Shown here one piece after another: positions 1 to 56,791 of a stretch of DNA of 56,791 bases (the first letter of the stretch is position 1; each line of letters begins with the position of its first letter). Both the position numbers and the translations under genes were made by a program. The DNA comes from Candidatus Zixiibacteriota bacterium (GTDB taxonomy: Bacteria; RBG-13-66-14; B26-G2; WVWN01). Below the pieces are notes generated by a model. The model was not told the DNA's origin, did not search any database, and was given only the letters and a program-made list of their open reading frames with translations. The DNA lies in assembly GCA_011773985.1 (NCBI GenBank), contig WVWN01000003.1:2898-59688 (forward strand), in the 5' to 3' direction.

Positions 1-1179
1 CGCAAGGCTGAAATTATATATACCCGGGTAGGCGGGGAGTAGCGTCAGCGCGACGGCAGCCGCCGCGGCGACGCGTTTCCCCTTTATTTTGTATATTAAC
101 CAGGCCGCGCCGGCCGCGGCGAACGGCGCGCATATCAGGAAGAACGATAAATACCAGACTTCTATCTCGAAGACCTGAATGGGCGTCAAAAGGCCGACGA
201 GCGGCAGCATCGTCGCCGGCCCGACTATAGCCGCCAATACCGCGAGCATTCCGGCGAAGGGCGTCCGCGATTTGAGCAGCCAAACGAGGCCGACGGCCGC
301 GAGTACGCCCGCGCCGGGGCCGAATTGCCACAGAAGCAAGCGGCCGAGCTCGACCGTGTGGTGGCCGAGATAGCGATATCTGGGCCAATATATGGTACCG
401 AACTCGCGGCGGCGGACGTGGTCGAGGAAGCGCGGAAGGTCCGCGGGCACGCCCCAGTTGAGCGGCGGCTCGCGCGAGGCCCGGAGCGCGAGGTACAGGT
501 ATATGGAGACGCCGAGGAGCAGGAATGCCGCGGCCGCTACGGCCGACGTGTAGCCGCCGGCCGCGCGCCTCGTCTTCCACCAGAGGTACGCCAAAAGCGG
601 CCCGGTCGCGGCGAGCGAGAGCGGATGGTTGGCCGCGGCCAGCGAGGCGGCGAAGGCCGTGGCGTAGAACCACCGCGCGTCGGCCGAGGCGTTGGCGCGC
701 GCGCCGCACCAAAGCGTCGCCGCGAGCAGCGCCGCGTTCAGCGCGTAGACCTCGGTGATAACGGCCTGCGGCCAGAAGGTTTGCGAGAAGGCGAAGAGGG
801 CCCCGGCGACCCACGAGGCCGCGGCTAGTAGGCCCGGCCTTTTTACGACCGGCGCGAGGAGCTCCCACGTCAGCAGAAAGACGAAAGCCGAGGCGAGCGC
901 GCCGAAGGTGGCCGAGGCGACGTTGACGCGCCACGCGACCTCGCCGAACGGTAAGTAGGTGAAGAGGTGGCCGGCGAGGGTCTCGAGCGGGTAGCCGGAG
1001 GGGTGGTCGACGCCCAGGACCGCGCAGCCCAGCGCGAACTCCATCGAGTCCTCGAAGTTGAGGGATGGCGCGAGGGTGTAGAGGTAGACGAGGAGGGGTA
1101 CGACGAAGGCCGCGGCCAGGCCGACGTTGCGCCAGGACGTCTCGCGGTTTCGGAAAGCCGGTTTCGTTTCCGCGGCCAT
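1..1179 (-). CDS. DUF2723 / TMEM260-like GT-C membrane glycosyltransferase (3' end outside window)
   Basis: Not in ORF track because it runs off the edge. Manual translation from ATG 1179: MAAETKPAF...YLYTLAPSLNFEDSMEFALGCAVLGVDHPSGYPLETLAGHLFTYLPFGEVAWRVNVASA, matching the DUF2723 N-terminal pattern (TLAP..D..EF...LG..HPxGYPL...RVN..SA); many hydrophobic segments. Confidence 0.85.
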   Translation of the reverse strand, partial: MAAETKPAFRNRETSWRNVGLAAAFVVPLLVYLYTLAPSLNFEDSMEFALGCAVLGVDHPSGYPLETLAGHLFTYLPFGEVAWRVNVASATFGALASAFVFLLTWELLAPVVKRPGLLAAASWVAGALFAFSQTFWPQAVITEVYALNAALLAATLWCGARANASADARWFYATAFAASLAAANHPLSLAATGPLLAYLWWKTRRAAGGYTSAVAAAAFLLLGVSIYLYLALRASREPPLNWGVPADLPRFLDHVRRREFGTIYWPRYRYLGHHTVELGRLLLWQFGPGAGVLAAVGLVWLLKSRTPFAGMLAVLAAIVGPATMLPLVGLLTPIQVFEIEVWYLSFFLICAPFAAAGAAWLIYKIKGKRVAAAAAVALTLLPAYPGIYNFSLA

Positions 1180-1310
1180 GGGTTCTAATCGTAAAAATTA
1201 GTTCGGGTCACGTCAATCTAAAAAGGGTACCGGGGCGAGCGAGATTATCGTGAATAAAAAAGCCGCCCGGCGGGGCGACTCTTTAAGTTATTAATTCTGT
1301 AGACCCTTAA

Positions 1311-2891
1311 CTACGGGTGCCACGGCGCGGGCGTTTGGAATTTATATATGGCCACCTCGCCCGGGTAGAAAAAATCCTCCCAATAACCGCTACCGTCGTG
1401 TTGCGGAATCTCCATAGCGCCCTCGCCGACTTTATAAACGGTACTGTACCTCGCGCCTTTGCCCCAGTGATCCCAGTAATTGTGTGCGCTGAAGAAAGGC
1501 CTGAAGCGGACTTTATACTCTTCGGCCGCGCCCTCGTGCGGCCGGCACGCGACTATCAAGTAGGTCCACTCGTAAAACTTTTTTGCGACGCCCTCCATAA
1601 TGATCCGGTCGGAGAGGAAGTGCGTCTTGGGTACCAATTTACCGCATACGAAAGTCGACTCTTCTACGACTTCGCTGGGCTCCGGTAGCGGCCAAGTGGT
1701 AACCGCTGCGACCGTATAATCGTAGTCGCCCTTTATGGCGCCGTTAATTTCGTAACCGGATAACTCGTTTATTAAATCCCTTAAGTAAGCCGGTATGTTA
1801 GTGTCGCGGTAGAAGAAATCGTACTCTGAAGGCGTATGGTAGTCGACGTCGTCGTACCAAACCAAGCCCTTGGCGCCGTGGATGATAGCGTCGTAGGCCT
1901 GAAAGAACATTTGGTTGCGGGTGAGGTATTCCTCGCCTTGGTCCTTCCCTTGTAGTACCGCTATGTAGGGTTTGCACCGGGGGCCGCCTTCCGGCGGTAC
2001 TATTATCCACTCGGAACGGGCCGCTTCGTGAACAGCGTCGGCGACGCTCCCGGTAACGGAGGAGTAATAATTAGGAAGGAGGCAGCCTAACAAGGGCGCA
2101 CATTGTTCGTTTGCCAATCTTAGCATTTCGGGTTCGGGATACGGGAGTACCACGGCCCCTACGATGTCGGCGGCGCTGTGGTAATCTTTCCATAGGTCGC
2201 GCACCTTGACGGGGTCGCCCTGGGCCATAAATATATTATGTGCCGCTCCCCTTTGCTCTTCTAAAGTTTCCAATTGGTCCGACGCAAAATTTATGTAAGT
2301 CGGCGTCGGCCGCGGTTCCGGGAGGCGGTTGCGGCTGTCGTAGTAGCGCCAGGCCGGTCGGTCCCAATGGTAATAACCCATGAAGGCTTCCGCGTGGTAG
2401 GAATATTCCACCCATTGAACCATCTGGTTGAAAAGCTGTACCCTTTGGTCGGGCCAAACGATGTTGCCGTCGTCGTTCCACGTGCCGTATTGACTCCAGA
2501 AAAGCGCCGGGTCGGCGAGTATCTTTACGCCCGCCGCATCCGCGGCGATGAGGTGGGCGGCGCAATAGCCTTCGCTTTGGAATATTGCGCCGGGGCGGTT
2601 AGGCCAGCGTTCCGGGTCCCACGGCGCGACTACCAGGTTACCCCCCATGTTACCAAATGCCGCGTAGTCGGCCTGTAGCGTAGTAGAATCGTAGCCCATA
2701 GGGATAGCCGGGTAGAAGAAGGTGCCGAGGGGAAAGAAGCGCTCGTACGGCCCTTCGCCCTCGGCGAGCGTTATGAAACCCTCGCCGTCCACGCCTACTT
2801 TTAAGTAGTTGAAAGGGGGCGGTTCCTGGCCGTAGGAGACGGCCGCGGAAAATAAAACAAAGCATGCCGCGGCTACTTTTGTACGAGGCAT
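1311..2891 (-). CDS. Secreted glycoside-hydrolase-like (TIM-barrel) protein, 526 aa
   Basis: Signal peptide (MPRTK...AVSYG); GYYHWDRP and AIIHGAKGLVWY resemble clan GH-A-like segments; SD GGAGG upstream. Confidence 0.55.
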   Translation of the reverse strand: MPRTKVAAACFVLFSAAVSYGQEPPPFNYLKVGVDGEGFITLAEGEGPYERFFPLGTFFYPAIPMGYDSTTLQADYAAFGNMGGNLVVAPWDPERWPNRPGAIFQSEGYCAAHLIAADAAGVKILADPALFWSQYGTWNDDGNIVWPDQRVQLFNQMVQWVEYSYHAEAFMGYYHWDRPAWRYYDSRNRLPEPRPTPTYINFASDQLETLEEQRGAAHNIFMAQGDPVKVRDLWKDYHSAADIVGAVVLPYPEPEMLRLANEQCAPLLGCLLPNYYSSVTGSVADAVHEAARSEWIIVPPEGGPRCKPYIAVLQGKDQGEEYLTRNQMFFQAYDAIIHGAKGLVWYDDVDYHTPSEYDFFYRDTNIPAYLRDLINELSGYEINGAIKGDYDYTVAAVTTWPLPEPSEVVEESTFVCGKLVPKTHFLSDRIIMEGVAKKFYEWTYLIVACRPHEGAAEEYKVRFRPFFSAHNYWDHWGKGARYSTVYKVGEGAMEIPQHDGSGYWEDFFYPGEVAIYKFQTPAPWHP

Positions 2892-2933
2892 AATTGAACC
2901 TCCCGCCGTTGGAATTCTATTTAAGTAATTACC

Positions 2934-3650
2934 TTATCGGTACAACCCTTTAATCTTCCCGAACGAGCCGGGGTTCGTGCCGACGACGTCAATATCGACC
3001 TGGTAGACCCAATTGTTAGTATCGTTAATGAGCCAAAGGTACTGGCCGTCAAAAGTCGTGCCGGCGGCCTCGCCGCCGTCCGGGACGGGGAAGCTCGCGA
3101 CGACGGACCCGGTAGTGGTTACGTTGTACATACGGTTGCCGGGGCCGCCGACCCACAGCTTGTGGCCGTACCAGCCGAGGTCCGTCGCGAGCCTAAAAGG
3201 CGCCTTGAAGCTCCCGACGAAAGAGCCCGCGGTAGTGAACTTAGCGGGTCCGCACCATAAGTATGGGCTTTCCCACGTAACGCCGGGACCGAAAGAACCG
3301 GTGCCGAACCAATTAACCAACGAACCGGTAGTGGTTAATTGGTAATAATATATAGACTGCGTTGGGTGGGCGTCCGAATTCCATAAATATGCGCCGTCGA
3401 AGGTTAAACCCTTGATAAAGGTATAGGTGCCGCCTATATTGAAAGAACTTACTATTGAACCGGTAGTATTTGTGCGCAAGAAAACGGAACTTGGTTGTCC
3501 GGCGAACCACAGGTACGCGCCGTCCCAACAAAGCCCTGCGGTACCCGTACCACGCGGATGCGGGAACGAAGACACGACGTCGCCGAACGCGGCGTAAGCT
3601 ACGCCGGCCGGTAACGACAAAATAACGGCAATTTTTAGTGTTTTAACCAT
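2934..3650 (-). CDS. Secreted beta-propeller-like repeat protein with C-terminal tail PGSFGKIKGLYR
   Basis: Signal peptide; repeats GLx[WF]DGxYLW and TTTGSxVxSF; near-identical paralog of 3721-4437. Confidence 0.8.
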   Translation of the reverse strand: MVKTLKIAVILSLPAGVAYAAFGDVVSSFPHPRGTGTAGLCWDGAYLWFAGQPSSVFLRTNTTGSIVSSFNIGGTYTFIKGLTFDGAYLWNSDAHPTQSIYYYQLTTTGSLVNWFGTGSFGPGVTWESPYLWCGPAKFTTAGSFVGSFKAPFRLATDLGWYGHKLWVGGPGNRMYNVTTTGSVVASFPVPDGGEAAGTTFDGQYLWLINDTNNWVYQVDIDVVGTNPGSFGKIKGLYR

Positions 3651-3677
3651 ATCTTATCCCCCTTCGCCGCTTCCGCC

Positions 3678-3710
3678 TTAGCTTTCGCCAAAGCGGGCGG
3701 GCTTTTGTAA
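3678..3710 (-). pseudogene. Short 3'-end remnant (LQKPARFGES*) of a paralog of the 526-aa gene
   Basis: Matches the remnant at 4465-4527 and sits at an equivalent position just upstream of the shared GAAGGGGGATAAGAT RBS. Confidence 0.45.
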
Positions 3711-3720
3711 CGTTACTAAT

Positions 3721-4437
3721 TTACCGGAAAAGCCCCTTAATCTTCCCGAACGAGCCCGGGTTCATGCCGACGACGTCGATGTCGACCTGGTAGACCCAAC
3801 CGTTGGTGTCGTTGATAAGCCATAAGTATTGGCCGTCGAATGTAGTCCCGGCGGCCTTGCCGCCGGCGGGGACGGGGAAGCTCGCGGCGACGGAGCCGTT
3901 GGTGGTTACGTTATACATACGGTTGCCCGGGCCGCCGACCCACAACTTGTGGCCGTACCAGCCGAGGTCCGTCCCCAAAGCGAAGGGCGGATTGAAACTG
4001 GTCACGAACGAACCCCCGGTAGTGAACTTGGCTGGCCCGCACCAGAGGTAGGGGCTTTCCCACGTTACCCCGGGCCCGAAACCCCCAGCCCCAAACCTAC
4101 TCACATGAGACCCGGTTGTGGTTAAACGGTGATAAGAATAAAGATAAGTTAAATTCCACCACGAGTACCAAAGGAATGCACCGTCGCAAGTCAAACCTCT
4201 AATATAACTGTACCCGGCCCCTATGTTAAAGGACCCCGCGAACGAGCCGGTAGTTGTCGTCCGGATAAAATGTGATGCAGGCTGGCCCGCAAACCACAAG
4301 TAAGCACCGTCCCACGCTAGGCCGGAGTACCCAACTCCTCCCGGATGACGGAACGATGAAACGACGTCGCCTAACGCGGCGTAGGCTGTGCCGGCTAGTA
4401 AAAATAAAGTAATGGTAAATTTTAGTGTTTTAAGCAT
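3721..4437 (-). CDS. Secreted beta-propeller-like repeat protein with C-terminal tail PGSFGKIKGLFR
   Basis: Signal peptide; tandem paralog of 2934-3650 with near-identical C-terminal half. Confidence 0.8.
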   Translation of the reverse strand: MLKTLKFTITLFLLAGTAYAALGDVVSSFRHPGGVGYSGLAWDGAYLWFAGQPASHFIRTTTTGSFAGSFNIGAGYSYIRGLTCDGAFLWYSWWNLTYLYSYHRLTTTGSHVSRFGAGGFGPGVTWESPYLWCGPAKFTTGGSFVTSFNPPFALGTDLGWYGHKLWVGGPGNRMYNVTTNGSVAASFPVPAGGKAAGTTFDGQYLWLINDTNGWVYQVDIDVVGMNPGSFGKIKGLFR

Positions 4438-4464
4438 ATCTTATCCCCCTTCATTCCGGCCGCG

Positions 4465-4527
4465 TTAGCTTTCGCCGAAGCGCGGCGGCTTTTGGAATTT
4501 GTATATGTGGACGTCTTCGCCCAGGTA
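4465..4527 (-). pseudogene. 3'-end remnant (YLGEDVHIYKFQKPPRFGES*) of a paralog of the 526-aa gene
   Basis: Aligns with the C-terminus YPGEVAIYKFQTPAPWHP* of 1311-2891. Confidence 0.6.
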
Positions 4528-4647
4528 TACCCGCGAAGCTAACGATAAATAAAAAGGCGCCCGCGGTTCCCGTCGAGAGGAACGGCGCCCAAAATTCTCG
4601 CTGGCCTTATTTCGTCTCCCCACGGCGACTTTTCACCCTCGACGCTA

Positions 4648-4676
4648 ACGTTATACCTTCCCGCCCGCGCTGTCAA
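4648..4676 (-). promoter_or_regulatory. Sigma70-like promoter TTGACA-17-TAACGT for the secreted-protein cluster
   Basis: Consensus -35 at 4671-4676, TAnnnT -10 at 4648-4653, 17-nt spacer. Confidence 0.55.
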
Positions 4677-4688
4677 GAGCTATTTAAT

Positions 4689-4720
4689 AAAAAATCCTCC
4701 GCTCGAGGCGAGGAGTTTTT
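4689..4720. terminator. Hairpin terminator, diverged copy of the fbp terminator
   Basis: AAAAATCCTCCGCTCGAGGCGAGGAGTTTTT versus AAAACCCCCCGCTCAAGGCGAGGGGTTTT at 6650-6680. Confidence 0.6.
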
Positions 4721-4742
4721 ACCGGCCTCGTATTCCGGCCCC

Positions 4743-4838
4743 TCAGATATCTTCGCAGCGGCCCTCGAGCTTCTCCCGGACCGCGGGCATGGTGGCGTAT
4801 TCCATCTCGCCGTACGTGGGGCGGTGCGGCGTTAAGGG
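4743..4838 (-). pseudogene. fbp: Degenerate duplicate of the fbp 3' end
   Basis: Translates PLTPHRPTYGEMEYATMPAVREKLEGRCEDI* versus fbp PFEPHRLPFAEMEYTTMPAVQEKLEGRWEDI*. Confidence 0.85.
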
Positions 4839-4867
4839 CCGGCCGGGGCGAGCGGTGAATTTTTTCC

Positions 4868-4918
4868 TTGACACGGCAGGCCGGGTATAGTATATTTTAC
4901 CTACAGTATGTAGGTAAA
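4868..4918 (+). promoter_or_regulatory. Promoter TTGACA-17-TATATT with adjoining inverted-repeat operator TTTACCTACA-gta-TGTAGGTAAA
   Basis: -35 at 4868-4873, -10 at 4891-4896, perfect 10-bp arms at 4896-4918 directly before the TrmB ATG. Confidence 0.7.
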
Positions 4919-4922
4919 TAAT

Positions 4923-5786
4923 ATGACCGACGAGCCCCCCCACGATTTCCTCCTGACGTTAGGCCTGACGGCGTACGAGGCCCGGACGTACGCGGCGTTG
5001 TTAAAGCACCCCGCAGCGGCCCCCGCCGTCGTTGCCCGCGAAGCCGGCATCCCGGCCCCCCACGTCTACCGCGTCCTGCGCCGTCTGGTGGAATCGGGCT
5101 TTGCGGCCCGGTCGTCGGCCGGCCGGATCACGTACCGCCCCGTCGACCCGGACCAGGCGATCGCGAGGCTCGAGGCCCAAGAGCGCGAGCGGCGCGACCG
5201 TACGGACCGGGCCGTGGCCGTCGGAAAAGAGGTTTTAAAAAAAATTTTCGCGGAGGCGGCGCGGGAACCGGCGTTGGAGGAATATATCGAGATCAACAAG
5301 AATCAGGCCCGGATCTTCGCCCGCATGGCCGACCGGCTCGAGGCCGCTCGGCGTCAAGTCTTGGCTTTCGCGAAGCCGCTCGGCTTCGCGACGACGCCGG
5401 CCCGGGGGTCCTTCGCGGAAAGGTACGCGCTCACCCTCCGGGCGCTGAAACGGGGGGTAGAGATCAAAGCCCTCTACGAGTCGCCGGAAAGCGCGAGTCC
5501 GGCCGGGGAGCAAAGGCTTAAGGATTTAAACCGGCTCGCGGCGCGCGGCGAACAGATCAGATTGGTGAAAGAGCTGCCGATGCGGATGTACGTCTTCGAC
5601 GGCCGCGAAGTGGCGATTACGCTCGAGGACCCGGCGACGACGAAGCCGACCATAACCTGTCTCGCGGTAACCCACCGTGCTTTGGCGACCGGGTTAACGG
5701 TCTTCTTTGAAAAATATTGGGCCGAGGCCAAGCCGCTGGCCCGGCCCCGAGGAAAACGAAAGCGTAAGACCGCGGGGGCCGGTTAA
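4923..5786 (+). CDS. TrmB family transcriptional regulator
   Basis: N-terminal LGLTAYEARTYAALL...IPAPHVYRVLRRLVESGF wHTH; C-terminal PLD-like domain (MRMYVFDGREV...FEKYW). Confidence 0.9.
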   Translation: MTDEPPHDFLLTLGLTAYEARTYAALLKHPAAAPAVVAREAGIPAPHVYRVLRRLVESGFAARSSAGRITYRPVDPDQAIARLEAQERERRDRTDRAVAVGKEVLKKIFAEAAREPALEEYIEINKNQARIFARMADRLEAARRQVLAFAKPLGFATTPARGSFAERYALTLRALKRGVEIKALYESPESASPAGEQRLKDLNRLAARGEQIRLVKELPMRMYVFDGREVAITLEDPATTKPTITCLAVTHRALATGLTVFFEKYWAEAKPLARPRGKRKRKTAGAG

Positions 5787-5903
5787 GCCTCCTTCCGCGG
5801 AAAGGAATTCCCGCGCGCGGGAAAGGCCCTCGCCTCGCCGGTACCGTCAAGCTGCGTTTTAGGTTTTAAACCCCGAAAACCCTAACCAGGGGAGGCAAGA
5901 AAG

Positions 5904-6512
5904 ATGAGAGAAGGAATTTGCACGATCGCCGTCGCGGCCACGGTGTTCGCCGCGGCCGCCGCCGTCGCCGCGGAATACGAGCTTAAATGGGACAACGGGA
6001 CGATCAGCCACGGCGTTCATTACGTTACCGGTCCCGACATATGGGTCGGTAACGATTTCAACGTGTCGACCCTCAAGACCTCCCACCGCTACATCCGCCA
6101 GTTCGGGGTCGTGATGGGCCCGGGATCAAACCGCGTGTGGGACGGCTTCCGCCTCGCGATCTGGGCTTGGCCCCGCGGCAACAAGATCTGGCCAGAGAAC
6201 GGCGTGCCCGTGTTCGTCAAACCCACGGGCGGAACGGCGTGGTATTGGTTTGACGTGAATTGGGTTCTCCCCTCGCAGTACACGGCCTTTATCGCGGCCG
6301 TGGAACAGTATTACAACCCGCCGAATTGCGACGACATCTTCGTCGACACGGGCCCGAAGCGAAATCATTCCTGGATGGGTTACGGGACCCCCACCTGGTA
6401 CGCCTGGCCTCAAAATAATAACGTTATGGTCCGCGTCCGCTATGACCCGGATTATAGCGGTTCCGCCGTAGCGCCGACGAGCCTGGGGCGGGTGAAGGCG
6501 CTATATAAATGA
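5904..6512 (+). CDS. Secreted beta-rich protein with C-terminal tail AVAPTSLGRVKALYK
   Basis: Signal peptide, SD GGGGAGG; sequence unrelated to the propeller families but same tail. Confidence 0.8.
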   Translation: MREGICTIAVAATVFAAAAAVAAEYELKWDNGTISHGVHYVTGPDIWVGNDFNVSTLKTSHRYIRQFGVVMGPGSNRVWDGFRLAIWAWPRGNKIWPENGVPVFVKPTGGTAWYWFDVNWVLPSQYTAFIAAVEQYYNPPNCDDIFVDTGPKRNHSWMGYGTPTWYAWPQNNNVMVRVRYDPDYSGSAVAPTSLGRVKALYK

Positions 6513-6649
6513 GGACAACGGCGGGAGGGGGGAGGTAGGGCGACGTACCGGGGCGACCTCCGGGCCGCCCCTTAACGCTTAACGCCGCGTCGGGAAACGC
6601 GAGGGCGCCGCGGCGGGTAGGAAACCCGCCGCTACTTGGGCGTTAAGAT

Positions 6650-6680
6650 AAAAACCCCCCGCTCAAGGCGAGGGGTTTTC
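6650..6680 (-). terminator. Rho-independent (probably bidirectional) terminator of fbp
   Basis: GC hairpin flanked by A and T tracts between convergent genes. Confidence 0.65.
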
Positions 6681-6701
6681 CGCGTCCCGTTCTTAGGACA
6701 C

Positions 6702-7802
6702 TTAGATATCTTCCCAGCGGCCCTCGAGCTTCTCCTGGACCGCGGGCATCGTCGTATACTCCATCTCGGCGAAGGGGAGGCGGTGCGGTTCGAAGGGGCC
6801 GTGCTTGCGGAGGTAGCCGGCGACGAGGTTGGCGGTGCGGCGGGCCTCGTCGTACGAGGGGTCGTCGAACATGTCGCGGGGCCCGATAAGTTTACCGTCG
6901 GCTAGTTGGTATCCCATGCAAACGACGCGCGGCGGCCCGTCGAAGCGGGACGGGTGCGCCTCCTTGACCGAGACCGGCATCAGCGGGCCCATGTGCGAGC
7001 CGCGCATCCAGCCCGAGGTCGTGTGCGGGAACGCGAACGGCTCGAGCGCCTCGCCCACCGCGGGCAGCCCCGACTGACAGCGGACGACGCAAACCGGGTC
7101 GTCCTTGCCGACGTAGCGCCCGGCGATGAGCGCGAGCTTCTGCGTCGACGACGACGCGGCGATGTCGCCGTCGTCCTTGCGGTAGACGGCGCGTATGAGG
7201 AAGTGGTCCGGCGAGCCGACGAAGACGAGCATGTCGTAGAGCTCCTCCGGGCAAGAGAAGACGATGTGCTTGCTCTTGTGGATGTCGTAGACGTCGAAAC
7301 GGAAGCCGTCGTGCATGTTGGGGTCGATGACGAGGCCGGCGGTGTTGAACGGGTCCGCGAACATCTTGTAGAGCGGCAGGTTCCAGGCGCCGGGGGCGCA
7401 CTTGTCGCCCGCGAAGACGAGGACCGGCTCGCTCTTACGCTCCTCGAACTCCATCTCCGCGACGCCCGGGCCCATGCCCTTTACGTTCCCCGAGAACGCG
7501 TCCGCCAACAGGTCCTGGCCCGCGCCGTAGAGGTGGAGCCCTTTCGCGACCTCGGTGCCGGCCACGAAGGTATCCCAGGCCAACTTATGGATCTTCTCGG
7601 CGTCGGTCCCCTGGGTGTGGGTCATTACGAGCTCGAGGTCGTCGCCGCAGGTGAAGACGTCGAAGTCGACGAGGAGGCCGCCCTTCTGGGCCTTTTCGAG
7701 TTCCTCGCGGCCTTTGGCGATGACGTCCGGGTGGCTCGCGGAGTGACCCACGAGGCCGCCGATGTCGGCCTTGATGACGCTCAGGGTGATTTTACCGGCC
7801 AT
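6702..7802 (-). CDS. fbp: Class V fructose-1,6-bisphosphate aldolase/phosphatase
   Basis: TLSVIKADIGG, CGDD, LYGAGQDLL, GNVKGMGPG, YVGKDDP, WMRGSHxGP and MEYTT motifs. Confidence 0.97.
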   Translation of the reverse strand: MAGKITLSVIKADIGGLVGHSASHPDVIAKGREELEKAQKGGLLVDFDVFTCGDDLELVMTHTQGTDAEKIHKLAWDTFVAGTEVAKGLHLYGAGQDLLADAFSGNVKGMGPGVAEMEFEERKSEPVLVFAGDKCAPGAWNLPLYKMFADPFNTAGLVIDPNMHDGFRFDVYDIHKSKHIVFSCPEELYDMLVFVGSPDHFLIRAVYRKDDGDIAASSSTQKLALIAGRYVGKDDPVCVVRCQSGLPAVGEALEPFAFPHTTSGWMRGSHMGPLMPVSVKEAHPSRFDGPPRVVCMGYQLADGKLIGPRDMFDDPSYDEARRTANLVAGYLRKHGPFEPHRLPFAEMEYTTMPAVQEKLEGRWEDI

Positions 7803-8054
7803 GGCTTAGGTGCCTCCTTAATTTATTGAAGGATAAGGGCCTCTTTGGCTAAATCCTATTATTATAACATTATAAAATTTATTGCGCAAGCGCACGGCTC
7901 CCGAAGGTTACTTTTTTCTCATCGTTAAATAAGGTTTTATTGGTAACGTGGGGCGGCCGTGCCGTCGGGCGCCGAGGCGGCGGAAAGGCGTTATATTGGT
8001 GGAAAACAATAACGAGAGGCCGGCCGGTGACGGCCGGTTTTTTTGGGCGGCTTT

Positions 8055-10244
8055 TTACCTCGTCGCGTCGCGTTGGCTTTTTAGAGCTTTGAGGTATTCC
8101 CGGGGCCGCGGGTCGCCCGGCCTGGCGACGGCCGCGCGCTCGAACGCCGTCCGCGCCTCGTCGTATTGACCCAACGCTGCTTGGCACTGCCCCAACCTCA
8201 GCGTAGCGTCCTCGAAATCCGGGTGTAATCTCAGCGCGCTGGCGAACGCCGCGGCCGCGGCCACGTAGTCGCCGGCGGCCTGGTTCTCCCGGCCCAAATT
8301 GTAATAGTAATCCGCGCGGCGGAAGTCCCGGTAGAAGGCCTTCAGCGCTTCTTCTTTCGGGATGGCGCCGAACCGGCCGGGGTCGTAGAGGGGGTGGTAG
8401 GCGCGGGAGCGGAAGCCGTCGTAGGGCCGCCCGACCTCGAAGACGCGGACGTTGTACGTCTCGAGGACGAGGCGGAACCGGCGCAGCTTCTCCGGGTGGA
8501 ACTGCATGAGGGCCGCGGCCGAATTGGGCCCCGGTTCTCGAGCCGTCGCGTTGTAAAACGAACCCGTGCCGCGCGAGAGGACCTGCGGCGCGAAGTGCAC
8601 CACGTATTTTACGCCCCACCGGCGGCACAGGCGGTAGAACGTCTCCTCGTCCGCGACCGCCGCCTCGGCGTAGGCGAGGGCTTTGCGCCGGACCTCGGGC
8701 ACTTCGAACATCGGGTTTAGCGCGATGGGCCAACCGGCCAGATATAAATAAGGAGGGCTCAAGGAGAAATCGGCCAGCACGGGCCCGGGCGACGGGTGGC
8801 GCGCCATCCACAATAGCAGCTCGACGCGCTCGGAGCCGTAGTACCAGGGGATTTCCGGTTCGTACCCGGTGACCGAGGCCACGACGCCGCGGAACCACTC
8901 CGGGGGTTTTTGGTTAGTACTCGTATAAATATGAAAGCCCCACAACGGAATGAGGACGAGGGCGTAGCAAAGCCGTGCCTTTACGCGCGCGACGCCCGCC
9001 GCAGGGTAAATGCTGAGGAGCGCGACCCACGGCGCGAGGAATATGGTCAGCCTGGATATCAGGAGATATAGGATTATGAAAACCGGTGCGGCCGCGGCGA
9101 CGAATTCGCCCTCCCGCAGCCGCCTTCGCGCGAGGTGGTACCACCACAATATTAAGCCCGCGGCCGCGAGAACGGCCATGGGGCCGTATTCGATAAATAA
9201 CCTCAGTCTGTCGGGCGATTGGTACGGCCCAACCCAGAATAGTCGGGCCTCCGGCGAGAGGGCCGCCGGGCCGGGATATTTCCCCAGATGGACGACCTTT
9301 GCCCAGATCAGCTCGAAAACGTGGCCGTAAGCGGGGGAGCGCCCGAAGGCCAAAGAGGAGGCGACGAGGACGACGGCGGCGCCGGCCACGAGCCACCTCG
9401 CCCTATCCGCTCTTTTTGCCATTTTGGCCAGTGCCCACGCCGCGACCGGGGCCGCCGCCAGCGCCGCGCCCACGTTCCACAACGCTCCTTTAACCCAAAG
9501 GGGTTTGTTGAGTACCGCGGCTGCGGCGAGGCCGACCGCCAACGCGGCGCCCGCGAAGGCCGCCCGGGCCGGGCGCCCGGCGACGCCGTACGCGACGACG
9601 AAGAGCGCGAGGACGGCGACGTAAAATTGGCTCATATGCCAGCAGGAGCCGGCCCACAGCGTCGCCGCCGCGCCGGCCCCGGCGACGAGCCACCGCCTTC
9701 GGCCGTCGTCCGAAGTCAACAAATATAACGTCGCGGCCGTCGCGACGAGTAGGCCGGGCATGGCGAAATCTTCGCGCAGGAAGTTGCTCCAGCCTCGCGA
9801 GTAGGCGCCGAACGTTCCGGCGTAGATGAGCGTCGCGGCCGCGGCGGGCCACGGCCTTCGGTAGACGGCGTAAGCCAACGCCACGAAGGCCACGACGCTC
9901 GCCGCGGAGAGAACATTTATCAGCGCGCGCGTGGCGAGAAAAGTGTCCCCCCGGTGCAATTTGTAAAATAGGGTCGCGGTGCGGTCCGGCACCGTGAGTA
10001 TCATCCGGTCCGCCGGGAAGCCCTCGGGCCAGAGGGCAAGCCGGTCGAGCTTGGGCGGTTCTCGCCCCAACATCCTCATCTCGGCGTAGCGGAAGCGCAT
10101 GCAGGATTCGACGAAGTAGGAAAATTCGCGGGGCGAAAGGCGGTCCATTAGGGCGTAGCGGAACGTCGCTCCGGCGACGGCGGCCAGCACGAGCGCGCCC
10201 CAGGGCGTATAACGGTGAGTGAGGAATGTCCTTATAAGTTTCAA
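8055..10244 (-). CDS. GT-C multi-TM glycosyltransferase, DPY19/STT3-like, with C-terminal TPR
   Basis: Many TM segments; motifs ESCMRFRY, LREDFAMP, WHMSQF, RLTIFLAP, PIALNPMFEVPEVR; TPR-like helices at the C-terminus. Confidence 0.7.
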   Translation of the reverse strand: MKLIRTFLTHRYTPWGALVLAAVAGATFRYALMDRLSPREFSYFVESCMRFRYAEMRMLGREPPKLDRLALWPEGFPADRMILTVPDRTATLFYKLHRGDTFLATRALINVLSAASVVAFVALAYAVYRRPWPAAAATLIYAGTFGAYSRGWSNFLREDFAMPGLLVATAATLYLLTSDDGRRRWLVAGAGAAATLWAGSCWHMSQFYVAVLALFVVAYGVAGRPARAAFAGAALAVGLAAAAVLNKPLWVKGALWNVGAALAAAPVAAWALAKMAKRADRARWLVAGAAVVLVASSLAFGRSPAYGHVFELIWAKVVHLGKYPGPAALSPEARLFWVGPYQSPDRLRLFIEYGPMAVLAAAGLILWWYHLARRRLREGEFVAAAAPVFIILYLLISRLTIFLAPWVALLSIYPAAGVARVKARLCYALVLIPLWGFHIYTSTNQKPPEWFRGVVASVTGYEPEIPWYYGSERVELLLWMARHPSPGPVLADFSLSPPYLYLAGWPIALNPMFEVPEVRRKALAYAEAAVADEETFYRLCRRWGVKYVVHFAPQVLSRGTGSFYNATAREPGPNSAAALMQFHPEKLRRFRLVLETYNVRVFEVGRPYDGFRSRAYHPLYDPGRFGAIPKEEALKAFYRDFRRADYYYNLGRENQAAGDYVAAAAAFASALRLHPDFEDATLRLGQCQAALGQYDEARTAFERAAVARPGDPRPREYLKALKSQRDATR

Positions 10245-10330
10245 TTTTTTCCGAGCGGGTTTTAAGTCGGTGCGCGCGCCTCGCCCATACTATCAAAGCG
10301 AAGCGCGGGGGTCAACGACCTCGGGCAAAA

Positions 10331-11284
10331 GTGAGCTTGACTTGCTCGCGCGGCGCGGCTAATATGGCGCCATGGAGAGAGCGACGGGCGGTTCCGGTAG
10401 GTAAGGCCGCGGTGTCGGGAGAATTTTCAATCCAGACCGAGCTCAAAGTAGCGCGTTCGTTTTTGGCCGACGCCGAAGCTAAGCTCCACGCCAAGGCGGA
10501 CGTTATCTTCGAGCTCGCGCGGCGCCTTTACCGCGACCCGGTGCCGATAACGACGACTTTCGCGTACGGGGAGTTGTTCGGCGTACCGCCGCCCGGGGAA
10601 CGCGAGAAGCCTCCGCTCGACGTCGGCACCAAAAGCGAGTACGGGGAGTGGTTGGAGGAAGCGGCGCTGCCGATATACCGAGACCTCTCCGCGGCGCTCG
10701 AGCGCCTGAGGAAGATATCGCGGCGATACCCCGGCGCGGCGCTCATAGAGGACGGCGAGCCGAAGTATCGCGCCGCGGTTTTACTCGCGTACGGCTGGCT
10801 GTTGTTGGGGGATTATTATTTTTACCGGTGTAACTGGGCGAACGCCGCGAAGATGTATCGGGCCGCGTTCAAGTTGGAGCCCTCGAGCCAGGAGCTCCTC
10901 TACCGGTTGGGTTTAAATTTTATAAACGACGGCGACTTGGGCCGGGCGCAAAATTTCCTCGAGCGCGCAATCGAGCAGGAGCCGAGCTCGCAAGTCGCGG
11001 TCGAAGCCCACAAGCAAATTGAACGTTTGGCCTCTATTGGCGAGGTAGGGAAGGCGTTCCGCGGTTCGCCCGCCGTCCTCAAAACCTTAGTCGGCGTTAC
11101 GATAGGGGCTTTAGTGGTTTGCCTTTCGTGTATCTGTCTCGGCCTGTGGGGTGGTTTGAGACCTTGGGCGGAAGAGCCGGGGTTCCCGTCGGCGGCGACG
11201 GTCATACTTATAGTCCTGGGAGGGGTGATATTCCTGGCGCCCGCGGTCGCGACGGCGATCTATTATTTCGCGAAACGTAGGTAG
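10331..11284 (+). CDS. TPR protein with two C-terminal TM helices (start uncertain)
   Basis: TPR pattern LGDYYF...AAKMYRAAFKLEP...YRLG; hydrophobic C-terminus. Confidence 0.7.
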   Translation: MSLTCSRGAANMAPWRERRAVPVGKAAVSGEFSIQTELKVARSFLADAEAKLHAKADVIFELARRLYRDPVPITTTFAYGELFGVPPPGEREKPPLDVGTKSEYGEWLEEAALPIYRDLSAALERLRKISRRYPGAALIEDGEPKYRAAVLLAYGWLLLGDYYFYRCNWANAAKMYRAAFKLEPSSQELLYRLGLNFINDGDLGRAQNFLERAIEQEPSSQVAVEAHKQIERLASIGEVGKAFRGSPAVLKTLVGVTIGALVVCLSCICLGLWGGLRPWAEEPGFPSAATVILIVLGGVIFLAPAVATAIYYFAKRR

Positions 11285-11340
11285 TACGGTTTTTCGAAGG
11301 TTTCGGCACGATGAAGAACGTTATCAAAGGAGGTTTTAAT

Positions 11341-11706
11341 ATGCCGCGATATATGAGGACGATATTACTAAGTGGTTTAGTTTCGTTAGCGGCGTATGTT
11401 TTCCTTGGTAATATAACCAGCATTCTAAAGTTTTCCTCAGATGGCAAAGTAGCATATATGGTTACGGTCGAGGAAAGCCACCTTCAGAAGCGGTACCGAA
11501 GTCCCGACCCCGCGGGCGAGACTTATATATTTTACAAAGATAGTATAATTGAAGGCCCGTCGCCAAAGAAAGGTTATGCTTTATTCGCGTGTCTCCCAGG
11601 CGACCTTGATACGTCGGGTACGAAGGGGTTAGAATACGTTAAACGTTACGGCGGCAACCTTAAGAAGGGGACCGACGCGCGGATAAAGTACTTTATCACG
11701 CCGTGA
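11341..11706 (+). CDS. Hypothetical protein with N-terminal hydrophobic segment
   Basis: SD AGGAGG before ATG 11341; AT-richer codon usage. Confidence 0.6.
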   Translation: MPRYMRTILLSGLVSLAAYVFLGNITSILKFSSDGKVAYMVTVEESHLQKRYRSPDPAGETYIFYKDSIIEGPSPKKGYALFACLPGDLDTSGTKGLEYVKRYGGNLKKGTDARIKYFITP

Positions 11707-11837
11707 AGATCCGTTTTGTTTACGGCGCGATACATATCCCTTAGAACTTGGCCCGGCGGCCGCGCAAAATAAAACCGGACGAACCGCCGGGTTAGTTTTT
11801 ATCCTCTCACTCGGCGTTACAAGTATAGTAAATTTAT

Positions 11838-12227
11838 TTACGCGGGAGGGCCGTGGCCGCATCCGCACGACGGGTCGGCTTCGGCCAATTCGCCGCGCGC
11901 GAACTTGGCGGCGACGTCGTCCAGGTATTCTTCGGCGGTGAAAACAACCCGCACTCCCGACGAGGCGCACGCGTCGGCCGCCCGCGGCCCCATTCCCCGG
12001 CAAATTAAAACCTCGACGCCGGCCAGCCCCTCGCCGAAGTCGTGGGTTTGGTCCGCGCCGCGCCCCGCGGCTGGGCCGCGGGTGCCGCCGTGGTGGACGT
12101 GGACGTTGGGCCGGTACACGACGAACTCGGCCCCGCGCGCGGCCGCCTCGTAAACGGCGAATTCGGCGGCCCGGCCAAAGTGCGCGGCGAGGCTTTTGCG
12201 GTCGTCGGTGGGCATCGCGATCTTCAT
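11838..12227 (-). CDS. NifB/NifX family (FeMo-cofactor-binding fold) protein
   Basis: MKIAMPTDD...HFGRA..F...LICRGMGPRA; start moved to ATG 12227. Confidence 0.9.
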   Translation of the reverse strand: MKIAMPTDDRKSLAAHFGRAAEFAVYEAAARGAEFVVYRPNVHVHHGGTRGPAAGRGADQTHDFGEGLAGVEVLICRGMGPRAADACASSGVRVVFTAEEYLDDVAAKFARGELAEADPSCGCGHGPPA

Positions 12228-12264
12228 AACGAGCACCCCCGCGTCGTACACCTCGGCCGTTGGG

Positions 12265-12468
12265 TTATTGTTTTTTGGGTTTTTGGCTCGCGCGGCGGCC
12301 CCGGCCGGGACGCCCCGGCGCCGGGCCACATCCCTCCGGCGGGCCGCCCGCGTCCACGCGGTGGAGGAGGCCCCCGCACTCCGGGCACTTCATGTCCCGG
12401 CCCGTGCCCCCGGTACCGTGGGGAACCTCGAACTCGTAGCCGCACGCCGCACATTTGAACTTCCGCAC
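12265..12468 (-). CDS. Small zinc-ribbon protein
   Basis: CAACGYEFEV...CPECG two CxxC pairs; SD GGAGG before GTG. Confidence 0.75.
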   Translation of the reverse strand: MRKFKCAACGYEFEVPHGTGGTGRDMKCPECGGLLHRVDAGGPPEGCGPAPGRPGRGRRASQKPKKQ

Positions 12469-12486
12469 AGTATACCTCCGCGGGCG

Positions 12487-12873
12487 TTAGGTCCGGTACT
12501 CCTTGCGAAACCGACACGTCCTACAAACCTCGCGGCCTCGCCGACAGCAGGCGCGTATCCTCTCCCAACAAGGCCCCGGGCCGCGGCGCGCCGGACACGC
12601 CTTTCGTTCCTCCGCGCTGCACCCGCGGATCTCCCAGCAACCCTCGTAGTTGAGAAGGCGCACGAGCGCGGGAAGGCTGATCTTCGCGCCGTGGACGATA
12701 TCCCTGAGACATCGGAGCCAGGCGAGGTCGGCGGCCGAGTAGTACCGACGGCCGCGCCGCCGAGAAGGTTCGACAAGGCCGGCTTGTTCGTAGAGGCGAA
12801 GCGTGCGCGGGTGAACGCCCAGCGCGTCGGCGGCGACGCCGATGGGTACCGACTCGATCTCTATATTCGCCAT
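12487..12873 (-). CDS. MerR/HspR-like regulator with Cys-rich C-terminus
   Basis: IGVAADALGVHPRTLRLYEQAGLVEP HTH; CWE...C...CP...CWE...CC...CxxC tail. Confidence 0.9.
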   Translation of the reverse strand: MANIEIESVPIGVAADALGVHPRTLRLYEQAGLVEPSRRRGRRYYSAADLAWLRCLRDIVHGAKISLPALVRLLNYEGCWEIRGCSAEERKACPARRGPGPCWERIRACCRRGREVCRTCRFRKEYRT

Positions 12874-12890
12874 TTTCAACACTGGATTTT

Positions 12891-12919
12891 ATATTAAATA
12901 TATAAATTATAATTGTCAA
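12891..12919 (-). promoter_or_regulatory. Sigma70-like promoter TTGACA-17-TAATAT of the MerR operon
   Basis: Consensus -35 and TAnnnT -10 in an AT-rich intergenic region. Confidence 0.6.
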
Positions 12920-13029
12920 GAAAAAAACGCCCGTGCCGCGGACGGGGGCGGCTCGTCCGGTCTTGCCACGTCGGCTGCGTTCCGCAATATGATTTTATTT
13001 ATCGGCGCCGATATGCTAATATTTAACTA

Positions 13030-14754
13030 ATGGCCTCCGCTTACCGAAAGCCGTTGATCGTCCAGTCGGATCGCACGCTATTTCTGGAGGTCGACCACCC
13101 CCTGCACGAGGAGGTCCGCGACCGCCTGTTGCCTTTCGCCGAGCTCGTCAAAAGCCCGGAGCACGTGCACACCTACCGCGTAACGCCGATATCGCTCTGG
13201 AACGCCGCAGCCGCCGGCCTCGGCTCGGACGACATCGTCGGAACGCTGAGGGAGTACAGCCGCTACGATGTCCCCGCCATAATCGAACGGTTGGTTTACG
13301 ACCAGATAAGCCGCTACGGTAAGGTGAAGTTGTTGCGCGACGACGGCGGTTACTACCTGGACGTCGAGGAGGACGTCTTGCTCGCGCAGATCATGAACAA
13401 CCGGAAGGTGGCGGCATATTTCGAGGGCGGCGTCTTCGACGCGAGGAGAGTGCGGCTCAAGGAGTACGCGCGGGGGCACGTAAAGAGCGCGTTGATCCGC
13501 TTCGGCATTCCCGTCGAGGATTTGGCCGGGTACGTCGAAGGCGCTCCCTTGGAAATCACGTTGCGCGGGCGACGCGCCGCCACGGGCGAACCGATCGTCG
13601 TCCGCGATTATCAACGGGCCGCGGCGGAGGCTTTTTACCGGGCGGGCTCCGCCGCGGGCGGTTCGGGCGTGGTCGTGCTGCCTTGCGGCGCGGGGAAAAC
13701 CATCGTCGGCATGGTCGCCATGGCTGAAGTCGGCGTCCAGACGCTCATCCTCGTGACTAACGTTACCGCGGTGCACCAGTGGCGAGAGGAACTTTTGGAT
13801 AAGACGATGCTCGCGGCGGGGGACATCGGCGAGTACACCGGTATGGCCAAGGAAAGGCGGCCGGTTACGGTAGCCACTTATCAGATCCTGGTTTGGCGGC
13901 CCACCAAAAAAGGCCCGTTTCCCCATTTCAAACTTTTCAACGAGCGCGACTGGGGTCTTATCATATACGACGAAGTCCACCTGTTGCCGGCGCCGGTTTT
14001 CCGGATAACGGCGGAGATACAGGCCCGACGCAGGCTCGGCCTGACGGCGACGCTCGTCCGCGAGGACGGAAAAGAGGACGAAGTCTTTTCCCTCATCGGG
14101 CCGAAGCGGTACGATACCCCCTGGAAGGAGCTCGAGCGCAAGAACTGGATCGCGCGGGCGGTGTGCCGGGAACTCCGCGTCGCGATGGTCGCCGAGGACC
14201 GCCTGCGCTACGCCGTCGCCTCCAACCACCGGCGGTTTCGCGTGGCCGCGGAAAACCCGCGGAAGGTCCCCGTCGTAGAACGGTTGCTGGAGCTTCATCG
14301 AGGCCACAGCATTTTGATTATAGGGCACTACTTGAACCAGCTCGACATTATTGCCGAGGCGGTCCGGGCGCCGCTAATAACCGGCAAGACCCCCCAGGGC
14401 GAACGCGACGTGCTATACGAGGAATTCAGGCGGGGCCGGATTCCCGTATTAGTCGTTTCAAAGGTGGCCAACTTCGCGCTCGACCTGCCCGACGCCAACG
14501 TGGCCGTCCAGGTTTCCGGCACCTTCGGCTCGAGGCAGGAGGAGGCCCAGCGTCTGGGTAGGATTTTGCGGCCCAAGTCCGGCGAGAACGTGGCGTATTT
14601 TTATACGCTCGTGTCCCGCGATACGGTGGAACAGGATTACGCGCTGAAACGAGAGCTTTTCTTGACGGAGCAGGGTTACCAGTACGAGATCGCCGACGCC
14701 GACGGCTTCTTCGCCGCGATGCCCCGGGCGGCGGCGGGAGCGCCGCGGCCGTGA
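13030..14754 (+). CDS. XPB/Rad25-type DNA repair helicase
   Basis: PLIVQSD N-domain, LPCGAGKT Walker A, DEVH, GSRQEEAQRLGRILRPK. Confidence 0.95.
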   Translation: MASAYRKPLIVQSDRTLFLEVDHPLHEEVRDRLLPFAELVKSPEHVHTYRVTPISLWNAAAAGLGSDDIVGTLREYSRYDVPAIIERLVYDQISRYGKVKLLRDDGGYYLDVEEDVLLAQIMNNRKVAAYFEGGVFDARRVRLKEYARGHVKSALIRFGIPVEDLAGYVEGAPLEITLRGRRAATGEPIVVRDYQRAAAEAFYRAGSAAGGSGVVVLPCGAGKTIVGMVAMAEVGVQTLILVTNVTAVHQWREELLDKTMLAAGDIGEYTGMAKERRPVTVATYQILVWRPTKKGPFPHFKLFNERDWGLIIYDEVHLLPAPVFRITAEIQARRRLGLTATLVREDGKEDEVFSLIGPKRYDTPWKELERKNWIARAVCRELRVAMVAEDRLRYAVASNHRRFRVAAENPRKVPVVERLLELHRGHSILIIGHYLNQLDIIAEAVRAPLITGKTPQGERDVLYEEFRRGRIPVLVVSKVANFALDLPDANVAVQVSGTFGSRQEEAQRLGRILRPKSGENVAYFYTLVSRDTVEQDYALKRELFLTEQGYQYEIADADGFFAAMPRAAAGAPRP

Positions 14755-15908
14755 CGGCGAGGTGGGCGGCGCACGCGTCCGCGGCGGCGGCGTTGGCTAC
14801 GGCGTTATTCCTTAGCTCGTGCGGCAACGTCTATTACCGCGATTGGTCGCCGAGCTATCGCCAGGAGACGATACATCTGGGCGAAGTCAGCCACGTCGTC
14901 GACGCCCGTTCCGTCGGCCTGGCGGGCGCGGGGCGGGCCTCGGTTTACGGCGCCGAGGCGGCCGTATCCAATCCCGCGGCGTTGGCTTCGCTCCGCGGGG
15001 GGGCGGTGAGCGCGGGGGGCGGTTACCGTTTTTGGGGTTACAATTTGCAGCCGGCCCCGGAAGACGTTCAAGCAGAATCCTTCGTCGGCTCCTTTGCCGG
15101 CTCGTACGCCGCCGGGGCGTGGGCCCTTGCCGCGGAACGGTTCGCGGTAGGAGGCGCCCTCTGGACGCCCCACGACTACACGTACGAAGTCGGGGGAGAG
15201 GGCATGGGCGGGGAGATGAAGAGTCGCGGCGCGTTGCGCGCCGTGGGGCCGGCTATGGCCGTAAGGGCGTGGGGGTTGTCTTTAGGCTTGGGCGCGGACT
15301 TCCTGTGGGGCCGCCAAACGATTACCTCCGACCAGGAGGGGTTCGCTGGTTTCGACGGCCGCGGCAAGGGATACGACGTACGGGCGTCGGCGATGAAGCG
15401 TTTCGACGTCGCTCCCGGCTGGAGATTGTCGGCGGCGGCGTTGGGTAAAAAAGGAGCGGCGGTTGATTTCACGGGCGAGGCGGATTACGACGTCCAGTTT
15501 CCGCCTTCGGCGGGCGCGGCGTTTTCCCTTAAGGCGTACAGCATAAGCGTGCACGTCGACTACCTTTACACGTTTTATAGCGCGATGGATGCGAGCGATG
15601 ACGACGTGGCGCGGGTGATAGATGCCGTCGCGCGGGACGCCGGTTGGGCGTCTTTAGGGGCCGAGTACGTCACCGCGGGGGGCGCGGTGGCGCGGGCCGG
15701 CCTCAGTTACCGCCCCTGGTACATAAGAAATGCCGCGAGCCGGCGCGTCGATTCTTGGAGGTACGCAATCGGCGGCGGGTGGCCGGCGTTAGACCGTCAC
15801 GGCCGGCTCGACGTTGGGTTGGGGTACGGCCGGCGGGGGGAGCTCGCCTCGGACGGTTACTTCGCGGACATTATAGAATTACAGGCGACGTTCAATTATT
15901 TCTGGTAG
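14751..15908 (+). CDS. OmpP1/FadL/PorV-like outer-membrane beta-barrel protein
   Basis: ARSVGLAGA...A...NPAALA plug motif; terminal aromatic (FNYFW); lipobox-like LSSC. Confidence 0.75.
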   Translation: MTARWAAHASAAAALATALFLSSCGNVYYRDWSPSYRQETIHLGEVSHVVDARSVGLAGAGRASVYGAEAAVSNPAALASLRGGAVSAGGGYRFWGYNLQPAPEDVQAESFVGSFAGSYAAGAWALAAERFAVGGALWTPHDYTYEVGGEGMGGEMKSRGALRAVGPAMAVRAWGLSLGLGADFLWGRQTITSDQEGFAGFDGRGKGYDVRASAMKRFDVAPGWRLSAAALGKKGAAVDFTGEADYDVQFPPSAGAAFSLKAYSISVHVDYLYTFYSAMDASDDDVARVIDAVARDAGWASLGAEYVTAGGAVARAGLSYRPWYIRNAASRRVDSWRYAIGGGWPALDRHGRLDVGLGYGRRGELASDGYFADIIELQATFNYFW

Positions 15909-15955
15909 ACGGGTAGCGTTTTCGGTTTGTTTTTCGCGACTATTGACGGCGGAGC

Positions 15956-16624
15956 TTGACGAAGGAAAGACCCATCGTAAGATGCGCGCGCCACGCGGGA
16001 CGGCCCGCCGTGGCGAATTGCGTCGTTTGCGGCGAGCCGGTTTGCGGGGAGTGTGCGCGCGTAGTCGACGGCAATTATTATTGCGCGCGGGACGAGCCTT
16101 CCGCCGGTGCGAAAGACGCGGTGCCTCGGCGCGGGGGCGGCCGCTTGCGCCTTGGCCTTTTGCTCGTCGTCGTCGCCGCGGTCGGGGTTTCCTGGGGCGT
16201 TTTGGCGTTGCTTCGACCCAAGGTGGAGGCGGGCGCGAAGCTATACCGGCGGGCGTTGACGCGCCAGCGGCTAACCGAGATAGCTGAGGCGGCCGCCGCC
16301 TATAAAAGAGACGTGGGCCACTACCCTACTGAAGAGGAGGGCCTTAGGGCGTTGGTGGTCGACCCGGGCGATGGCGCGAAATGGTTTGGACCTTATTTAC
16401 GGGAGTCTTACGTTGACGACGGCGCCGTCGTGGACGTAGCCGGAAGGTCGTTGGGATACCGCGCTTCCGCCGGGGGGTACGTCATAATAGCCGCGGGCGA
16501 AGACGGCGAATTGGGCACGGGGGACGACGTGGAATTATCTTTGGAGGAGGGTTCGCGGCCGCGGCCCGAAGTCCCCGTTCCAGATTTGCGGGGTTTTTTC
16601 GCCTCCGGGGGCGACGTGGGTTGA
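15956..16624 (+). CDS. B-box-type zinc finger + TM + GspG-like pseudopilin domain fusion
   Basis: CARH...CVVC...CGEC...YC; then YKRDVGHYPTEEEGLRALV...WFGPYL...AGEDGELGTGDD. Confidence 0.75.
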   Translation: MTKERPIVRCARHAGRPAVANCVVCGEPVCGECARVVDGNYYCARDEPSAGAKDAVPRRGGGRLRLGLLLVVVAAVGVSWGVLALLRPKVEAGAKLYRRALTRQRLTEIAEAAAAYKRDVGHYPTEEEGLRALVVDPGDGAKWFGPYLRESYVDDGAVVDVAGRSLGYRASAGGYVIIAAGEDGELGTGDDVELSLEEGSRPRPEVPVPDLRGFFASGGDVG

Positions 16625-16641
16625 AATAGGGTAGGGCGGCG

Positions 16642-17880
16642 TTAGTCGAAATCTCCGGGCGCCGGTTCCTTGCCGGCGCTTTTTTCGTCCGGGGCGCGCG
16701 CGGCAAGTCGCGCCGCTGCGGCCTCGAGCGCGCGCGCAACTTCGCGGACGGCCACCCCCGCCCTCGAGGCGAGTTCGGCCGCGCTCTCGTACTCCGCGTG
16801 AGGGAACATTTCGCCCTCGGCGCCGACGGCTAATTTTACTTTGCCCGTGCCGTATTCGCTTTCTACCGTTACGACGCGCCTCTCCAGGATTTTACGGGCG
16901 GCCTCGTAGTAGCGGACGCCGAGGGTGGACGTATAGCGGAGGACGAGGTCGCACAAGCGTTCGCGGTCCTCCAGCCGGCCTATAATTTTTACGGCGTGGC
17001 CCGGGCGGCCCTTCTTCATTACCGCAGGCGTAACGGCGACGTCCAGCGCGCCGGCGCCCAGGAGCGCTTGCGCAGCGAAGGACAGCTCCTCCGGCGTCAT
17101 GTCGTCGACGTTGGCCTCGAGTACGGCCACTTGGCCCTCGAGGCCGGCTTTCGCCTGCGGGAGCGTTTCCCCCAGGAAGGCGCGCAACACGTTCGGGAAT
17201 TCGGGCGGGTCGGCCGTGCCGGGGCCGTAGCCCGCGGCTTCGATCGTCATCGTCGGCATCTGCCCGAACCCGTCGGCGACGGTGGCGATGAGCGCCGCGC
17301 CCGTAGGCGTCGTGAATTCGCCGGAGACGCCGCCGCCGAAAGCCGGAACGCCGCGCAGAAGCTCGAGCGTCGCCGGGGCCGGGACGGGCAACTTGCCGTG
17401 CGCGGTTTCGACGTAACCGGAGCCGAGCCTAAGGGGCGAGGCCACGACACGGTCCGCCTTTACTATTTCCAAAAGGATAAAAGCGCCCACGACGTCGACC
17501 ACGGCGTCCACCGCGCCGAGCTCGTGGAAGGTCGTACGGCCGACGGCGGCCCGGTGGGCCCGTCGCTCCGCCTCCGCCAACTTCCGGAAGGTTCGGCCGG
17601 CTCTTTCCTTGACGTACGGCGATAACGGCGCACGGGCGAGCAGAACTTCCACCGCGCTCACGTCGTCGAAGTGCGGCGCTTCCGCGGACACGATTACTTC
17701 TACGCCGACCGCTTCTACGCCGCCCCGCAGACGGGGTGGGTAAGCCAATTGGACGCCGGGGAGCTTTAGCCGCGCCAGGCCCTCCTCGAGCCTTTTACGG
17801 CCGTCCGTCAAGTCGAGGAAGGCAGAGAGCAACGTATCGCCGCTCGCGCCGGCGTTTCCGTCAAGGTACAGGAGCTTCAT
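16642..17880 (-). CDS. larC: Nickel-pincer cofactor biosynthesis protein LarC
   Basis: Start at MKLLYLDGNAGASGD; FHELGAVDAVVD, AHGKLPVPAPAT, TPTGAA, EANVDD, MKKGRPG. Confidence 0.95.
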   Translation of the reverse strand: MKLLYLDGNAGASGDTLLSAFLDLTDGRKRLEEGLARLKLPGVQLAYPPRLRGGVEAVGVEVIVSAEAPHFDDVSAVEVLLARAPLSPYVKERAGRTFRKLAEAERRAHRAAVGRTTFHELGAVDAVVDVVGAFILLEIVKADRVVASPLRLGSGYVETAHGKLPVPAPATLELLRGVPAFGGGVSGEFTTPTGAALIATVADGFGQMPTMTIEAAGYGPGTADPPEFPNVLRAFLGETLPQAKAGLEGQVAVLEANVDDMTPEELSFAAQALLGAGALDVAVTPAVMKKGRPGHAVKIIGRLEDRERLCDLVLRYTSTLGVRYYEAARKILERRVVTVESEYGTGKVKLAVGAEGEMFPHAEYESAAELASRAGVAVREVARALEAAAARLAARAPDEKSAGKEPAPGDFD

Positions 17881-18641
17881 TTTTCCGCCGCGGCCGCGCG
17901 GCGGGCGATCAAGGCCGCGGCGTACCCGGCGCCGAAGCCGTTGTCTATGTTGACGACCAATACGCCGCCGGCGCACGAGTTGAGCATAGTTAAAAGAGGA
18001 GCGACGCCGCCGAAGCTCGCGCCGTAGCCGACGCTCGTCGGAACCGCGACGACAGGCCCGCCGCCCAAGCCGGCGACGACGCTCGCCAGAGCCCCCTCCA
18101 TCCCGGCGACGACGATTACGCAGTCGGCCTTTCGGATAACGTCGAGTTTGTCCACGAGGCGATGCAGGCCGGCCACGCCAACGTCGTAGACCCTCTCGAC
18201 GTTGCACCCGACGACCTCGGCCGTAACCGCGGCCTCCTCCGCGACCGGTATGTCCGCCGTCCCCGCGGAGAGGACGAGTACGCGGCCGCGAAGTTCCACG
18301 GCCGTTTCGCCGGCGACGACGACCGCGCGCGCCTCCTCGTGGTAGCGGGCGCCGGGGCATTTCTCGCGGATCGCTTCGTAAGTCTCGCGCGTGGCTCTCG
18401 TGGCGAGTACGGGGGCGCCCGTTTCGGCGATGCGTGCGGCGATGGCTGTGGCTTGCGCGGGCGTCTTTCCCTCGCAGAACACGGCCTCCGGGAAGCCGGT
18501 GCGGAGCGGCCGGTGCGTGTCTACGCGCGCGAAGCCCAGGTCGGCGTACGGCAGATGGCGCAAGCGTTCTACCGCTTCATCGACGCCAACGTCGCCCGCG
18601 GCTACGGCGCGGAGTAATTCCTCGAGTTTCTTAGGGTCCAT
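17877..18641 (-). CDS. larB: Nickel-pincer cofactor biosynthesis protein LarB
   Basis: AGTADIPVAEEA, DVGVAGLHRL, AGMEGALAS, VPTSVGYG, NIDNGFGA. Confidence 0.97.
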   Translation of the reverse strand: MDPKKLEELLRAVAAGDVGVDEAVERLRHLPYADLGFARVDTHRPLRTGFPEAVFCEGKTPAQATAIAARIAETGAPVLATRATRETYEAIREKCPGARYHEEARAVVVAGETAVELRGRVLVLSAGTADIPVAEEAAVTAEVVGCNVERVYDVGVAGLHRLVDKLDVIRKADCVIVVAGMEGALASVVAGLGGGPVVAVPTSVGYGASFGGVAPLLTMLNSCAGGVLVVNIDNGFGAGYAAALIARRAAAAEK

Positions 18642-19635
18642 CCTCGGGCGGCTTTGCGAACTCTTCCAATAGGTCGGCGACGTCGCGGCGGCAGGCGACG
18701 CGGGCCGCGCGGGGTAGGAGGGCTTTGGCGCCGCGCGCCCCTTTTAAGTACGCGAGGAGGTGTATGCGGAAATGCCGCGCCGCGCGCTCCTCCCCGTCGA
18801 GCGCCGCGGCCTTGTCGAAATGGAACATTATCGCCTCCGCCAATTCGGCCCGCGACGGCGCCGCCGGCACCGCGCCGTCCGCCAGGTAGGTTTCTATATC
18901 GTTAATTAAATAAGGTCGGCTCACCGCGGCCCGCCCCACCATGACCCCCGCGGCGGCTGTTTCTTTCAACAGCGCTTCGGCGTCCTGCGGCGTTTCGACG
19001 CCGCCGTTGGCCCAGACCGGCAAAGGGACCGTTTCCGCGATCTCCTTTACGGCGTAAAAATCCACCGGCCCGCGCAGGCCCTGGTCGACGGCGCGGCCGT
19101 GTACGGTCAGTGCCGCCACCCCCTCCTCGGAGAGCAACTTCGCCGCGGCGAGGGTGCTTTTATCGGACGGGTCGCGCGCCAACCTCATCTTGGCGGTGAC
19201 GGGGACGGGCGAGGCCGCGACGACGGCCCGGGCGATTCTGCGCAGCGCCACCGCGTTACCCGCCAGCGCCGCGCCGGCTTCCTGCTTGCGTATCTTGGGC
19301 GCGGGGCAGCCGAGGTTAACGTCGACCAGCGGGAAGCCGGCGTCCGCGACTATCTTCGCCGCCTCGGCCATACCACCGCGCCGGGCGCCGAAAATCTGCG
19401 CCGCGACCACCGGCGCGTCGTCGTCGCCCCGGGCCAGGAGGCGGAGGGTATTGCGGTTACGGCGAACGAGGCCCTCGGCGGATATGAGCGGCGTGACGGC
19501 GTAGGGGCAGCCGAACGTCGCGACGGCGGCGCGGAAAGGATACTCGGTGTAGCCGGCCAGCGGCGCGAGCGCCACGCGCCCGGGGACCTCGACGGTGCCG
19601 ACCTTTATCGTACGGGAGTTCGAAGCCTCGGCCAA
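18631..19635 (-). CDS. dusB: tRNA-dihydrouridine synthase (Dus family)
   Basis: LAPLAG, DVNLGCP, VTAKMR, TVHGR, NGGV, VMVGRA. Confidence 0.9.
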   Translation of the reverse strand: MAEASNSRTIKVGTVEVPGRVALAPLAGYTEYPFRAAVATFGCPYAVTPLISAEGLVRRNRNTLRLLARGDDDAPVVAAQIFGARRGGMAEAAKIVADAGFPLVDVNLGCPAPKIRKQEAGAALAGNAVALRRIARAVVAASPVPVTAKMRLARDPSDKSTLAAAKLLSEEGVAALTVHGRAVDQGLRGPVDFYAVKEIAETVPLPVWANGGVETPQDAEALLKETAAAGVMVGRAAVSRPYLINDIETYLADGAVPAAPSRAELAEAIMFHFDKAAALDGEERAARHFRIHLLAYLKGARGAKALLPRAARVACRRDVADLLEEFAKPPEDGP

Positions 19636-19637
19636 TT

Positions 19638-20048
19638 TTAACCTTCTCCCGGCGCCAGTTTATTTACCAAATCCACGGCCTTGCGCGCGAGCTCGAGCGC
19701 GACCTCGGCCTGCTCGGGCGTGACGGCGTACGCCGGGACGTCCTCGGCGAAGCTGTCGGGGAAGCGCGGTGCTGTGTAAAAGTCGTCGAGTTTGCCGACG
19801 TCGGCGACGGCCTCGAAAGGCGCGGCGCGCGAGCTGCACTTCAGCACGAGGGACCTTATCGAATGGCCGAAGACGGCGGTTTCGTCGTTGTAGTAGAGGT
19901 ATGCTTTGAGAGCGCGCTCCGCGGCCTGGTGGGCCAGAAACGTCGCCCATTCGTAAGCGTCGTTTTTCTGGAGGACCGCGGCCGCGTCGAGGTCGCGTTG
20001 GGCTTGCTGCAGCCAACGTTTGAATATGCGCAGTTTATCTTCTTCCAT
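19638..20048 (-). CDS. HEPN domain protein (no adjacent MNT partner)
   Basis: WLQQAQRDL..A...FLAHQAAERALKA...GHS...Y..PRFPD. Confidence 0.85.
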   Translation of the reverse strand: MEEDKLRIFKRWLQQAQRDLDAAAVLQKNDAYEWATFLAHQAAERALKAYLYYNDETAVFGHSIRSLVLKCSSRAAPFEAVADVGKLDDFYTAPRFPDSFAEDVPAYAVTPEQAEVALELARKAVDLVNKLAPGEG

Positions 20049-20217
20049 AACGCTCCCGGCGCCCCGGCCTTCACGTTAAGGCCAGGAAGGGGACGACGGA
20101 TTACGACGGCGTTCTTTCGTTTAGAACGCGGCCCTCACGCCGTAAAATTATCATAAATCGGTATATTAGGCAAAAAGAAAAGCCGCCTCCCCGCGGTTCC
20201 GTGTAAACGCGAGACAT

Positions 20218-20285
20218 GTAGGGGCCGGTCTTTAGGCCGGCCCGGCGCCGGCCGAAAACGGGCCGACCCGAAGGCCGGCCCCTAC
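20218..20285. repeat. REP-like doublet (GTAGGGGCCGG...GGCCCCTAC), left boundary of array
   Basis: Two inverted hairpin units with GTAG/CTAC ends; similar copy with shared flank CCGTGTAAACGCRAGACAT at 29312-29378. Confidence 0.8.
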
Positions 20286-20306
20286 GTTTGCACATCTGTT
20301 GTGGGT

Positions 20307-21269
20307 TTACCGGAACAACGCCTTCACGCGGCCGAGGGAGGCCGGCGCGACGGCGACGTTGACCCACCGGAAGTACTGGATGCGGTTGTTCTGGGTGTCC
20401 GCGACGTAGACGCGGTTCCCGCCGGGCGCCACCGCGACGCCGAACGGGTTCTTGAAGCGGCTGTTCGCCCCGCCCCGCGAGCCCCACTTGCCCAGGAACG
20501 AGCCGCTAGCCGTGAAGTACTGGATGCGGTCGTTGCCCATGTCGGCGACGTAGACGTAGCCGTTGGGCGCGACGGCGATACCCCAGGCCGATTCGAACTG
20601 GCCGTCGGCCGCGCCGCGCCTGCCCCACTGGCCCAGGTACGAGCCCACGGGGGTAAAATACTGGACGCGGTGGTTGTCGCCGTCGGTGACGTACGCGTTG
20701 TTGTTGGGGGCGAGTGCGACGCTTATGGCCGCGAGAAACTCGCCCTGGCCTGAGCCCCGCGAGCCCCACTTGCCCAGGAACGAACCGCTGGAGGTGAAGT
20801 ACTGGACGCGCTCGTTTTCGCTGTCGACGACGTAGACGTAGCCGTTAGCGGCCGCGGCCGCGTCGGTAGGCATCTCGAACTGGCCGTTGCCGGTCCCCTT
20901 CGAGCCCCACCGCCCGAGTAAGCTGCCGCTCGCGGTGAAGTACTGGATGCGGTTGTAGTTAGTGTCGGCGACGTAGACGCTGCCGGCGGGAGCCACGCCC
21001 AGGCCGAACGGGAAGTACATCTCCAAGACGCCGCCGAATTTGCCGAGGAACGAGCCGGTCGGCGTGAAGTATTGGATGCGGCTGTTGTAGGTGTCGGCGA
21101 CGTAGACGTTTCCGCTGGGGCCGACGGCCACGTCCATCGGCGTGGCGAACTGGCCGTCGCCCATGCCGCTGGAGCCCCATTTGCCCTCGTAGACCCATTC
21201 CGCGAGAGCGCCGGAGGCGAGGGCCAGCGCGGCGAGCGCCGCGGCCGTAGCGATTTTGCCTAGTAACAT
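20307..21269 (-). CDS. Secreted NHL-repeat 6-bladed beta-propeller, tail VAPASLGRVKALFR
   Basis: Signal peptide; six repeats of P.GVAVAP.G.VYVAD..N.RIQYFT..GSFLGKWG. Confidence 0.92.
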   Translation of the reverse strand: MLLGKIATAAALAALALASGALAEWVYEGKWGSSGMGDGQFATPMDVAVGPSGNVYVADTYNSRIQYFTPTGSFLGKFGGVLEMYFPFGLGVAPAGSVYVADTNYNRIQYFTASGSLLGRWGSKGTGNGQFEMPTDAAAAANGYVYVVDSENERVQYFTSSGSFLGKWGSRGSGQGEFLAAISVALAPNNNAYVTDGDNHRVQYFTPVGSYLGQWGRRGAADGQFESAWGIAVAPNGYVYVADMGNDRIQYFTASGSFLGKWGSRGGANSRFKNPFGVAVAPGGNRVYVADTQNNRIQYFRWVNVAVAPASLGRVKALFR

Positions 21270-21381
21270 GAGTCTCCTCTCGATAATAAGTGGTTTCCTT
21301 AAATATAGCAGAATAAGGCGGCCGGCTCCAATTAAAAAAGGCCGGCGCCAAGGCCGGCCCGTATTTTAACGGCAAACGCCC

Positions 21382-21927
21382 CTACCGGAACAACGCCTTT
21401 ATCCGCCCCACGGACGACGGCGCGACCGCGGGCTCGGTCCAGCGGAAGTACTGGATGCGGTAGTTAAAGGTATCGGCTACGTATACGCGGGTGGCTGTAG
21501 GCGAAGGGGCTACGCCTGCGGGCCAATATAACTCGCCGTTGCCTGACCCGCGGGTACCCCATTTGCCGAGGAACGAACCGGCGGCAGTGAAATATTGTAT
21601 GCGATGTCTCTGCGTATCGGCGACGTAAACGTTGCCGTTGGGTGCTACGGTGATGCCTTCCGGGTATCTGAATTCGCCGTTACCCGAACCATAAGTACCC
21701 CATCTACCAAGGAAAGAACCTGTTCCCGTGAAATACTGAACGCGGTTGTTATACGTGTCTATTACGTAGACGTTGCCATTAGGGTTTAGGGCTACTTCGT
21801 AAGGGTTTTCGAATTGGCCCGGGCTATTCCCGCGGGAGCCCCACTTGCCTTCGTAGACGTAGTCGCTTAACGCGGGAATCGCCGCGGCAACCGATATCGC
21901 AATCCCCAAAAACGCGTTCGTTTTCAT
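21382..21927 (-). CDS. Secreted NHL protein with only three repeats, tail VAPSSVGRIKALFR
   Basis: N-terminal two repeats nearly identical to 25113-26084, joined in frame to a terminal repeat. Confidence 0.85.
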   Translation of the reverse strand: MKTNAFLGIAISVAAAIPALSDYVYEGKWGSRGNSPGQFENPYEVALNPNGNVYVIDTYNNRVQYFTGTGSFLGRWGTYGSGNGEFRYPEGITVAPNGNVYVADTQRHRIQYFTAAGSFLGKWGTRGSGNGELYWPAGVAPSPTATRVYVADTFNYRIQYFRWTEPAVAPSSVGRIKALFR

Positions 21928-21979
21928 ATCGGTTCCTCTGCGCGGATACCGGACCCCTAAGCGCGCGGCGGGGCAAAAT

Positions 21980-22004
21980 GGGGCGACTGGCCAGTCGCCC
22001 CTAC
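21980..22004. repeat. Partial REP-like palindrome GGGGCGACTGGCCAGTCGCCCCTAC
   Basis: Matches the 28-bp palindrome minus its first three bases; overlaps TAG at 22001-22003. Confidence 0.85.
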
Positions 22005-22755
22005 TCGAACAGCGCGTTCACGCGGCCGAGGGAGGCGGGTACGACATATTCCGAGGTCCGGGTATACCAGTAATAGTAATCCGTAGCGTCGTCTATTACG
22101 TATAACTCCTTGTCGTAAGGGGGCGCCGTATACGCGGTATAACCTAAGCCGAGGGCGTTTGGATTCCCGTGATAATCGGTACGCCGTTCTCATATACCGT
22201 ATGCGTCGCCGCGTCGGCGACGTATAAGTGGGCGTAGCCGCAACAGCCGGTGGGGCGGCGCCCGGGGCCCGCGAACGTACCGACGAGCGAGCCCGTCGTT
22301 CGGTTTAAAAGGGCGATTGAGTTACGGTCGGGGATGGCGACTATTAAACCGGGAGGAAAGGACGCCTTAAAGTCTAAATCCGCCGGCCCGTAGAACGGGC
22401 ACCGAAACGAGCTTACGACCGAACCTTGCTTCGTGGTCTCGTATATCCACGACGTCCGGTTATTAGTTATGTAAAACGTTTCGGTATGGTAATATACACC
22501 CCACGCCCCCGGCCCCCCGGGCGCGGGGAAACTCGACCGGATTGTACTCTGTTCCCAAGAGTAGCGATACACGTAAGGGTTAGGGCCGTCTATGACGATA
22601 TAACCCGCAAAGGGCGTACCACTCGAATAACCCCGCGGATTGGGCCCCGGCGTGGGGTACGAGGCCATCAACTTCCAAGCGTCGCCATAACTCGCGCCGC
22701 AAACGCAAACGAGTAATAATCCCAAGGTAAGTAACTTCTTCGCCGCTTTAATCAC
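22001..22755 (-). pseudogene. Frameshifted secreted propeller-like gene (paralog of 26161-26910)
   Basis: GTG 22755; frame ends IQTPSA*; adding one C near 22153-22155 restores QTPLGLGYTAYTAPPYDKELYVIDDATDYYYWYTRTSEYVVPASLGRVNALFE*. Confidence 0.85.
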
Positions 22756-22885
22756 CTCCCACGACGACGTTGTCCTCGCGGGCCGGCTTGTAGTTGTGCT
22801 TCGTCGCCGTGAGCTTGCCTTCGAAAAATACAAAACCGCCGCTGCCGCGAAGGGCGCGCCGGTTGGGTATAGTTTTCTCTACCAT
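22748..22885 (-). pseudogene. Leader fused to C25-peptidase-like C-terminal remnant (45 codons, ...EGKLTATKHNYKPAREDNVVVGGD*)
   Basis: 3' part matches the end of 26903-27205; 5' part matches leaders starting at 24986 and 29197. Confidence 0.7.
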
Positions 22886-22911
22886 ACTTCCCTCCTCGTT
22901 CCTTCTAGTTA

Positions 22912-22941
22912 ATTATATACTTTAATCAACTCCTGCGTCAA
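22912..22941 (-). promoter_or_regulatory. Repeated promoter TTGACG-18-TATAAT (copy 1)
   Basis: Same block at 25013-25042 and 29224-29253. Confidence 0.7.
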
Positions 22942-22987
22942 GCGGTTTTTTTATTAAGAAAACCCGCCTCGGCGGCGGCCTAACGTA

Positions 22988-23015
22988 GTAGGGGCGACTG
23001 GCCAGTCGCCCCTAC
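22988..23015. repeat. Perfect 28-bp palindrome GTAGGGGCGACTGGCCAGTCGCCCCTAC (REP-like)
   Basis: Read directly; contains the TAG stop of 23012-23980; followed on the minus strand by a hairpin-T terminator. Confidence 0.92.
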
Positions 23016-23980
23016 CGGAACAACGCCTTAATTCTACCCACCGACGAGGGCGCGACCGCGGGCTCGGTCCAACGGAAGTACTCGATCCGGTGGTTACGAT
23101 GGTCTACGACGTAGGTACGGCCGCCGTTCGCCGTCAAGGCTAGGTTAAAGGGCCAATCGAATTCGCCGTTACCCCTCCCGGGAGTCCCCCATTTCCCTAG
23201 GAACGAGCCGCTCGAGGTAAAATATTGGATGCGGTTATTATTCCTGTCGGCTACGTAAATGTAACCGTCGCTCCCGTACGTGATCCCTTCGGGGAATTGG
23301 AATTGGCCGTCGCCCGTACCTTGCGAGCCCCATTTGCCGAGGAACGAGCCGCTAGAGGTGAAATATTGGACGCGATGATTATCGCGGTCGGTAACGTAAA
23401 CGTTACCGTTCGGGGCGACCATTACGTACATGGGCGGCCTGAATTGGCCGTCGCCCCTCCCCGCGGAGCCCCATTTTCCGAGGAAAGACCCGCCCGGCGT
23501 GAAGTATTGGACGCGGTAATTGCCGACGTCGGTTACGTACCAGTTCCCGCTCGCCGCGAACGCTATTCCCTTAGGCCCCCGGAACTGGCCATTCCCCGTA
23601 CCCTCCGAGCCGTGAAAGCCGAGATAGGACCCGGTGGAAGTGAAGTATTGGACGCGATGATTATCGAAATCGGTAACGTATACGTCACCCCTCGAGGCAA
23701 ACGCCAAGCCCCGGGCGAGGTCGAACTGGCCCGGGCCCGTACCGAGCGAACCCCATTTGCCGAGGAATGACCCGGTAGCAGTAAAGTATTGTACCCGGTT
23801 ATTATAAGCGTCTGCCACGTATACGTTGCCATTGGCTGCTATCGCGATATCTTCCGGGAGGTTGAACTGGCCGTTACCGGTGCCTCCGGAACCCCACTGG
23901 CCTTCGTAGACCCAAACACCCGAGGCCAGCGGGGCGGCGACCACAAACCCGCCAACTGTGCATAAGACGTAACGCTTCAT
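23012..23980 (-). CDS. Secreted NHL-repeat 6-bladed beta-propeller, tail VAPSSVGRIKALFR
   Basis: Signal peptide, six NHL repeats. Confidence 0.92.
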   Translation of the reverse strand: MKRYVLCTVGGFVVAAPLASGVWVYEGQWGSGGTGNGQFNLPEDIAIAANGNVYVADAYNNRVQYFTATGSFLGKWGSLGTGPGQFDLARGLAFASRGDVYVTDFDNHRVQYFTSTGSYLGFHGSEGTGNGQFRGPKGIAFAASGNWYVTDVGNYRVQYFTPGGSFLGKWGSAGRGDGQFRPPMYVMVAPNGNVYVTDRDNHRVQYFTSSGSFLGKWGSQGTGDGQFQFPEGITYGSDGYIYVADRNNNRIQYFTSSGSFLGKWGTPGRGNGEFDWPFNLALTANGGRTYVVDHRNHRIEYFRWTEPAVAPSSVGRIKALFR

Positions 23981-24063
23981 AATGTTTCCCCTTTTATTAT
24001 TTATAACGATGAATAAGGGCCCGCATTTACGCAGACCCTATTTACGGGCGAACTGTCGCGCAT

Positions 24064-24801
24064 CTATTTAAACAATCCCTTGACGCGGCCGAGCGACCCC
24101 GGCGCGACGGCCTCGTGGCCGCGCCACTCAAATCTATATATATAGTTAGTGGCCCTGTCAACAACCAACGTACGTGCATAAGGCGGGCCGTCTGTTAAAC
24201 GTTCCGCACACGCGGCTACCGGGGCATTCAAGTATCCGGTACCATAACCCAAAAAATATACCTTATGGGTCGCCGGATCGCCTAATATAGCGTTAGACGT
24301 GCTAACAGCGTCAATAGCCGTCAAACGGGTCCCAGGGCCGCGGAAAGAACTTAGGACCGAACCGGTCGTTGTTATCCTTATTGCAAGGTTATCGTCCGGA
24401 ATAGCGACATATAGCAACCAATCGCTAAGGTCGGCCGGGTGGGCCTTGGGGCAGCGGAATGAAGATATAACCGAACCGGTCGTCGTTAATTCATAGATGA
24501 AGCTATTATTATAGTTAGAAACCAAAATAGCATCCGAACCCCAACTCCTTAAACCCCAAACACCCCGCGGAACGTCCAACGTAATATATTCCGACGGCTT
24601 ACCCAGGTTATATACCCGCGGCGGCGAGCCGTCGCAAAGTACAGAACCGCCGTACGGGGCGTAGTAAGCGATACCGCGCGCGTTAAGGGCCGGAGCGGGA
24701 TAGGAGCCAACGACCATCCACCCCGTAGCCTCAATACTACCTACCGGGAGGAAAACAGCCGCTAACAACAAAGCTGCCGGTGATCTCACGTTAAAACCCA
24801 C
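24064..24801 (-). CDS. Secreted propeller-like protein, tail VAPGSLGRVKGLFK
   Basis: Signal peptide; IYELTTTGSVISSFRCP...PADL shared with 26161 and 28314 genes. Confidence 0.8.
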   Translation of the reverse strand: MGFNVRSPAALLLAAVFLPVGSIEATGWMVVGSYPAPALNARGIAYYAPYGGSVLCDGSPPRVYNLGKPSEYITLDVPRGVWGLRSWGSDAILVSNYNNSFIYELTTTGSVISSFRCPKAHPADLSDWLLYVAIPDDNLAIRITTTGSVLSSFRGPGTRLTAIDAVSTSNAILGDPATHKVYFLGYGTGYLNAPVAACAERLTDGPPYARTLVVDRATNYIYRFEWRGHEAVAPGSLGRVKGLFK

Positions 24802-24814
24802 TTGGCGAAAATCA

Positions 24815-24986
24815 TTACTGAATATTCAGGTCCGTCTTGTAGGCCGGGACGCAGTTTTTCATGGTCGCCGTAAGGTGAACGTTGCTCGCGGCCTCGGGAA
24901 CGATAAACTCGCAATTGCCTTCGTCGAAATACAAAGCCGCCGCTGCCGCGAACGGCGCGCCGGTTGGGTATAATTTTCTCTACCAT
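24815..24986 (-). pseudogene. Leader fused to a different C25-like C-terminal remnant (...FDEGNCEFIVPEAASNVHLTATMKNCVPAYKTDLNIQ*)
   Basis: Leader nearly identical to the 22885 copy up to TTGTATTTCGA, then a paralogous LTATxxNxxPA tail. Confidence 0.6.
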
Positions 24987-25012
24987 ACTTCCCGCCTCGT
25001 TATTTCTTGTTA

Positions 25013-25042
25013 ATTATATGCTTTAATCAACTCCTACGTCAA
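25013..25042 (-). promoter_or_regulatory. Repeated promoter TTGACG-18-TATAAT (copy 2)
   Basis: Direct repeat of 22912-22941. Confidence 0.7.
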
Positions 25043-25088
25043 GCGCTTTTTTTATTAAGAAAAGCCGCCTCGGGGGCGGCCTAACGTC

Positions 25089-25116
25089 GTAGGGGCGACT
25101 GGCCAGTCGCCCCTAC
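25089..25116. repeat. Perfect 28-bp REP-like palindrome
   Basis: Identical to 22988-23015; contains TAG of 25113-26084. Confidence 0.92.
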
Positions 25117-26084
25117 CGGAACAACGCCTTTATCCGCCCCACCGACGACGGCGCGACCGCGGGTTGCGATTCGCGGAAATACTGAATACGGTGGTTGTAA
25201 GAGTCCGCTACGTAAACCTTATTTGCCGTCGGCGTAGCGGCGACGCCAAGCGGCATATAAAATTGGCCGTTACCAGACCCACGCGTACCCCATTTACCAA
25301 GGAACGAACCGCTTGGCGTAAAATACTGGACGCGGTGATTATACGTATCGGCTACGAAAATCCTGCCGACCGGCGAAGCGCCTACGCCCGCGGGCCTGTT
25401 GAATTGCCCGTCGCTCGTACCGTAAGACCCCCATATGCCGAGGAAGCTGCCGGTCGACGTAAAGTATTGGACGCGATGGTTTAAAGCTTCGGTAACGTAA
25501 ACTTGATAGCGGGTTGAGAGGAAACCAAGGCCGTGGGGCTGATTAAACTGGCCCCACGCCGTACCGTACGAACCCCATTTGCCCAAGAAGGAACCGCTCG
25601 AGGTGAAGTATTGGACGCGGTGGTTATAGTATTCTGCAACGTAAACGTTGCCGTTCGGCGCCACGGCGACGCGAATGGGACGATTGAATTGACCGTTACC
25701 GGAGCCCAGCGTACCCCATTTACCTAGAAACGACCCAGTGGGGGTGAAATATTGTATGCGGTGTCTTTGCGTATCGGCGACGTAGACGTTGCCGTTCGGT
25801 GCTAAGGCTATGCCTTCCGGGTATCTGAATTCACCGTTACCCGAACCATACGTACCCCATCTACCAAGGAAAGACCCTGCTTGCGTAAAATACTGAACGC
25901 GGTTGTTGTACGTGTCGACGACGTAAACGTTCCCGTTAGGCGCGAGCGTTATTTCACGAGGTCTATCGAATTGGCCCGGGCTATTCCCGCGGGAGCCCCA
26001 CTTGCCTTCGTATACGTAGTCTGTTAAGGCCGGGGTAACCGCGACTAGTAAAATGGCAATAACTAAAAATATGGTCCGCTTCAT
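25113..26084 (-). CDS. Secreted NHL-repeat 6-bladed beta-propeller, tail VAPSSVGRIKALFR
   Basis: Signal peptide, six NHL repeats. Confidence 0.92.
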   Translation of the reverse strand: MKRTIFLVIAILLVAVTPALTDYVYEGKWGSRGNSPGQFDRPREITLAPNGNVYVVDTYNNRVQYFTQAGSFLGRWGTYGSGNGEFRYPEGIALAPNGNVYVADTQRHRIQYFTPTGSFLGKWGTLGSGNGQFNRPIRVAVAPNGNVYVAEYYNHRVQYFTSSGSFLGKWGSYGTAWGQFNQPHGLGFLSTRYQVYVTEALNHRVQYFTSTGSFLGIWGSYGTSDGQFNRPAGVGASPVGRIFVADTYNHRVQYFTPSGSFLGKWGTRGSGNGQFYMPLGVAATPTANKVYVADSYNHRIQYFRESQPAVAPSSVGRIKALFR

Positions 26085-26160
26085 TTAGGCCCCTTTACGC
26101 GTTACCCTAAGCGGTTCCTGCTCCGCCACCCCGTATAAAGCCCCGAAAGGCCGTTCGCCC

Positions 26161-26910
26161 CTACTCGAACAACGCCTTCACGCGGCCGAGGGAGGCGGGT
26201 ACGATATCTCCCGACGTACGGGCGTAGTAGTAATAGTAATCCGTGGCGTCGTCAACGACATATAACTTGATGTCGTATGGCGGTTCCATACTCCAAGTAT
26301 AACTAAAACCTACCGGCGTTTGGATACCCGCGATAATCGGTACGGCGTCCTCGTATATCTTGTGGGTCGCGGCGTCGGCTACGTAGAAGTGCGCGTACCC
26401 GCCACACCCCGTAGGGCGGCGCCCCGGCCCGGCGTACGTACCGATAAGGGAACCCGTCGTATAGTTTAAAACCGCTATTATATTGCGGTCGGGAACCGCA
26501 ATTATAAAGCCCGGCCACGCGAATTCGCAATCGGCGGGCCCGTCGAATGGGCATTGGAAGGAATTTACTACCGAGCCTTGTGTGGTCGCCTCGTATATCC
26601 AAGAAGTTCGGTTATTGGTTATAAAAAAACCGCTACCCGTTATTTTTGCTATTCCCCACGCCCCCGGCCCCCCGGGCGCCGGGAAACTCCAAACGATCGA
26701 GCTGCTTGTCCAAGAATAAAAATAAACGTGGGGTTCGCCCCCGTCCATTACTATATACCCCGCCTCGGGACCAATGCCCCAATAACCGCGCGGATTGGAC
26801 CCGGGCGTGGGGTACGAGGAGACCAACGTCCACACGTCGCCATAACTCGCGCCGCTAACACAAAACAACAACAATCCCAAGGTAAGTAACTCCTTCGCCG
26901 CCTTAATCAC
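26161..26910 (-). CDS. Secreted propeller-like protein, tail IVPASLGRVKALFE
   Basis: Signal peptide; SYPTPGSNPRG, FPAPGGPGAWG family motifs; SD GGAGG overlapping the GTG start. Confidence 0.85.
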   Translation of the reverse strand: MIKAAKELLTLGLLLFCVSGASYGDVWTLVSSYPTPGSNPRGYWGIGPEAGYIVMDGGEPHVYFYSWTSSSIVWSFPAPGGPGAWGIAKITGSGFFITNNRTSWIYEATTQGSVVNSFQCPFDGPADCEFAWPGFIIAVPDRNIIAVLNYTTGSLIGTYAGPGRRPTGCGGYAHFYVADAATHKIYEDAVPIIAGIQTPVGFSYTWSMEPPYDIKLYVVDDATDYYYYYARTSGDIVPASLGRVKALFE

Positions 26911-27205
26911 CTCCCACGACGACGTTGTTCTCGATGGCCGGCTTGTAATTGTGCTTCGTAGCCGTGAGTTTGCCGTCGTCGAAGCCGAATAAAAGGTCCT
27001 CGAAGGTGCACCTCCCGTGGGTGCCGGTCGTGTTTGTAAGGTAGTACCAATGTTGCCAAAGGCACACCTTGGCCCCCGGTACCGTTTGGTTACCGGTGGT
27101 CGTCACCGTAACTTCTAGCGTCTTCATCGTACCGTTCGCCCACCAAGTGTAGTCGATATTTAACGGCGCGGGCTCCGCGGTCCACAGCTCCATCGTCGGG
27201 TCGCC
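26903..27205 (-). pseudogene. 3' fragment of a C25 (gingipain-like) peptidase gene
   Basis: GDPTMELWTAEP resembles the end of the C25 catalytic domain, followed by an Ig-like segment VTV...VPGAKVCL...LTATKHNYKP; the upstream part of the gene is replaced by a terminator. Confidence 0.65.
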
Positions 27206-27242
27206 GCGCCACGAAAAGCCGCCTCGCGGGCGGCCTACGGTC

Positions 27243-27270
27243 GTAGGGGCGACTGGCCAGTCGCCCCTAC
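27243..27270. repeat. Perfect 28-bp REP-like palindrome
   Basis: Identical to 22988-23015; contains TAG of 27267-28238. Confidence 0.92.
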
Positions 27271-28238
27271 CGGAACAACGCCTTAATTCTACCCACCGAC
27301 GAGGGCGCGACCGCGGGCTCGGTCCAACGGAAGTACTGGATGCGGTCGTTAAAGGTATCGGCGACGTAAACGCGAGAACCATTCGCAGAAACTACGACGC
27401 CTTCGGGGTAATAGAACTCCCCGTTGCCCGAACCCCTCGTACCCCACTTGCCGAGGAATGAACCGTCGGGAGTGAAATACTGGATGCGGGCGTTGTAGAT
27501 GTCCGCTACGAAGACGTTGGCGTTAGGGGCCGTCGCGACGCCGTAAGGACGGTTGAATTGGCCGTCGCCGCTACCCTGCGAGCCCCATTTACCGAGGAAA
27601 GAGCCGCTCGAGGTAAAGTATTGGACGCGGAAGTTAAGGCGGTCGCCGATGTAAACGCGGGCCCCCGACGGGAGGACGGCAACGCCCATCGAGCGATTGA
27701 ATTGGCCGTTACCGGAGCCGGACGCACCCCACTTGCCGAGGAACGAGCCGCTCGCGGTGAAGTATTGGACGCGGTCGTTCTCGGTGTCGCCGACGTATAC
27801 GTTGCCGTTGGGAGCGACCGCTATCCCGAAAGGCCGCTCGAATTGGCCGTCGCCGGCGCCCTGTGAGCCCCATTTGCCGATGAACGACCCCGTCGGCGTG
27901 AAATATTGGATCCGGTGTCGAGCCGTATCAGCGACGTAAACGTTGCCGTTGGTAGCGACCGCGATACCTTCCGGGTATCTAAATTCGCCGTCCCCCGAAC
28001 CAGATTTACCCCAATTACCGCGAAAATGACCTTCCCACGTGAAGTACTGGACGCGGTGGTTATAAGTGTCGGCTACGTAAACGTTGCCGTTAGGGGCTAG
28101 GCCAATACCCGTAGGCTTATCGAATTGGCCTAACTGGGACCCGGACGCCCCCCACTTGCCCTCGTAGACCCACGCGGCTAAACCCGACGTAACCGCGGCG
28201 GCGAAAACGGCAACTGCGTAAAACGCAGTCCTTTTCAT
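27267..28238 (-). CDS. Secreted NHL-repeat 6-bladed beta-propeller, tail VAPSSVGRIKALFR
   Basis: ATG 28238 after SD AAAGGAGG; six NHL repeats. Confidence 0.92.
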   Translation of the reverse strand: MKRTAFYAVAVFAAAVTSGLAAWVYEGKWGASGSQLGQFDKPTGIGLAPNGNVYVADTYNHRVQYFTWEGHFRGNWGKSGSGDGEFRYPEGIAVATNGNVYVADTARHRIQYFTPTGSFIGKWGSQGAGDGQFERPFGIAVAPNGNVYVGDTENDRVQYFTASGSFLGKWGASGSGNGQFNRSMGVAVLPSGARVYIGDRLNFRVQYFTSSGSFLGKWGSQGSGDGQFNRPYGVATAPNANVFVADIYNARIQYFTPDGSFLGKWGTRGSGNGEFYYPEGVVVSANGSRVYVADTFNDRIQYFRWTEPAVAPSSVGRIKALFR

Positions 28239-28313
28239 CTCGCCTCCTTTGCGCGGAGTACCGAACCCCAAAGCGAGAGGCCCGGTTACGAAAGAACGAA
28301 AGGCTTTTCGCCC

Positions 28314-29057
28314 CTAATCGAATAACGCCTTCACGCGGCCCAACGACGCGGGTTCGGCCTTTGACGAATCACGATATAAGTAGATATAATCGGTCGCGTC
28401 GTCAATTACCTGGACGCCGACTACGGAGCCCTTTGCCATTATGGCGATATTACCGAAGCCGGTGGGGGTTTTAATGCCCGTAATTACGGGTTTGCCTTCC
28501 TCGTAAACGGCGTGTGTTGCCGAATCCGCAACGAAGAACTCGCCGGGGTAGCCGCCACACGCCGTCGGCCGCGAGCCGGGTGCTTTGAACGTACTTACCA
28601 ACGAGCCCGTATTCTCGTCTACGACGACGATAACGTTCCGTTCCGGGATCGGTATATAAAGCTTGGAGCCAAACCCCCTGTCCATGTCGGCGGGCCCGGC
28701 GACCGGGCACCGGAACGAACTAACAACCGAGCCGGTCGTAGTAACCTCATAAATCCAGGAACTCCTTTCGTTAGATAAGTACATGTTCGAACCGGGGCCC
28801 GGACATATGCCCCAAGCCCCCCGGCCGCCCGGCGCCAGGAAACTCGCTATAATCCGCCCCGTGTACCAATACATCCGATAGACGTAAGGCGTCGCGCCGT
28901 CCTGAACGATATATCCCCTCAATTCACCGTCGCTCGTATAACCGCGGGGATTGGGCCCGGGCGTAGGATAGGAAGCATAAAGCTCCCAGGTGGCCGCGGC
29001 CGCGGCTACGGCGATGAAAACCGTACACGCGGCCGCCCAAATAGATTTGTCTCTCAT
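28314..29057 (-). CDS. Secreted propeller-like protein, tail AEPASLGRVKALFD
   Basis: Signal peptide; paralog of 26161-26910. Confidence 0.85.
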   Translation of the reverse strand: MRDKSIWAAACTVFIAVAAAAATWELYASYPTPGPNPRGYTSDGELRGYIVQDGATPYVYRMYWYTGRIIASFLAPGGRGAWGICPGPGSNMYLSNERSSWIYEVTTTGSVVSSFRCPVAGPADMDRGFGSKLYIPIPERNVIVVVDENTGSLVSTFKAPGSRPTACGGYPGEFFVADSATHAVYEEGKPVITGIKTPTGFGNIAIMAKGSVVGVQVIDDATDYIYLYRDSSKAEPASLGRVKALFD

Positions 29058-29062
29058 GATTA

Positions 29063-29197
29063 CTACTCTCCTACCGTAACGTTGTCCTCAAGAGCCGGCT
29101 TGTAGTTGTGCTTCGTCGCCGTGAGCTTGCCGTCGAAATACAAAACCGCCGCTGCCGCGAGGGGCGCGCCGGCTTAGTTGGATTACCGAAAGGACAT
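29063..29197 (-). pseudogene. Leader with two in-frame stops fused to C25-like remnant (MSFR*SN*AGAPLAAAAVLYFDGKLTATKHNYKPALEDNVTVGE*)
   Basis: Manual translation; repeat of the 22748-22885 block. Confidence 0.7.
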
Positions 29198-29223
29198 ACT
29201 TCCCTCCTCGTTCCTTCTAGTTA

Positions 29224-29253
29224 ATTATATACTTTAATCAACTCCTGCGTCAA
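29224..29253 (-). promoter_or_regulatory. Repeated promoter TTGACG-18-TATAAT (copy 3)
   Basis: Direct repeat of 22912-22941. Confidence 0.7.
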
Positions 29254-29311
29254 GCGCTTTCTTTATCAAGAAGAGCCGCCTCGGGCGCGGTGCCGTGTAA
29301 ACGCAAGACAT

Positions 29312-29378
29312 GTAGGGGCCGGTCTTTAGACCGGCCCGCCCCCGCGCGAAACGGGCCGACCTGAAGGTCGGCCCCTAC
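29312..29378. repeat. REP-like doublet, right boundary of array
   Basis: GTAGGGGCCGGTCTTTAGACCGGCCC...GGGCCGACCTGAAGGTCGGCCCCTAC; direct repeat of 20218-20285. Confidence 0.8.
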
Positions 29379-29410
29379 CGGAACAACGCCTTAACGCGGC
29401 CTAGTGAGGT
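29375..29410 (-). pseudogene. Orphan C-terminal tail TSLGRVKALFR* with no gene body
   Basis: ACC TCA CTA GGC CGC GTT AAG GCG TTG TTC CGG TAG read on the minus strand. Confidence 0.85.
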
Positions 29411-29441
29411 GCGTTTAAATTTAATGTTAACCGAACGTGGA

Positions 29442-30566
29442 TTAATCCGGCATCGATTTTAAACTTTTCCTAACCTGCGCACGCCTTAAAATATATTTAT
29501 TTTTTGCCTTGGCTTGTAATATAGCGATCCGGTCTAATTCATTTTTTTCGTATTTTAGTAACGCTATCTCTAAACACCTAACTATTTCTTTTATAACTTC
29601 GGGGAAAGGTATTACGGCCGGTACGAACATTAAAAACCCTTCTTTACTCGATACCTGTTGCGTAGAACCGTCTTTTCCGATAACAATCGATATTTCATCT
29701 TCGCTAAAACCCTCTTCTCTTAATATTATATAATTAGTAAATATAGTTGCAACGATATCTTCTACGAATGTATTTAAGGAGATCGGTTCGAGATTTGGGG
29801 AGAAAAATTGGAAATCCGTATCTATTTGTTTTTCCTCTATAAAGGATTTTACTAGTGGTCTATAATTAAACTTACTCATTATATAATTTTGGAATTCGTA
29901 TTGCCCTAATATCGCGAAACCCGGCTCCCTTATTATTACGTTACTTATTTCTTCAATTTGGTCAGCAGCAAAAATTTTTATGCCCTCAGGGAAAGTATCC
30001 TGAAATTCGTCCTTTAGAACTAGGCCGCATATTTCCCTTTCCCAAATTAATTTTTTATTTTGCTCGTCTCGTCGTATAAGTCGTGTTTTATAACCTAGGC
30101 GCTCTATAATTTGTTCGGTTTTATTTACGCATTTTTGGGCTAGTTTCCTTTTTTCGGCTTCTGTTTCCCCGCCGATAGTTGTTAACCCCATTTCTTCAAA
30201 AAATTCATCGAAATTTAAAACTTCCTCTTCGGCCCTTGTCCTTTTTAGATATATTTTTTCTTGTTTTAACCTGATGCGGAGGTTTTTCTTTAACGTAAGG
30301 AAGTATTCTTCGGCGTTCACTTCTTCGAAAGGCGAAATATCTATTATTACCTCGAAATTCGGTTCGCCGCTATATGTTTTTTCGTTTCCCTTCCAATACC
30401 CAATACAATTAACAAGTGCACAGCCGCCGAAGTTCAAAGTTATATCTTCTAGGATAGACTCCAACAAAGAATCTTCGAAACGGTTGCCTTCGTTATCGTA
30501 CCGGGGTATTGTTAGTTTCCAAGTCTCGATTTTTTTTAGAACGCCGTTATCGGTTATTTTATACAT
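29442..30566 (-). CDS. AT-rich hypothetical cytoplasmic protein, 374 aa
   Basis: Long ORF in a visibly AT-rich stretch; no signal peptide; no family recognised with confidence. Confidence 0.8.
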   Translation of the reverse strand: MYKITDNGVLKKIETWKLTIPRYDNEGNRFEDSLLESILEDITLNFGGCALVNCIGYWKGNEKTYSGEPNFEVIIDISPFEEVNAEEYFLTLKKNLRIRLKQEKIYLKRTRAEEEVLNFDEFFEEMGLTTIGGETEAEKRKLAQKCVNKTEQIIERLGYKTRLIRRDEQNKKLIWEREICGLVLKDEFQDTFPEGIKIFAADQIEEISNVIIREPGFAILGQYEFQNYIMSKFNYRPLVKSFIEEKQIDTDFQFFSPNLEPISLNTFVEDIVATIFTNYIILREEGFSEDEISIVIGKDGSTQQVSSKEGFLMFVPAVIPFPEVIKEIVRCLEIALLKYEKNELDRIAILQAKAKNKYILRRAQVRKSLKSMPD

Positions 30567-30627
30567 ACGGCTAATTCCCGTAATAATTATTTATTGTTGG
30601 TTTTGGAACGGTTTCCAAGATTTAAGT

Positions 30628-31401
30628 TTATATTAAAATAACCCCCATCACCAGCAACGCTACGAACGGCGCGACGCCGGCGCCTACGGTCCCCGGGTGG
30701 AAGTCCGGCCCGAAGCCCGAGGCGAATAGGCCGTGGCCCTCGACGCCCAACGATACGTAGTTCCCGGCGACCATTCCCCCCACGCAGGCGACGACTACTA
30801 GTATTAAGCCGAGCGCGAAGGTCCGCGGCCTGCGGGGCGCTACGTCCAACACGTCCGGGTAGAGGAGGCCCAGCCGCCGGACGCGCTTGTCGAGCGCCTT
30901 GAGTAGGAGCGGCCCCAATACCACCGTGAAGATGACGTTGTTCACGACGATGATGTTCGCCAGCGCGGCGAAGGGCGCCTGGCCCAGCAGGTCTATCCCC
31001 CAGCCGATGAATAGGCCGCACGCTAAGGCGGCGAGAATTATAGCCGCCTCCATAAGTAATAAGCGCCGCCAGTTGGAAAGGTATTCCGCGGCGCCGGCGC
31101 GGACGATGCGGTAGGGGATGTACGCCAACAGGAAGTTGCCGCCGAGGCCGAAGAGGCTACCCCATCCCAGCGTCCCCGAGAAGTCCCCCAGCAGGTTCCC
31201 TAGGGCCGAGCCGACGGCGCCCGCGGGGCCGAAGAGCAGGCCCGCGACGAAAGGGATGGCTCGCCCGGGCGAGGTCTCCGTCAGGCCGGGTATGAGCGTG
31301 AGCGGTTTGAACGGTATGAGCAGCGCCGCGTACACCGCCGCGGTCACGGCCGCCAGGACGACCATCCGCGTGTTCTCCCACATCCTCGCGACTTCGCGCA
31401 C
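30628..31401 (-). CDS. queT: QueT-family ECF transporter S component
   Basis: MWENTRMVVL...YAALLIPFK...IPGLTE..PG...GLLFGPAGAVGSALGNLLGD. Confidence 0.8.
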   Translation of the reverse strand: MREVARMWENTRMVVLAAVTAAVYAALLIPFKPLTLIPGLTETSPGRAIPFVAGLLFGPAGAVGSALGNLLGDFSGTLGWGSLFGLGGNFLLAYIPYRIVRAGAAEYLSNWRRLLLMEAAIILAALACGLFIGWGIDLLGQAPFAALANIIVVNNVIFTVVLGPLLLKALDKRVRRLGLLYPDVLDVAPRRPRTFALGLILVVVACVGGMVAGNYVSLGVEGHGLFASGFGPDFHPGTVGAGVAPFVALLVMGVILI

Positions 31402-31405
31402 GGCC

Positions 31406-32092
31406 TCACCTCGTAAGCTCGTAGATGCGGAGCGATACGGGGGTATCCTTCAGGTCGTTGAGCGGCTCGATTTCGACGTAGTATTTCCCGGCTAAGGATG
31501 CCTCGTCGAATATCACGGCCTTGCCCTCGTCGCCCAGATCCCGCAAAGCGTAGCGCACGTCCGCGGGCAGCGGCTTGACGACGGCGTACGCGTCGTACGG
31601 GTTTATGACGTTGGCCTCCAGACAGTCGCCCCCGCACGATATAACGTACGTCGTCCCCGGCGCCGGCTTAATGTCGTATTTGCCCTTCTCGCCCGCTTTG
31701 ATCGTAATCTGGGCGGAATCGAGGAGCGTAAGCTTAGGGGGCGGCGCGGTAGACTTAGGCTTCTCGCCGGCGAGCGCGCGTACTATCGTCGCGGCCGTTT
31801 CGGCGCGGACGATGCCGGAAACCGGCAGGCCCCAATCCCGCTGGAACGCCTTGACCGCGGCCTCCGTCGCCGGCCCGAAGATGCCGTCCGTGCGGCCGAA
31901 CCCCTCGAGGTAATCGCCGTATCCGATGTTGTAAAGGTCGTTTTGGAGGAGCGTCACGTAGTCGGCGGCGAAGTCGCTGTCGCGGGCGCCGAACTTCAGC
32001 GTATTGTCGCCGTAGCGGTTGACGGCGAAGGCCGCGGCGGAGAGCGCCAACGCGGCCGCAACGACGGTTGCAACCTTAGCGGATTTAGACAT
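31406..32092 (-). CDS. Secreted peptidoglycan-binding domain protein
   Basis: Signal peptide; V..LQ..L...GY...DGIFGPATEAAVKAFQRDWGLPVSGIV. Confidence 0.88.
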   Translation of the reverse strand: MSKSAKVATVVAAALALSAAAFAVNRYGDNTLKFGARDSDFAADYVTLLQNDLYNIGYGDYLEGFGRTDGIFGPATEAAVKAFQRDWGLPVSGIVRAETAATIVRALAGEKPKSTAPPPKLTLLDSAQITIKAGEKGKYDIKPAPGTTYVISCGGDCLEANVINPYDAYAVVKPLPADVRYALRDLGDEGKAVIFDEASLAGKYYVEIEPLNDLKDTPVSLRIYELTR

Positions 32093-32163
32093 GATTCCCT
32101 CCTCGCTGGACGCGCGAGTATAAGTATATGTTGAGGGTATGGCTAAGTTAATGTTATAAGGTA

Positions 32164-32895
32164 TTGCTTTTTTCGCGACGTTCGCTTAGCGATGGCGGCA
32201 TTGTGAAGAACCCTTACGATTATTACTTAGAGTGGGACGCCCGGTTCTGGGAGGCGCCCTTCTTATTCGGCCTGTCGCGCGTCGGGCACGGCCTCGCCGG
32301 TAAAAGGCTCCTAGATATCGGTTCCCGGCGAGGGCGGATGTGTTTATGGTTTGCGGAAGAAGGCGCCCGCGTCGTCGGCGGCGATTTACATTACGATTAT
32401 TTAACCTATGCGGCCGCGGAGTCAAGAAAAAACGGGGGGGAGGCTTTCAGCCTGGTCCAAATGCGCGCGGAGGCGCTCCCGTTTCGCGACGGGGCCGTCG
32501 ACGTAATATTTACTAAGTCGGCTTTCGTCCTCTTCAAGAAGGCCGCGGCGTTTCGGGAAATGCTGAGGGTCCTCAAGCCGGGGGGCTACGTTTGGTTGGT
32601 TGAAAATATGAAGTTAAACCCCTTCGCCGCGTTGGTCAGGTTAGTACGGCGCTTGGCCGGCGTGGAATGGGTCAAAAGGGCCGCGTACGTTACGTACGAG
32701 GAACTGGAGTCGTACGCCCCCGCGTTTTCCCGCTACGCCCACGGGGAATTCCATCTGTTGACACCTTTGTGCCGCGTTATCCCCTTGCCGAGGCCCTTAC
32801 TAAGGCGGCTCGTGGCTTGGGAAAGCCGGATCCTCAGGCGGTCCCGATGGCTGAGCCGCTTCGCGTGGCTGACGTGCGTCGTCGGCCAGAAGTAA
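32164..32895 (+). CDS. Class I SAM-dependent methyltransferase (start uncertain)
   Basis: LLDIGSRRG, AEALPFRDGAVD, EMLRVLKPGG. Confidence 0.88.
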   Translation: MLFSRRSLSDGGIVKNPYDYYLEWDARFWEAPFLFGLSRVGHGLAGKRLLDIGSRRGRMCLWFAEEGARVVGGDLHYDYLTYAAAESRKNGGEAFSLVQMRAEALPFRDGAVDVIFTKSAFVLFKKAAAFREMLRVLKPGGYVWLVENMKLNPFAALVRLVRRLAGVEWVKRAAYVTYEELESYAPAFSRYAHGEFHLLTPLCRVIPLPRPLLRRLVAWESRILRRSRWLSRFAWLTCVVGQK

Positions 32896-32936
32896 TCCCC
32901 GTATTTCCTCCGTAATCCACGCACACGATAGTTTTT

Positions 32937-34106
32937 TTACCGGGGTACGTCCGTGAAGAAGTCGCGGATGCGCGGCCCCGCTGCGGCCCTGCGCCGGAGG
33001 TGCCATAGTACGAACGAGAGCGGGACGACGGCGAAGGCGACGACGGCCAAGGCGCCGAAGGCTTTACCGAGCCCCAATTTCTCGCCGACGTACCCCACGA
33101 AGCCGGTGCCGAACGAACCGAGGCCGAAGGCCAAAAAGAAGTTTACGCCGAACGCTATGCCCTGGCGCCGGGCGGAGGTAAGCCGCGAGATGAGCGTGTT
33201 CGTTACCGGTTGCGTCGAGAAGTGGGCGAAGCCGTACGCCAGCGCGGGCGCGAAGAGGAACGCGCCCTGGGAGGCGCCCAGGAAAACGAGCGCGAGGCCG
33301 GAGAAGAGGAAAGAGCACGCGAGGACCAGTTCGTATCGCCAGCGGGAGGCCAACAGGCCGCCGACGTATTGCCCGCCAATGCCCGCGAGCAACGTCGCCG
33401 TCGTCGCCGCGTTGCCGACGAAGAGGTTCCTTATCGTCGCGAGGCGCGTCGGCAAGAAGGTCGTCGCGCCGTGAAAGATGAAGCCGTTCATTATTGCGAT
33501 TACGTAAAAGAGGAGCAAGCCGGCCAAAAGGGTCTTTTGCGGGAGCGCGGGCCTTTCGGCCGCGGGCCCCGGCATGCGCGCGACGCCGCGCCCTCCCCAT
33601 CCCGCGAAGGCGGCGCCGAGCGCGCCGAGCGCCGCGGCGAAGACGACGTACGACCACCGCCACCCCGCCGCGGCGGTTATCGCGCCCGCGACGACCGGCC
33701 CCAAAGATAAGCCCAAAGTCCCGAAGATGCCGTGATACGCCATGGCCTTTTCGACCGAGCCGACGCGGCGCGCTATCAAGGAGAGGCCTGCGGGGTGGTA
33801 TAGCGCCGCGGCCAACCCCAGCGCCCCCAGCGCCACCCCCAGGCTGTAGATGTCCTTCGCCAACGCCAAGCCGACGCAAGCGGCGGCCATGCCGAAGCAA
33901 CATATCCCCAGCACGCGACGCGAGCCGATCCGGTCCGCGAAATAACCGCTCGCCGGCGCGAGCAAACCGAACGACAGGTACGAGATGTTACCGACGACGG
34001 CGATGGCGAATAGCCCCGCGCCCACGCTCTCGCGCATGGGCGTGAGGACCGCGGCGAAAGCGACCATCGTCATGTGGACGAGGCCGTGCGCCGCGCCCGT
34101 TCCCAA
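32937..34106 (-). CDS. MFS transporter (start may lie a few codons upstream)
   Basis: GYFADRIGSRRV motif A; about 12 TM segments. Confidence 0.92.
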   Translation of the reverse strand: MGTGAAHGLVHMTMVAFAAVLTPMRESVGAGLFAIAVVGNISYLSFGLLAPASGYFADRIGSRRVLGICCFGMAAACVGLALAKDIYSLGVALGALGLAAALYHPAGLSLIARRVGSVEKAMAYHGIFGTLGLSLGPVVAGAITAAAGWRWSYVVFAAALGALGAAFAGWGGRGVARMPGPAAERPALPQKTLLAGLLLFYVIAIMNGFIFHGATTFLPTRLATIRNLFVGNAATTATLLAGIGGQYVGGLLASRWRYELVLACSFLFSGLALVFLGASQGAFLFAPALAYGFAHFSTQPVTNTLISRLTSARRQGIAFGVNFFLAFGLGSFGTGFVGYVGEKLGLGKAFGALAVVAFAVVPLSFVLWHLRRRAAAGPRIRDFFTDVPR

Positions 34107-34157
34107 TATTATCTTTTTTTCGTCGGCAGTGATGGCTTCCCTTATGGGATTTAAACG

Positions 34158-36164
34158 TTACCGGTAGTCGCGGTCGTAATCGTCTTCCGTGTAGTCGGGC
34201 GGCTCGCCGTCGTATTCCAGAACCGCGACGCCCGAAGCGGTGCCGAAGGCGACGCGCGCCGTCGGGCCGCCCGTACGAAGGAGGACGAGTGACCTGCAAT
34301 ATTCGTCGCCCAGGCCGTAGCGCGCGTAGTAGCGGCGAACGTCCCCCGTTTCCAAATTGAGGACGTTGACACCGACCCCGCGGATTGACAACCACAACCA
34401 CGGCGGCGCGGCAGCCGCGGCCCAGATGTCGGTGTGGCTCAGGCCGTCGCCCCAACTTATGTTCCTCTCGAAATTCAGGTCGGCGTCCAGTACGTCGACG
34501 CCCTTGTCGAAGGTCCCCACGTAGACGTGGCCCTCGTCCGCGGCGAGCGAATAGAGGATGTCCGAGGATATCCCCTCGCCGGCGCTTAACGCGCGAATTA
34601 CTCTATCGGGGGGGTCGACGTACGCTAAGCCGCCGCCGAGGGTGGCGACTACAAGCCCGCCTCGCCAGGGGAGTAGCGCTCTTACCGGATACGGAAGGAA
34701 ATCCTCCCCCTCGTCGTAACTACGCTCCACTAAGACCATTTTATAAATGGTGAGGAAGCTCGCGGTCGTGCCGAGAAAGTACCGGTCCTTGATTTTCGCG
34801 GCACACGTCCCTTCGCGGAGGCCGGGGCGAACACGCAGATCGAAAACCTTCCGTTCGCCCTCCCCTTCGGGAAGCGAGGCGAGGCCGGCGCGAGTCGTTA
34901 CGATTAACCCGCCGTCGTAGAAGTAGAGGCCGCGTACGTCGTTCCAACCGCCGGGCAGGTTAAATTTTTCTACGGCTAGGTCGCCTTCGTCAATCGCGGC
35001 CAAGCCGTTCGGCGTGGCCGCCCATATTTTACCTTCGCCGTACGATACGGCGTAAACACCCCCCGGCGGAAGGCCCTTGGCGACGGGTAAGGGCCTAATC
35101 TCCCCCGTAGTAGGCTCGAGCGTGCATGCGCCGTTCTCCGTCCCTACGACTACGGCTTCGCCCCAGCTCGCGAGTGCCGTGCAACGACTAGACGGCAATC
35201 CGTCCGCGACGCCTACGCGCCAGATGGCCGATTTCTTTTTCGCCGCGTCTTTCAACTTTCTCCAAGCCGCCCCCGTGCCCGCGGCGAATTTGAAGGGCCG
35301 GTCGTCGGCGCACCTGACGAACAACCCTTCCGCGGTAGCGTAGAACTCCAGGCCGGCGAAGGCGAGCACGTCGCGGGTATCCGCGCGGCCGAGGGGCCCC
35401 GGCGCCCGCGTCGTCTCCTCGCCTTCGTATTCGAAGGTACCCTCGTCGGTCGCTATGGTCAATTTTCCCGGGCGAGACAGAACGCGCCGCACGGCGCCCG
35501 CGGCAGGCAATTCTACGGGAACCTCGCGCCAGCCTTCCGCGCCTCGAGCCGAGGCAAACAGCCGGCCCCGGCCGCCCCAATAAATGGAACCCTCCGCAAG
35601 CGTTATCGAGTACAGGTCGTCGAGCACGACGCCATCTGGCGTGACGAAGACCTTCCAGCCGTCCTCCACCTGGGGGCTAAGGCGCGCGGGCGGCCCCATT
35701 TCCGCGGGAATGGCCTCGAAAACATTCACCGTCGTACGCTTGTCGTAGCGCCGGGCCCCCTCGAGGGTCGCAACGTAGACGTACTCGGCGTCGACGGCTA
35801 TGTCGGTGCAGTCGTTGCGGGCGAAGCCCCACATCCTTACGGTTTTTTGGGACGCGCCGCCGGCGCGGGGAAGGGTGGCGAGGCCGTTGCGGGAGGCGAA
35901 ATAAAAGTTATCTATATCCGCGCCAATGGCGGTAACGTAGTTGTGAATTAGGGCCTCAGCCGCGGTGATATAGGCGGCCCGGCCGGTCCGAGGCGCGTAG
36001 CGCGCTACGCCGCCGCCGAGGTAACTTAGCCAGATGACGTCGCCGTCTACTAGGACGTCGGATACGTGAGCTCGGCTTACGACGTTGCGCCAGTTCGCCG
36101 CCCCCGCCGGCGGAGCGGCCGCGAGCGCGGCGCAGAGTAAGGCACATAAGGGGTAGCCCCTCAT
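34158..36164 (-). CDS. Secreted multi-propeller protein (two-component-regulator-propeller type repeats)
   Basis: Signal peptide; repeats GLPS/GLSH/GISS..V..I...W.GT..G. Confidence 0.75.
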   Translation of the reverse strand: MRGYPLCALLCAALAAAPPAGAANWRNVVSRAHVSDVLVDGDVIWLSYLGGGVARYAPRTGRAAYITAAEALIHNYVTAIGADIDNFYFASRNGLATLPRAGGASQKTVRMWGFARNDCTDIAVDAEYVYVATLEGARRYDKRTTVNVFEAIPAEMGPPARLSPQVEDGWKVFVTPDGVVLDDLYSITLAEGSIYWGGRGRLFASARGAEGWREVPVELPAAGAVRRVLSRPGKLTIATDEGTFEYEGEETTRAPGPLGRADTRDVLAFAGLEFYATAEGLFVRCADDRPFKFAAGTGAAWRKLKDAAKKKSAIWRVGVADGLPSSRCTALASWGEAVVVGTENGACTLEPTTGEIRPLPVAKGLPPGGVYAVSYGEGKIWAATPNGLAAIDEGDLAVEKFNLPGGWNDVRGLYFYDGGLIVTTRAGLASLPEGEGERKVFDLRVRPGLREGTCAAKIKDRYFLGTTASFLTIYKMVLVERSYDEGEDFLPYPVRALLPWRGGLVVATLGGGLAYVDPPDRVIRALSAGEGISSDILYSLAADEGHVYVGTFDKGVDVLDADLNFERNISWGDGLSHTDIWAAAAAPPWLWLSIRGVGVNVLNLETGDVRRYYARYGLGDEYCRSLVLLRTGGPTARVAFGTASGVAVLEYDGEPPDYTEDDYDRDYR

Positions 36165-36874
36165 AACCCGGCGGCCGGCCGCGCGTCGCGTATGGGCGGA
36201 ATATGTTTACAGACGTACGCCAGCGGCTCGACGCTCACGAGCGACGACACGCCGGGCCACGGGTCGTTAGCGTATTCCACGAACCACGCCGGCTTTCCCT
36301 GGGTCTCCACCGCGACGTTTATCTCGAAGTGCAGGTGGGCCGGCGTTTCGCGGGCGCTGCCCGTAGCGCCTACCGCCGCTATGACGTCGCCCGCGCGGAC
36401 TCGCTGCCCTTTCGCGCAGTGAACCGCGGACATGTGAAGGTAGTACGTGTAAACCCCCCGGCCGTGGTAGAGGGCGACTTTGCCGCCGGGGCCCCTTTTG
36501 GGGGTGAAGGTAGCCACGGTTACGACGCCGTCCGCCGCGGCCAGGACCGGCGTGCCCTCGGGCGCGAAGATGTCGGTCCCCATGTGGTTCCGGCGCCACC
36601 GGTTCCGGAAATCGGTAAGGCCCGTCTTTTCGGTATATTCAATAGAATGAAACCGCGCGCCCGCGACCGGGAAGACGAAGGATATGCCGCGGAACGCGTC
36701 GCGCGTGGGCAGCATCCGGCCCGGGGGCGTATCGGGGAGGACCAGTTTGCCGTCCGCCGGGTCGACGTATCCCGTTAGCCAACCGTCGCGCGGCACCGCG
36801 CCCTCGAGCGTTTTGCCCCTCGCGCCGCCGAGCGTAACCGATAACGCGAGCGCAACCGTCGCGCCGTAACGCAT
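36161..36874 (-). CDS. M23 family metallopeptidase
   Basis: HMGTD, GTPVLAAADG, YLHM, HLHFE. Confidence 0.93.
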   Translation of the reverse strand: MRYGATVALALSVTLGGARGKTLEGAVPRDGWLTGYVDPADGKLVLPDTPPGRMLPTRDAFRGISFVFPVAGARFHSIEYTEKTGLTDFRNRWRRNHMGTDIFAPEGTPVLAAADGVVTVATFTPKRGPGGKVALYHGRGVYTYYLHMSAVHCAKGQRVRAGDVIAAVGATGSARETPAHLHFEINVAVETQGKPAWFVEYANDPWPGVSSLVSVEPLAYVCKHIPPIRDARPAAGL

Positions 36875-36893
36875 CAGATAGGGCCGCCCTGAT

Positions 36894-37298
36894 TTACCGC
36901 GTGAGATCCGTCGCTATTTTCCACTCGCCGCCCTGGTTGACCAGCGTGTGAGTATGTTTCACGCCGCCGAGCTCGTACGTTACCTCGGCCGTAAGGAGTT
37001 TGCTCTCCAGGTTGGTGATCTCCTCTTTGCCGTAAGGCTCGCGGCTGGCCTCGAGGCTTTTTAGGAAAAGATTACGGATCTCGTGCTCCGATAGCCCCTC
37101 TACGCCCACGGCGGTCTTAGAAAGCGCCGTATCGGCGTAACAATCCAACGCCGCCTCGAGGTCGCCCTTCTTCATGGCTTCCGCGAAGACCTCTACCGTG
37201 TCCTCGGGCGTGGCGTAGGGGTTCTCCGCGGGTTCCTTCGTACAACCCGCGAATATGAAAACGAGCGCGAGGCCCGCGGCCAAAAAGCATTTGCGCAT
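36894..37298 (-). CDS. Lipoprotein (DUF4878/NTF2-like)
   Basis: Lipobox FAGC; TPEDTVEVF..A...GD; GEWKI terminus. Confidence 0.8.
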   Translation of the reverse strand: MRKCFLAAGLALVFIFAGCTKEPAENPYATPEDTVEVFAEAMKKGDLEAALDCYADTALSKTAVGVEGLSEHEIRNLFLKSLEASREPYGKEEITNLESKLLTAEVTYELGGVKHTHTLVNQGGEWKIATDLTR

Positions 37299-37328
37299 AT
37301 CGTCAACCTCCCGAAGCTCAAGTGTTGT

Positions 37329-38123
37329 TTAGTTTTTTTTATCGCGTGCGATCGCCGCGTACGCGTCGTGCTGGTGTATCGATTCGTAGTTGGTGCACTC
37401 CACCCGGTACGAGCGGACGCGCTTGTCGCCCTCGAGCTTTTCCGCGACGTTGCGAACGACGTCCTCGACGAAGCGAGGCCGCCCGTACGCGAGCTCCGTT
37501 ACGGCCTTCTCGTCCTCGCGCTTCAGCAACGCGAACAGCGGCGCCGACGCGGCCTCCTCCGCCCACGCCACCACTTCCTCGATCCAGACGATATGCCGCG
37601 ACTCGAGCTCCACGTAGACGTCGCCCCGCTGGTTATGGGCGCCGGCGTCGGCGATGTCCTTGGAGCAGGGGCACAGGTTGGCCACCGGGATGGTGACGCC
37701 GAGCGAGAATTTATATTTGTCCACCAGGTCGCCGATGAAGCGCGCGCGCACCTCCAGAAACGACTTCTCGCCCGAGGCCGGCGCGGCCTTGTCTATAAAA
37801 TAAGGAAAGCTTATCGTGATGTGGGCCCGGGCGCCGTCGAAGCGGCTTACCATCTCTTTGAGGATGTAGGCCATCGTGCGGTAGTTGACGTTGTCGCGGT
37901 AGCCGTAGAGAATCTCGACGAAGCGGCTCATATGCGTGCCCCGGAACTGCGCCGGCAGGTCGACGAGCATGTCGACGGTGGCGATGGTGTCCTGGTGGCC
38001 GCGGTCGCGGTCCAGCACGCGCACCGGCAACCGCACGCCCTTGACGCCGACGCGGTCTATGGGTATCTGGGTTGCGGGCCGCTCGTTGGCGACGTCGTTC
38101 AAGAGCCTTTTTTTGCGGGCCAT
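37329..38123 (-). CDS. folE2: GTP cyclohydrolase IB
   Basis: IDRVGV, GTHMSRF, LCPCSK, AHNQR, FVEDVVR, ESIHQHDAYA. Confidence 0.97.
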   Translation of the reverse strand: MARKKRLLNDVANERPATQIPIDRVGVKGVRLPVRVLDRDRGHQDTIATVDMLVDLPAQFRGTHMSRFVEILYGYRDNVNYRTMAYILKEMVSRFDGARAHITISFPYFIDKAAPASGEKSFLEVRARFIGDLVDKYKFSLGVTIPVANLCPCSKDIADAGAHNQRGDVYVELESRHIVWIEEVVAWAEEAASAPLFALLKREDEKAVTELAYGRPRFVEDVVRNVAEKLEGDKRVRSYRVECTNYESIHQHDAYAAIARDKKN

Positions 38124-38205
38124 CGTTAAATCCTATTTCCGCTCCGGCGTTAGCCGCCTTAGCGTCTCGAGCCAGACCTCGTCGGCGCGATTCGTCATTC
38201 GCAAA

Positions 38206-39741
38206 TTACTCCCACTCCACCGTGGCGGGGGGCTTGGAGGTTATGTCGTAGACGACGCGGTTGACGCCGGCCACCTCGTTCGTGATGCGGCTCGAGATTT
38301 CGGCCATGAGCTTGTGGCACATCCGGTACCAGTCCGCGGTCATGAAGTCCGCCGTCGTCACGCAGCGCAGCGCGCACACGTGCTCGTACGTCCGCTCGTC
38401 TCCCATCACGCCCACCGTCTTCACCGGCAAAAGCACCGCGATCGCCTGCGCAATCTCGTCGTAGACGCCGGCCCGCGTTATCTCCTCGCGCAATATGGCG
38501 TCCGCCCGCCGCAGCATCGCGAGCTTCTCGGGGGTCACCTCGCCGACGCACCGGACCGCGAGGCCCGGCCCCGGAAACGGGTGCCGCCCCACGATCTTCT
38601 CCGGCAGGCCCAGCTCGCGCCCCACCGCGCGGACCTCGTCCTTGAAGAGCTCCGCCAGCGGCTCAATTAATTCGAAGGGGACCTCCTCGGGCAGGCCGCC
38701 GACGTTGTGGTGCGTCTTGATGATATCGGACGGCCCCTTGACCGACCGCGACTCGATGCGGTCCGGGTAGAGGGTCCCCTGGGCCAAAAATTTCACGCCG
38801 CCGACCTTCTCGGCCTCGGCGCCGAATACGTCGATGAAGGTGTGGCCTATGATGCGACGCTTCTCTTCCGGGTCCGTCACGCCTTTAAGTTTATTTAAAA
38901 ATAGCTCGGCGGCCGGCACGACCGTAAGCGGGACCCTAAGCTCGCCCTCGAAGACGCGCTCTACCTCGTCGACTTCGGCCTCGCGCATAAGGCCGGTGTC
39001 TACGAAGATGGCGTGGACGCGGTCGCCGACGGCGCGGTGCAGAAGCGTCGCCAGCACGCTCGAGTCCACGCCGCCCGACAGCGCCAGCACGACGTGCTCG
39101 CCGCCGACGCGTTCGCGGAGCTCCCCAACCTTCTCGGCCACGAACGACGCCGGCGTCCAGGAGGCTTCCAGGCCGGCGACTTTGAACAGAAAGTTGGCGA
39201 GGATGCTCGAGCCGTATTCGGTGTGCGTGACCTCGGGATGGAACTGGAGGCCGTAGATGCGGCGGTCGTCGTCGCCGACGGCGGCGTAGGCCGAGTTGTC
39301 GGAGGCGGCCAGCGCGCGGAAGCCGGCGGGCGGGACGTCGACGCGGTCGCCGTGGCTCATCCAGACTTCGAATTTTTTTGGAACGCCTTCGAATAGGGGT
39401 TTGGATGATTTTACGTTTAACGTGGCCGGGCCGTACTCGCGGGCCGCGGCGCGGGCGACTTCGCCGCCGAGCGTGGCCGTTATGTATTGCAGGCCGTAGC
39501 AGATGCCGAGGACCGGGACGCCGAGGTCGAAGACGGCCGGGTCGGCGCGGGGCGCGTCGTCGGCGTATATCGAGGCCGGCCCGCCCGAGAGGATGACGGC
39601 GCCGACCTCCTGCGCCGCGAGGGCCTTCGCGTTGACGTAGTACGGTTCGATGGCGGCGAAGACGCGCTGTTCGCGCACCTTGCGCGCGATGAGCTGCGTA
39701 TACTGGCTGCCGAAGTCGAGGACTGCTACTTGAAGGCGCAT
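38206..39741 (-). CDS. guaA: GMP synthase
   Basis: DFGSQYTQLIAR, GICYG, QFHPE, SGGVDS, HPFPGPGL, KPPATVEWE. Confidence 0.98.
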   Translation of the reverse strand: MRLQVAVLDFGSQYTQLIARKVREQRVFAAIEPYYVNAKALAAQEVGAVILSGGPASIYADDAPRADPAVFDLGVPVLGICYGLQYITATLGGEVARAAAREYGPATLNVKSSKPLFEGVPKKFEVWMSHGDRVDVPPAGFRALAASDNSAYAAVGDDDRRIYGLQFHPEVTHTEYGSSILANFLFKVAGLEASWTPASFVAEKVGELRERVGGEHVVLALSGGVDSSVLATLLHRAVGDRVHAIFVDTGLMREAEVDEVERVFEGELRVPLTVVPAAELFLNKLKGVTDPEEKRRIIGHTFIDVFGAEAEKVGGVKFLAQGTLYPDRIESRSVKGPSDIIKTHHNVGGLPEEVPFELIEPLAELFKDEVRAVGRELGLPEKIVGRHPFPGPGLAVRCVGEVTPEKLAMLRRADAILREEITRAGVYDEIAQAIAVLLPVKTVGVMGDERTYEHVCALRCVTTADFMTADWYRMCHKLMAEISSRITNEVAGVNRVVYDITSKPPATVEWE

Positions 39742-39802
39742 TTAAACTCCGGCGACGTCGCGGTCCTTAGGGTACCCGACGTCGTAGTGGAAGGTTACCT
39801 TT

Positions 39803-40213
39803 TTATCTCGCACCGGTTTTACCGAAGGCCAGGCCGACCAGAGCGCCGCCGCCGGTAAACCAGACCAACGACTCGAGGAGCCAGGCCCACGACGCGGCCG
39901 GCGGAATATTCACCCTGATGGCGACGGCGACCGTCGCCGCGAACGCGACGCCGACCCAGACGGCCAAACCGAACAGGAAACCGCGCGCGGCGCCGGCGCC
40001 GGGCACGCAACGGCCGAATATCCAATACATAAGTGCGAATAATAGGCCAGCGCCGATCGACAGCAGGGCCATATGGGTCGTCTGGGCCGGGTACGCTCGA
40101 TAAATATTTTCTACGTAGGCGACGCCGAAGATGACGTCGTGGAAGAGCAAGCCGACCGCTATTTTAAGTATTCCCGCGAGGACGCCGCCGATGATCCACC
40201 TCAAGGACTTCAC
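39803..40213 (-). CDS. Four-TM hypothetical membrane protein
   Basis: Hydrophobic ORF in operon context, SD GGAGG. Confidence 0.75.
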   Translation of the reverse strand: MKSLRWIIGGVLAGILKIAVGLLFHDVIFGVAYVENIYRAYPAQTTHMALLSIGAGLLFALMYWIFGRCVPGAGAARGFLFGLAVWVGVAFAATVAVAIRVNIPPAASWAWLLESLVWFTGGGALVGLAFGKTGAR

Positions 40214-40235
40214 GCCTCTGCCTCCTTCGTCACGG

Positions 40236-41063
40236 TCAATCGTTTGCGTCGTCGGCCTTCTCCACCACGCTGCCCGCCCGGTAGCCGTCGAGGTCGAGGG
40301 CCACGAATTTGAAGCCTAGTTCGTGAAGTTTGGCCGTAACGCGCGCCCTTGCTGCCGCTTGGGCCGCGCGGGGTATCTCTTTCGCGTCGAGTTCGATTCG
40401 CGCGCACGGCCCGTAGTAACGGCAGCGTATCTGGTGAAAACCCAAGTCGGCCAGCGTTTGTTCCGCCTCCTCGACGATTTTCAATTTTTCGGTTGTTATC
40501 ACTTCGCCGGTCGGGAAGCGGGAGGCCAGGCACGCCGATTGCGGCCGGTCGAAGTTGGGCACGCCGTTGTCTCGCGCCAACGACCGGACCTCCTCTTTAG
40601 TTAGGTTTACTTCGGCCAAGGGCGATATTATTCCCAACTCGCGCGCGGCCCTCGCCCCCGGGCGATGGCCCTCGAGTTCGTCGGCGGTCGTGCCGTCGGC
40701 GACGGCGGCGATGCGCTCCTGTTCCGCCAGTTGTCTAAGTTCCGCGAAGAGTATTTTTTTACAATAATAACACCGGTCGGGCGGATTGGCGAGGAAGGTG
40801 GCGTCCTCGGTCTCGGACGAGTCGATGAATATTTGTTCCGCGGCGAGTATGCGGGCCGTGGCTTCCGCGTGTTCGGCCTCGCGGGCCGCGAACGCCGGGG
40901 ACCGCGCGGTCGCCGCCAGCACGCGGCCGGGGACCGCTTTTTGCGCGCTCGCGAGCAGAAACGTCGAGTCGGCGCCCCCGGAGAAGGCGACGAGGAGCGA
41001 AGGCAACTTCCCGAGGCGGGCCAGGAGTAGTTCGTATTTTCTTTCCGCGGGGGACTGCTTCAC
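40236..41063 (-). CDS. larE: ATP-dependent sulfur transferase LarE
   Basis: AFSGGADS PP-loop, RCYYCK, RPG, SPL, ACLASRFP. Confidence 0.95.
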   Translation of the reverse strand: MKQSPAERKYELLLARLGKLPSLLVAFSGGADSTFLLASAQKAVPGRVLAATARSPAFAAREAEHAEATARILAAEQIFIDSSETEDATFLANPPDRCYYCKKILFAELRQLAEQERIAAVADGTTADELEGHRPGARAARELGIISPLAEVNLTKEEVRSLARDNGVPNFDRPQSACLASRFPTGEVITTEKLKIVEEAEQTLADLGFHQIRCRYYGPCARIELDAKEIPRAAQAAARARVTAKLHELGFKFVALDLDGYRAGSVVEKADDAND

Positions 41064-42133
41064 GCCGCGACCTCGTCGATTACGCCGCCTCCGAGCAGGA
41101 CGTCGCCCTCGTAGAAAGCGGCGGATTGGCCGGGCGCTATCGCGCGCCGCGGCTCGTCGAAAGTTACGGCCCAGCGTCCTTCGCCCGTTCGGCGCAGCGT
41201 CGCGGCCGCGCCCCGGTCGCGGTATCGGACCGCTACCGTCGCCCGAATTTCGTCCGCGGCCGGCGGGGCCAACCAGTTTGCTCGGTCCACGTCGAACCGG
41301 CTCGAGGTCAAGGCCGGCCCCTCCGCGAGCACTACCGTGTTCGTCGACGCGTCTATTTTTTTGACGTACATGCGCGTGCCGCGAGCGACGCCCAGGCCGC
41401 GGCGCTGGCCTACGGTATAGCGCGTCAGGCCGGCGTGGCGCCCCAAAACGCGACCCTCTTCGTCGACGATGGGCCCGGCTCGGCCGCCTTCGCCCGCGGC
41501 CTTCTCGACGTAGTCGGCGTAGGGGCCGTCTTCGACGAAACAGACGTCCTGGCTCTCCGGTTTATCGAAGGCGACCGCCGTTACTTCGCCGAGAAGGGCC
41601 CTCACCTCCATTTTCCGGAGGGAACCGAGGGGGAACCGAATTTGGGCGAGACCTTCGCGCGGCGTCCCCCAAAGGAAGTACGACTGGTCCTTCGCGGCGT
41701 CGGCGGCGCGCCGGAGTATGAAAGACGAGCGCGCGTCGTCGTACTCGCGTATGACGTAGTGGCCTGTCGCGAGCGCGTCGAAGCCCATGGCCCGGGCCCG
41801 GCGCAGCAAGTATTCGAACTTGATAACGCTGTTGCAGCGGACGCACGGGTTGGGTGTCCGGCCGCGGGTGTATTCGGCGACGAAGTCGTCCACGACGGCC
41901 CGCCGGAATTCCTCCCGGTAATCGAAGACGTAGTGGGGGATGCCGATGCTCCTCGCCAAAGCCGCGGCCTCCTTTACTGCCGAAGGGGAGCAGCACGACC
42001 GTCCGGACCGTCGCTGCGAATCGTACAGGCGCAACGTCACGCCGACGGCGTCGTATCCCGCTCGCGCGAGTATTAACGCCGCCGCGGCGCTATCGACGCC
42101 GCCCGACATGGCTACTAATATCTTTGAGGCCAT
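41060..42133 (-). CDS. mnmA: tRNA 2-thiouridine synthase
   Basis: MSGGVDS, TPNPCVRCN, ATGHY, KDQSYFL, ESQDVCF, TVGQRRG, PGQSAAFY. Confidence 0.97.
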   Translation of the reverse strand: MASKILVAMSGGVDSAAAALILARAGYDAVGVTLRLYDSQRRSGRSCCSPSAVKEAAALARSIGIPHYVFDYREEFRRAVVDDFVAEYTRGRTPNPCVRCNSVIKFEYLLRRARAMGFDALATGHYVIREYDDARSSFILRRAADAAKDQSYFLWGTPREGLAQIRFPLGSLRKMEVRALLGEVTAVAFDKPESQDVCFVEDGPYADYVEKAAGEGGRAGPIVDEEGRVLGRHAGLTRYTVGQRRGLGVARGTRMYVKKIDASTNTVVLAEGPALTSSRFDVDRANWLAPPAADEIRATVAVRYRDRGAAATLRRTGEGRWAVTFDEPRRAIAPGQSAAFYEGDVLLGGGVIDEVAA

Positions 42134-42301
42134 AGCTGTTTACGTTCTTTCTAAAAAATATCACACGCTCAGGGCCAAGTCAACGGCGGGCGGATTCGTG
42201 GCGGCCTACCCTCCGCTCGGCCGCGCGCTTCGGCGTTTGCGTTAAAGAAATCCCCGGGCGGACCGGGGCTTGGCGGGCTCCGCGGTTTATAGATTTGAAA
42301 T

Positions 42302-43186
42302 CTAGTCGAAACGCCGGCGGTACTCTTCCAGCTTTTGAGCCGCGACCAGGGCGTCGACGTGCTCGTACGCTTTGGCCATACGGAGGAAAGCTCGCTTTGC
42401 GCCGGGGTCGAGTTTCGTGACCTCGCCGTAACGGCGGATGGCGGCGCCGTAGTCGCCCTTCAAGGCGGCTAAGGCCGCGAGGTCGAAGAGCGCGCGTTTG
42501 TTTTTAGGGTCGTAGGTTAAGGCTCGGACGAGCTCATCGGCGGCGAGGTCGTATTCGCCCCGCCGGTAGTGAATTTCGGCGCGGGCGCACCTCGCTTCGG
42601 CGACGTAGGGGAATACGTCCAGAAACTCGTTCACGTATAACTCGGCTTCGTCGCAACGGCCCGCCTCGAGGAGCGCTTCCGCGAGGTAGTAGGGTGCGGC
42701 ACTTTCGCCAGCGGCCATGGCCTTTTTGAATTTCTCTATCGCCGAGGGGAGTTCGTGCCTGGCGAATTGTATCTGTCCCTGAATCAAAAAGGAGCGCCCG
42801 GCGGCGTTTTCCGCTTCGGCCGTCAGTAGTTTTAGGGCTTTCTCGGGAGCGCCGCGCCTCGCCCAACCGCCCGCGAGAATTGTTACCGCTGGGGCCGGTA
42901 GCGCGCAGGCCGGTTCGCTCATGGCCTCCGCCAGGACGGTGACCGCGCGGCCCTCGTCGAGCGTTTCGAGGCAAACCGCGGCGCCGCTCCAGGCGGGCGC
43001 GGAGGTGGGATCGTCGACGAGCGCCCGTTCGTAAAGTTCGAGCGCCTCTTCGTGGGCCCCTTGCCAGCGACGCTCGTCCGCCGACAGTATGACGTCGTCG
43101 CCCGCGAGGTCCGCGGCGGCCAGGGCGACCGAGATAATCGGTGGGATTAAGAAGAAGCTGGCCTTTTTAAGGTTTTTTCCCGGCAC
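42302..43186 (-). CDS. Exported TPR protein (start uncertain; GTG 43186 chosen)
   Basis: Signal-like KKASFFLIPPIISVALAA; TPR repeats. Confidence 0.75.
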   Translation of the reverse strand: MPGKNLKKASFFLIPPIISVALAAADLAGDDVILSADERRWQGAHEEALELYERALVDDPTSAPAWSGAAVCLETLDEGRAVTVLAEAMSEPACALPAPAVTILAGGWARRGAPEKALKLLTAEAENAAGRSFLIQGQIQFARHELPSAIEKFKKAMAAGESAAPYYLAEALLEAGRCDEAELYVNEFLDVFPYVAEARCARAEIHYRRGEYDLAADELVRALTYDPKNKRALFDLAALAALKGDYGAAIRRYGEVTKLDPGAKRAFLRMAKAYEHVDALVAAQKLEEYRRRFD

Positions 43187-43847
43187 GTAAGGCGGCGATA
43201 TGGCTTCGGGCGAACTCGAGGTTCGGGCCCTCCGTCGCCACGTTAACAGTTTGCCCAAGGTAATCTTCCCATATAGATAGGGCTACGCGTTGGTCTATCT
43301 CTTCGTAGGCGAGCGCGAGCCAATATAGGACCGCCACGTCGTCGGGCACGAGGGCCCGCGCTTCCCGGTAGAACTTTATCGCTTGGACCGGCTTGTCGGC
43401 GTAATAATAAGACAGGCCGCAGTTGAAGTTCGCGTCCGCCAAGCCCGGGTCCAACAACAACGCCTCCTCGAAAGCCCCGGCCGCGCTAAGGTATAAGCCT
43501 TGTTTATTTAATATTACGCCTAAGTTGTAGTAGACTTCGGCCCGGTCCGGGTCGCACCGGGCGCACGTTTCGTATTCGCGGCGGGCTTCTTCGAGCCGGC
43601 CTGTCTCGCCGTAGCAGTAGCCCAAATAGAAATGAGGTACGAGGTCGTGCGCGCGGCCGCTGCACGTCGATTGCAAAATGGTTATGGCTTCCTCCTGCCG
43701 GCCCGCCTCTATCAACTTTTTAGCTGCGGCGACTTCGGCGGCTTCCGCACCTACGAGAGCGGCCGTCGCGCCTGCGAAGAGTACGGGCGCAGCGGCCGCG
43801 AGAACGACGGCCGCGCCCATTCGGAGATGAGAAAGAGCCCTGATCAT
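43167..43847 (-). CDS. Exported TPR protein
   Basis: Signal peptide; HFYLG, YYNLG, NFNCG TPR motifs. Confidence 0.88.
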   Translation of the reverse strand: MIRALSHLRMGAAVVLAAAAPVLFAGATAALVGAEAAEVAAAKKLIEAGRQEEAITILQSTCSGRAHDLVPHFYLGYCYGETGRLEEARREYETCARCDPDRAEVYYNLGVILNKQGLYLSAAGAFEEALLLDPGLADANFNCGLSYYYADKPVQAIKFYREARALVPDDVAVLYWLALAYEEIDQRVALSIWEDYLGQTVNVATEGPNLEFARSHIAALRAGKKP

Positions 43848-44443
43848 TTCGCGCTATCCGAGCCCCCGGCGCCGATGTTTTCGAGGGTGGCTAAGTATTC
43901 CTTGGCCCGTTCCACCCACTTGGCCTCTTCCGGCATCGATTCGGCGATGGTCAAATACCGGTCCCACGCGTCTATGGCTTCTACTACCTGGCCGCTCTCC
44001 GTCATGGCGTACGCACAATTGTAAAGCACGTCCGGCGCGTACGGATCTCCTTCCAGGGCTTTTCTGTAGTTGGCGACGGCTTCGACGTAATCGCCGCGGC
44101 GGTGGTATATCCGCCCCAGATTAAAATAAGCGTCATAGTATTCCGGTTCGATGGCAAGAGCTTTGCGATAAGCCTGGATGGCTTTATCAGGTTCGCCAAG
44201 ATCGCTGTAACATACGCCTATGTTGAACTGGGCAACGACGTTCTCGGGGTCCTTGGCGAGGCAACGTTCGAATTTTTCGATCGCCGCTTCGTAGTCTTCT
44301 CTCTTGTACTCGGCCTCTCCCTGTCTAAAGAACTCGTCAGCCTCTTTTTTTTGTTTTATTTTGTCTTCGGCGCCGTACGCCGAGGCCGCCAGCGCGAGGG
44401 CGGCCAACGAGAAAAACGCTATCTTAGCGAGGCGTTTAAACAT
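43844..44443 (-). CDS. Exported TPR protein
   Basis: Signal peptide ending AYG; AQFNIG, AYFNLG. Confidence 0.9.
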   Translation of the reverse strand: MFKRLAKIAFFSLAALALAASAYGAEDKIKQKKEADEFFRQGEAEYKREDYEAAIEKFERCLAKDPENVVAQFNIGVCYSDLGEPDKAIQAYRKALAIEPEYYDAYFNLGRIYHRRGDYVEAVANYRKALEGDPYAPDVLYNCAYAMTESGQVVEAIDAWDRYLTIAESMPEEAKWVERAKEYLATLENIGAGGSDSAK

Positions 44444-44453
44444 GGCCGTCGGC

Positions 44454-45503
44454 TTAAGGACTTTCCAACACCCGGAGCCGTTGTTCGGCGGTGGCCCGGC
44501 TCGCGGCGAGGTCTTCTCGGCCTTCGGAATTGTTTAAAAATAGGTAGTAGTAATGGGCCGCCTCTTCCGCGTTCTCGTCGGCGTCGGCCAACACGGCGAG
44601 GTTGTAATAGGGTTCGGCGAAATCGGGCTTCAAACGCACTACTTCCAAGTAGCCGGCGCGCGCTTGGTCCACGTCGCCGATTTTTTGTCTAACGAAGGAG
44701 AGGCCGAATAAGTAGTAAGGGTTTTCCGGGAATGCGCTCACTATCTGTTCGTAGATTTCGAGCGATTCCTCGAACTCGCTCGCCGCGGCGTAAGTGGCCG
44801 CGTATTCCGCCAATATGTCGGCGTTTGCCGCCGCTTTGCCGACGGCTTCGAGGTAGTACCTGACGGCCTGGCGTCGGTCGCCCGCGGCCTCGTACGTCGC
44901 CGCCAATTCGGCGAGCGTGCCTCCGTCCCGCCCGTATTTCAGCGCCTGTTCGTAATATTTAATAGCCTGCTCGGTGTCGCCGTCGGCGCGCGCCCATTGA
45001 GCTAGGGTTAAGTAAATGTCTCGCGAGCCCGCCCGCTGGGTTAGGTAACGCTCCAAGCAGGCCCGAGCCTCCGGCCGCCTACCCAAATGGTTCAATAGTT
45101 TGGCCTTCAATAAATACGCTTCGTTCTTGCTTAGGCCGTGGGCGAGAGCTTCGTCAACGTAGAACAGCGCGTTTCGGTTGTCGCCGCGACGTTGGGCTAT
45201 CACGGCGAGGTTGTAGAGGACGGCCGTGTCGTCGGGGTAAGCCTCGCGCGCTATCAAAAGGTCCTTTTCGGCGCTCCCGAACTCCCCGTTCCCAACGAGC
45301 CCAAGCCCCCTGATTAGGTGGGTGGCCGCGTCGTCGGGCCAACGTGCCAAAATTTCGTCCGCGAGCTCGACGGCCCGCCCGTAGTCGCCTACGAGCAACG
45401 CCGCTTGCGCCAGATTTCTACGGGCGGCCAGATCGTCCGCGGCGGCAACAGTCCCCAGGAGCACCCCGACTAAGCATACCCATTTGGTAAGCGAAAGCCT
45501 CAC
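44454..45503 (-). CDS. Exported TPR protein
   Basis: Signal peptide; multiple TPRs. Confidence 0.88.
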   Translation of the reverse strand: MRLSLTKWVCLVGVLLGTVAAADDLAARRNLAQAALLVGDYGRAVELADEILARWPDDAATHLIRGLGLVGNGEFGSAEKDLLIAREAYPDDTAVLYNLAVIAQRRGDNRNALFYVDEALAHGLSKNEAYLLKAKLLNHLGRRPEARACLERYLTQRAGSRDIYLTLAQWARADGDTEQAIKYYEQALKYGRDGGTLAELAATYEAAGDRRQAVRYYLEAVGKAAANADILAEYAATYAAASEFEESLEIYEQIVSAFPENPYYLFGLSFVRQKIGDVDQARAGYLEVVRLKPDFAEPYYNLAVLADADENAEEAAHYYYLFLNNSEGREDLAASRATAEQRLRVLESP

Positions 45504-45682
45504 CTTGCGGTCGAAGTCTAACAGAATGCCACGGCATCGTCAAGCTAAATGTCCTTTATTTAAAGGTTATTTTACCCTTGACCCTATGTTCGCTATATGC
45601 TATATTATAGTATAACCTAATGCTGGGACAACCAGGCCCCCGGACGCGTTTCCGCGGGGCCGTTTTTTTAGGAGGGTATTTT

Positions 45683-46345
45683 ATGGACGGCCTCGAAGTT
45701 GTCTGGTCCGAGCTTTTCGGGGACGAAGACGTTGACGTCGAGTTCGACCACAGCCGTCGCGACGAGCCGCCCTGGTTCGGTTTTATCCCGCGAGTTTTAG
45801 GGGTCGACTTAATGCGCCCCTTCCACCCGACGTTGGCTTTGTGGTGGCGGGGCCGCGTGGTTGAAGTCGCGACCTTTACCGTCGACCGGCGGGAATTTCC
45901 CGGCACGGCCCGAGCGCTGCTCATGCTCGCCGAGTCGTTCGCCGATATGTGCCGGGAGCGGAATCTTTTCGGCGCGTACCTGGCGACTTTCGACCTCTGG
46001 CGTGACGCGCAATGCGCGGCCGCGACTGCGGCCGTCATAAGGGAGGCCGACTGGTGCGGGATGTTCGTGCTCGAGCCTGCGGAGTACGTCGGGAAGGCGG
46101 GGGTGGAGCCGGCGGCGTTATTGGCAGAGGCCATGGCGAACGCGCTCGAGGCGGGTACGATACGTCCTCCGGAGCTGGTGGCGCGCCGGCGGGCCGCGGC
46201 CTTCGTTCCGAAAAAATCAGACCTCCCCCTGGAAGGCGCCCTGGTAGCCGTCGACCAGCGGCGAGGGGAGTTTGAGGAAGACGAGTTGGACGAGTCGGGC
46301 CCCGAGCTGCAAACGCGCGCCCCGGGGCGAGGCGACGACGAGTAG
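45683..46345 (+). CDS. Hypothetical protein
   Basis: SD GGAGG before ATG 45683; promoter-like TTGACC-17-TATATT at 45578-45606. Confidence 0.65.
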   Translation: MDGLEVVWSELFGDEDVDVEFDHSRRDEPPWFGFIPRVLGVDLMRPFHPTLALWWRGRVVEVATFTVDRREFPGTARALLMLAESFADMCRERNLFGAYLATFDLWRDAQCAAATAAVIREADWCGMFVLEPAEYVGKAGVEPAALLAEAMANALEAGTIRPPELVARRRAAAFVPKKSDLPLEGALVAVDQRRGEFEEDELDESGPELQTRAPGRGDDE

Positions 46346-46723
46346 CGCCCGACTCCGACCCCGGTAACCGGTATCCCAGAGCGCGGTCGCGACCGTGACG
46401 CCCATCCTCAAAAGGCTCGAGCGCGGCCGGGCCAGAGCGCATAAGTCGTCGTGGACGTTAACCTTCTCGCGGAAGGCGACGGCGTAGCCGCCGGGCTCGA
46501 GGTGTATCCATCCCTCGTCGTCGAAGGGCAGGACGTCGACCTCGGGAATGACGCGCGCGTCGTTGTCGAAGGCGAGGCGGCCGGGGCCTTCCCATACGCC
46601 GACCTCCGCCAGCGTCAACTCGACGCCGTTGGATTGCAGCTGCTCTTCGCCGCAGGGCGTAACCAGCGGCGGCCTCCACTCGAAGACGCGCCGACGCAAC
46701 TCTTCGCCCGCCAGTATGGACAT
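46217..46723 (-). CDS. dUTPase / dCTP deaminase family protein
   Basis: QLQSNGVELTL, PRSSLLRMG, WDTGYRG, GARLVQLVF, YQGAFQ. Confidence 0.9.
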   Translation of the reverse strand: MSILAGEELRRRVFEWRPPLVTPCGEEQLQSNGVELTLAEVGVWEGPGRLAFDNDARVIPEVDVLPFDDEGWIHLEPGGYAVAFREKVNVHDDLCALARPRSSLLRMGVTVATALWDTGYRGRSRALLVVASPRGARLQLGARLVQLVFLKLPSPLVDGYQGAFQGEV

Positions 46724-46724
46724 T

Positions 46725-48023
46725 TTAATCCAAGGGCCCTTCCAAAAGCGTGAGGATTTCGCCCGCGAGGTAGAACGAGCCGGCGACGGTTACCAGCCCT
46801 TTCTCGCCCGCCAGCGCGCGGGCGCGCGCGAGTGCGGCGGCGGGCGGGTGGGCCGCTTCCACGTTTTCGAAAATGTTGCGCGTGGCGTCCGCGAGCTCGG
46901 CGGCGGCGCGGGCGCGTGGGGTTGCGGCCGCGGTCGTTATGGCGCAATCGACGTGCGGCCCCAGCTCGCGGGCGAAGTCGGCCGCGTCCTTCTCCGCGGA
47001 CATACCCCAGAGGAGGACTTTCTTGTCCGCCCGTAGATCACGGATTAACGAGGCGAGTTCGCGGGCCGAAGCCGCGGTGTGGGCGCTGTCCAAAATGACC
47101 GCGGGCGACGCCCGGATGACCTCGAGGCGCGCTCGCGCGCGGCCCGTCTCTACGCCCCGCCTCGCCGCCTCGGCCGAAACGCCGAAGGCGCCGAAGGTCT
47201 CGAGCGCCGCGAGGGCCAACGCGGCGTTGGTCCGCTGCGCGGCGCCCGGCATCGCGGCCTTTACGTTTCGCAGCTCGTAACGCCGGCCGCGGTAGTCGAA
47301 GGTCCCGTCGCCGTTCGTCGCGAAAAATATATCGGCACCCACGAACGATAACGGCGCGCCGACGCGTGCGGCCGTTTCGCTCAGGACGCGCGCGGCGGCT
47401 TCTTCCTGCGGCGCGCTCACGGCGGGGACGCCGGCCTTAAGGACGCCCGCCTTCTCCGCCGCTATCCTCTCGAGAGAATCGCCCAGGATTTGGGTATGGT
47501 CCAGCCCGAGCGTCGTGACCGCCACCGCCGCGGGCGACGCGACGTTCGTGGCGTCGAGGCGGCCGCCGAGGCCGGCCTCGAGTACGGCGACGTCCGCTTC
47601 CCGCTCGCGGAAATATAATAACGCCGCGGCGAGCAGCGTCTCGAAGTACGTCCGGTAGTTCGCTTTCTCCGACCCCGTCATCGCCCCCTTGACGTCGCCG
47701 ACGAGCCGGCCGAAGTCTTCCTTGGATATAATCTCGTCGCCGAAGGTAATCCGCTCCCGCACCGAGCGAAGGTGGGGAGACGTAAACGTTCCCGCGCGGC
47801 GGCCCGCGGCCGCGAACGCCGCGGCCAGCATCGCGACCGCCGAGCCTTTTCCCTTGGTACCGACGACGTGTACGATGGGGAACGCGTCTTGGGGCGAGCC
47901 GAGGCGCTCGAGCAGGGCGGCGAAGTTCTCGAGGTCGAAGGCGCGCGTGTCGTAGCGGCGCGGTACGTCGCGCTCGTAGTTGACCAGCGACTCGAGGAAG
48001 GTTTTGGCGTCTTCGTATTCCAT
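46725..48023 (-). CDS. folC: Folylpolyglutamate/dihydrofolate synthase
   Basis: HVVGTKGKGS, TSPHL..VRERI, EAGLGGRLDATNV, DSAHT. Confidence 0.96.
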   Translation of the reverse strand: MEYEDAKTFLESLVNYERDVPRRYDTRAFDLENFAALLERLGSPQDAFPIVHVVGTKGKGSAVAMLAAAFAAAGRRAGTFTSPHLRSVRERITFGDEIISKEDFGRLVGDVKGAMTGSEKANYRTYFETLLAAALLYFREREADVAVLEAGLGGRLDATNVASPAAVAVTTLGLDHTQILGDSLERIAAEKAGVLKAGVPAVSAPQEEAAARVLSETAARVGAPLSFVGADIFFATNGDGTFDYRGRRYELRNVKAAMPGAAQRTNAALALAALETFGAFGVSAEAARRGVETGRARARLEVIRASPAVILDSAHTAASARELASLIRDLRADKKVLLWGMSAEKDAADFARELGPHVDCAITTAAATPRARAAAELADATRNIFENVEAAHPPAAALARARALAGEKGLVTVAGSFYLAGEILTLLEGPLD

Positions 48024-48029
48024 AATTTC

Positions 48030-48809
48030 CTAGCCGGCGTAGGGCGACGGCCGGCGCGGCTCCTCCTCCGCTTCGGCCGGGGCCTCTTCTTCTTCCGGTT
48101 CGCCCTTGGGGTAGGCGAGCCACGCCACGCCTATCGAGATTAAGTATAATATTAACAAAGGCACGGCGAGGATGGATTGCGTGAAGACGTCGGGGCCGGG
48201 GGTGAGCGCCGCGGCTAAGATAAATACAAATAATACCACGTACTTCCATTTGGCGGTTAAGAATTTGGGCGAGACGATGCGGAGCCTCGCGAGAAAGAAT
48301 ATGACCACCGGCGCCTCGAAGACGAGGCCCACCGCGAGCAGGAGCCGCAGCGCCAGCGACGCGTAGCTCCCCAGCGTCCAGTCCGCGGTGAGCGTCTCGG
48401 TCTCGAAGGAGCGGAAGAAGCGCATCGCCGGGAACAGCATGTAGTAGCCGAAGACGACGCCGGCGGCGAAGCAGGCCGACGTCGCGACGACGAAGGGCAG
48501 CGCGTAGCGCTTCTCCTTCGGTAGCAACCCGGGCGCGACGAAGCGCCATATCTGGTAGAAGATGAAGGGCGACGTGACGACGAGGCCCGCGATGAACGAG
48601 ACGGCGAGGTAAACGACGAAGGCCTCCGCGGGCTTGATGTACTGGAACTTGCCGGCGCCGGGCGCGAGCAGAAGTTCGACGAGGCGGGGCGAGAAGTAGA
48701 AGGCTCCGGCGGTCCCGGCGGCCGCGGCGCCCAGGATCCAGAGGATGCGCACGCGCAGCTCCTCCAAGTGCTCGAGGAAGCTCATCTCGTCCGGTTTCTT
48801 TCGGGGCAT
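48030..48809 (-). CDS. tatC: Twin-arginine translocase TatC
   Basis: MSFLEHLEELR, YQIWRFVAPGL...EK, FEAP, LTPGPD. Confidence 0.97.
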   Translation of the reverse strand: MPRKKPDEMSFLEHLEELRVRILWILGAAAAGTAGAFYFSPRLVELLLAPGAGKFQYIKPAEAFVVYLAVSFIAGLVVTSPFIFYQIWRFVAPGLLPKEKRYALPFVVATSACFAAGVVFGYYMLFPAMRFFRSFETETLTADWTLGSYASLALRLLLAVGLVFEAPVVIFFLARLRIVSPKFLTAKWKYVVLFVFILAAALTPGPDVFTQSILAVPLLILYLISIGVAWLAYPKGEPEEEEAPAEAEEEPRRPSPYAG

Positions 48810-48819
48810 GATAAAGAGT

Positions 48820-48847
48820 AAAAAACTCCGGCCTTTCGCCGGAGTAT
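48820..48847 (-). terminator. Rho-independent terminator-like hairpin downstream of the nuclease-like gene
   Basis: ACTCCGGC-GAAAG-GCCGGAGT followed by T tract on the minus strand; lies just upstream of tatC. Confidence 0.5.
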
Positions 48848-48973
48848 AACTTTATCAAAAGCCGGCCGCAAGGGTTTAGGGGCGGCTTAGAACGGCGGCG
48901 ATTACTAAAAGGCCGGGAGCGCGGTAACGCTGATTAGCCGCGAGGGTAAATTAAAAGCCACAGCGCCCGCGGT

Positions 48974-50467
48974 TTATTGCTCAACGGCTAGGTATTTTAT
49001 TAATTCTTCTTTAAACGCCGGGTTTTTGACTTGGACGTGCGAGATTTCTTTTAATATGTCGACGAACTCGTCTACGAGTCTCCCCAACACTAAACCCCAC
49101 GGCGCGTAATAGTCGTGTTTTATTTCAAGCGTGTCTACGCCGGTTACGCCTTTTTTACCCAACATCACGAGTTGCGGGGCCATGCCGTCTATTACCGCTT
49201 TTATAATCGATTCGAGGATCACGAGGTCCAAGGTAACGAAAGAGGCGTCGGCGGACGTGTGAGAGAACTTAGCGAATTCGTCCCTTAGTTTGGCCTGGAG
49301 TTTAACAGTAAGATTTTCTATTTCTACTTCGGCGCGGCGGAATGCTTTGTCTATGTCCGCCTTCGTTGCCGGCGCTTCTTTGGAGAAAAGCGGTTCCGCC
49401 CACCGTTGTATAAGGATCGGGTTTTTACGGTACTGGTTTACCCAATAGAGGAGGGTTTCGGCTGGCCACAACGACATCGAGATACCCGTATTAACGCGGA
49501 ATTTCGCCGCCAATCCTTCCGAACCGGGGGAAAACGCCGGCGCTACCAATACTAAGTATTTTACGAAATCGGCGTACGTAGCAGGCACCTTGTTTTTGAA
49601 CATGTCGAGGCAGAAGCTTTTTAGCCGGACTAGGTAGTCGGCTTTTAGCTCGTAAACGGCGCCCGCTGTTGTCTTACATTCCCCGATCCCTATGTAGGGT
49701 GGCCCTGCGCGGCCTGCGATTATTACTAGGTCCCATTCCGTCGGTTTTCTTTGAATTATAGTGTCGAACTCTAGGAGTTCGAACGCTTGGGCGGTCAGGG
49801 TCTCGAAAACGTATTCCGGTTGTTCGTGGTATCTTTCTCGCGCTACCGCGGCGTCTTGTCGCGCGATCGCCAAATAGTCCCGGTTAAGTTGCGCCAAAGT
49901 ATTTTCGATGTCCCGCCCCTCGATCGCGCCGCACTCGGCGTGCCGGCGGCACTCCACTAATTTTCCTAATTCCTCGAGTGGACCACCCGAAATATGGTTT
50001 ATCCGCGCGCGCTCGACCGGTAGTCGTTCCTGGTAAATTAGTTCTGCTACCGCGGCGGGGAAATGTTTACAAAATGGATAACGGCCCTTTTTAACTTGGT
50101 ACGTGTAGTCGGGGCAACGGTCGTCGCAATAATACGCGAAATCCTCGGCTCCCAAGTTGTGGATCGTTACGTTATACCCGCCAACGTCCGCCGAGATTAC
50201 GTTACCCTCTACGGTTTTTATTTTAACTCTTTTATTTAAAAAATAATCTGCGCTATCTTTTATTTTTTCGATTATTTTGTCACTTACGTATTCATTTACG
50301 ATTTGTTCCACATTCTCCTGAGGAAGGTCTAGGTTTTCGGCTACGTGTTTGGCGAGTGCCGCTTGGCTAAGGCCAGAGTACCCTTTTATCTCGTACCTCT
50401 TACATATCTCCTTCAGGTCGCCGGCCGTCAGCGTTTTTAATAAACCGGCTTTTGTTCGCTTTACCAT
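48974..50467 (-). CDS. HeH/Rho-N-like + SWIM zinc finger + PD-(D/E)xK nuclease-like protein
   Basis: LTAGDLKEICKRYEIKGYSGL; CDDRCPDY...CKH; FE...AFELLEF...WDLVI...GECKT. Confidence 0.65.
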   Translation of the reverse strand: MVKRTKAGLLKTLTAGDLKEICKRYEIKGYSGLSQAALAKHVAENLDLPQENVEQIVNEYVSDKIIEKIKDSADYFLNKRVKIKTVEGNVISADVGGYNVTIHNLGAEDFAYYCDDRCPDYTYQVKKGRYPFCKHFPAAVAELIYQERLPVERARINHISGGPLEELGKLVECRRHAECGAIEGRDIENTLAQLNRDYLAIARQDAAVARERYHEQPEYVFETLTAQAFELLEFDTIIQRKPTEWDLVIIAGRAGPPYIGIGECKTTAGAVYELKADYLVRLKSFCLDMFKNKVPATYADFVKYLVLVAPAFSPGSEGLAAKFRVNTGISMSLWPAETLLYWVNQYRKNPILIQRWAEPLFSKEAPATKADIDKAFRRAEVEIENLTVKLQAKLRDEFAKFSHTSADASFVTLDLVILESIIKAVIDGMAPQLVMLGKKGVTGVDTLEIKHDYYAPWGLVLGRLVDEFVDILKEISHVQVKNPAFKEELIKYLAVEQ

Positions 50468-50538
50468 ATCGCGAACCTCCCCTCTAAGTAGTTAAATTTA
50501 GCCGCCCGGCTCAGGCGGCTAAGGTAATTATTCTTATT

Positions 50539-50611
50539 TGGGCGCTACAGGACTCGAACCTGTGACTTCTGCTCTGTGAAAGCAGCGCTCTACCAGCTGA
50601 GCTAAGCGCCC
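50539..50611 (-). tRNA. trnV: tRNA-Val(CAC), CCA not encoded
   Basis: Cloverleaf GGGCGCT/AGCGCCC acceptor, D arm GCTC/GAGC, anticodon arm CTGCT-TTCACAG-AGCAG, T arm ACAGG-TTCGAGT-CCTGT. Confidence 0.95.
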
Positions 50612-50667
50612 GCGTCATTCGGTTCCTCCCCCTCTCGTGGTTATTATACCCCTACGCGCCGGCCGTG

Positions 50668-51027
50668 TCAACTCCCCGCGGCGAGGACGTACGCCTCGAG
50701 CGGTTCGTCCCGGCCTATGTGCGAGGCGACGACCTCGCGCGCCCGCGCCGGCGTCATATCCGCGTATATGACCTCTTCCTTCGCGGGGGACGTTACGTAG
50801 ACCAGCGGCTCGCGCTCGCACAGGCCGCGGCAGCCGGTCTGCGTTACGATGACGTCCGTGATGCCGCGCTCGTCGAGCTCGTCGATGAGCGCCGCGAGGA
50901 CCTCCCGCGCGCCGGCGGCGATGCCGCACGTCCCCATCCCCACGACGACCGTATAGCGCGCGGCGCCCTCGGCCAACTCCTCGGCGGGCATCTTCTCCAC
51001 CATTTTACGCAGGTCTTCGAGCTTCAT
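50668..51027 (-). CDS. Thioredoxin-like [2Fe-2S] ferredoxin (HndB/HydD-like)
   Basis: VGMGTCGIAAGA, TGCRGLCEREPLV. Confidence 0.92.
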   Translation of the reverse strand: MKLEDLRKMVEKMPAEELAEGAARYTVVVGMGTCGIAAGAREVLAALIDELDERGITDVIVTQTGCRGLCEREPLVYVTSPAKEEVIYADMTPARAREVVASHIGRDEPLEAYVLAAGS

Positions 51028-51059
51028 CTCGTTCCCTCCGCCTCGAGGGCCGGGCGCAT

Positions 51060-51614
51060 CTAAGCCCCGCCGGCGGCCGCGACCCTTTCTTCGTTGTCGG
51101 CAACGTACTTGCGGAGCGCCTTGGCTATTTGCGGCGTCGCCAGCGTGCGGCGGCGGAGTTTATCCTTTAGCTCTACCGTGCTTAGCTCGAACAGCGCGCC
51201 GTCCCGTTCGTGGCGATACTCGAAGTCGACGCGCGGGTTCGTAACGATGAGGGTCCATATCGTCGCGGCGACGTCGCCCAGCGGCGGCCGGTCGATGCTG
51301 TCGAGTCGGTAGCGCGCCTCAACGGTAGTGCCCTCGCCCGGCGCCGACGTGACGGTGAGGCCGCCGCCCGCCTGCTCCGCCGTCTGTTCCAAGAGCGGTA
51401 TCCCCAGGCCCACGCGGCGCGTGGCGCGCGTCGTGAAGAACGGGTCGTGGACGCGCGATAGTGTCTCGGCCGTCATACCCGAGCCGTCGTCGCGGATAAT
51501 GAATACGAAGGTGTTCTCCCGGGCCTTCTCGTCGATTTCGATCCTCACCTTCGTCGCGCCGGCGCGGATCGAGTTTTGGGTTATGTCTAGGATATGCAGG
51601 GAGATGTCTTCCAC
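51060..51614 (-). CDS. HATPase_c (histidine-kinase-like ATPase) protein of hydrogenase clusters
   Basis: SLHILDITQNSIRAGA, DDGSGM, DPFFTTR..RRVGLG, IDRPPLGD. Confidence 0.92.
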   Translation of the reverse strand: MEDISLHILDITQNSIRAGATKVRIEIDEKARENTFVFIIRDDGSGMTAETLSRVHDPFFTTRATRRVGLGIPLLEQTAEQAGGGLTVTSAPGEGTTVEARYRLDSIDRPPLGDVAATIWTLIVTNPRVDFEYRHERDGALFELSTVELKDKLRRRTLATPQIAKALRKYVADNEERVAAAGGA

Positions 51615-51628
51615 GGCGGAGTGTCTCG

Positions 51629-52360
51629 TTAGCCGTAGCCGGCGACGTGCCGGCCGTCCTTTGCGGCGAGCGCCATTTTGAGTTCTTCGAAGGTCGGCGC
51701 CGCGAGCTCGAAGACCGTGAAGGCCGCGCCGACGTCGTTAGGGCGATGCGCGTCCGACGCGCGGATGACGGCGTACCCGCAATCGGCGTAGTCCTCGGCC
51801 TTGCCGTACGGCGAGAGCTCGACGGCGTCGAAGACGCCGGGCGGTATGAAGCCGAGCTGGCTTGTGCAGCTGAAGGCGGGCCGGTCGACGTGGCTCGCGA
51901 CGGCGAGGCCGCCGTAGCGGTGTACGTAATCTACGGTCGTGCCGACGTCCATGTCGGTGGCGCCGAGGAGCAGTCGTTCGTTCATGCCGAGGACGTTCTC
52001 GTGCTCGTCGACGATCACCTGGTAGCCGAAGCGCCGCGGGTCGTTCTCGCCTTCCTGCAGCCGCTGGTACACCTTGCCTTGCATCTCGCCCGCGTCGGCC
52101 AGCGTCGCGAAGAGCGCGAGGACGTGGACCTCCTCCGCGGTCGTGACTTCCATACCGGGTATGACGGTGATGCCGGCCCTTTCCCCGAGGCGTACGGCGG
52201 GGCGGGCGTTTTCGGAGGCGTTGTGGTCGGCGATGCCGACGAGGGTGAGGCCGCGCCTTCGGGCGGCTTGGACGATTCGCCGCGGCGATTGGCTCAGGTC
52301 GCCGCAGGGTGAAAGGACTGTGTGGATATGAAGGTCGGCGCGGAAGGTTCGCAGCGTCAG
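51629..52360 (-). CDS. PHP-domain phosphoesterase; probable CTG start
   Basis: In-frame extension upstream of the tracked ORF gives ADLHIHTVLSPCGD...ADHN...GMEVTTAEEVH; SDAH at the C-terminus. Confidence 0.88.
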   Translation of the reverse strand: MTLRTFRADLHIHTVLSPCGDLSQSPRRIVQAARRRGLTLVGIADHNASENARPAVRLGERAGITVIPGMEVTTAEEVHVLALFATLADAGEMQGKVYQRLQEGENDPRRFGYQVIVDEHENVLGMNERLLLGATDMDVGTTVDYVHRYGGLAVASHVDRPAFSCTSQLGFIPPGVFDAVELSPYGKAEDYADCGYAVIRASDAHRPNDVGAAFTVFELAAPTFEELKMALAAKDGRHVAGYG

Positions 52361-52704
52361 CGTTCTTTCCCCCTAAGCCCCATCTTATAAAGTCGTCCCA
52401 CGAGTTCGAAGCTGTTTTCTTCGGAGAGCAGAACGGTTACCCCTTCCTCCTCGGCCTTGGCGATGGTTTCGGCCGCGGGCTTCTTGCCGCTCGTGATTAC
52501 CACGCCCGCGAGGTCGTTCAACGAGCAGACGGCGACGACGTTGATGTGGGTCTGGATGGTAACCCAAAGGGCGCCCTCGCCCGCGTTGGCCATGACGTCG
52601 GAGAGCAGGTCCGAGACGTAACCGCCTTTGACGTCGCCGTCGACGCCTCCCGCGGCGGAGGCCACTTCGAGCCCGAGCTTGTCGATTATCTTCTTTAGTT
52701 CCAT
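52357..52704 (-). CDS. DRTGG-domain protein
   Basis: Start MELKKII; GGYVSDLLSDVM, WVTIQTH. Confidence 0.92.
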   Translation of the reverse strand: MELKKIIDKLGLEVASAAGGVDGDVKGGYVSDLLSDVMANAGEGALWVTIQTHINVVAVCSLNDLAGVVITSGKKPAAETIAKAEEEGVTVLLSEENSFELVGRLYKMGLRGKER

Positions 52705-52712
52705 CGTTGACC

Positions 52713-54083
52713 TTACTTCCTTGGGTTTTTGAGCGTGGGCGGCAGCTGCTCGGAGAGCGACCCCATCTCCCTGGCAAGTTCCTGGAGCCGCTCCCGCAAC
52801 TTGAAGGTGCAATCCGTCATCTGCGATTTACCGAGTACGACGTCCTCCGCGAAGGCCCGGCAGGTCGGCGCGCCGCAGGAGCCGCAATCGATGCGGGGCA
52901 GCGAGGCGACGATGGATTCCAGTTTGTTCATCAGGGATATCGTTTCGGATATGTCGGTTCCCAGTTGAAGCGTCGGCCTCGGCCTCAGCGGCGTCTTAAG
53001 GTCGAACGCCCCCCCTTCTATAAGTTCCGTTATCTCTCCGTACGTGAGGTCGGGCGGCCGCCCCTCCTCGATGCCGAACTTTTCGCTGCGGGCCGCGCGC
53101 AGTTCGTCGATGCGGTTTTTCGCGACGAACGGGTCCTCGACCGTCAGCGGCCCGCCGACGCAGCCGCCCGTGCACGCCCGAAGCTCCAGATAATCGTAGC
53201 CGTGGTGGTATTCGTCGCTCTCGACCAGCTCTAATACGCGAACGACGTTGGCGATGCCGTCCACGGCGAGGCGGCGGCCCTTGCCGATCAACGTGTTCTC
53301 TCCCCCCGCGGCTCCCCACCCGAGCGAGAGCCCCGACGCCCGGGCGATGCCCGGCACGACCTCTATTCTCTCGAGGTTACTCATTATCCGGTTGAAGACG
53401 TCGGAGATCGCGATGGCGCCGTCCACGTGCGTATTGCCCGCGGCTTCGGGCTGCTTGACCGCGGTGGCCTTGGCCGAGCAAGGCGTTATGAAGAAGACGC
53501 CTATCTCCTCCGGCGGTATGCCGAGGTGGCGGCTCCGGCTCTCTTTGACCACGCGGGCCGCGGCGTCCATCGGTGCCTCGACGGGGATTATGTGGGCGAG
53601 CAGCGACGGGAAGCGCACCAGGATTAGGCGGACGATGGCCGGGCAAAGCGAGGAGATGACGGGTTTGGGGTGCCTCTCGTCCTTCAGGTAGTTCCGCGTC
53701 GCGAGGGTCACGATTTCGCCGCCTAGCGCCGCTTCGTAAACCTCGTCGAACCCCAGGTAAATAAATCCGGAGAGGACCTTGTCGAGGGGGATGGAAGTCT
53801 TGAATTGGCCCGCGGCCGCGGACGACGGCAAGGCCACCGAGTATTTGAAACGCTTTATGGCCTCGAGCGGGTCCGTCTGGGCGTACTTCGCGTGCGTGGG
53901 GCATATGCTGATGCAGACGCCGCAGTCGATGCAGCGGACCGGGTTGATCTCGGCCTTGCCGCCCCGGACCCTTATGGCCTCCGTCGGGCACTCGCGGACG
54001 CAGTGCGTGCAGGCAATGCACCTCTCCTCCGCCAGCCTGACGGAGTGGTAGTATTCGCCTATCTTTGTGTCTTCGTCGTTCAT
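52713..54083 (-). CDS. [FeFe]-hydrogenase-like Fe-S protein (HfsB-like, putatively sensory/non-catalytic)
   Basis: N-terminal 2x[4Fe-4S]; degenerate H-cluster motifs ISSLCP, ITPCSAK, ELRACTGGCVGG; C-terminal LPRIDCGSCGAPTC domain. Confidence 0.85.
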   Translation of the reverse strand: MNDEDTKIGEYYHSVRLAEERCIACTHCVRECPTEAIRVRGGKAEINPVRCIDCGVCISICPTHAKYAQTDPLEAIKRFKYSVALPSSAAAGQFKTSIPLDKVLSGFIYLGFDEVYEAALGGEIVTLATRNYLKDERHPKPVISSLCPAIVRLILVRFPSLLAHIIPVEAPMDAAARVVKESRSRHLGIPPEEIGVFFITPCSAKATAVKQPEAAGNTHVDGAIAISDVFNRIMSNLERIEVVPGIARASGLSLGWGAAGGENTLIGKGRRLAVDGIANVVRVLELVESDEYHHGYDYLELRACTGGCVGGPLTVEDPFVAKNRIDELRAARSEKFGIEEGRPPDLTYGEITELIEGGAFDLKTPLRPRPTLQLGTDISETISLMNKLESIVASLPRIDCGSCGAPTCRAFAEDVVLGKSQMTDCTFKLRERLQELAREMGSLSEQLPPTLKNPRK

Positions 54084-54143
54084 GGCAAACGCTTGCGACG
54101 CGGTTTGCTTTGGATACGCCGCGTCGCGAATTTTATTTTATAA

Positions 54144-54172
54144 ATTATAAGACGCCTTTCGCGCGAGGGCAA
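54144..54172 (-). promoter_or_regulatory. Promoter TTGCCC-17-TATAAT for the Fe-S/DRTGG/PHP operon
   Basis: Consensus -10, 17-nt spacer. Confidence 0.55.
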
Positions 54173-54221
54173 GGGGTTTCTAGTTTTGGCGAATGGCGGG
54201 AGCTAAGCGTTACGGTAAATT

Positions 54222-54246
54222 AAAAGGCGGCCCGGAGGCCGCCTTC
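54222..54246 (-). terminator. Terminator after hydrogenase large subunit
   Basis: AAGGCGGCC-TCC-GGGCCGCCTTTT on the minus strand. Confidence 0.7.
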
Positions 54247-54265
54247 GCCTTTCGCCCTTTAACGT

Positions 54266-55732
54266 TTAGCAGTTCCGCTTGACGGTGCGACGGAGGGTGC
54301 CGTCGGCGTCGTATATCTCGAGCTCGAGGGGCATCTTGCCGGGGAGGGCGTGCGTCGCGCAGGCCATGCACGGGTCGTACGCGCGGAACGCCATCTCCAC
54401 CATGTTGAGCTTGCCCTCGTCGACGTCGCCGCCCTTGATGACGCCCTTGGCGGCGTTGCGGACGGCGAGGTTGATGCCGGCGTAGTTGTGCGTCGTCGCG
54501 ACGATGAGGTTGACCGCGGTGACGATGCCGTTCTCGTCGGTGTCGTAGTCGTGGATGAGGTGGCCGCGCGCGGCCTCGATGGTCCCGACGCCCCGCGACG
54601 GCTTCTCGGTCGGAATGTTGCGCACGTGCTCGTCGAGGATTTCGTCTTCCTGCATGTACTGGAGCCACAGCTCGGCGCCCTGACACCCCTCAATGATGCG
54701 CGCCCAGTGGTACGCCAGCGACGCGTGCACCGGCTTGCCGCCCAGCGTCTCGTACATCTTCTCGAACTCGGCCTGCGCGAGCGGCGTCTGCATCCCCTCG
54801 GAGGCGTTGAGCCGCCCGAGCGGGCCGCCGCGGTAGATGCCGGACTCCTTGCCCGTAACCCAACCCTGCCAGCCGACGTTCTTCAGGTACGTCACCTTGA
54901 GGTAGGTCCACGGCTCGACGCGCTCCGCGAGGTGCTCGAGGTAGTCGAGGCCTTTGTACTTGGCGAACTCGTCGCCGTCGGGGTCGACGATGCGCGTCCA
55001 GCCGTCGTAGAAGTCGACCTTGTTGGCGTCGTTGACCAGGCCGATGTAATACGTCTGCTGGCCGCCGTATATTTCGGAGAGGACGAGGTCGACGTACTCT
55101 TTATTTTTTAGGACGACGTCCTCGAATATCTGAAAGGTAAATTTGGAGAACTCGACCGCCTCCTCGGCGTGTTTGCGCATCTCGTCGCGCGTCTCGGCGT
55201 CCAGCGGCCGGCTGATGCCGCCGGGGAGGGCGATGATGGGGTGGGTGCGCTTGCCGCCGAAGTACTTGAGTACGTCGATGGACTTGGCGCGCATTTCGAT
55301 GACCTTGGCGCCGACCTCGAGGCCCACCTTGCCGACGACGCCGAGGATGTTGCGTTCGGCCGGGCTCGCGGTAGGCCCGACGACGAAGTCCGGCGCCGCG
55401 AGGTAGTAGAAGTGCAACAGGTGGTCGTAGAAGTAGTACGAGTTGTATATCATCCGCCGGAGTCTCTCGCCGTTGGGCGGCAGCTCGACCTTGTAGACCG
55501 CGTCACATGCCTTCGCGCCTGCGAAGTGGTGGACGAGCGGTCAAACGCCGCAGATGCGCGGCGTAATCCGCGGGAGCTCCTCCACCGGCCGGCCCACGCA
55601 GAACTGCTCGAAGCCGCGCAGCTCCGGAATCTGCAGGTACGCCTCGGCGACGTCGCCGCCGTCGTCCAGGAAGATGGCGATCTTGCCGTGCCCTTCGAGG
55701 CGAGAGATGGGGTCGATCTCGATTTTCTTCAT
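54266..55732 (-). CDS. mvhA: [NiFe(Se)] hydrogenase large subunit, MvhA-type, 488 aa with in-frame UGA (codon 64)
   Basis: ORFs 55541-55732 and 54266-55453 are joined in frame by 29 open codons; SRLEGHG, RICGV(U)PLVHH L1 motif, [10 protein letters not shown]2 motif plus C-terminal extension. Confidence 0.9.
55496..55542 (-). promoter_or_regulatory. Putative bacterial SECIS hairpin
   Basis: Apical stem CTTCGC-AGGC-GCGAAG with the loop starting 20 nt after UGA; lower stems GACCG/CGGTC and CGTC/GACG. Confidence 0.7.
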
Positions 55733-55797
55733 AACCCTTTCTCCGTGATGAGAATTACGAAAACCATCTATGTCGTATAGCGGCGCGTCGCGTGCCG

Positions 55798-56778
55798 CTA
55801 TTCGTCGCCGTCTTTGCGCTCGCCGCGCTGGACGCCGAGCATCGACCTCGCGAGGCCGAAGCGGTAGAAGTAGCCGGCGGGGTCGTCGAGTTTGTCCAAA
55901 ATTTTATCGGCCTCCGCTTGCGTGTCCGCGATGACGATGGAGGCGATGGCGGAGGCGAGCTTCGCGCCCATGTCGTTCACGTTGTCGGTGGGGCCGAAGC
56001 AGCCGCGGCAGGCCTGCCCCGCTACGACGCAAGCTGCCTCGCAGCCGTCCCGCGTTGCCGGCCCGCAACACATTATGCCCTGCTCAAGGAGACACTTCTC
56101 CGGGTCGTTCTCGACGAGGTGGATGCGTTTAAATTCGGTAACCTGCTTCTCCTCCGACCGCTCGCGCGGGCACTCGTCGCACACGGCCTTCGTTCCGGCG
56201 ATGACGGTCCCTTTGGGCGGCAGCTCCCCCTTCGCCACCGCCTCCACCGCGGCTACGATCCACTTCACCTGCGGCGGACACCCCGGGAGGTAGTAATCGA
56301 CGTCGACGACCTGGTCGAGGGCGTACGCACGGTCCATCGCGCGCGGCAGCGTCAGCTCGCCCTCCGGCGCGTCGTATTTGAGTTGCGGCCGAGTCCCGTC
56401 CGGGTTAACGACCGAGGGGACGGTGTCGTACATCCGGTGCGCGAGTTCCTCCGTCGTCCAGAAGTTGCCCAGCGAGGGGATGCCGCCCATCTGGGCGCAG
56501 GCGCCGAAGGACACCAAGACTTGGCTCTTCCGCCGCATCTGCTTGGCGTGGTGGACGTCGTGGTCGTTGCGGACGGCGCCGTTGAAGAAGCCCACGGTGA
56601 TGCCGCCGTCCGGGATGGCCTCCAGGTCCTTATCCTTGAAGTCGAGCGCCGTAGGCCAATAGACGATGTCGGCCAGCTCCGCGACTTTGAGAATTACCTC
56701 GTCGATGTCGACGACGGCTATCTCGCAACCGCCGCAGCTCGCGGAGGGCATGAACGCGAACTTGAATTTCTCAGGCAT
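55798..56778 (-). CDS. mvhG: [NiFe] hydrogenase small subunit, MvhG-type
   Basis: ASCGGCE, FGACA..GG, LPGCPP, VCDEC, CLLEQG..CCGP.TR.GC...C....CRGCFGP. Confidence 0.92.
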
Positions 56779-56791
56779 GGACTTCCTCCTT

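What the first reader, a model, noticed from the sequence alone, without database searches (positions are those of the whole stretch)
2934..29410. Candidate protein-sorting/anchoring signal: conserved C-terminal PxSxG[RK][VI]K[AG]L[FY]x tail on unrelated secreted proteins
Seen: 11 intact genes (2934, 3721, 5904, 20307, 21382, 23012, 24064, 25113, 26161, 27267, 28314), one frameshifted gene and one orphan fragment end in this ~12-aa motif exactly at the stop codon. All intact ones have N-terminal signal peptides and they belong to at least three families. Codons vary synonymously (Gly GGC/GGG/GGT, Arg CGC/CGG/AGA, Ser TCC/TCG/AGC), so selection acts on the peptide. Other exported proteins here (TPRs, M23, PG-binding) lack it. 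Knowledge: it has no TM helix, unlike LPXTG, PEP-CTERM or GlyGly-CTERM, and is much shorter than a T9SS CTD. Inference: a basic amphipathic helix (hydrophobics at i, i+3, i+6, i+7) used as an export, cleavage or surface-docking tag. I recall similar WGxIK-type tails in some candidate phyla but cannot verify prior description.
Basis: partly seen in the sequence, partly recalled or inferred. Interest (0 to 1): 0.88.

Follow-up and report, generated by a model that had tools for sequence, protein, structure and literature searches.

The report
Short C-terminal tag on exported proteins
About one in fifteen proteins of this uncultured Coatesbacteria genome, all made with export signals, ends in the same roughly 15-residue tail, which recurs in variant form in other little-known phyla and looks like an undescribed address label for the cell envelope.

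Summary
All 11 window genes, the frameshifted gene and the orphan fragment end in ..P-x-S-[LVF]-G-[RK]-[VI]-K-[AG]-L-[FY]-x-stop. In the whole genome the core motif occurs 147 times, always within 4 residues of a stop, never internally (controls 0.3 to 3 hits). About 158 of 2,398 called genes carry it, in at least 13 families; 141 of 143 longer ones have signal peptides. Codon use shows selection on the peptide. The tag is present in 24 of 25 genomes of the phylum. A W-variant (P-x-[ST]-W-G-x-I-K-x-[LM]-Y-R) occurs in 18 of 18 genomes of an Eisenbacteria-labelled phylum and in three other lineages. All tag-bearing lineages have a type IX secretion system (T9SS). Within families the tag alternates with the T9SS C-terminal domain or an N-terminal lipobox. 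Structure models show a low-confidence appendage behind a linker, not part of the fold. Pfam and NCBIfam have no model, and paper searches found no description. Best reading: a dedicated envelope sorting or retention signal with an unknown receptor, possibly T9SS-linked. Function is inferred, not shown.

The parts
2937..2981 (-). C-terminal tag (last 15 codons) of gene 2934-3650, a 238-aa family-1 protein with no Pfam match
   Evidence..VVGTNPGSFGKIKGLYR then stop; signal peptide MVKTLKIAVILSLPAGVAYA; Pfam none
3724..3768 (-). C-terminal tag of gene 3721-4437, a paralogue of the gene above
   Evidence..VVGMNPGSFGKIKGLFR then stop
6465..6509 (+). C-terminal tag of gene 5904-6512, a 202-aa lectin/CBM-like beta-sandwich
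   Evidence..SAVAPTSLGRVKALYK then stop; fold residues 24-181 at pLDDT 88-97 per 10-residue block, tag at about 50; 118 of 120 listed database homologues end in the tag and 2 in near-variants
20310..20354 (-). C-terminal tag of NHL-repeat gene 20307-21269
   Evidence..VAVAPASLGRVKALFR then stop; NHL PF01436 E=1.6e-37
21385..21429 (-). C-terminal tag of NHL-repeat gene 21382-21927
   Evidence..PAVAPSSVGRIKALFR then stop; NHL E=1.6e-20
22004..22048 (-). Degenerate tag of the frameshifted gene (ORF 22144-22833 plus a downstream frame ending at 22001)
   Evidence: after ..GIQTPSA and a stop, another frame continues ..YVVPASLGRVNALFE then stop; the otherwise invariant Lys is Asn
23015..23059 (-). 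C-terminal tag of NHL-repeat gene 23012-23980
   Evidence..PAVAPSSVGRIKALFR then stop
24067..24111 (-). C-terminal tag of gene 24064-24801 (245 aa, no Pfam match)
   Evidence..EAVAPGSLGRVKGLFK then stop; Pfam and NCBIfam none
25116..25160 (-). C-terminal tag of NHL-repeat gene 25113-26084
   Evidence..PAVAPSSVGRIKALFR then stop
26164..26208 (-). C-terminal tag of gene 26161-26910 (249 aa, no Pfam match)
   Evidence..GDIVPASLGRVKALFE then stop
27270..27314 (-). C-terminal tag of NHL-repeat gene 27267-28271
   Evidence..PAVAPSSVGRIKALFR then stop; NHL E=1.3e-39
28317..28361 (-). C-terminal tag of gene 28314-29057 (247 aa, no Pfam match)
   Evidence..SKAEPASLGRVKALFD then stop
29378..29410 (-). 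Orphan tag remnant without a gene body, next to an AT-rich ORF (29442-30566)
   Evidence..KRTSLGRVKALFR then stop, in a 27-aa frame; the neighbouring ORF has no Pfam match

Best explanation
The tail is a genuine, modular C-terminal sorting or retention tag of about 15 residues. Its consensus is [AV]-x-P-[AST]-[ST]-[LWVF]-G-x-[VI]-K-[AGS]-[LMI]-[FY]-x-COOH, with Gly and Lys invariant across phyla. It sits on soluble proteins that first cross the inner membrane through Sec.

Shown:
- It is selected at the peptide level.
- It lies strictly at the C-terminus.
- It is coupled to signal peptides.
- It is shared by unrelated folds and detached from them.
- It is conserved across at least two candidate phyla plus three further lineages.

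Inferred: after export the flexible tail is read by one conserved envelope receptor. This directs or holds the protein at the outer membrane or cell surface. In that role it is an alternative to the two other devices that paralogues of the same families use, the T9SS C-terminal domain and an N-terminal lipid anchor. The most likely link is to the type IX secretion apparatus or one of its shuttle barrels, because every tag-bearing lineage found has a T9SS. Whether the tag is cleaved, for example at the P-x-S-[LW]-G turn, is unknown.
For: Position and chance: 147 of 147 motif hits lie within 4 residues of a stop and none is internal; controls give 0.3 to 3 hits.

Peptide selection: third codon positions are free, Ser uses TCN and AGY, and conservation ends at the stop.

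Scale: 158 of 2,398 called genes carry the tag, with a bimodal score, in at least 13 families.

Signal peptides: 141 of 143 tagged genes of at least 150 aa, after resolving wrong starts and UGA read-through.

Modularity:
- Family 3 has T9SS-CTD members (about 540-840 aa), tag members (about 330 aa) and lipoproteins.
- In the NHL family 32 of 41 signal-peptidase-I-type paralogues are tagged. The 11 clear lipobox paralogues are not; a twelfth call is tagged but ambiguous.
- Five tandem lipoprotein paralogues carry a TAG stop just before tail remnants in graded decay.
- In the Eisenbacteria-labelled beta-helix family 93 of 120 homologues match the strict tag, about 22 more carry variants, and 2 longer members carry a T9SS-type CTD instead.
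- 0 of the 158 tagged genes overlap the 29 CTD genes.

Detached from the fold: two unrelated models have confident domains, then a weak linker (below 50 in one model, about 72 falling to 52 in the other), then the tag at about 50-60.

Distribution:
- 24 of 25 phylum genomes.
- 18 of 18 genomes of the phylum of G176.
- Outside the phylum, 4 of 46 SprA-positive genomes against 0 of 130 SprA-negative ones.
- PorU matches in 25 of 25 phylum genomes at E <= 0.001.

A pseudogene copy has lost the invariant Lys.
Against: - No receptor, peptidase or translocon was found. No gene family is enriched next to carriers.
- PorV-family paralogue counts do not separate tag-positive from tag-negative genomes.
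- 42 of 46 T9SS-positive outside genomes lack the tag, so a T9SS is not sufficient. The association may only reflect shared ancestry.
- Passages of PMC10994853 describe Type A CTDs as 7-stranded beta-sandwich domains bound in a shaped pocket formed by the PorV loops and SprA. A 15-residue peptide cannot mimic that.
- CTD repertoires are roughly constant across the phylum while tag counts vary from a few to more than 150, so there is no trade-off (first-look candidate counts only).
- Some carriers are thioredoxin-like UxxC proteins. Relatives of these usually work in the periplasm (my knowledge), which fits periplasmic retention better than secretion.
- No experimental data exist; all the organisms are uncultured.
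Confidence: 0.5

Rival explanations
1. Receptor-free membrane anchor. The tail is a short interfacial amphipathic element (Trp/Leu, Ile/Val, Leu/Met and Tyr/Phe flanked by Arg/Lys). It sticks exported proteins peripherally to a membrane leaflet or to lipopolysaccharide, in the way the C-terminal amphipathic helix anchors E. coli PBP5 (recalled from my own knowledge).
For: One model draws the W-type tag as a helix, WGAIKAIF. The hydrophobic moment as a helix is 0.45-0.48. Trp, Tyr and basic residues are typical interfacial residues (my knowledge). Lipobox paralogues lack the tag, as expected if both are membrane anchors. Thioredoxin-like carriers would suit a periplasmic, membrane-proximal position.
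Against: Gly and Lys are invariant, and Pro and Ser/Thr nearly so, across phyla. That is far more than membrane binding requires. The element is only about 9-10 residues long. The other model draws a beta-hairpin. The strand moment is equal or higher, 0.46-0.72. Both models have low confidence.
Confidence: 0.2
2. Processing or covalent-attachment signal. A peptidase or transpeptidase cuts at the conserved P-x-S-[LW]-G turn, or uses the invariant Lys, to link the protein to an envelope polymer such as lipopolysaccharide or peptidoglycan. This would be functionally like PorU or sortases, but without a membrane-spanning intermediate.
For: The invariant small-residue/Gly motif and the invariant Lys. 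PorU-type C25 peptidase homologues are present in 25 of 25 phylum genomes, with several C25 paralogues per genome. The tag meets most criteria of the small C-terminal sorting signals listed in passages of the Haft preprint.
Against: There is no transmembrane segment to hold a substrate at a membrane enzyme. There is no sortase hit and no exosortase hit above cut-off in G000, which is 90.6% complete. No evidence of cleavage exists. The residue after the aromatic varies, and some lineages add 2-3 residues.
Confidence: 0.12
3. Assembly element. The tail is a donor strand or hairpin that docks carriers onto each other or onto a scaffold to build a surface coat.
For: The hairpin-like model with one hydrophobic face. 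Carriers are small, beta-rich, highly paralogous and arranged in tandem arrays (runs of up to 7 adjacent tagged genes).
Against: At least 13 unrelated folds would each need an acceptor site. No scaffold candidate was found. The tail is not docked with confidence in the monomer models.
Confidence: 0.08
4. C-terminal degradation or quality-control tag read by a periplasmic tail-specific protease.
For: C-terminal position with a hydrophobic end. Tail-specific proteases that read C-termini are widespread (my knowledge).
Against: It is unlikely that 6.6% of genes, including whole families (118 of 120 listed homologues), would be kept under purifying selection for a degron. The last residue varies, and extra residues are tolerated.
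Confidence: 0.04
5. DNA-level repeat, assembly artefact or chance.
For: None beyond the recurrence itself.
Against: Third positions are free, there is no conservation past the stop, and both Ser codon classes are used. The motif is found in many independent assemblies and phyla. Controls give 0.3 to 3 hits.
Confidence: 0.01

Closest known systems
Tripartite small C-terminal sorting signals (LPXTG/sortase, PEP-CTERM/exosortase, GlyGly-CTERM/rhombosortase, MYXO-CTERM/myxosortase)
   Same: At the extreme C-terminus, with dozens to more than 100 copies per genome, at least 3 near-invariant signature residues, on signal-peptide proteins of unrelated families. These criteria come from passages of bioRxiv 10.1101/2023.06.07.544157.
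   Different: No hydrophobic transmembrane segment and no Arg cluster; the whole tag is about 15 residues and ends in one variable, mostly basic, residue. No sortase hit and no exosortase hit above cut-off in the genome.
T9SS Type A C-terminal domain (TIGR04183) with the PorV shuttle and PorU
   Same: Found only in T9SS-bearing lineages in the samples searched. It alternates with the CTD within protein families. Both end in a basic/hydrophobic stretch with a conserved Lys a few residues from the end: this genome's CTDs end ..AAK[RK][LM]VV[VA][RK], and an 'almost invariant' Lys is described in passages of PMC10994853.
   Different: The CTD is a folded 7-stranded sandwich of about 70-100 residues recognised by shape. 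The tag is 15 residues, has no match to the CTD model, and sits on much smaller proteins (median 248 against 680 aa). Most T9SS-positive genomes lack it.
Outer-membrane-protein C-terminal beta-signal read by BAM (recalled from my own knowledge)
   Same: A short C-terminal motif without a transmembrane helix, with alternating hydrophobic residues and an aromatic near the end, on Sec substrates of diderm bacteria.
   Different: The aromatic is penultimate, not terminal, and is lost in one lineage. Carriers are soluble beta-sandwich, propeller and beta-helix domains, not barrels.
C-terminal helix of SkpA docking on PorV in the Flavobacterium T9SS translocon
   Same: A short ordered C-terminal element of a periplasmic protein contacting the periplasmic side of a PorV barrel (passages of PMC10994853).
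   Different: That is a single structural contact of one chaperone, and the same passages report it as not essential. No sequence relation was tested. It is a lead only.

Membership tests
Tripartite C-terminal sorting signals (LPXTG, PEP-CTERM, GlyGly-CTERM, MYXO-CTERM class) | Located at or very near the C-terminus, with many copies per genome | tested here: met
   147 of 147 hits within 4 residues of a stop; 158 tagged genes
Tripartite C-terminal sorting signals (LPXTG, PEP-CTERM, GlyGly-CTERM, MYXO-CTERM class) | Signature motif with at least 3 near-invariant residues | tested here: met
   P, S, G, K and L invariant in the window set; S, G and K invariant in the 24-row set, which includes one out-of-phylum tail; only G and K invariant across phyla
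Tripartite C-terminal sorting signals (LPXTG, PEP-CTERM, GlyGly-CTERM, MYXO-CTERM class) | Hydrophobic segment long enough for a transmembrane helix after the motif | tested here: not met
   Only 7-8 residues follow the Gly, and two of them are Lys/Arg
Tripartite C-terminal sorting signals (LPXTG, PEP-CTERM, GlyGly-CTERM, MYXO-CTERM class) | Cluster of 2-5 basic residues at the end | tested here: not met
   One terminal residue, often R or K but also E, D, N, Y, Q or H
Tripartite C-terminal sorting signals (LPXTG, PEP-CTERM, GlyGly-CTERM, MYXO-CTERM class) | N-terminal signal peptide on most members | tested here: met
   141 of 143 tagged genes of at least 150 aa; the detector is crude
Tripartite C-terminal sorting signals (LPXTG, PEP-CTERM, GlyGly-CTERM, MYXO-CTERM class) | Cognate sortase or exosortase-type enzyme in the genome | tested here: not met
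   Sortase PF04203: 0 hits. Exosortase PF09721: 2 hits, both below cut-off. The genome is 90.6% complete. Rhombosortase and CPBP-type enzymes were not searched
T9SS Type A CTD (TIGR04183) | Folded beta-sandwich C-terminal domain of about 70-100 aa matching the family model | tested here: not met
   No NCBIfam or Pfam hit on the tails; 0 of 158 tagged genes overlap the 29 CTD genes
T9SS Type A CTD (TIGR04183) | Occurs in genomes that encode the T9SS (SprA, PorU, PorV) | tested here: met
   PorU matches at E <= 0.001 in 25 of 25 phylum genomes (over the curated cut-off in 3 of 25); SprA in all 4 outside tag-positive genomes
T9SS Type A CTD (TIGR04183) | Secretion depends on the T9SS and the signal is removed by PorU | not testable with these tools
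   Needs genetics or proteomics
OMP beta-signal | Terminal aromatic residue on a beta-barrel outer-membrane protein | tested here: not met
   The aromatic is penultimate; carriers are soluble domains
C-terminal amphipathic membrane anchors | Amphipathic helix with weak sequence conservation | tested here: inconclusive
   Helix moment 0.45-0.48 and strand moment 0.46-0.72; models disagree between hairpin and helix; conservation is much stronger than expected for such anchors

The most novel reading that the evidence does not exclude
The tag defines a previously unrecognised protein-sorting pathway of T9SS-bearing candidate phyla (Coatesbacteria, an Eisenbacteria-labelled phylum and others). A 15-residue C-terminal label without a transmembrane segment would be read by a dedicated, still unknown receptor or translocon. 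It would send up to about 6.6% of the proteome, including probable exported selenoproteins, to the outer membrane or cell surface. That would make it a third kind of signal beside the folded T9SS CTDs and the tripartite sortase-type signals.
Probability: 0.35. Interest if true: 0.9.

Novelty: new variant of a known kind. Interest (0 to 1): 0.8.

Why it matters
C-terminal sorting signals have repeatedly led to new envelope machineries such as sortases, exosortases, rhombosortases, myxosortases and the T9SS. This one marks about 1 gene in 15 in a whole genus, is conserved across phyla known only from metagenomes, and is missing from the family libraries used for annotation. Its carriers are therefore all filed as 'hypothetical protein'.

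A profile of the tag would annotate thousands of proteins at once and define the exported and surface proteome of these phyla. It would also give a precise handle for finding the receptor, through phylogenetic profiling, tag-reporter fusions, or Gly and Lys point mutants. If the tag is T9SS-linked, it would show that T9SS lineages outside the Bacteroidota use a minimal signal beside the folded CTD.

Tried and rejected

2. Prior description. Literal-string searches for twelve tag fragments found only unrelated matches (11 papers, 2; listings seen). A word search on sorting-signal terms found 0 papers. The 'Coatesbacteria' search gave 8 papers, 7 listed, and 'Eisenbacteria' + 'C-terminal' + 'secretion' gave 1. 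I saw only those listings and none concerns the tag. Supplements are closed and were not seen. Papers outside the library could still describe it.

3. NCBIfam and Pfam on 8 whole carriers and NCBIfam on W-type tails gave no match to the tail. One of the six references (L142) was off-frame by my error, so 5 tails were truly tested.

4. Gene neighbourhood. No non-carrier family is convincingly enriched within 3 genes of carriers in G000 (best p = 0.006 for tiny families, uncorrected). Near 30 carriers of other phyla, only generic T9SS-CTD genes and ABC ATPases recur.

6. Test for a trade-off between CTDs and tags. I set the E-value too strict, so only first-look candidate counts are usable: 24-56 in f1 against 30-84 elsewhere. 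No clear trade-off.

7. Complex prediction with PorV (alignment A6, residues 21-320) and the tail (A3, residues 168-202) returned 'no answer', score 0.00, and the controls were not run. This is neither for nor against binding.

8. Fold search of the 202-aa carrier gave only weak lectin, CBM and jelly-roll resemblances, TM-score at most 0.46.

9. Organism labels for G090, G103 and G108 came back only as '[bacterium]'.

10. Not every profile hit is terminal:
- In G013, G014 and G020, 25 of 30 hits lie within 3 residues of the stop. Two have a 28-residue extension and one a 14-residue extension. One weak hit is internal and one lies at a contig edge.
- In the four outside genomes, 29 of 30 lie within 3 residues. 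One is 184 residues upstream in a frame that ends in a second tag.
- L006 (Clostridiales label) looks like chance.

11. Considered and dropped: a homo-oligomer co-fold, because at least 13 unrelated folds make a self-acceptor unlikely; and a sequencing-run or expression look-up, because it would not bear on tag function.

I added it and changed nothing else in the findings.

Full report
OBSERVATION

The frameshifted gene is real. ORF 22144-22833 stops early, and another frame continues to ..YVVPASLGRVNALFE then a stop, with the otherwise invariant Lys replaced by Asn. The orphan fragment at 29378-29410 reads ..KRTSLGRVKALFR then a stop.

The window lies in a 2.68-Mb, 91-contig, 90.6%-complete genome. 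A six-frame scan of that genome with the 7-residue core found 147 hits. Of these, 145 are followed by exactly one residue and a stop, and the other two by 3 and 4 residues. The reversed genome gives 3 hits, none near a stop. Shuffled proteins give 0.3 hits on average. No hit is internal to any of the 2,398 called genes.

PEPTIDE, NOT DNA

At 141 sites with enough flank, codon positions 1 and 2 of the last 15 codons are conserved and position 3 is nearly free. Ser is TCN 104 times and AGY 31 times. Leu uses CTN and TTR, and Arg uses CGN and AGR. Conservation ends at the stop, and all three stop codons are used. A DNA repeat or assembly artefact is excluded.

WHO CARRIES IT

With my own crude gene calls, a relaxed tag score is bimodal: 158 genes score 10 or more and the rest score 9 or less. 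That is 6.6% of genes. The strict-motif carriers fall into at least 13 BLAST families:
- NHL propellers (Pfam).
- A roughly 260-aa family without Pfam hits.
- A roughly 200-aa family whose model is a lectin/CBM-like beta-sandwich.
- Several others.

The median length is 248 aa, against 680 aa for the 29 genes with a T9SS-type C-terminal domain. No gene has both.

A crude detector finds signal peptides in 129 of 143 tagged genes of at least 150 aa, against 712 of 1,769 untagged genes. Of the 14 misses:
- 2 have over-extended starts.
- 10 continue upstream in frame through a single TGA to a classic signal peptide.
- 1 is a split gene.
- 1 has an unclear start.

So 141 of 143 carry a signal peptide.

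MODULARITY

Within families the tag alternates with other targeting devices.
- Family 3 has members of about 540-840 aa ending in a T9SS CTD, members of about 330 aa ending in the tag, and lipoproteins with neither.
- In the NHL family 32 of 41 signal-peptidase-I-type paralogues are tagged. The 11 clear lipobox paralogues are not. One further 'lipobox' call that is tagged is ambiguous, because its Cys lies inside the hydrophobic region.
- Five tandem lipoprotein paralogues (G000 C47:38222-44869) all end QYFKKRD and a TAG stop, followed in frame by tail remnants ranging from intact to unrecognisable. The tag was cut off once and then drifted, in exactly the copies that have a lipid anchor.
- All 120 listed database homologues of the window's 5904 family end in the tag: 118 match the pattern and 2 are near-variants.

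STRUCTURE

AlphaFold2 with 68- and 82-row alignments gave confident domains for two unrelated carriers.
- The 202-aa beta-sandwich covers residues 24-181 at pLDDT 88-97 per 10-residue block. Confidence then falls through 72 to about 50 over the tag, which is drawn as a small hairpin, APTSL-GR-VKALY.
- The 392-aa right-handed beta-helix runs to about residue 372, with most 10-residue blocks at 90-99. A linker drops below 50 (residues 376-382). The tag, at about 60, is drawn as a helix, WGAIKAIF.

So the tag is an appendage and not part of either fold, and its own conformation is unresolved. Hydrophobic moments fit helix and strand about equally.

DISTRIBUTION

Named records with the tag are labelled Candidatus Coatesbacteria. 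Some MAGs are labelled Zixiibacteriota or 'bacterium', and one record is labelled Krumholzibacteriia.

The phylum has 25 species genomes, and a tail profile hits 24 of them. Hits per genome are:
- 83 to at least 150 (capped) in the window's family.
- 48-57 in the sister family.
- 22 and 5 in two further families.
- 0-13 in the other class.

In those distant lineages the motif varies..VQPTSLG[KEQ][IV]KALFx..SSSVGEIKALFH and ..P[AST]SWG[RQA]IKAL plus 1-2 residues.

Among 176 genomes of other families, four have 10-20 hits each, of the form ..EP[AST]SWGx[IV]K[AGS][LMI][YF][RK], at or within 2-3 residues of the stop. One of these, G176, encodes a protein identical to an NCBI entry labelled Candidatus Eisenbacteria. 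In that beta-helix family 93 of 120 homologues carry the strict tag, with W, G and K invariant. About 22 carry variants, and 2 longer ones carry a T9SS-type CTD instead. All 18 species genomes of G176's phylum have 6-46 hits.

LINK TO THE T9SS

The genome has about 30-40 canonical Type A CTDs, a PorU homologue with a PorV-like gene next to it, and SprA. PorU matches (E <= 0.001) occur in 25 of 25 phylum genomes. The four outside tag-positive genomes have SprA and 89 to at least 150 CTDs each.

Outside the phylum, 46 of 176 genomes have SprA at E <= 1e-25. The tag occurs in 4 of these 46 and in 0 of the 130 without SprA. By my own hand calculation the chance of this is about 0.004, but the lineages are not independent, and 42 SprA-positive genomes lack the tag.

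This genome's CTDs end ..AAK[RK][LM]VV[VA][RK]. Passages of PMC10994853 describe an almost invariant, functionally important Lys near the CTD C-terminus. The same passages describe CTDs as 7-stranded beta-sandwich domains bound in a shaped pocket formed by the PorV loops and SprA. A 15-residue tag cannot mimic that. The same paper shows a short C-terminal helix of SkpA docking on PorV, which is a precedent but no more.

COMPARISON WITH KNOWN SIGNALS

Judged by the criteria quoted from the Haft preprint (passages), the tag meets these:
- Location at the C-terminus.
- Multiplicity within a genome.
- At least 3 invariant signature residues.
- Signal-peptide coupling.
- Unrelated carriers.

It lacks the transmembrane segment and the Arg cluster. 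The genome has no sortase hit and no exosortase hit above cut-off. Pfam and NCBIfam (release 20.0 of June 2026) have no model, and my paper searches found no description.

VERDICT

This is a real, strongly selected, modular C-terminal tag that is apparently undescribed. The most likely function is envelope sorting or retention through a conserved receptor, possibly tied to the T9SS. The main rival is a receptor-free interfacial anchor. No machinery was identified, and nothing about function is shown.

Noticed in passing
G000 contigs outside the window: C7:15826-18565 (3 genes), C26:9318-9800, C26:15658-16143, C25:53537-54097, C81:205551-206168, C90:4085-5583 (2 genes), C38:23811-24437: Ten tagged genes have one in-frame TGA (10 of 10 are TGA) between a classic signal peptide and the rest of the protein. 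The contexts look redox-active: W-TGA-GYCP, S-TGA-GQC and PFYGC-TGA. The genome has SelA and SelB above their curated cut-offs and one tRNA-SeC. The family-5 sites share a hairpin about 17-20 nt after the TGA (my reading of the printed folds; covariation not tested). These are probably Sec-exported selenoproteins, currently split or truncated by gene callers.
   Followed up: partly
G000 C47:38222-44917 (outside the window): Five tandem NHL lipoprotein paralogues end QYFKKRD and a TAG stop, followed in frame by tail remnants in graded decay. Their mature N-termini start Cys-Glu-Glu/Asp-x-Pro-Thr-Glu-Pro. That resembles the acidic lipoprotein export signal of Bacteroidota, a resemblance I recall and did not test.
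   Followed up: partly
window 29442-30566 (minus strand): An AT-rich 374-aa ORF lies in a 2-kb stretch whose GC is about 0.50, against 0.54-0.69 in the other bins. It has no signal peptide and no Pfam match, and it ends about 30 nt before the orphan tail fragment. It looks like an insertion that replaced the body of a carrier gene.
   Followed up: partly
window 22001-22833 (minus strand): The frameshifted carrier has also lost the invariant Lys of the tag (Lys to Asn), as expected for a decaying pseudogene.
   Followed up: yes
G000 C80:552-4034 next to SprA at C80:5609-9418; the same arrangement in G002, G004, G007 and G008: Tagged NHL genes lie directly beside the SprA translocon gene in several genomes of the genus. 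With 6.6% of genes tagged and close kinship between the genomes, this is weak evidence. It was not seen in the more distant lineages I looked at.
   Followed up: partly
G000 genome-wide: There are seven PorV/PorQ-like barrel paralogues in my own clustering, and 9 matches to NF033709. There are also several about 900-aa C25 (gingipain-like) peptidase paralogues, at least some ending in a T9SS CTD, in a 2.7-Mb genome.
   Followed up: partly
window 4923-5786 (plus strand): A TrmB-family regulator with a DUF7436 domain sits between two groups of tagged genes. No link to the tag was tested.
   Followed up: no
L151 / G090:C65:74309-74905: One 421-aa frame holds an internal tag-like match 184 residues before a terminal tag. 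It may be a fusion of two tandem carriers or a sequencing error.
   Followed up: no

Follow-up and report, generated by a model that had tools for sequence, protein, structure and literature searches.

A variable array of propeller/NHL gene pairs with conserved REP-bearing junctions

In integrons, the IntI gene lies next to the array, an attC site marks each cassette end, and the promoterless cassettes are read from one common promoter. Paralogous surface-protein families such as pilE/pilS and vls evolve by gene conversion and ectopic recombination, and T9SS cargo is characterized by a C-terminal domain and a processing peptidase of the C25 family (PorU-type). REP hairpins have a conserved GTAG at their 5' foot, and REP-mediated tandem duplication was reportedly described by Shyamala, Schneider and Ames in 1990 (EMBO J 9:939). 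In the portion of the Bertels & Rainey account used here (PMC3337134), RAYTs act on REPs and REPINs, the latter being REP doublets in inverted orientation.

The array described here lies in a window of 56,791 nt, the whole stretch of DNA that was analyzed, on one contig of genome G000, a metagenome bin of 91 contigs and 2.68 Mb; all genomes compared with it are likewise metagenome bins. In common with REP/REPIN–RAYT systems, it has short GC-rich 5'-GTAG palindromes, doublets in inverted orientation, a single short HUH/Y RAYT with REPs on either side, and vertical persistence across the genus. It differs from them in its low copy number (about 34), in the use of the REP TAG as the stop codon of many putative exported-protein genes, and in a RAYT that is bracketed by tail-coding remnants. 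As in REP-mediated tandem duplication, REPs lie at the joins of head-to-tail chromosomal repeats, but the units are ancient paralogues, not fresh duplicates, and the tract that they have in common consists of REP, coding tail and promoter block, not of the REP alone.

The locus resembles integron cassette arrays in the palindromic element at each unit's 3' end and in variable content at a fixed chromosomal site. In contrast to integrons, no IntI lies next to the array (the genome's three PF00589 matches are on contigs C18, C26 and C44), the units are paralogues of one family instead of unrelated genes, and the punctuating elements are REPs with a cognate RAYT. The window holds no integrase, and three of the four units have their own predicted 11/12 promoter, all four ending in a terminator; the integron-like character proposed in the first-pass annotation extends to logic only. 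As in pilE/pilS and vls, diverged copies lie clustered, some of them partial or silent, with tracts of conversion and re-assortment from one locus to another; here, however, conversion reaches no further than the non-coding junctions and the last ~68 coding nt, a single expression site is lacking, and no sign of within-strain switching is seen. By analogy, T9SS would correspond in its putative exported beta-propellers, conserved C-terminal signal and ancestrally adjoining C25 peptidase, whereas the array's tail comprises about 15 residues and matched no TIGR04183, Pfam or NCBIfam model.

Layout of the array and its gene products

The array occupies 20.2-29.4 kb of the window on the minus strand, and ORFs, a repeat finder and self-BLAST bear out the description of four ~2-kb propeller/NHL units plus a solo NHL gene (Table 1). 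NHL 3' ends are spaced 1075, 1630, 2101 and 2154 nt apart by the repeat finder and self-BLAST. The unit order is sigma70-like promoter, C25 peptidase 3' remnant, 5-bladed propeller gene, 6-bladed NHL gene, REP and terminator, with the NHL stop codon embedded in the REP hairpin and the terminator downstream. Two departures noted at first pass, a unit lacking its promoter and a unit with the palindrome between its genes, are both real and concern units 2 and 4, respectively.

Table 1. Coordinates of array features in the 56,791-nt window.
Feature	Position	Strand	Details
Left flank: terminator-like hairpin and REPIN-like REP-B doublet	20175-20285	-	21 nt downstream of solo NHL gene TAA
Left-flank REP-B doublet	20218-20285	-	GTAGGGGCCGGTC...GGCCGGCCC / GGGCCGACC...GGCCGGCCCCTAC
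Solo NHL gene	20307-21269	-	320 aa, six 47-aa blades, signal-peptide-like N-terminus, tail ...PASLGRVKALFR
Terminator-like hairpin after short unit 4 NHL gene	21339-21360	-	
Unit 4 NHL gene	21382-21927	-	181 aa; three blades (about 423 nt) missing relative to unit 2
Perfect REP-A, 26 nt	21980-22005	.	Directly 3' of unit 4 propeller stop codon, between the two genes of the unit
Unit 4 propeller gene	about 22001-22767	-	Broken by 1-nt frameshift near 22145; tail ...LGRVNALFE
Junction block upstream of unit 4	22768-23015	-	REP-A 22988-23015, terminator 22964-22978, promoter 22912-22941
RBS/ATG and short C25 3' remnant, unit 4 upstream junction	within 22768-23015	-	
Unit 3 NHL gene	23012-23980	-	322 aa; last ~68 coding nt and REP-A 100% identical to unit 1
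Unit 3 propeller gene	24064-24801	-	245 aa; distinct old subtype, 35-38% aa identity to unit 1
Junction block upstream of unit 3	24802-25116	-	REP-A 25089-25116, terminator 25062-25082, promoter 25013-25042, C25 remnant
Unit 2 NHL gene	25113-26084	-	323 aa
Unit 2 propeller gene	26161-26910	-	249 aa
Junction upstream of unit 2, without promoter	26903-27270	-	REP-A 27243-27270, terminator about 27212-27235
C25 peptidase 3' end, unit 2 upstream junction	26903-27199	-	98 open codons
Unit 1 NHL gene	27267-28271	-	323-334 aa by choice of start codon
Unit 1 propeller gene	28314-29057	-	247 aa; 5-bladed beta-propeller by AlphaFold2
Junction upstream of unit 1	29058-29290	-	Short C25 remnant, RBS/ATG, promoter 29224-29253, terminator-like hairpin about 29268-29290
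Right copy of REPIN-like REP-B doublet	29286-29378	-	Doublet itself 29312-29378
Orphan tail remnant	29379-29410	-	Codes SLGRVKALFR; its TAG is the REP start; abuts 34%-GC insert

The three promoters are 11/12 matches of the form TTGACG-18-TATAAT. Unit 2, in place of a promoter, keeps 330 nt of the C25 3' end and sits behind a terminator; a terminator is predicted in each unit. The label "C25 remnant" is right: an 804-aa Peptidase_C25 gene in G004 (PF01364, E 8.5e-35) ends ...LTATKHNYKP... directly upstream of a propeller gene, and its 3' end aligns with the 330-nt remnant from the shared boundary onward. C25–propeller–NHL operons occur in two more species, and no C25 catalytic domain remains inside the window. 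The ancestral operon would have comprised a C25 peptidase, then the 5-bladed propeller, then the 6-bladed NHL propeller. The peptidase would have been lost from every array copy in G000 with only its 3' end kept as a leader, and each unit is predicted to form its own transcription unit of promoter (none in unit 2), remnant leader, propeller gene, NHL gene and terminator.

All five NHL ORFs match Pfam NHL (PF01436; E 1.6e-20 to 4e-50, 72-166 bits against a cut-off of 20). Scores on the ScyF equivalog NF035926 are 185-224, below its cut-off of 350. None of the four propeller ORFs matched a Pfam family in the profile scan of the array ORFs, and a profile-versus-PDB search returned weak generic propeller matches alone (E 0.0035 or worse). 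It is the fold that bears out the propeller label: the AlphaFold2 model of the unit 1 protein is 5-bladed (pLDDT 86.1, pTM 0.80), with 3mbr as its best PDB match (E 3.2e-12, TM 0.68/0.71). As modeled, the protein would have the 5-bladed propeller fold of plant/bacterial-type glutaminyl cyclases; assignment as a glutaminyl cyclase by sequence was rejected, as 0 of 12 aligned members match any cyclase family of Pfam, even with E values as high as 10 allowed.

The propeller and NHL proteins alike begin with a signal-peptide-like stretch and have a lineage-specific C-terminal tail of 15 residues, ..VAPxSLGRVKALF[RK], presumed to be a sorting signal, and both are probably exported and sorted. TIGR04183, the T9SS type A C-terminal domain, was not matched by the five array proteins scanned (two NHL, three propeller); it has 37 matches elsewhere in the genome, some on its C25 peptidases. 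Because dN/dS between units is 0.12-0.37, with no sign of diversifying selection, the word "repertoire" is taken here from copy diversity alone.

REP elements and the RAYT

REP-A is a 28-nt perfect palindrome, GTAG-GGGCGACTGGCCAGTCGCCCC-TAC, and both REP-A and REP-B start with GTAGGGGC and carry GTAG at the 5' foot. The 2.68-Mb genome contains 12 REP-A and 22 REP-B matches. Exact REP-A copies also occur in sister genomes, and the whole 161-nt query matched in 9 of 10 genus genomes (G000 included) and not in G009. Inverted REP doublets, as in REPINs, lie at both array ends and on contigs C11, C43 and C79. The proposed search for a RAYT flanked by the same REP found one on the contig of the array, outside the window (G000:C49:73191-73679; 162 aa, 88.8 bits on NF047646 against a cut-off of 80, PDHLHLL motif), with REP-B upstream and a REP-A-like copy downstream. 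It is a short transposase gene (~500 bp) with HUH and Y motifs and the only one of its kind, one of the other two PF01797 matches being an IS200-type gene that lacks REPs and the second a broken fragment. The palindromes of the array are true REP/REPIN elements with a RAYT on the same contig.

Within the window, profile searches with PF00589, PF00665, PF01609 and PF01797 gave no match, in agreement with the claimed lack of integrase and transposase. The ~110-bp flanks are direct repeats as described (20175-20285 and 29268-29378, 87.5% over 112 nt by self-BLAST). A sister species has the left block in the corresponding position (L006, about 3121), and since this combination of REPIN-like doublet and terminator recurs at C11, C79, C43 and other loci, the flanks are ordinary REPIN copies and not an array-specific boundary.

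These elements could suggest a dedicated cassette system in which the RAYT or another enzyme acts on stop-codon REP hairpins and joins units site-specifically, in an integron-like capture. Such a system, which we consider unlikely, would accommodate the REP, perfect or decayed, at the exact 3' end of every array gene, the REPIN copies that border the array on either side and also accompany the C11 unit, the RAYT flanked on both sides by tail remnant and REP in G000, and, both discussed below, the perfect REP-A in the G007 crossover interval and the circle- or duplication-type junction of contig L080. However, RAYT homologues in other genus genomes have flanking REPs without tail remnants; the tail abuts just 9 of 59 TAG-plus-hairpin sites, counted by orientation; and REP-linked tails of different gene families have a codon identity only slightly above the comparison values (0.53 over 25 pairs, against 0.43-0.44). 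All observed breakpoints also fall in tracts long enough for RecA-type exchange, and gene movement is not among the RAYT activities described in the portion of PMC3337134 used here.

Divergence, trees and sister loci

Synonymous divergence between units is saturated: dS ranges from 1.03 to infinity in the propeller genes and from 1.08 to 1.93 in the NHL genes. Identity is 0.85-1.00 in junction blocks compared to 0.5-0.7 in coding interiors, which upholds the claim of near-identical intergenic blocks between diverged genes. The longest exact repeat of the array, 95 nt (22988-23082 and 27243-27337), spans REP and NHL 3' end in genes with a dS of 1.41, and the promoter block is 92-94% identical among three array copies and one on C11, against 82% and 74% for the best matches in two sister species. 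The junction identity, including the 95-nt tract, points to recent gene conversion or exchange confined to junctions, although constraint on promoter, terminator and REP could account for part of it.

A propeller tree of 27 rows places unit 1 beside the purA-locus unit of G008 (100/100) and unites units 2 and 4 with copies from G004, G008, G002, G007 and G009 (100/100), while unit 3 belongs to another clade (99/97). The copy at the purA locus of G000 joins copies that lie at the queT locus in G007 and G008 (100/98), and an NHL tree of 21 rows gives the same placement for units 1 and 2 and the purA copy. Each unit type thus has sister-species orthologues, some of them at a different locus, and by this incongruence unit types appear to have been swapped between the queT and purA loci across species. 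Comparison between queT and the HEPN gene, as had been proposed, revealed a conserved PG-binding/queT ... HEPN/dus locus of variable content in the nine other genus genomes.

The units are not a recent tandem duplication, given the saturated dS and the sister-species orthologues of unit types; nor is divergence uniform, as in a simple old one, but mosaic, with variable sister loci. In-situ tandem duplication of a two-gene operon with ordinary divergence, the intergenic likeness being due to promoter, terminator and REP constraint, would explain the head-to-tail 2.1-kb units of common architecture, and the dN/dS range fits plain purifying selection. It is nevertheless very unlikely and largely refuted by the trees, which place closer orthologues of each unit in other species; moreover, the 95-nt tract enters 68 nt of coding sequence despite the dS of those genes, and promoter blocks are more alike within the genome than between species.

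The G007 queT unit is mixed, with a purA-type propeller gene (0.7-0.95 identity) and a unit-3-type NHL gene (0.8-0.9). The switch falls within a 135-nt interval of propeller tail, perfect REP-A, intergenic spacer and NHL 5' end, and the unit reads as a re-paired propeller/NHL recombinant. That breakpoints fall at gene boundaries could be due to selection that keeps genes intact, not to preferred exchange sites. Candidate recombination scars include the orphan tail remnant, 37 codons of an NHL 3' end left at the C11 locus, an incomplete propeller gene on C79 and, in G008, a duplicated queT accompanied by a fusion of signal peptide and C25 remnant. Between unit 1 and its G008 counterpart, dS is 0.25 and 0.44, towards the bottom of the background distribution (median 0.68, IQR 0.44-0.86; 40 ORF pairs including some shadow ORFs), which leaves room for lateral exchange; the match may reflect this instead of relocation within a lineage.

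An assembly or binning artefact, in which units of co-occurring strains or species are strung together across common repeats, has only a slight probability. The bin is fragmented, and Logan contigs break at every junction, none spanning two units; in run X1, unit 4 has a depth of 12.2 versus about 18 and 13 differences. Against this, no exact repeat exceeds 95 nt, X1 depths are 15.8-23.6 (versus 18.3), with 0-1 differences, over the flanks and the unique sequence of units 1-3, the C11 locus is reproduced by two other assemblies at 99.99-100% over 13 kb, and sister species also have several units at the queT/HEPN locus, one of them in a single-contig genome. The search for rearranged or circular forms yielded one candidate and no proven circle: metagenome contig L080 has a conflicting, duplication- or circle-type junction, which may be an assembly chimera, its join lying inside the 95-nt exact repeat. 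Programmed variation as in pilin or vls, with few expressed units and silent or partial units 2 and 4 as conversion donors, is hardly probable: unit 2 lacks a promoter and follows a terminator, unit 4 carries a frameshift and a truncation, and conversion tracts exist, but these lie in junctions and are absent from variable coding parts, diversifying selection shows no sign, and three units with identical strong predicted promoters argue against a single expression site.

A paralogue repertoire shuffled at its junctions

The reading we favor, at a probability of roughly 0.6, is a birth-and-death repertoire of paralogues shuffled by homologous recombination at conserved junction modules. The proposal that the locus reshuffles genes is supported by its variable content, the moved old paralogues and the G007 recombinant; the proposal that it collects them, by site-specific capture, is not supported. 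Likewise, 3' ends and REPs may serve as recombination handles, as the G007 interval with its propeller tail and REP-A suggests, but ordinary homologous recombination suffices. Together with gene conversion, it explains all observations, and REP hairpins or the RAYT may have a stimulating role.

The four units would be ancient paralogues of one ancestral operon, with a junction module consisting of the NHL 3' end with its tail, REP, terminator, promoter and C25 remnant. Gene conversion would keep this module near-identical while coding interiors saturate. Through unequal exchange and conversion at junction tracts, copy number would change, propeller and NHL genes would gain new partners, and units would pass between the queT and purA loci. 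Recombination between homologous junction modules would both hold the units together as a family and move them.

Anatomy of the array and its junctions

The source genome is a 2.68-Mb assembly of 91 contigs (62% GC, completeness 90.6%), and its sister genomes stand in public records as Candidatus Zixiibacteriota or Candidatus Coatesbacteria MAGs. An ORF and Pfam scan of the window recovered, on the minus strand of the array, five NHL genes and four genes that match no Pfam family, and a repeat search found NHL 3′ ends spaced by 1075, 1630, 2101, and 2154 nt, together with the 141-nt period of the NHL blade repeats. An AlphaFold2 model of the Pfam-less gene, with a 12-sequence alignment as input, is all-beta (pLDDT 86.1, pTM 0.80), and its best PDB match is 3mbr, a five-bladed bacterial glutaminyl cyclase (E 3.2e-12, TM 0.68/0.71). 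Neither a family search nor a profile-versus-PDB search supported membership of these genes in the glutaminyl cyclase sequence family; such membership does not follow from the structural match, and "propeller" is therefore used as a fold label only.

Alignment of the four regions upstream of the units revealed a common junction order on the minus strand: the final codons of the NHL gene (...GRIKALFR), a TAG with which a perfect 28-nt palindrome (GTAGGGGCGACTGGCCAGTCGCCCCTAC) starts, a GC hairpin with a T-run, a promoter (TTGACG-18-TATAAT), an RBS and ATG, and ~100 nt with the end ...GKLTATKHNYKP.... A promoter and terminator scan returned three promoters, each matching 11/12, as well as terminators. 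The gene content, the recurring NHL 3′ ends, and the shared junction order bear out the array described in the first-pass annotation, and the exceptions it listed were recovered as well. Unit 2 has no promoter and retains 330 nt of a Peptidase_C25 (C25) remnant. In unit 4 the palindrome lies between the two genes: the propeller gene, with a 1-nt frameshift, has its own tail and then a perfect palindrome, and the NHL gene is missing three blades. Each end of the array carries a doublet of the second palindrome family with a hairpin, 87.5% alike over 112 nt, in agreement with the direct repeats claimed there.

The divergence of the array is mosaic. Between units, synonymous sites are saturated (dS 1.03 to infinity for propeller genes, 1.08–1.93 for NHL genes; dN/dS 0.12–0.37), while the junction modules are 0.85–1.00 identical, the same contrast that the first reading of the DNA had drawn. 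The longest exact repeat, 95 nt, is shared by the NHL genes of units 1 and 3, where it covers REP-A, the first palindrome family, and the final ~68 nt of coding sequence; the overall dS between these two genes is 1.41. The four copies of the promoter block in the source genome are 92–94% identical, and the best matches in two other genomes of the genus reach 82% (G008) and 74% (G003). The within-genome identity, and the exact tract set against a dS of 1.41, indicate that the junctions were homogenised in this genome well after the units had diverged. The promoter-block pattern had no matches among viral contigs.

As judged by alignment, the leader of the array units is the remnant of a C25 peptidase gene. 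In G004, the closest sister genome (91% and 95% amino acid identity in queT and dus), the propeller gene is directly preceded by an intact gene of 804 aa; this upstream gene matches Propeptide_C25, Peptidase_C25 (E 8.5e-35), and, weakly, CarboxypepD_reg, has the C-terminal end ...LTATKHNYKPALLDNVTIGE, and aligns through its 3′ end with the unit 2 remnant. C25–propeller–NHL operons are present in two further species. The source genome holds five intact C25 genes elsewhere, none beside propeller or NHL genes. An Rfam scan of 19500–31000 gave only chance-level hairpin matches, all below gathering scores, and no riboswitch or leader family is therefore assigned to the remnant. A long form of the remnant keeps an intact frame of 97–98 codons in two species, with a dN/dS of 0.22–0.36 and a 5′ boundary (GGCGGCGACCCGACGATGGAG) common to unit 2 and a G008 unit of another type; it could have spread by junction exchange or could be a small free-standing gene.

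Between queT and an orphan tail remnant lies an insert of 34–38% GC containing an orphan ORF of 374 aa, for which no Pfam, NCBIfam, or PADLOC match and no usable Atlas match was found. In each of the two sequencing runs its depth reaches roughly half the flank value (10.5 versus 18–20, and 2.1–2.6 versus 4.7–6.8), which could be explained by GC bias or by the insertion being carried by only some of the population. In G008 and G004, too, queT adjoins low-GC stretches. In three sister species, a B12-binding radical SAM gene stands between the array and the HEPN gene, and it is absent from the corresponding position of the source genome, to which the search was confined.

Positions of the array, its repeats, and related features elsewhere (coordinates without a contig or locus are those of the window)
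Feature	Contig or locus	Positions
Array, minus strand		~20.2–29.4 kb
95-nt exact repeat, two copies		22988–23082; 27243–27337
C-terminal tail, examples		20307–20351; 23012–23056; 28314–28358
Run X1 contig over unit 4 propeller gene		21826–22811
Long C25 remnant, unit 2		26903–27199
Long C25 remnant, G008	L007	6208–6501
Low-GC insert		29411–30620
Orphan ORF in insert		29442–30566
Position without radical SAM gene		20049–20306
B12-binding radical SAM gene	L006	3205–4700
B12-binding radical SAM gene	L007	2824–4320
B12-binding radical SAM gene	L008	12506–14002
Duplicated queT with fusion scar	L007 (G008:C7)	~6600–9930
Truncated propeller gene	C79	131–667
REPIN copy	C79	3344–3432
RAYT	C49	73191–73679
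RAYT with gene-3′-end copies	C49 (L002 ~1230–2110)	73000–73900
Duplicated C-terminal motif remnants	C70	77388; 77455
Duplicated C-terminal motif remnants	L068 (G005)	
Other tandem array with tails	contig C25	118675–122897
Other tandem array with tails	C24	245–2771
Other tandem array with tails	C52	784–3476
Other tandem array with tails	C70	51998–53612
Other tandem array with tails	C90	4687–6606

Re-assortment of unit types between two loci

The array is a repertoire of ancient paralogous propeller/NHL operons that descend from a C25 operon and have been re-assorted between two loci across species, its units stitched together by homogenised REP-bearing junction modules. The propeller tree comprised 27 rows, five from the source genome and 22 from 19 of 52 loci, and omitted the weaker loci (L035–L066), the fragment on contig C79, and the portion of unit 4 past the frameshift; the NHL tree omitted the 181-aa unit 4 gene, and the queT-locus NHL gene of G007 ends at a contig edge. 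The trees are incongruent: each unit groups with orthologues from other species. Unit 1 pairs with the purA-locus unit of G008 (support 100/100 and 100/99), units 2 and 4 share a clade with copies of five other species (100/100), and unit 3 belongs to a distinct old clade (99/97). One more unit of the source genome, on contig C11, adjoins purA and clusters with the units at the queT locus in G007 and G008 (100/98 and 100/100); over 13 kb of this purA locus, two other assemblies agree at 99.99–100%. By these pairings, two unit types are common to the source genome and G008, with their loci interchanged.

Synteny was examined for both loci. The queT ... HEPN/dus locus is conserved in position and variable in content: one propeller gene in G002; a propeller and an NHL gene in G007, as far as its contig reaches; two NHL genes, a propeller gene, and then 8 kb of other genes in G001; two propeller and three NHL genes in G009; and a propeller fragment, duplicated queT, C25 remnant, propeller gene, and NHL gene in G008. 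Cassette content between the HEPN gene and queT thus varies among relatives, as the first-pass annotation had anticipated. Plain tandem duplication, the case it had set against its own reading, does not describe the array, which is more structured: the units group with copies of other species, the content varies, and the junctions are homogenised.

Re-pairing is visible in the queT unit of G007, a mosaic whose propeller part resembles the C11 type (0.7–0.95) and not unit 3 (0.4–0.6), and whose NHL part resembles unit 3 (0.8–0.9). The switch falls within 135 nt that contain the propeller tail, a perfect REP-A, a spacer, and the NHL 5′ end. In a test of recent lateral transfer, unit 1 gave low dS values (0.25 and 0.44) that lie within a background range drawn, after filtering, from 40 ORF pairs at 11 G008 loci, a set that includes shadow ORFs with dN > dS and the unit 1 propeller gene itself.

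Scars are found at several places. An orphan 10-codon tail is fused to the right REPIN (an inverted REP doublet) and adjoins the insert at 34% GC, and a 37-codon NHL 3′ end lies ahead of the C11 promoter block. On contig C79, a third relic locus of the family, a truncated propeller gene retains its C-terminal ~115 aa, at 70% identity to unit 2, together with the tail and REP-A; a REPIN copy lies 3 kb off. The 5′ boundary common to the long C25 remnants of unit 2 and a G008 unit also counts as a scar. A further recombination scar accompanies the queT duplication of G008, where the C25 remnant is joined, in a different reading frame, to a signal-peptide start of the propeller type.

REPs, a resident RAYT, and the C-terminal tail

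REP-A occurs in 12 copies and REP-B, the second family, in 22 copies in the source genome, both with a GTAG start. REP-B forms inverted doublets, the arrangement described for REPINs (PMC3337134). Three PF01797 matches were found. One, on the contig of the array, 41 kb to its right and outside the window, is a REP-associated transposase (RAYT): it scores 88.8 bits against NF047646 (cut-off 80), carries the HUH motif, and has REP-B on its upstream side and a REP-A-like copy on its downstream side. Both REP types of the array thus accompany a RAYT of the kind that the first-pass annotation had proposed to look for. The match on contig C37 is a plain IS200-type gene with different hairpins. RAYT homologues are present in 8 of the 10 genus genomes, and a 161-nt query ending in REP-A matched in 9 of the 10 (the source genome counted, none in G009), with exact REP-A copies among the sister-genome matches listed.

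On both sides of the RAYT in the source genome, a gene 3′ end (RIT.TGA.VAPTSLGRV.ALF.*) of ~70 nt is repeated in direct orientation, each copy being joined to a REP; the flanks of its homologues in sister genomes are without tail remnants. On contig C70, and downstream of the RAYT of G005, duplicated remnants of a different C-terminal coding motif (...LYGLTEEEIKIVE..*) are followed directly by a REP. From such sequences, the REPs of this lineage seem to be copied along with a few tens of nucleotides of the upstream gene end.

The conserved C-terminal 15 residues (consensus ..VAPxSLGRVKALF[RK]) are not confined to the array. The pattern [SGAT][LVIM]G[RK][IVL]K[AGS][LMIV][FYW]x* occurs 137 times in a six-frame translation of the source genome, often in tandem gene arrays, and by a crude rule a signal-peptide-like start is seen in 96 of 111 tail ORFs of at least 120 aa versus 233 of 1000 control ORFs. 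Genomes of the genus contain 25–69 hits to a strict DNA pattern for GR[VI]KALF, compared with 24 for the sister genus, 3–7 for the same order, and 0–1 beyond (reversed-pattern controls, 0–1), a distribution that confines the tail to this genus and family. No Pfam or NCBIfam model covers the tail, and a literature search for the motif gave no paper. Since the genome also has 37 T9SS type-A CTD matches, the tail represents a second, distinct C-terminal signal; it may be an undescribed sorting signal. Other small exported-protein families with the tail form tandem arrays of 3–7 genes, mostly with ordinary terminators rather than REPs.

The idea that the tail is part of a mobile REP unit is weak, given only a modest tail–REP enrichment, and was not adopted. 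A TAG followed by GGG[GC][CG], a REP or REP relic, abuts 19 of 137 tails. Codon identity of REP-linked tails between gene families is 0.527 (25 pairs) versus 0.438 (581) and 0.429 (2452), a tail adjoins only 9 of the 59 TAG-plus-hairpin sites, and RAYT flanks elsewhere are tail-free; these values argue against the idea.

Proposed routes of exchange

Public reads consisted of Logan contigs from two runs of one study (X1 and X2), which are broken at every junction, none spanning two units. The joints listed from them have sides of 20–36 nt at 90% likeness, a level flagged as unreliable by the search method; one exception, in X2 only, has a side of 80 nt, 47 of which fit either side, at the same flagged likeness. 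Over the unit 4 propeller gene, an X1 contig has 13 differences at a depth of 12.2 versus ~18, and may be a strain variant of this decaying unit.

A metagenome contig (L080; 3358 nt, ~100% identical to the source genome) joins the unit 2 propeller gene, C25 remnant, and terminator through the 95-nt repeat to the unit 3 NHL gene, propeller gene, and promoter, that is, the left of 27243 to the right of 23082. Such a join is expected if the 4255-nt segment of units 2 and 3 has been duplicated in tandem or excised as a circle, and also from assembler error at an exact repeat; it is a lead rather than evidence. In run X1, depth is 23.6 over unit 2, 18.8 over unit 3, and 18.3 in the flank, with no fixed duplication visible.

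The anatomy, the mosaic divergence, the incongruent trees, and the identity of the REPs and the RAYT are observed directly, whereas the mechanism is inferred. The favoured one is unequal exchange of the RecA type with gene conversion, both starting from the near-identical tracts at the junctions, which are the sole long identical tracts in otherwise saturated paralogues. Exchange and conversion at the junctions would change copy number, re-pair genes, and move units between the queT and purA loci. REP hairpins or RAYT nicking might stimulate the exchange, and nothing in the data requires it; Shyamala et al. in 1990 reportedly saw REPs at duplication join points.

Alternatively, tail codons, TAG/REP hairpin, terminator, and promoter would together form a dedicated recombination joint, at which REP hairpins, perhaps nicked by the RAYT, trigger exchange, so that exported-protein genes are amplified, re-paired, and moved between loci as cassettes by an integrase-free, REP-punctuated system that also spreads a lineage-specific sorting tail. 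We regard this as improbable. The absence of integrase and transposase noted in the first-pass annotation was confirmed by a profile search, in which the window had no tyrosine recombinase, rve, or DDE_Tnp_1 matches. The integron-like cassette system that it proposed is not borne out: besides the lack of a recombinase in the window, REPINs of the array-end kind occur at unrelated loci, and the units carry their own promoters; the array is no member of the integron class. The tail-free sister RAYT flanks and the modest tail–REP enrichment add to this case. In its workings the array resembles REP-joined duplications and other families of recombining paralogues.

A connection between REPs and the points where tandem duplications join has been made before, and REPINs are known to be repeats that depend on a RAYT. 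To our knowledge, there are few clear natural cases of a protein repertoire whose shuffling over long times is organised by junctions with REPs, above all outside Proteobacteria. A tractable example from an uncultured lineage is provided here: the locus combines dated paralogues and homogenised joints with a resident RAYT, and exchange involves two loci. More generally, the tail, hitherto undescribed and carried by ~137 predicted exported proteins beside T9SS-type cargo, may mark another sorting route.

What the first reader, a model, noticed from the sequence alone, without database searches (positions are those of the whole stretch)
54266..55732. Probable selenocysteine at the N-terminal bridging ligand of a [NiFe] hydrogenase
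Seen: in-frame TGA (55541-55543) exactly at the second Cys of RxCGxC, open frame on both sides, a SECIS-like hairpin immediately downstream, and GCA/TGT codons in that hairpin that are unusual for this GC3-rich gene. The L2 motif is ordinary DPCMAC. Knowledge: characterised [NiFeSe] enzymes have Sec at the first Cys of the C-terminal motif (terminal Ni ligand), whereas the second L1 Cys bridges Ni and Fe. Inference: a different kind of NiFeSe active site that gene callers would split into two ORFs. I cannot check whether it has been reported.
Basis: partly seen in the sequence, partly recalled or inferred. Interest (0 to 1): 0.78.

Follow-up and report, generated by a model that had tools for sequence, protein, structure and literature searches.

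The report
Selenocysteine bridging ligand in Mvh-type hydrogenase
A [NiFe] hydrogenase gene of an uncultured sediment bacterium encodes selenocysteine (an in-frame UGA) at the cysteine that bridges nickel and iron, a rare position already noted in print, and gene callers routinely split such genes in two.

Summary
On the minus strand, window 54266-55732 is one 488-codon frame. Its only internal stop is TGA at 55541-55543, at the second Cys of R-I-C-G-V-[U]-P-L-V-H-H. The C-terminal motif is an ordinary DPCMAC.

It is a selenocysteine codon, not a broken gene:
- The genome has selA, selB, a selD that itself carries an in-frame TGA, and a single tRNA-Sec.
- The same TGA stands at the same codon in all 15 distinct orthologous sequences of the clade (12 of 13 genomes of one order).
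- A hairpin (6-bp stem, loop AGGY) lies 14 nt downstream in 15 of 15 Sec forms and in 0 of 42 Cys forms.
- Both halves are under purifying selection.
- More distant homologs carry TGC or TGT.
- One relative has a tandem Cys paralog nested inside the Sec clade.

The enzyme is Mvh-type (group 3c-like). It sits in an operon with MvhG, an MvhD that also has an in-frame TGA, and HdrA-, NuoE- and NuoF/NfnB-like subunits.

The feature is wider than this clade. Of the best 120 short public proteins, 96 end exactly after RxCGx. A separate Dehalococcoidia clade has the same TGA with a different hairpin.

N-terminal CXXU sites are already in print: three sequences in 2011, and Group 4 in 2026. I therefore rate this a new member of a known but uncharacterised kind.

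The parts
54266..55732 (-). Full read-through CDS of the [NiFe] hydrogenase large subunit (MvhA-like, 488 codons, Sec at codon 64)
   Evidence: PF00374 scores 121 bits against a cut-off of 25.8. Best NCBIfam match is VhuA. Best solved relatives are 7t2r_D and 5odc_F, E 2.5e-106.
55541..55543 (-). UGA codon 64, predicted selenocysteine at the second (Ni-Fe bridging) Cys of the N-terminal RxCGxC motif
   Evidence: The same codon is TGA in 15 of 15 distinct clade sequences and TGC/TGT in 42 distinct homologs. It aligns to the second Cys of the corresponding N-terminal motif of 7t2r_D.
55550..55552 (-). TGC codon 61, first (terminal) Cys of the N-terminal motif
   Evidence: invariant TGC.
55496..55542 (-). 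SECIS-like stem-loop: lower stem, internal loops, upper stem. The upper hairpin CUUCGC-AGGC-GCGAAG is at 55511-55526, 14 nt after the UGA.
   Evidence: Fold of -23.7 kcal/mol, z = -3.28. The upper hairpin is present in 15 of 15 distinct Sec forms and 0 of 42 Cys forms. The loop has G at position 2, which meets the criterion quoted from PMC13582414. The selD and mvhD UGAs of the same genome have hairpins whose loops also begin AGG at a similar distance.
54359..54370 (-). C-terminal Ni-binding motif C-M-A-C (codons 455-458, both Cys coded TGC), followed by T-H and a 27-residue C-terminal extension
55798..56778 (-). Hydrogenase small subunit (MvhG/VhuG-like, 326 aa), directly upstream in the same operon
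   Evidence: PF01058 at 83.5 bits. NF045875 VhuG at 216 bits, below its equivalog cut-off.

Best explanation
The gene is one intact selenoprotein gene. During translation, SelB with Sec-tRNA(Sec) binds the hairpin that starts 14 nt after UGA-64 and inserts selenocysteine instead of terminating. This gives a 488-residue large subunit of a cytoplasmic Mvh-type (group 3c-like) [NiFe] hydrogenase. In the mature enzyme, Sec64 takes the place of the second Cys of the N-terminal RxCGxC motif, so a selenolate rather than a thiolate bridges Ni and Fe. The other three ligands (Cys61, Cys455, Cys458) stay sulfur.

The subunit works with MvhG and a Sec-containing MvhD. These are encoded beside HdrA-like, NuoE-like and NuoF/NfnB-like subunits, so the complex probably links H2 to NAD(P)H and ferredoxin in an electron-bifurcating arrangement.

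Shown here: the codon, its conservation, the hairpin, the machinery, purifying selection and the operon.
Inferred: that Se is actually inserted, that it bridges the metals, the partner chemistry, and any catalytic benefit.
For: 1. Machinery in the same genome. selA scores 403 bits, selB 325 bits, and selD 217 bits with its own in-frame TGA. tRNA-Sec scores 64 bits in Rfam, and ARAGORN calls it SeC with anticodon tca. It is the only UCA-anticodon tRNA among 49.

2. TGA is otherwise a normal stop: it ends 440 of 1731 frames of at least 300 codons.

3. Recurrence. 12 of 13 genomes of the order carry the ortholog with exactly 1 TGA. These are the window's own genome, 8 of its genus, 1 of a sister genus, and 2 of a second family, at 76-94% identity. 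The 13th genome, 84% complete, gave no match. In 78 aligned rows from genomes and metagenomes, 26 have TGA at codon 64 (15 distinct sequences), 50 have TGC or TGT, and 2 were partial.

4. Hairpin. CTTCGC-AGG[CT]-GCGAAG lies 14 nt after the TGA in 15 of 15 distinct Sec forms and 0 of 42 Cys forms. Within the stem the synonymous sites are invariant; the only variable site is the fourth loop base.

5. Selection. dN/dS for codons 1-63 is 0.03-0.12 at dS 0.33-1.55 over the 7 pairs. For codons 65-488 it is 0.13-0.15 in the three gap-free pairs within the family. If UGA were a stop, codons 65-93 would be untranslated, yet they are conserved.

6. Phylogeny. The Sec clade has 100/100 support. A tandem TGC paralog in one relative is nested inside it and has lost the hairpin.

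7. A use for the enzyme. hypD, hypF and a maturation protease are present. This is the only locus above the PF00374 cut-off in the genome.

8. Compatibility. An engineered E. coli Hyd-1 C79U, with Sec at the equivalent residue, kept 13% of native activity, the most of the four Sec variants (PMC8020662, passages read).

9. Independent recurrence. A Dehalococcoidia clade has TGA at the same codon in 7 of 7 loci checked, with a different hairpin.
Against: - There is no protein-level evidence: no Se labelling, mass spectrometry or structure.
- The upper stem is invariant, so there is no compensatory covariation.
- In the second family of the order only the 6-bp upper hairpin survives, and that stretch does not fold better than shuffles (z = 0.21).
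- No Rfam family matched the region.
- The dip in synonymous change around the TGA (0.085-0.13 against 0.267 overall) is only about the fifth lowest of the 12-codon windows. Windows at codons 392 and 320 are lower.
- One TGA-type genome (G010, 87% complete) gave no selA match, as did one TGA-type Dehalococcoidia genome (G273). selA is also present in Cys-type lineages, so co-occurrence does not discriminate strongly.
- The engineered C79U variant lost 87% of activity and was almost inactive at 10% O2, so no obvious benefit is known.
- ARAGORN might miss an unusual UGA-decoding tRNA that inserts Cys.
Confidence: 0.88

Rival explanations
1. Nonsense mutation or pseudogene: the TGA terminates translation and the hydrogenase is dead.
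For: Under table 11 the gene is split into 63-aa and 395-aa ORFs. Public annotations treat it that way.
Against: The same TGA is kept in 15 of 15 distinct orthologs at 76-94% protein identity across two families. dN/dS is 0.03-0.15 on both sides of it. A hyp maturation cluster is kept, and this is the only locus above the PF00374 cut-off in the genome.
Confidence: 0.02
2. UGA-64 is decoded as cysteine or another standard residue, for example by a UGA-reading Cys tRNA of the tRNA-ReC type or by Sec-independent read-through. The site would then be an ordinary all-sulfur one.
For: Takano et al. 2026 raise this caveat for genomes that carry tRNA-ReC (PMC13582414, Discussion read). Nothing done here measures which residue is inserted.
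Against: Only one UCA-anticodon tRNA was found among 49. Both Rfam (64 bits, cut-off 47) and ARAGORN type it as tRNA-Sec. A SelB-type hairpin with the loop G is conserved, and similar hairpins follow the UGAs of selD and mvhD. A TGC paralog exists and has lost the hairpin, which would be pointless if UGA already meant Cys.
Confidence: 0.05
3. A genuinely split large subunit: a 63-residue N-terminal peptide and a C-terminal protein made separately and assembled, as VhuA and VhuU are in Methanococcus voltae (recalled). Residue 64 would be missing.
For: Split large subunits exist in the family. NCBIfam has separate VhuA and VhuU models, and both match this protein.
Against: After the TGA, the first ATG, GTG or TTG in frame is at codon 94. 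Conserved residues 65-93, including PLVHH, would therefore be lost although they are under purifying selection. Ni would lack its fourth ligand. No ribosome-binding site or start codon is conserved after the TGA.
Confidence: 0.03
4. Sequencing or assembly error at one base.
For: The window comes from a metagenome-assembled genome of 91 contigs, and I could not inspect raw reads (laid contigs only).
Against: The identical codon appears in independent assemblies from many records: 26 rows and 15 distinct sequences.
Confidence: 0.01

Closest known systems
CXXU-type (N-terminal Sec) [NiFeSe] hydrogenases predicted in silico: 27 Group 4 sequences in Takano et al. 2026 (PMC13582414), and two Group 1 plus one Group 3 sequences attributed there to Baltazar et al. 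2011
   Same: UGA at the second Cys of the N-terminal CxxC motif, with Sec predicted to bridge Ni and Fe. A SECIS stem-loop lies within about 50 nt, with G at loop position 1 or 2. selABCD is present. Close relatives include both Sec and Cys forms, and genes are mis-annotated as truncated.
   Different: This enzyme is a cytoplasmic Mvh-type, group 3c-like hydrogenase, not a membrane-bound Group 4 complex. The clade is in an uncultured Coatesbacteria/Zixibacteria-labelled phylum that had no genomes in 2011 (my recollection), so it is probably not the single Group 3 sequence reported then. I could not read Baltazar 2011 to check. The hairpin sequence is its own.
Canonical [NiFeSe] hydrogenases: Desulfomicrobium baculatum and Desulfovibrio vulgaris Hys (Group 1), and Methanococcus Vhu and Fru (Group 3)
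   Same: A [NiFe] hydrogenase large subunit with one Ni ligand encoded by UGA. Methanococcus Sec/Cys isoenzyme pairs (Vhu/Vhc, recalled) parallel the tandem Sec/Cys pair seen in relative G001. MvhD/VhuD is also a selenoprotein (review PMC13188914, table passage read).
   Different: In these enzymes Sec replaces the first, terminal Cys of the C-terminal motif (UxxC). Here the C-terminal motif is all-Cys (TGC at codons 455 and 458) and Sec is at the bridging N-terminal position. The NCBIfam NiFeSe models score far below their cut-offs: 170 against 600, and 156 against 780.
Engineered E. coli Hyd-1 C79U (Evans et al. 2021, PMC8020662)
   Same: Sec at the equivalent residue, the second Cys of the N-terminal motif. 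That variant was active: 13% of native rate, with a lower apparent KM for H2.
   Different: It is an artificial substitution in an O2-tolerant Group 1d uptake enzyme, inserted at UAG through EF-Tu. The present case is a natural variant under purifying selection in a Group 3 enzyme of an anaerobe.
MvhADG-HdrABC (5odc) and the electron-bifurcating NiFe-HydABCSL of 7t2r
   Same: These hold the best solved relatives of the large subunit (E 2.5e-106). Neighbouring genes match HdrA (E 3e-121), the HydA/NuoG N-terminal FeS domain, HydB (7t2r_B, E 5e-178) and NuoE/HydC.
   Different: The subunits are combined differently: a NuoG-like FeS domain is fused to an HdrA core, and HydB is fused to an NfnB/GltD-like module. 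Both solved enzymes carry Cys at the position that is UGA here.

Membership tests
[NiFe] hydrogenase large subunit, Mvh-type (group 3c-like) | Pfam PF00374 match above the gathering score | tested here: met
   121.4 bits against a cut-off of 25.8.
[NiFe] hydrogenase large subunit, Mvh-type (group 3c-like) | N-terminal RxCGxCxxxH and C-terminal DPCxxCxxH Ni-binding motifs | tested here: met
   RICGV[U]PLVHH, with UGA in place of the second Cys, and DPCMACATH.
[NiFe] hydrogenase large subunit, Mvh-type (group 3c-like) | Adjacent small subunit and MvhD partner | tested here: met
   A VhuG-like small subunit is directly upstream. An MvhD/FlpD-domain gene lies upstream of that, and it reads through its own TGA.
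[NiFe] hydrogenase large subunit, Mvh-type (group 3c-like) | NCBIfam VhuA equivalog score (archaeal F420-non-reducing hydrogenase) | tested here: not met
   387.7 bits against a cut-off of 800. VhuA is the best-matching model, but the protein is not an equivalog. I therefore write 'Mvh-type, group 3c-like'. A HydDB subgroup call was not possible with these tools.
[NiFe] hydrogenase large subunit, Mvh-type (group 3c-like) | Maturation system in the genome (Hyp proteins, endopeptidase) | tested here: met
   hypD 462 bits, hypF 799 bits and protease 116 bits, all on contig C55.
Canonical [NiFeSe] hydrogenase (Sec at the first Cys of the C-terminal motif) | UGA at the first Cys of DPUxxC | tested here: not met
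   Codons 455 and 458 are both TGC. NF033181 scores 170 against 600 and NF045518 scores 156 against 780.
CXXU-type (N-terminal Sec) [NiFeSe] hydrogenase | In-frame UGA at the second Cys of the N-terminal CxxC motif, aligned to Cys in homologs | tested here: met
CXXU-type (N-terminal Sec) [NiFeSe] hydrogenase | SECIS-like stem-loop within about 50 nt downstream, with G at apical-loop position 1 or 2 (criterion as stated in PMC13582414) | tested here: met
   The loop is AGGC or AGGU, starting 20 nt after the UGA codon, in 15 of 15 distinct Sec forms. bSECISearch itself was not available.
CXXU-type (N-terminal Sec) [NiFeSe] hydrogenase | selA, selB, selC and selD in the same genome | tested here: met
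CXXU-type (N-terminal Sec) [NiFeSe] hydrogenase | Selenium actually incorporated and bridging Ni-Fe | not testable with these tools
   This needs 75Se labelling, mass spectrometry, or EXAFS or a structure. To my knowledge no natural enzyme of this kind has been characterised; Evans et al. 2021 call the natural bridging examples 'purported'.

The most novel reading that the evidence does not exclude
N-terminal CXXU (bridging-selenolate) sites may be a widespread, repeatedly evolved and systematically mis-annotated class within cytoplasmic Mvh-type Group 3 [NiFe] hydrogenases of uncultured anaerobes. I found at least two separate origins, one in a Coatesbacteria-like order and one in Dehalococcoidia, and 96 distinct truncated N-terminal fragments among the best 120 short public proteins. 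In at least one organism a tandem Cys isoform shares the same small subunit, which suggests a selenium-dependent switch. A bridging Se would then be a natural way to tune the Ni-Fe site of electron-bifurcating hydrogenases, distinct from the terminal-Se solution studied so far.
Probability: 0.5. Interest if true: 0.62.

Novelty: new member of a known kind. Interest (0 to 1): 0.5.

Why it matters
All biochemistry and structures of [NiFeSe] hydrogenases concern Sec as a terminal Ni ligand in the C-terminal motif. The bridging position has been tested only by engineering E. coli Hyd-1.

This clade offers a well-supported natural bridging-Sec enzyme, and one relative carries a natural Cys control isoform next to it. 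That makes the question "what does Se do in the bridge?" directly testable.

It also exposes an annotation problem. These genes are filed in public databases as a 63-aa "hypothetical protein" plus a truncated large subunit. Surveys of hydrogenase distribution and of selenoproteomes therefore miss or miscount them.

Tried and rejected
- Rfam scan of the region: only chance-level matches (E 0.6-3.5) and no SECIS family. This says nothing either way.

- Covariation in the hairpin: not possible, because the upper stem is invariant in all 15 Sec forms.

- Synonymous-rate dip as proof of RNA structure: the dip is real but not unique. Windows at codons 392 and 320 are lower. I use it only as supporting evidence.

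- dN/dS for codons 65-488 against the two sequences of the second family (L032, L033): the values of 0.32-0.49 come from an ungapped comparison that is probably out of register after indels. I discard them and keep only the three within-family pairs and the values for codons 1-63.

- Public runs: all four runs laid were contigs, not raw reads.
  - Contigs of a second DNA study (X3 record 27) and of one RNA library (X20 record 13, about 93% alike) span the TGA place.
  - No difference at 55541-55543 is listed, but 98 differences were not shown. I therefore claim neither confirmation of the base nor transcription.
  - X2 contigs break next to the site. X21 did not cover it.

- Terminator after the gene: by eye there is a G+C-rich inverted repeat followed by TTTT at about 54222-54243 on the minus strand. 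The scan called no terminator, so I make no claim.

- Other long frames in the window with one TGA read through (MnmA-like at 40628-42133, plus 31157-32092 and 11838-12776): the TGA is the ordinary stop and the read-through tail is junk. They are not selenoproteins.

- The in-frame TAG reported in a Desulfobacterales homolog (G043/L066) is simply its real stop right after CATH.

- selA co-occurrence: consistent but weakly discriminating. selA was found in 23 of 25 genomes of the phylum, including Cys-type lineages. In Dehalococcoidia it was found in 7 of 8 TGA-type and 6 of 12 Cys-type genomes.

- Not done: structure prediction, fold search, complex prediction and the protein atlas. Sequence matches to solved structures at E 1e-106 already fix the fold and the aligned Cys.

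- Not seen: supplementary files of Takano et al. 2026, which are closed. They may list SECIS details or sequences that bear on Group 3.

- Not held: Baltazar et al. 2011. I know its content only through the citing sentences in PMC13582414 (N-terminal CXXU) and PMC8020662. The latter writes that the purported bridging substitution is at C579, the C-terminal bridging Cys, so the two citing papers disagree on the position.
Full report
**1. The observation**

On the minus strand, window 54266-55732 is a single 488-codon reading frame. It is interrupted once, by TGA at 55541-55543 (codon 64). The local sequence is ...[10 protein letters not shown]-[TGA][13 protein letters not shown]..., so the TGA replaces the second Cys of the N-terminal RxCGxCxxxH nickel-binding motif. 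The C-terminal motif is D-P-C-M-A-C-A-T-H, with both Cys coded TGC (codons 455 and 458).

Under table 11 the gene falls into a 63-aa ORF and a 395-aa ORF. The first possible start codon of the second ORF is at codon 94.

The 52 nt that begin at the UGA fold into a lower stem, internal loops and an upper stem at -23.7 kcal/mol, z = -3.28.

The gene has GC3 = 0.92. Its only two GCA codons (71 and 75), one of two GTT (63) and one of two TGT (76) all sit at the hairpin or next to the TGA.

**2. Identity of the protein and its setting**

The read-through protein matches PF00374 (121 bits). Its best NCBIfam model is VhuA, below that model's equivalog cut-off.

Its best solved relatives, both at E 2.5e-106, are the large subunit of the NiFe hydrogenase in 7t2r and MvhA of 5odc. 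In the printed alignment, residue 64 aligns with the second Cys of the corresponding N-terminal motif of 7t2r_D.

Directly upstream is a VhuG-like small subunit at 55798-56778. Beyond the window end, on the same contig, the following genes lie on the same strand:
- an MvhD gene whose FlpD domain breaks at its own in-frame TGA (...V-S-G-[U]-H-P-G-D-C-H-Y...);
- a 612-aa protein with a NuoG/HydA-type FeS domain fused to an HdrA core (E 3e-121 to HdrA chains);
- a 1059-aa fusion of HydB/NuoF with an NfnB/GltD-like module;
- a NuoE-like protein;
- an FAD protein and a CCG-domain protein.

This is an Mvh-type, group 3c-like cytoplasmic hydrogenase. It is embedded in what looks like a multi-flavin, probably electron-bifurcating complex; that last step is inference from subunit homology.

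The genome has hypD, hypF and a maturation protease. No other locus scores above the PF00374 cut-off.

**3. Is UGA-64 selenocysteine?**

Machinery:
- selA, selB and selD are present, all above their curated cut-offs, and selD carries its own in-frame TGA.
- One tRNA-Sec is present at 64 bits, and ARAGORN types it SeC with anticodon tca.
- It is the only UCA-anticodon tRNA among the 49 tRNAs found.
- TGA is not generally a sense codon: it ends 440 of 1731 frames of at least 300 codons.

Recurrence:
- A six-frame search of relatives' genomes found the ortholog with exactly one TGA in 12 of the 13 genomes of the order. These are the window's own genome, 8 of 9 others in its genus, 1 of 1 in a sister genus, and 2 of 2 in a second family, at 76-94% identity. 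The missing genome is 84% complete.
- All homologs in the other classes of the phylum, at 61% identity or less, have no internal stop.
- I pooled genome and metagenome loci into 78 aligned rows. Of these, 26 have TGA at codon 64 (15 distinct sequences), 50 have TGC or TGT (42 distinct), and 2 were partial alignments.

Hairpin:
- The 16-nt hairpin CTTCGC-AGG[C/T]-GCGAAG lies exactly 14 nt after the TGA in 15 of 15 distinct Sec forms. It is found nowhere in the 42 Cys forms.
- Its stem codons (CAC TTC GCA ... GCG AAG) never vary, even at synonymous sites. The one variable position is the fourth loop base.
- The loop has G at position 2. This is the bacterial SECIS feature that Takano et al. 2026 found in 100% of their Sec-type hydrogenase genes (PMC13582414, section read).
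- In this genome the UGAs of selD and mvhD are also followed by hairpins whose apical loops begin A-G-G, 22-25 nt after the U of UGA.

Selection:
- dN/dS for codons 1-63 is 0.03-0.12, at dS 0.33-1.55 over the 7 pairs.
- For codons 65-488 it is 0.13-0.15 in the three gap-free pairs within the family.
- Both pieces are therefore maintained as coding sequence.

Weaknesses:
- There is no covariation and no Rfam hit.
- The dip in synonymous rate is not the lowest in the gene.
- In the second family only the upper hairpin remains, and that stretch does not fold better than shuffles.
- There is no protein-level evidence of any kind.

**4. Evolution**

In a maximum-likelihood tree of 48 large subunits, the Sec sequences form a clade with 100/100 support on a long stem.

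One relative (G001) has a second copy directly downstream of its Sec copy, in the order mvhD(Sec)-mvhG-mvhA(Sec)-mvhA(Cys). That copy has TGC at codon 64, is nested inside the Sec clade on a long branch, and has lost the hairpin: FAGAK has become YASSK. The same Cys form appears in a metagenome protein (P0002).

The simplest reading is one gain of Sec at the base of the order, followed later by a duplication and reversion that gave a Sec/Cys isoenzyme pair sharing one small subunit. This reading is an inference; I did not root the tree.

**5. The feature is much wider than this clade**

Of the best 28 full-length search hits, 27 are truncated to 371-410 aa.

Searching with the 63-aa N-terminal piece returned 334 short proteins. 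Of the best 120, 96 (all different sequences, 90 of them exactly 63 aa) end precisely after R-x-C-G-x. Of the other 24, 23 continue with Cys.

In an even sample of 401 Dehalococcoidia genomes, 94 have a homolog. Eleven matches in 9 genomes have one TGA; one of these is a short contig that is 89% identical to the window clade. In the 7 loci that I could read, the TGA is again at codon 64. It is followed by a different hairpin, a 6-bp stem with the GGCC core and loop CGUGUA or CGGGUA, coding M-A-S-C/G-K. Three further TGA matches were not checked for position.

Close Cys relatives in that clade keep a similar hairpin. Takano et al. noted the same for Group 4.

In a 56-row tree built without alignment columns 60-80, the two Sec groups are separated by Cys lineages. 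At least three changes of state are forced by well-supported branches.

**6. Comparison with what is known**

Takano et al. 2026 (PMC13582414; abstract, Introduction, Discussion and two Results/Methods sections read) state that Sec in Groups 1 and 3 is predominantly at the C-terminal UXXC. They describe 47 Group 4 sequences with Sec only in the N-terminal motif, 27 of them CXXU. They write that Baltazar et al. 2011 had reported two Group 1 sequences and one Group 3 sequence with an N-terminal CXXU in which Sec is predicted to bridge Ni and Fe.

Evans et al. 2021 (PMC8020662; abstract, Discussion and passages read) call natural bridging substitutions 'purported'. They show that engineered Hyd-1 C79U keeps 13% of native activity, has a lower KM for H2, and is not O2 tolerant.

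A 2026 review of prokaryotic selenoproteomes lists MvhA/VhuA/VhuU only with UxxC and says [NiFeSe] enzymes occur exclusively in sulfate reducers and methanogens (PMC13188914, passages read).

Four full-text searches found no paper that describes CXXU in Mvh-type enzymes of Coatesbacteria-like bacteria or Dehalococcoidia. The library lacks most subscription journals, and supplements were closed.

**7. Verdict**

This is a real selenoprotein gene (confidence 0.88) with Sec at the bridging N-terminal ligand of an Mvh-type [NiFe] hydrogenase.

The kind of site is already in print as an in-silico observation, so I rate it a new member of a known kind. It is still of moderate interest for four reasons:
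- it is very well supported;
- it is evidently widespread and has arisen repeatedly in Group 3;
- it is systematically mis-annotated;
- it comes with a natural Cys control isoform.

Interest: 0.5.

Noticed in passing
L052:802-1000 (- strand; G000 contig C49, just beyond the window end): The MvhD gene of the same operon has its own in-frame TGA (...VSG[U]HPGDCHY...), followed by a hairpin whose loop begins AGG. The operon therefore encodes two predicted selenoproteins. The MvhD ORF of relative G001 also needs one TGA read through.
   Followed up: partly
L059:3001-6144 (relative G001): Tandem large-subunit genes: a Sec form (TGA) is followed 207 bp later by a Cys form (TGC, 84% identical, hairpin lost). 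Both lie behind a single mvhD-mvhG pair. This looks like a Sec/Cys isoenzyme pair sharing one small subunit.
   Followed up: partly
L110-L113, L120, L130, L132 (Dehalococcoidia genomes G366, G354, G438, G329, G162, G414, G053): A second, separate clade of Mvh-type large subunits has TGA at the same codon with a different SECIS-like hairpin (a 6-bp stem with the GGCC core, loop CGUGUA or CGGGUA). G162 and G329 each have two TGA-type copies. Close Cys-type relatives (L118, L125) keep the same hairpin sequence.
   Followed up: partly
window 51629-54083 (- strand) and L052:9223-9723: Directly downstream of the hydrogenase genes lies a 456-aa [FeFe]-hydrogenase-like protein (Fe_hyd_lg_C plus PF04060 FeS domain, with Cys-containing H-cluster-like motifs). 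It is followed by a DRTGG-domain protein and a PHP-associated protein. A small HATPase_c protein lies upstream of the operon. The set resembles the putative H2-sensing regulatory modules found with sensory [FeFe] hydrogenases (resemblance recalled, not tested).
   Followed up: no
L052:1005-6065 (- strand): There are two unusual fusions. One is a 612-aa protein joining a NuoG/HydA-type [2Fe-2S]/[4Fe-4S] domain to an HdrA core. The other is a 1059-aa protein joining a HydB/NuoF module to an NfnB/GltD-like module. Together they suggest a novel arrangement of a bifurcating complex.
   Followed up: partly
L052:691-698 (G000 C49, 2-9 bases past the window end): A run of 8 N lies between mvhD and the small-subunit gene. 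It is a scaffold gap or withheld stretch, so the 3' end of mvhD is not readable.
   Followed up: no
G000 C43:73084-73961: selD is itself a selenoprotein gene (...TSAAG[U]AAKF...). Its match is reported in two pieces, 1-173 and 194-309 of the model, and the script translation of that stretch shows a run of X (N bases) near there.
   Followed up: no
L071 (G041:C178, 2.5-kb contig): A genome labelled Dehalococcoidia holds a short contig whose hydrogenase is 89% identical to the window clade, far closer than any other Dehalococcoidia homolog (60% or less). This is probably a mis-binned contig, or else a recent transfer. Record titles of the window's close relatives also disagree on phylum (Coatesbacteria, Zixiibacteriota, 'bacterium').
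   Followed up: no
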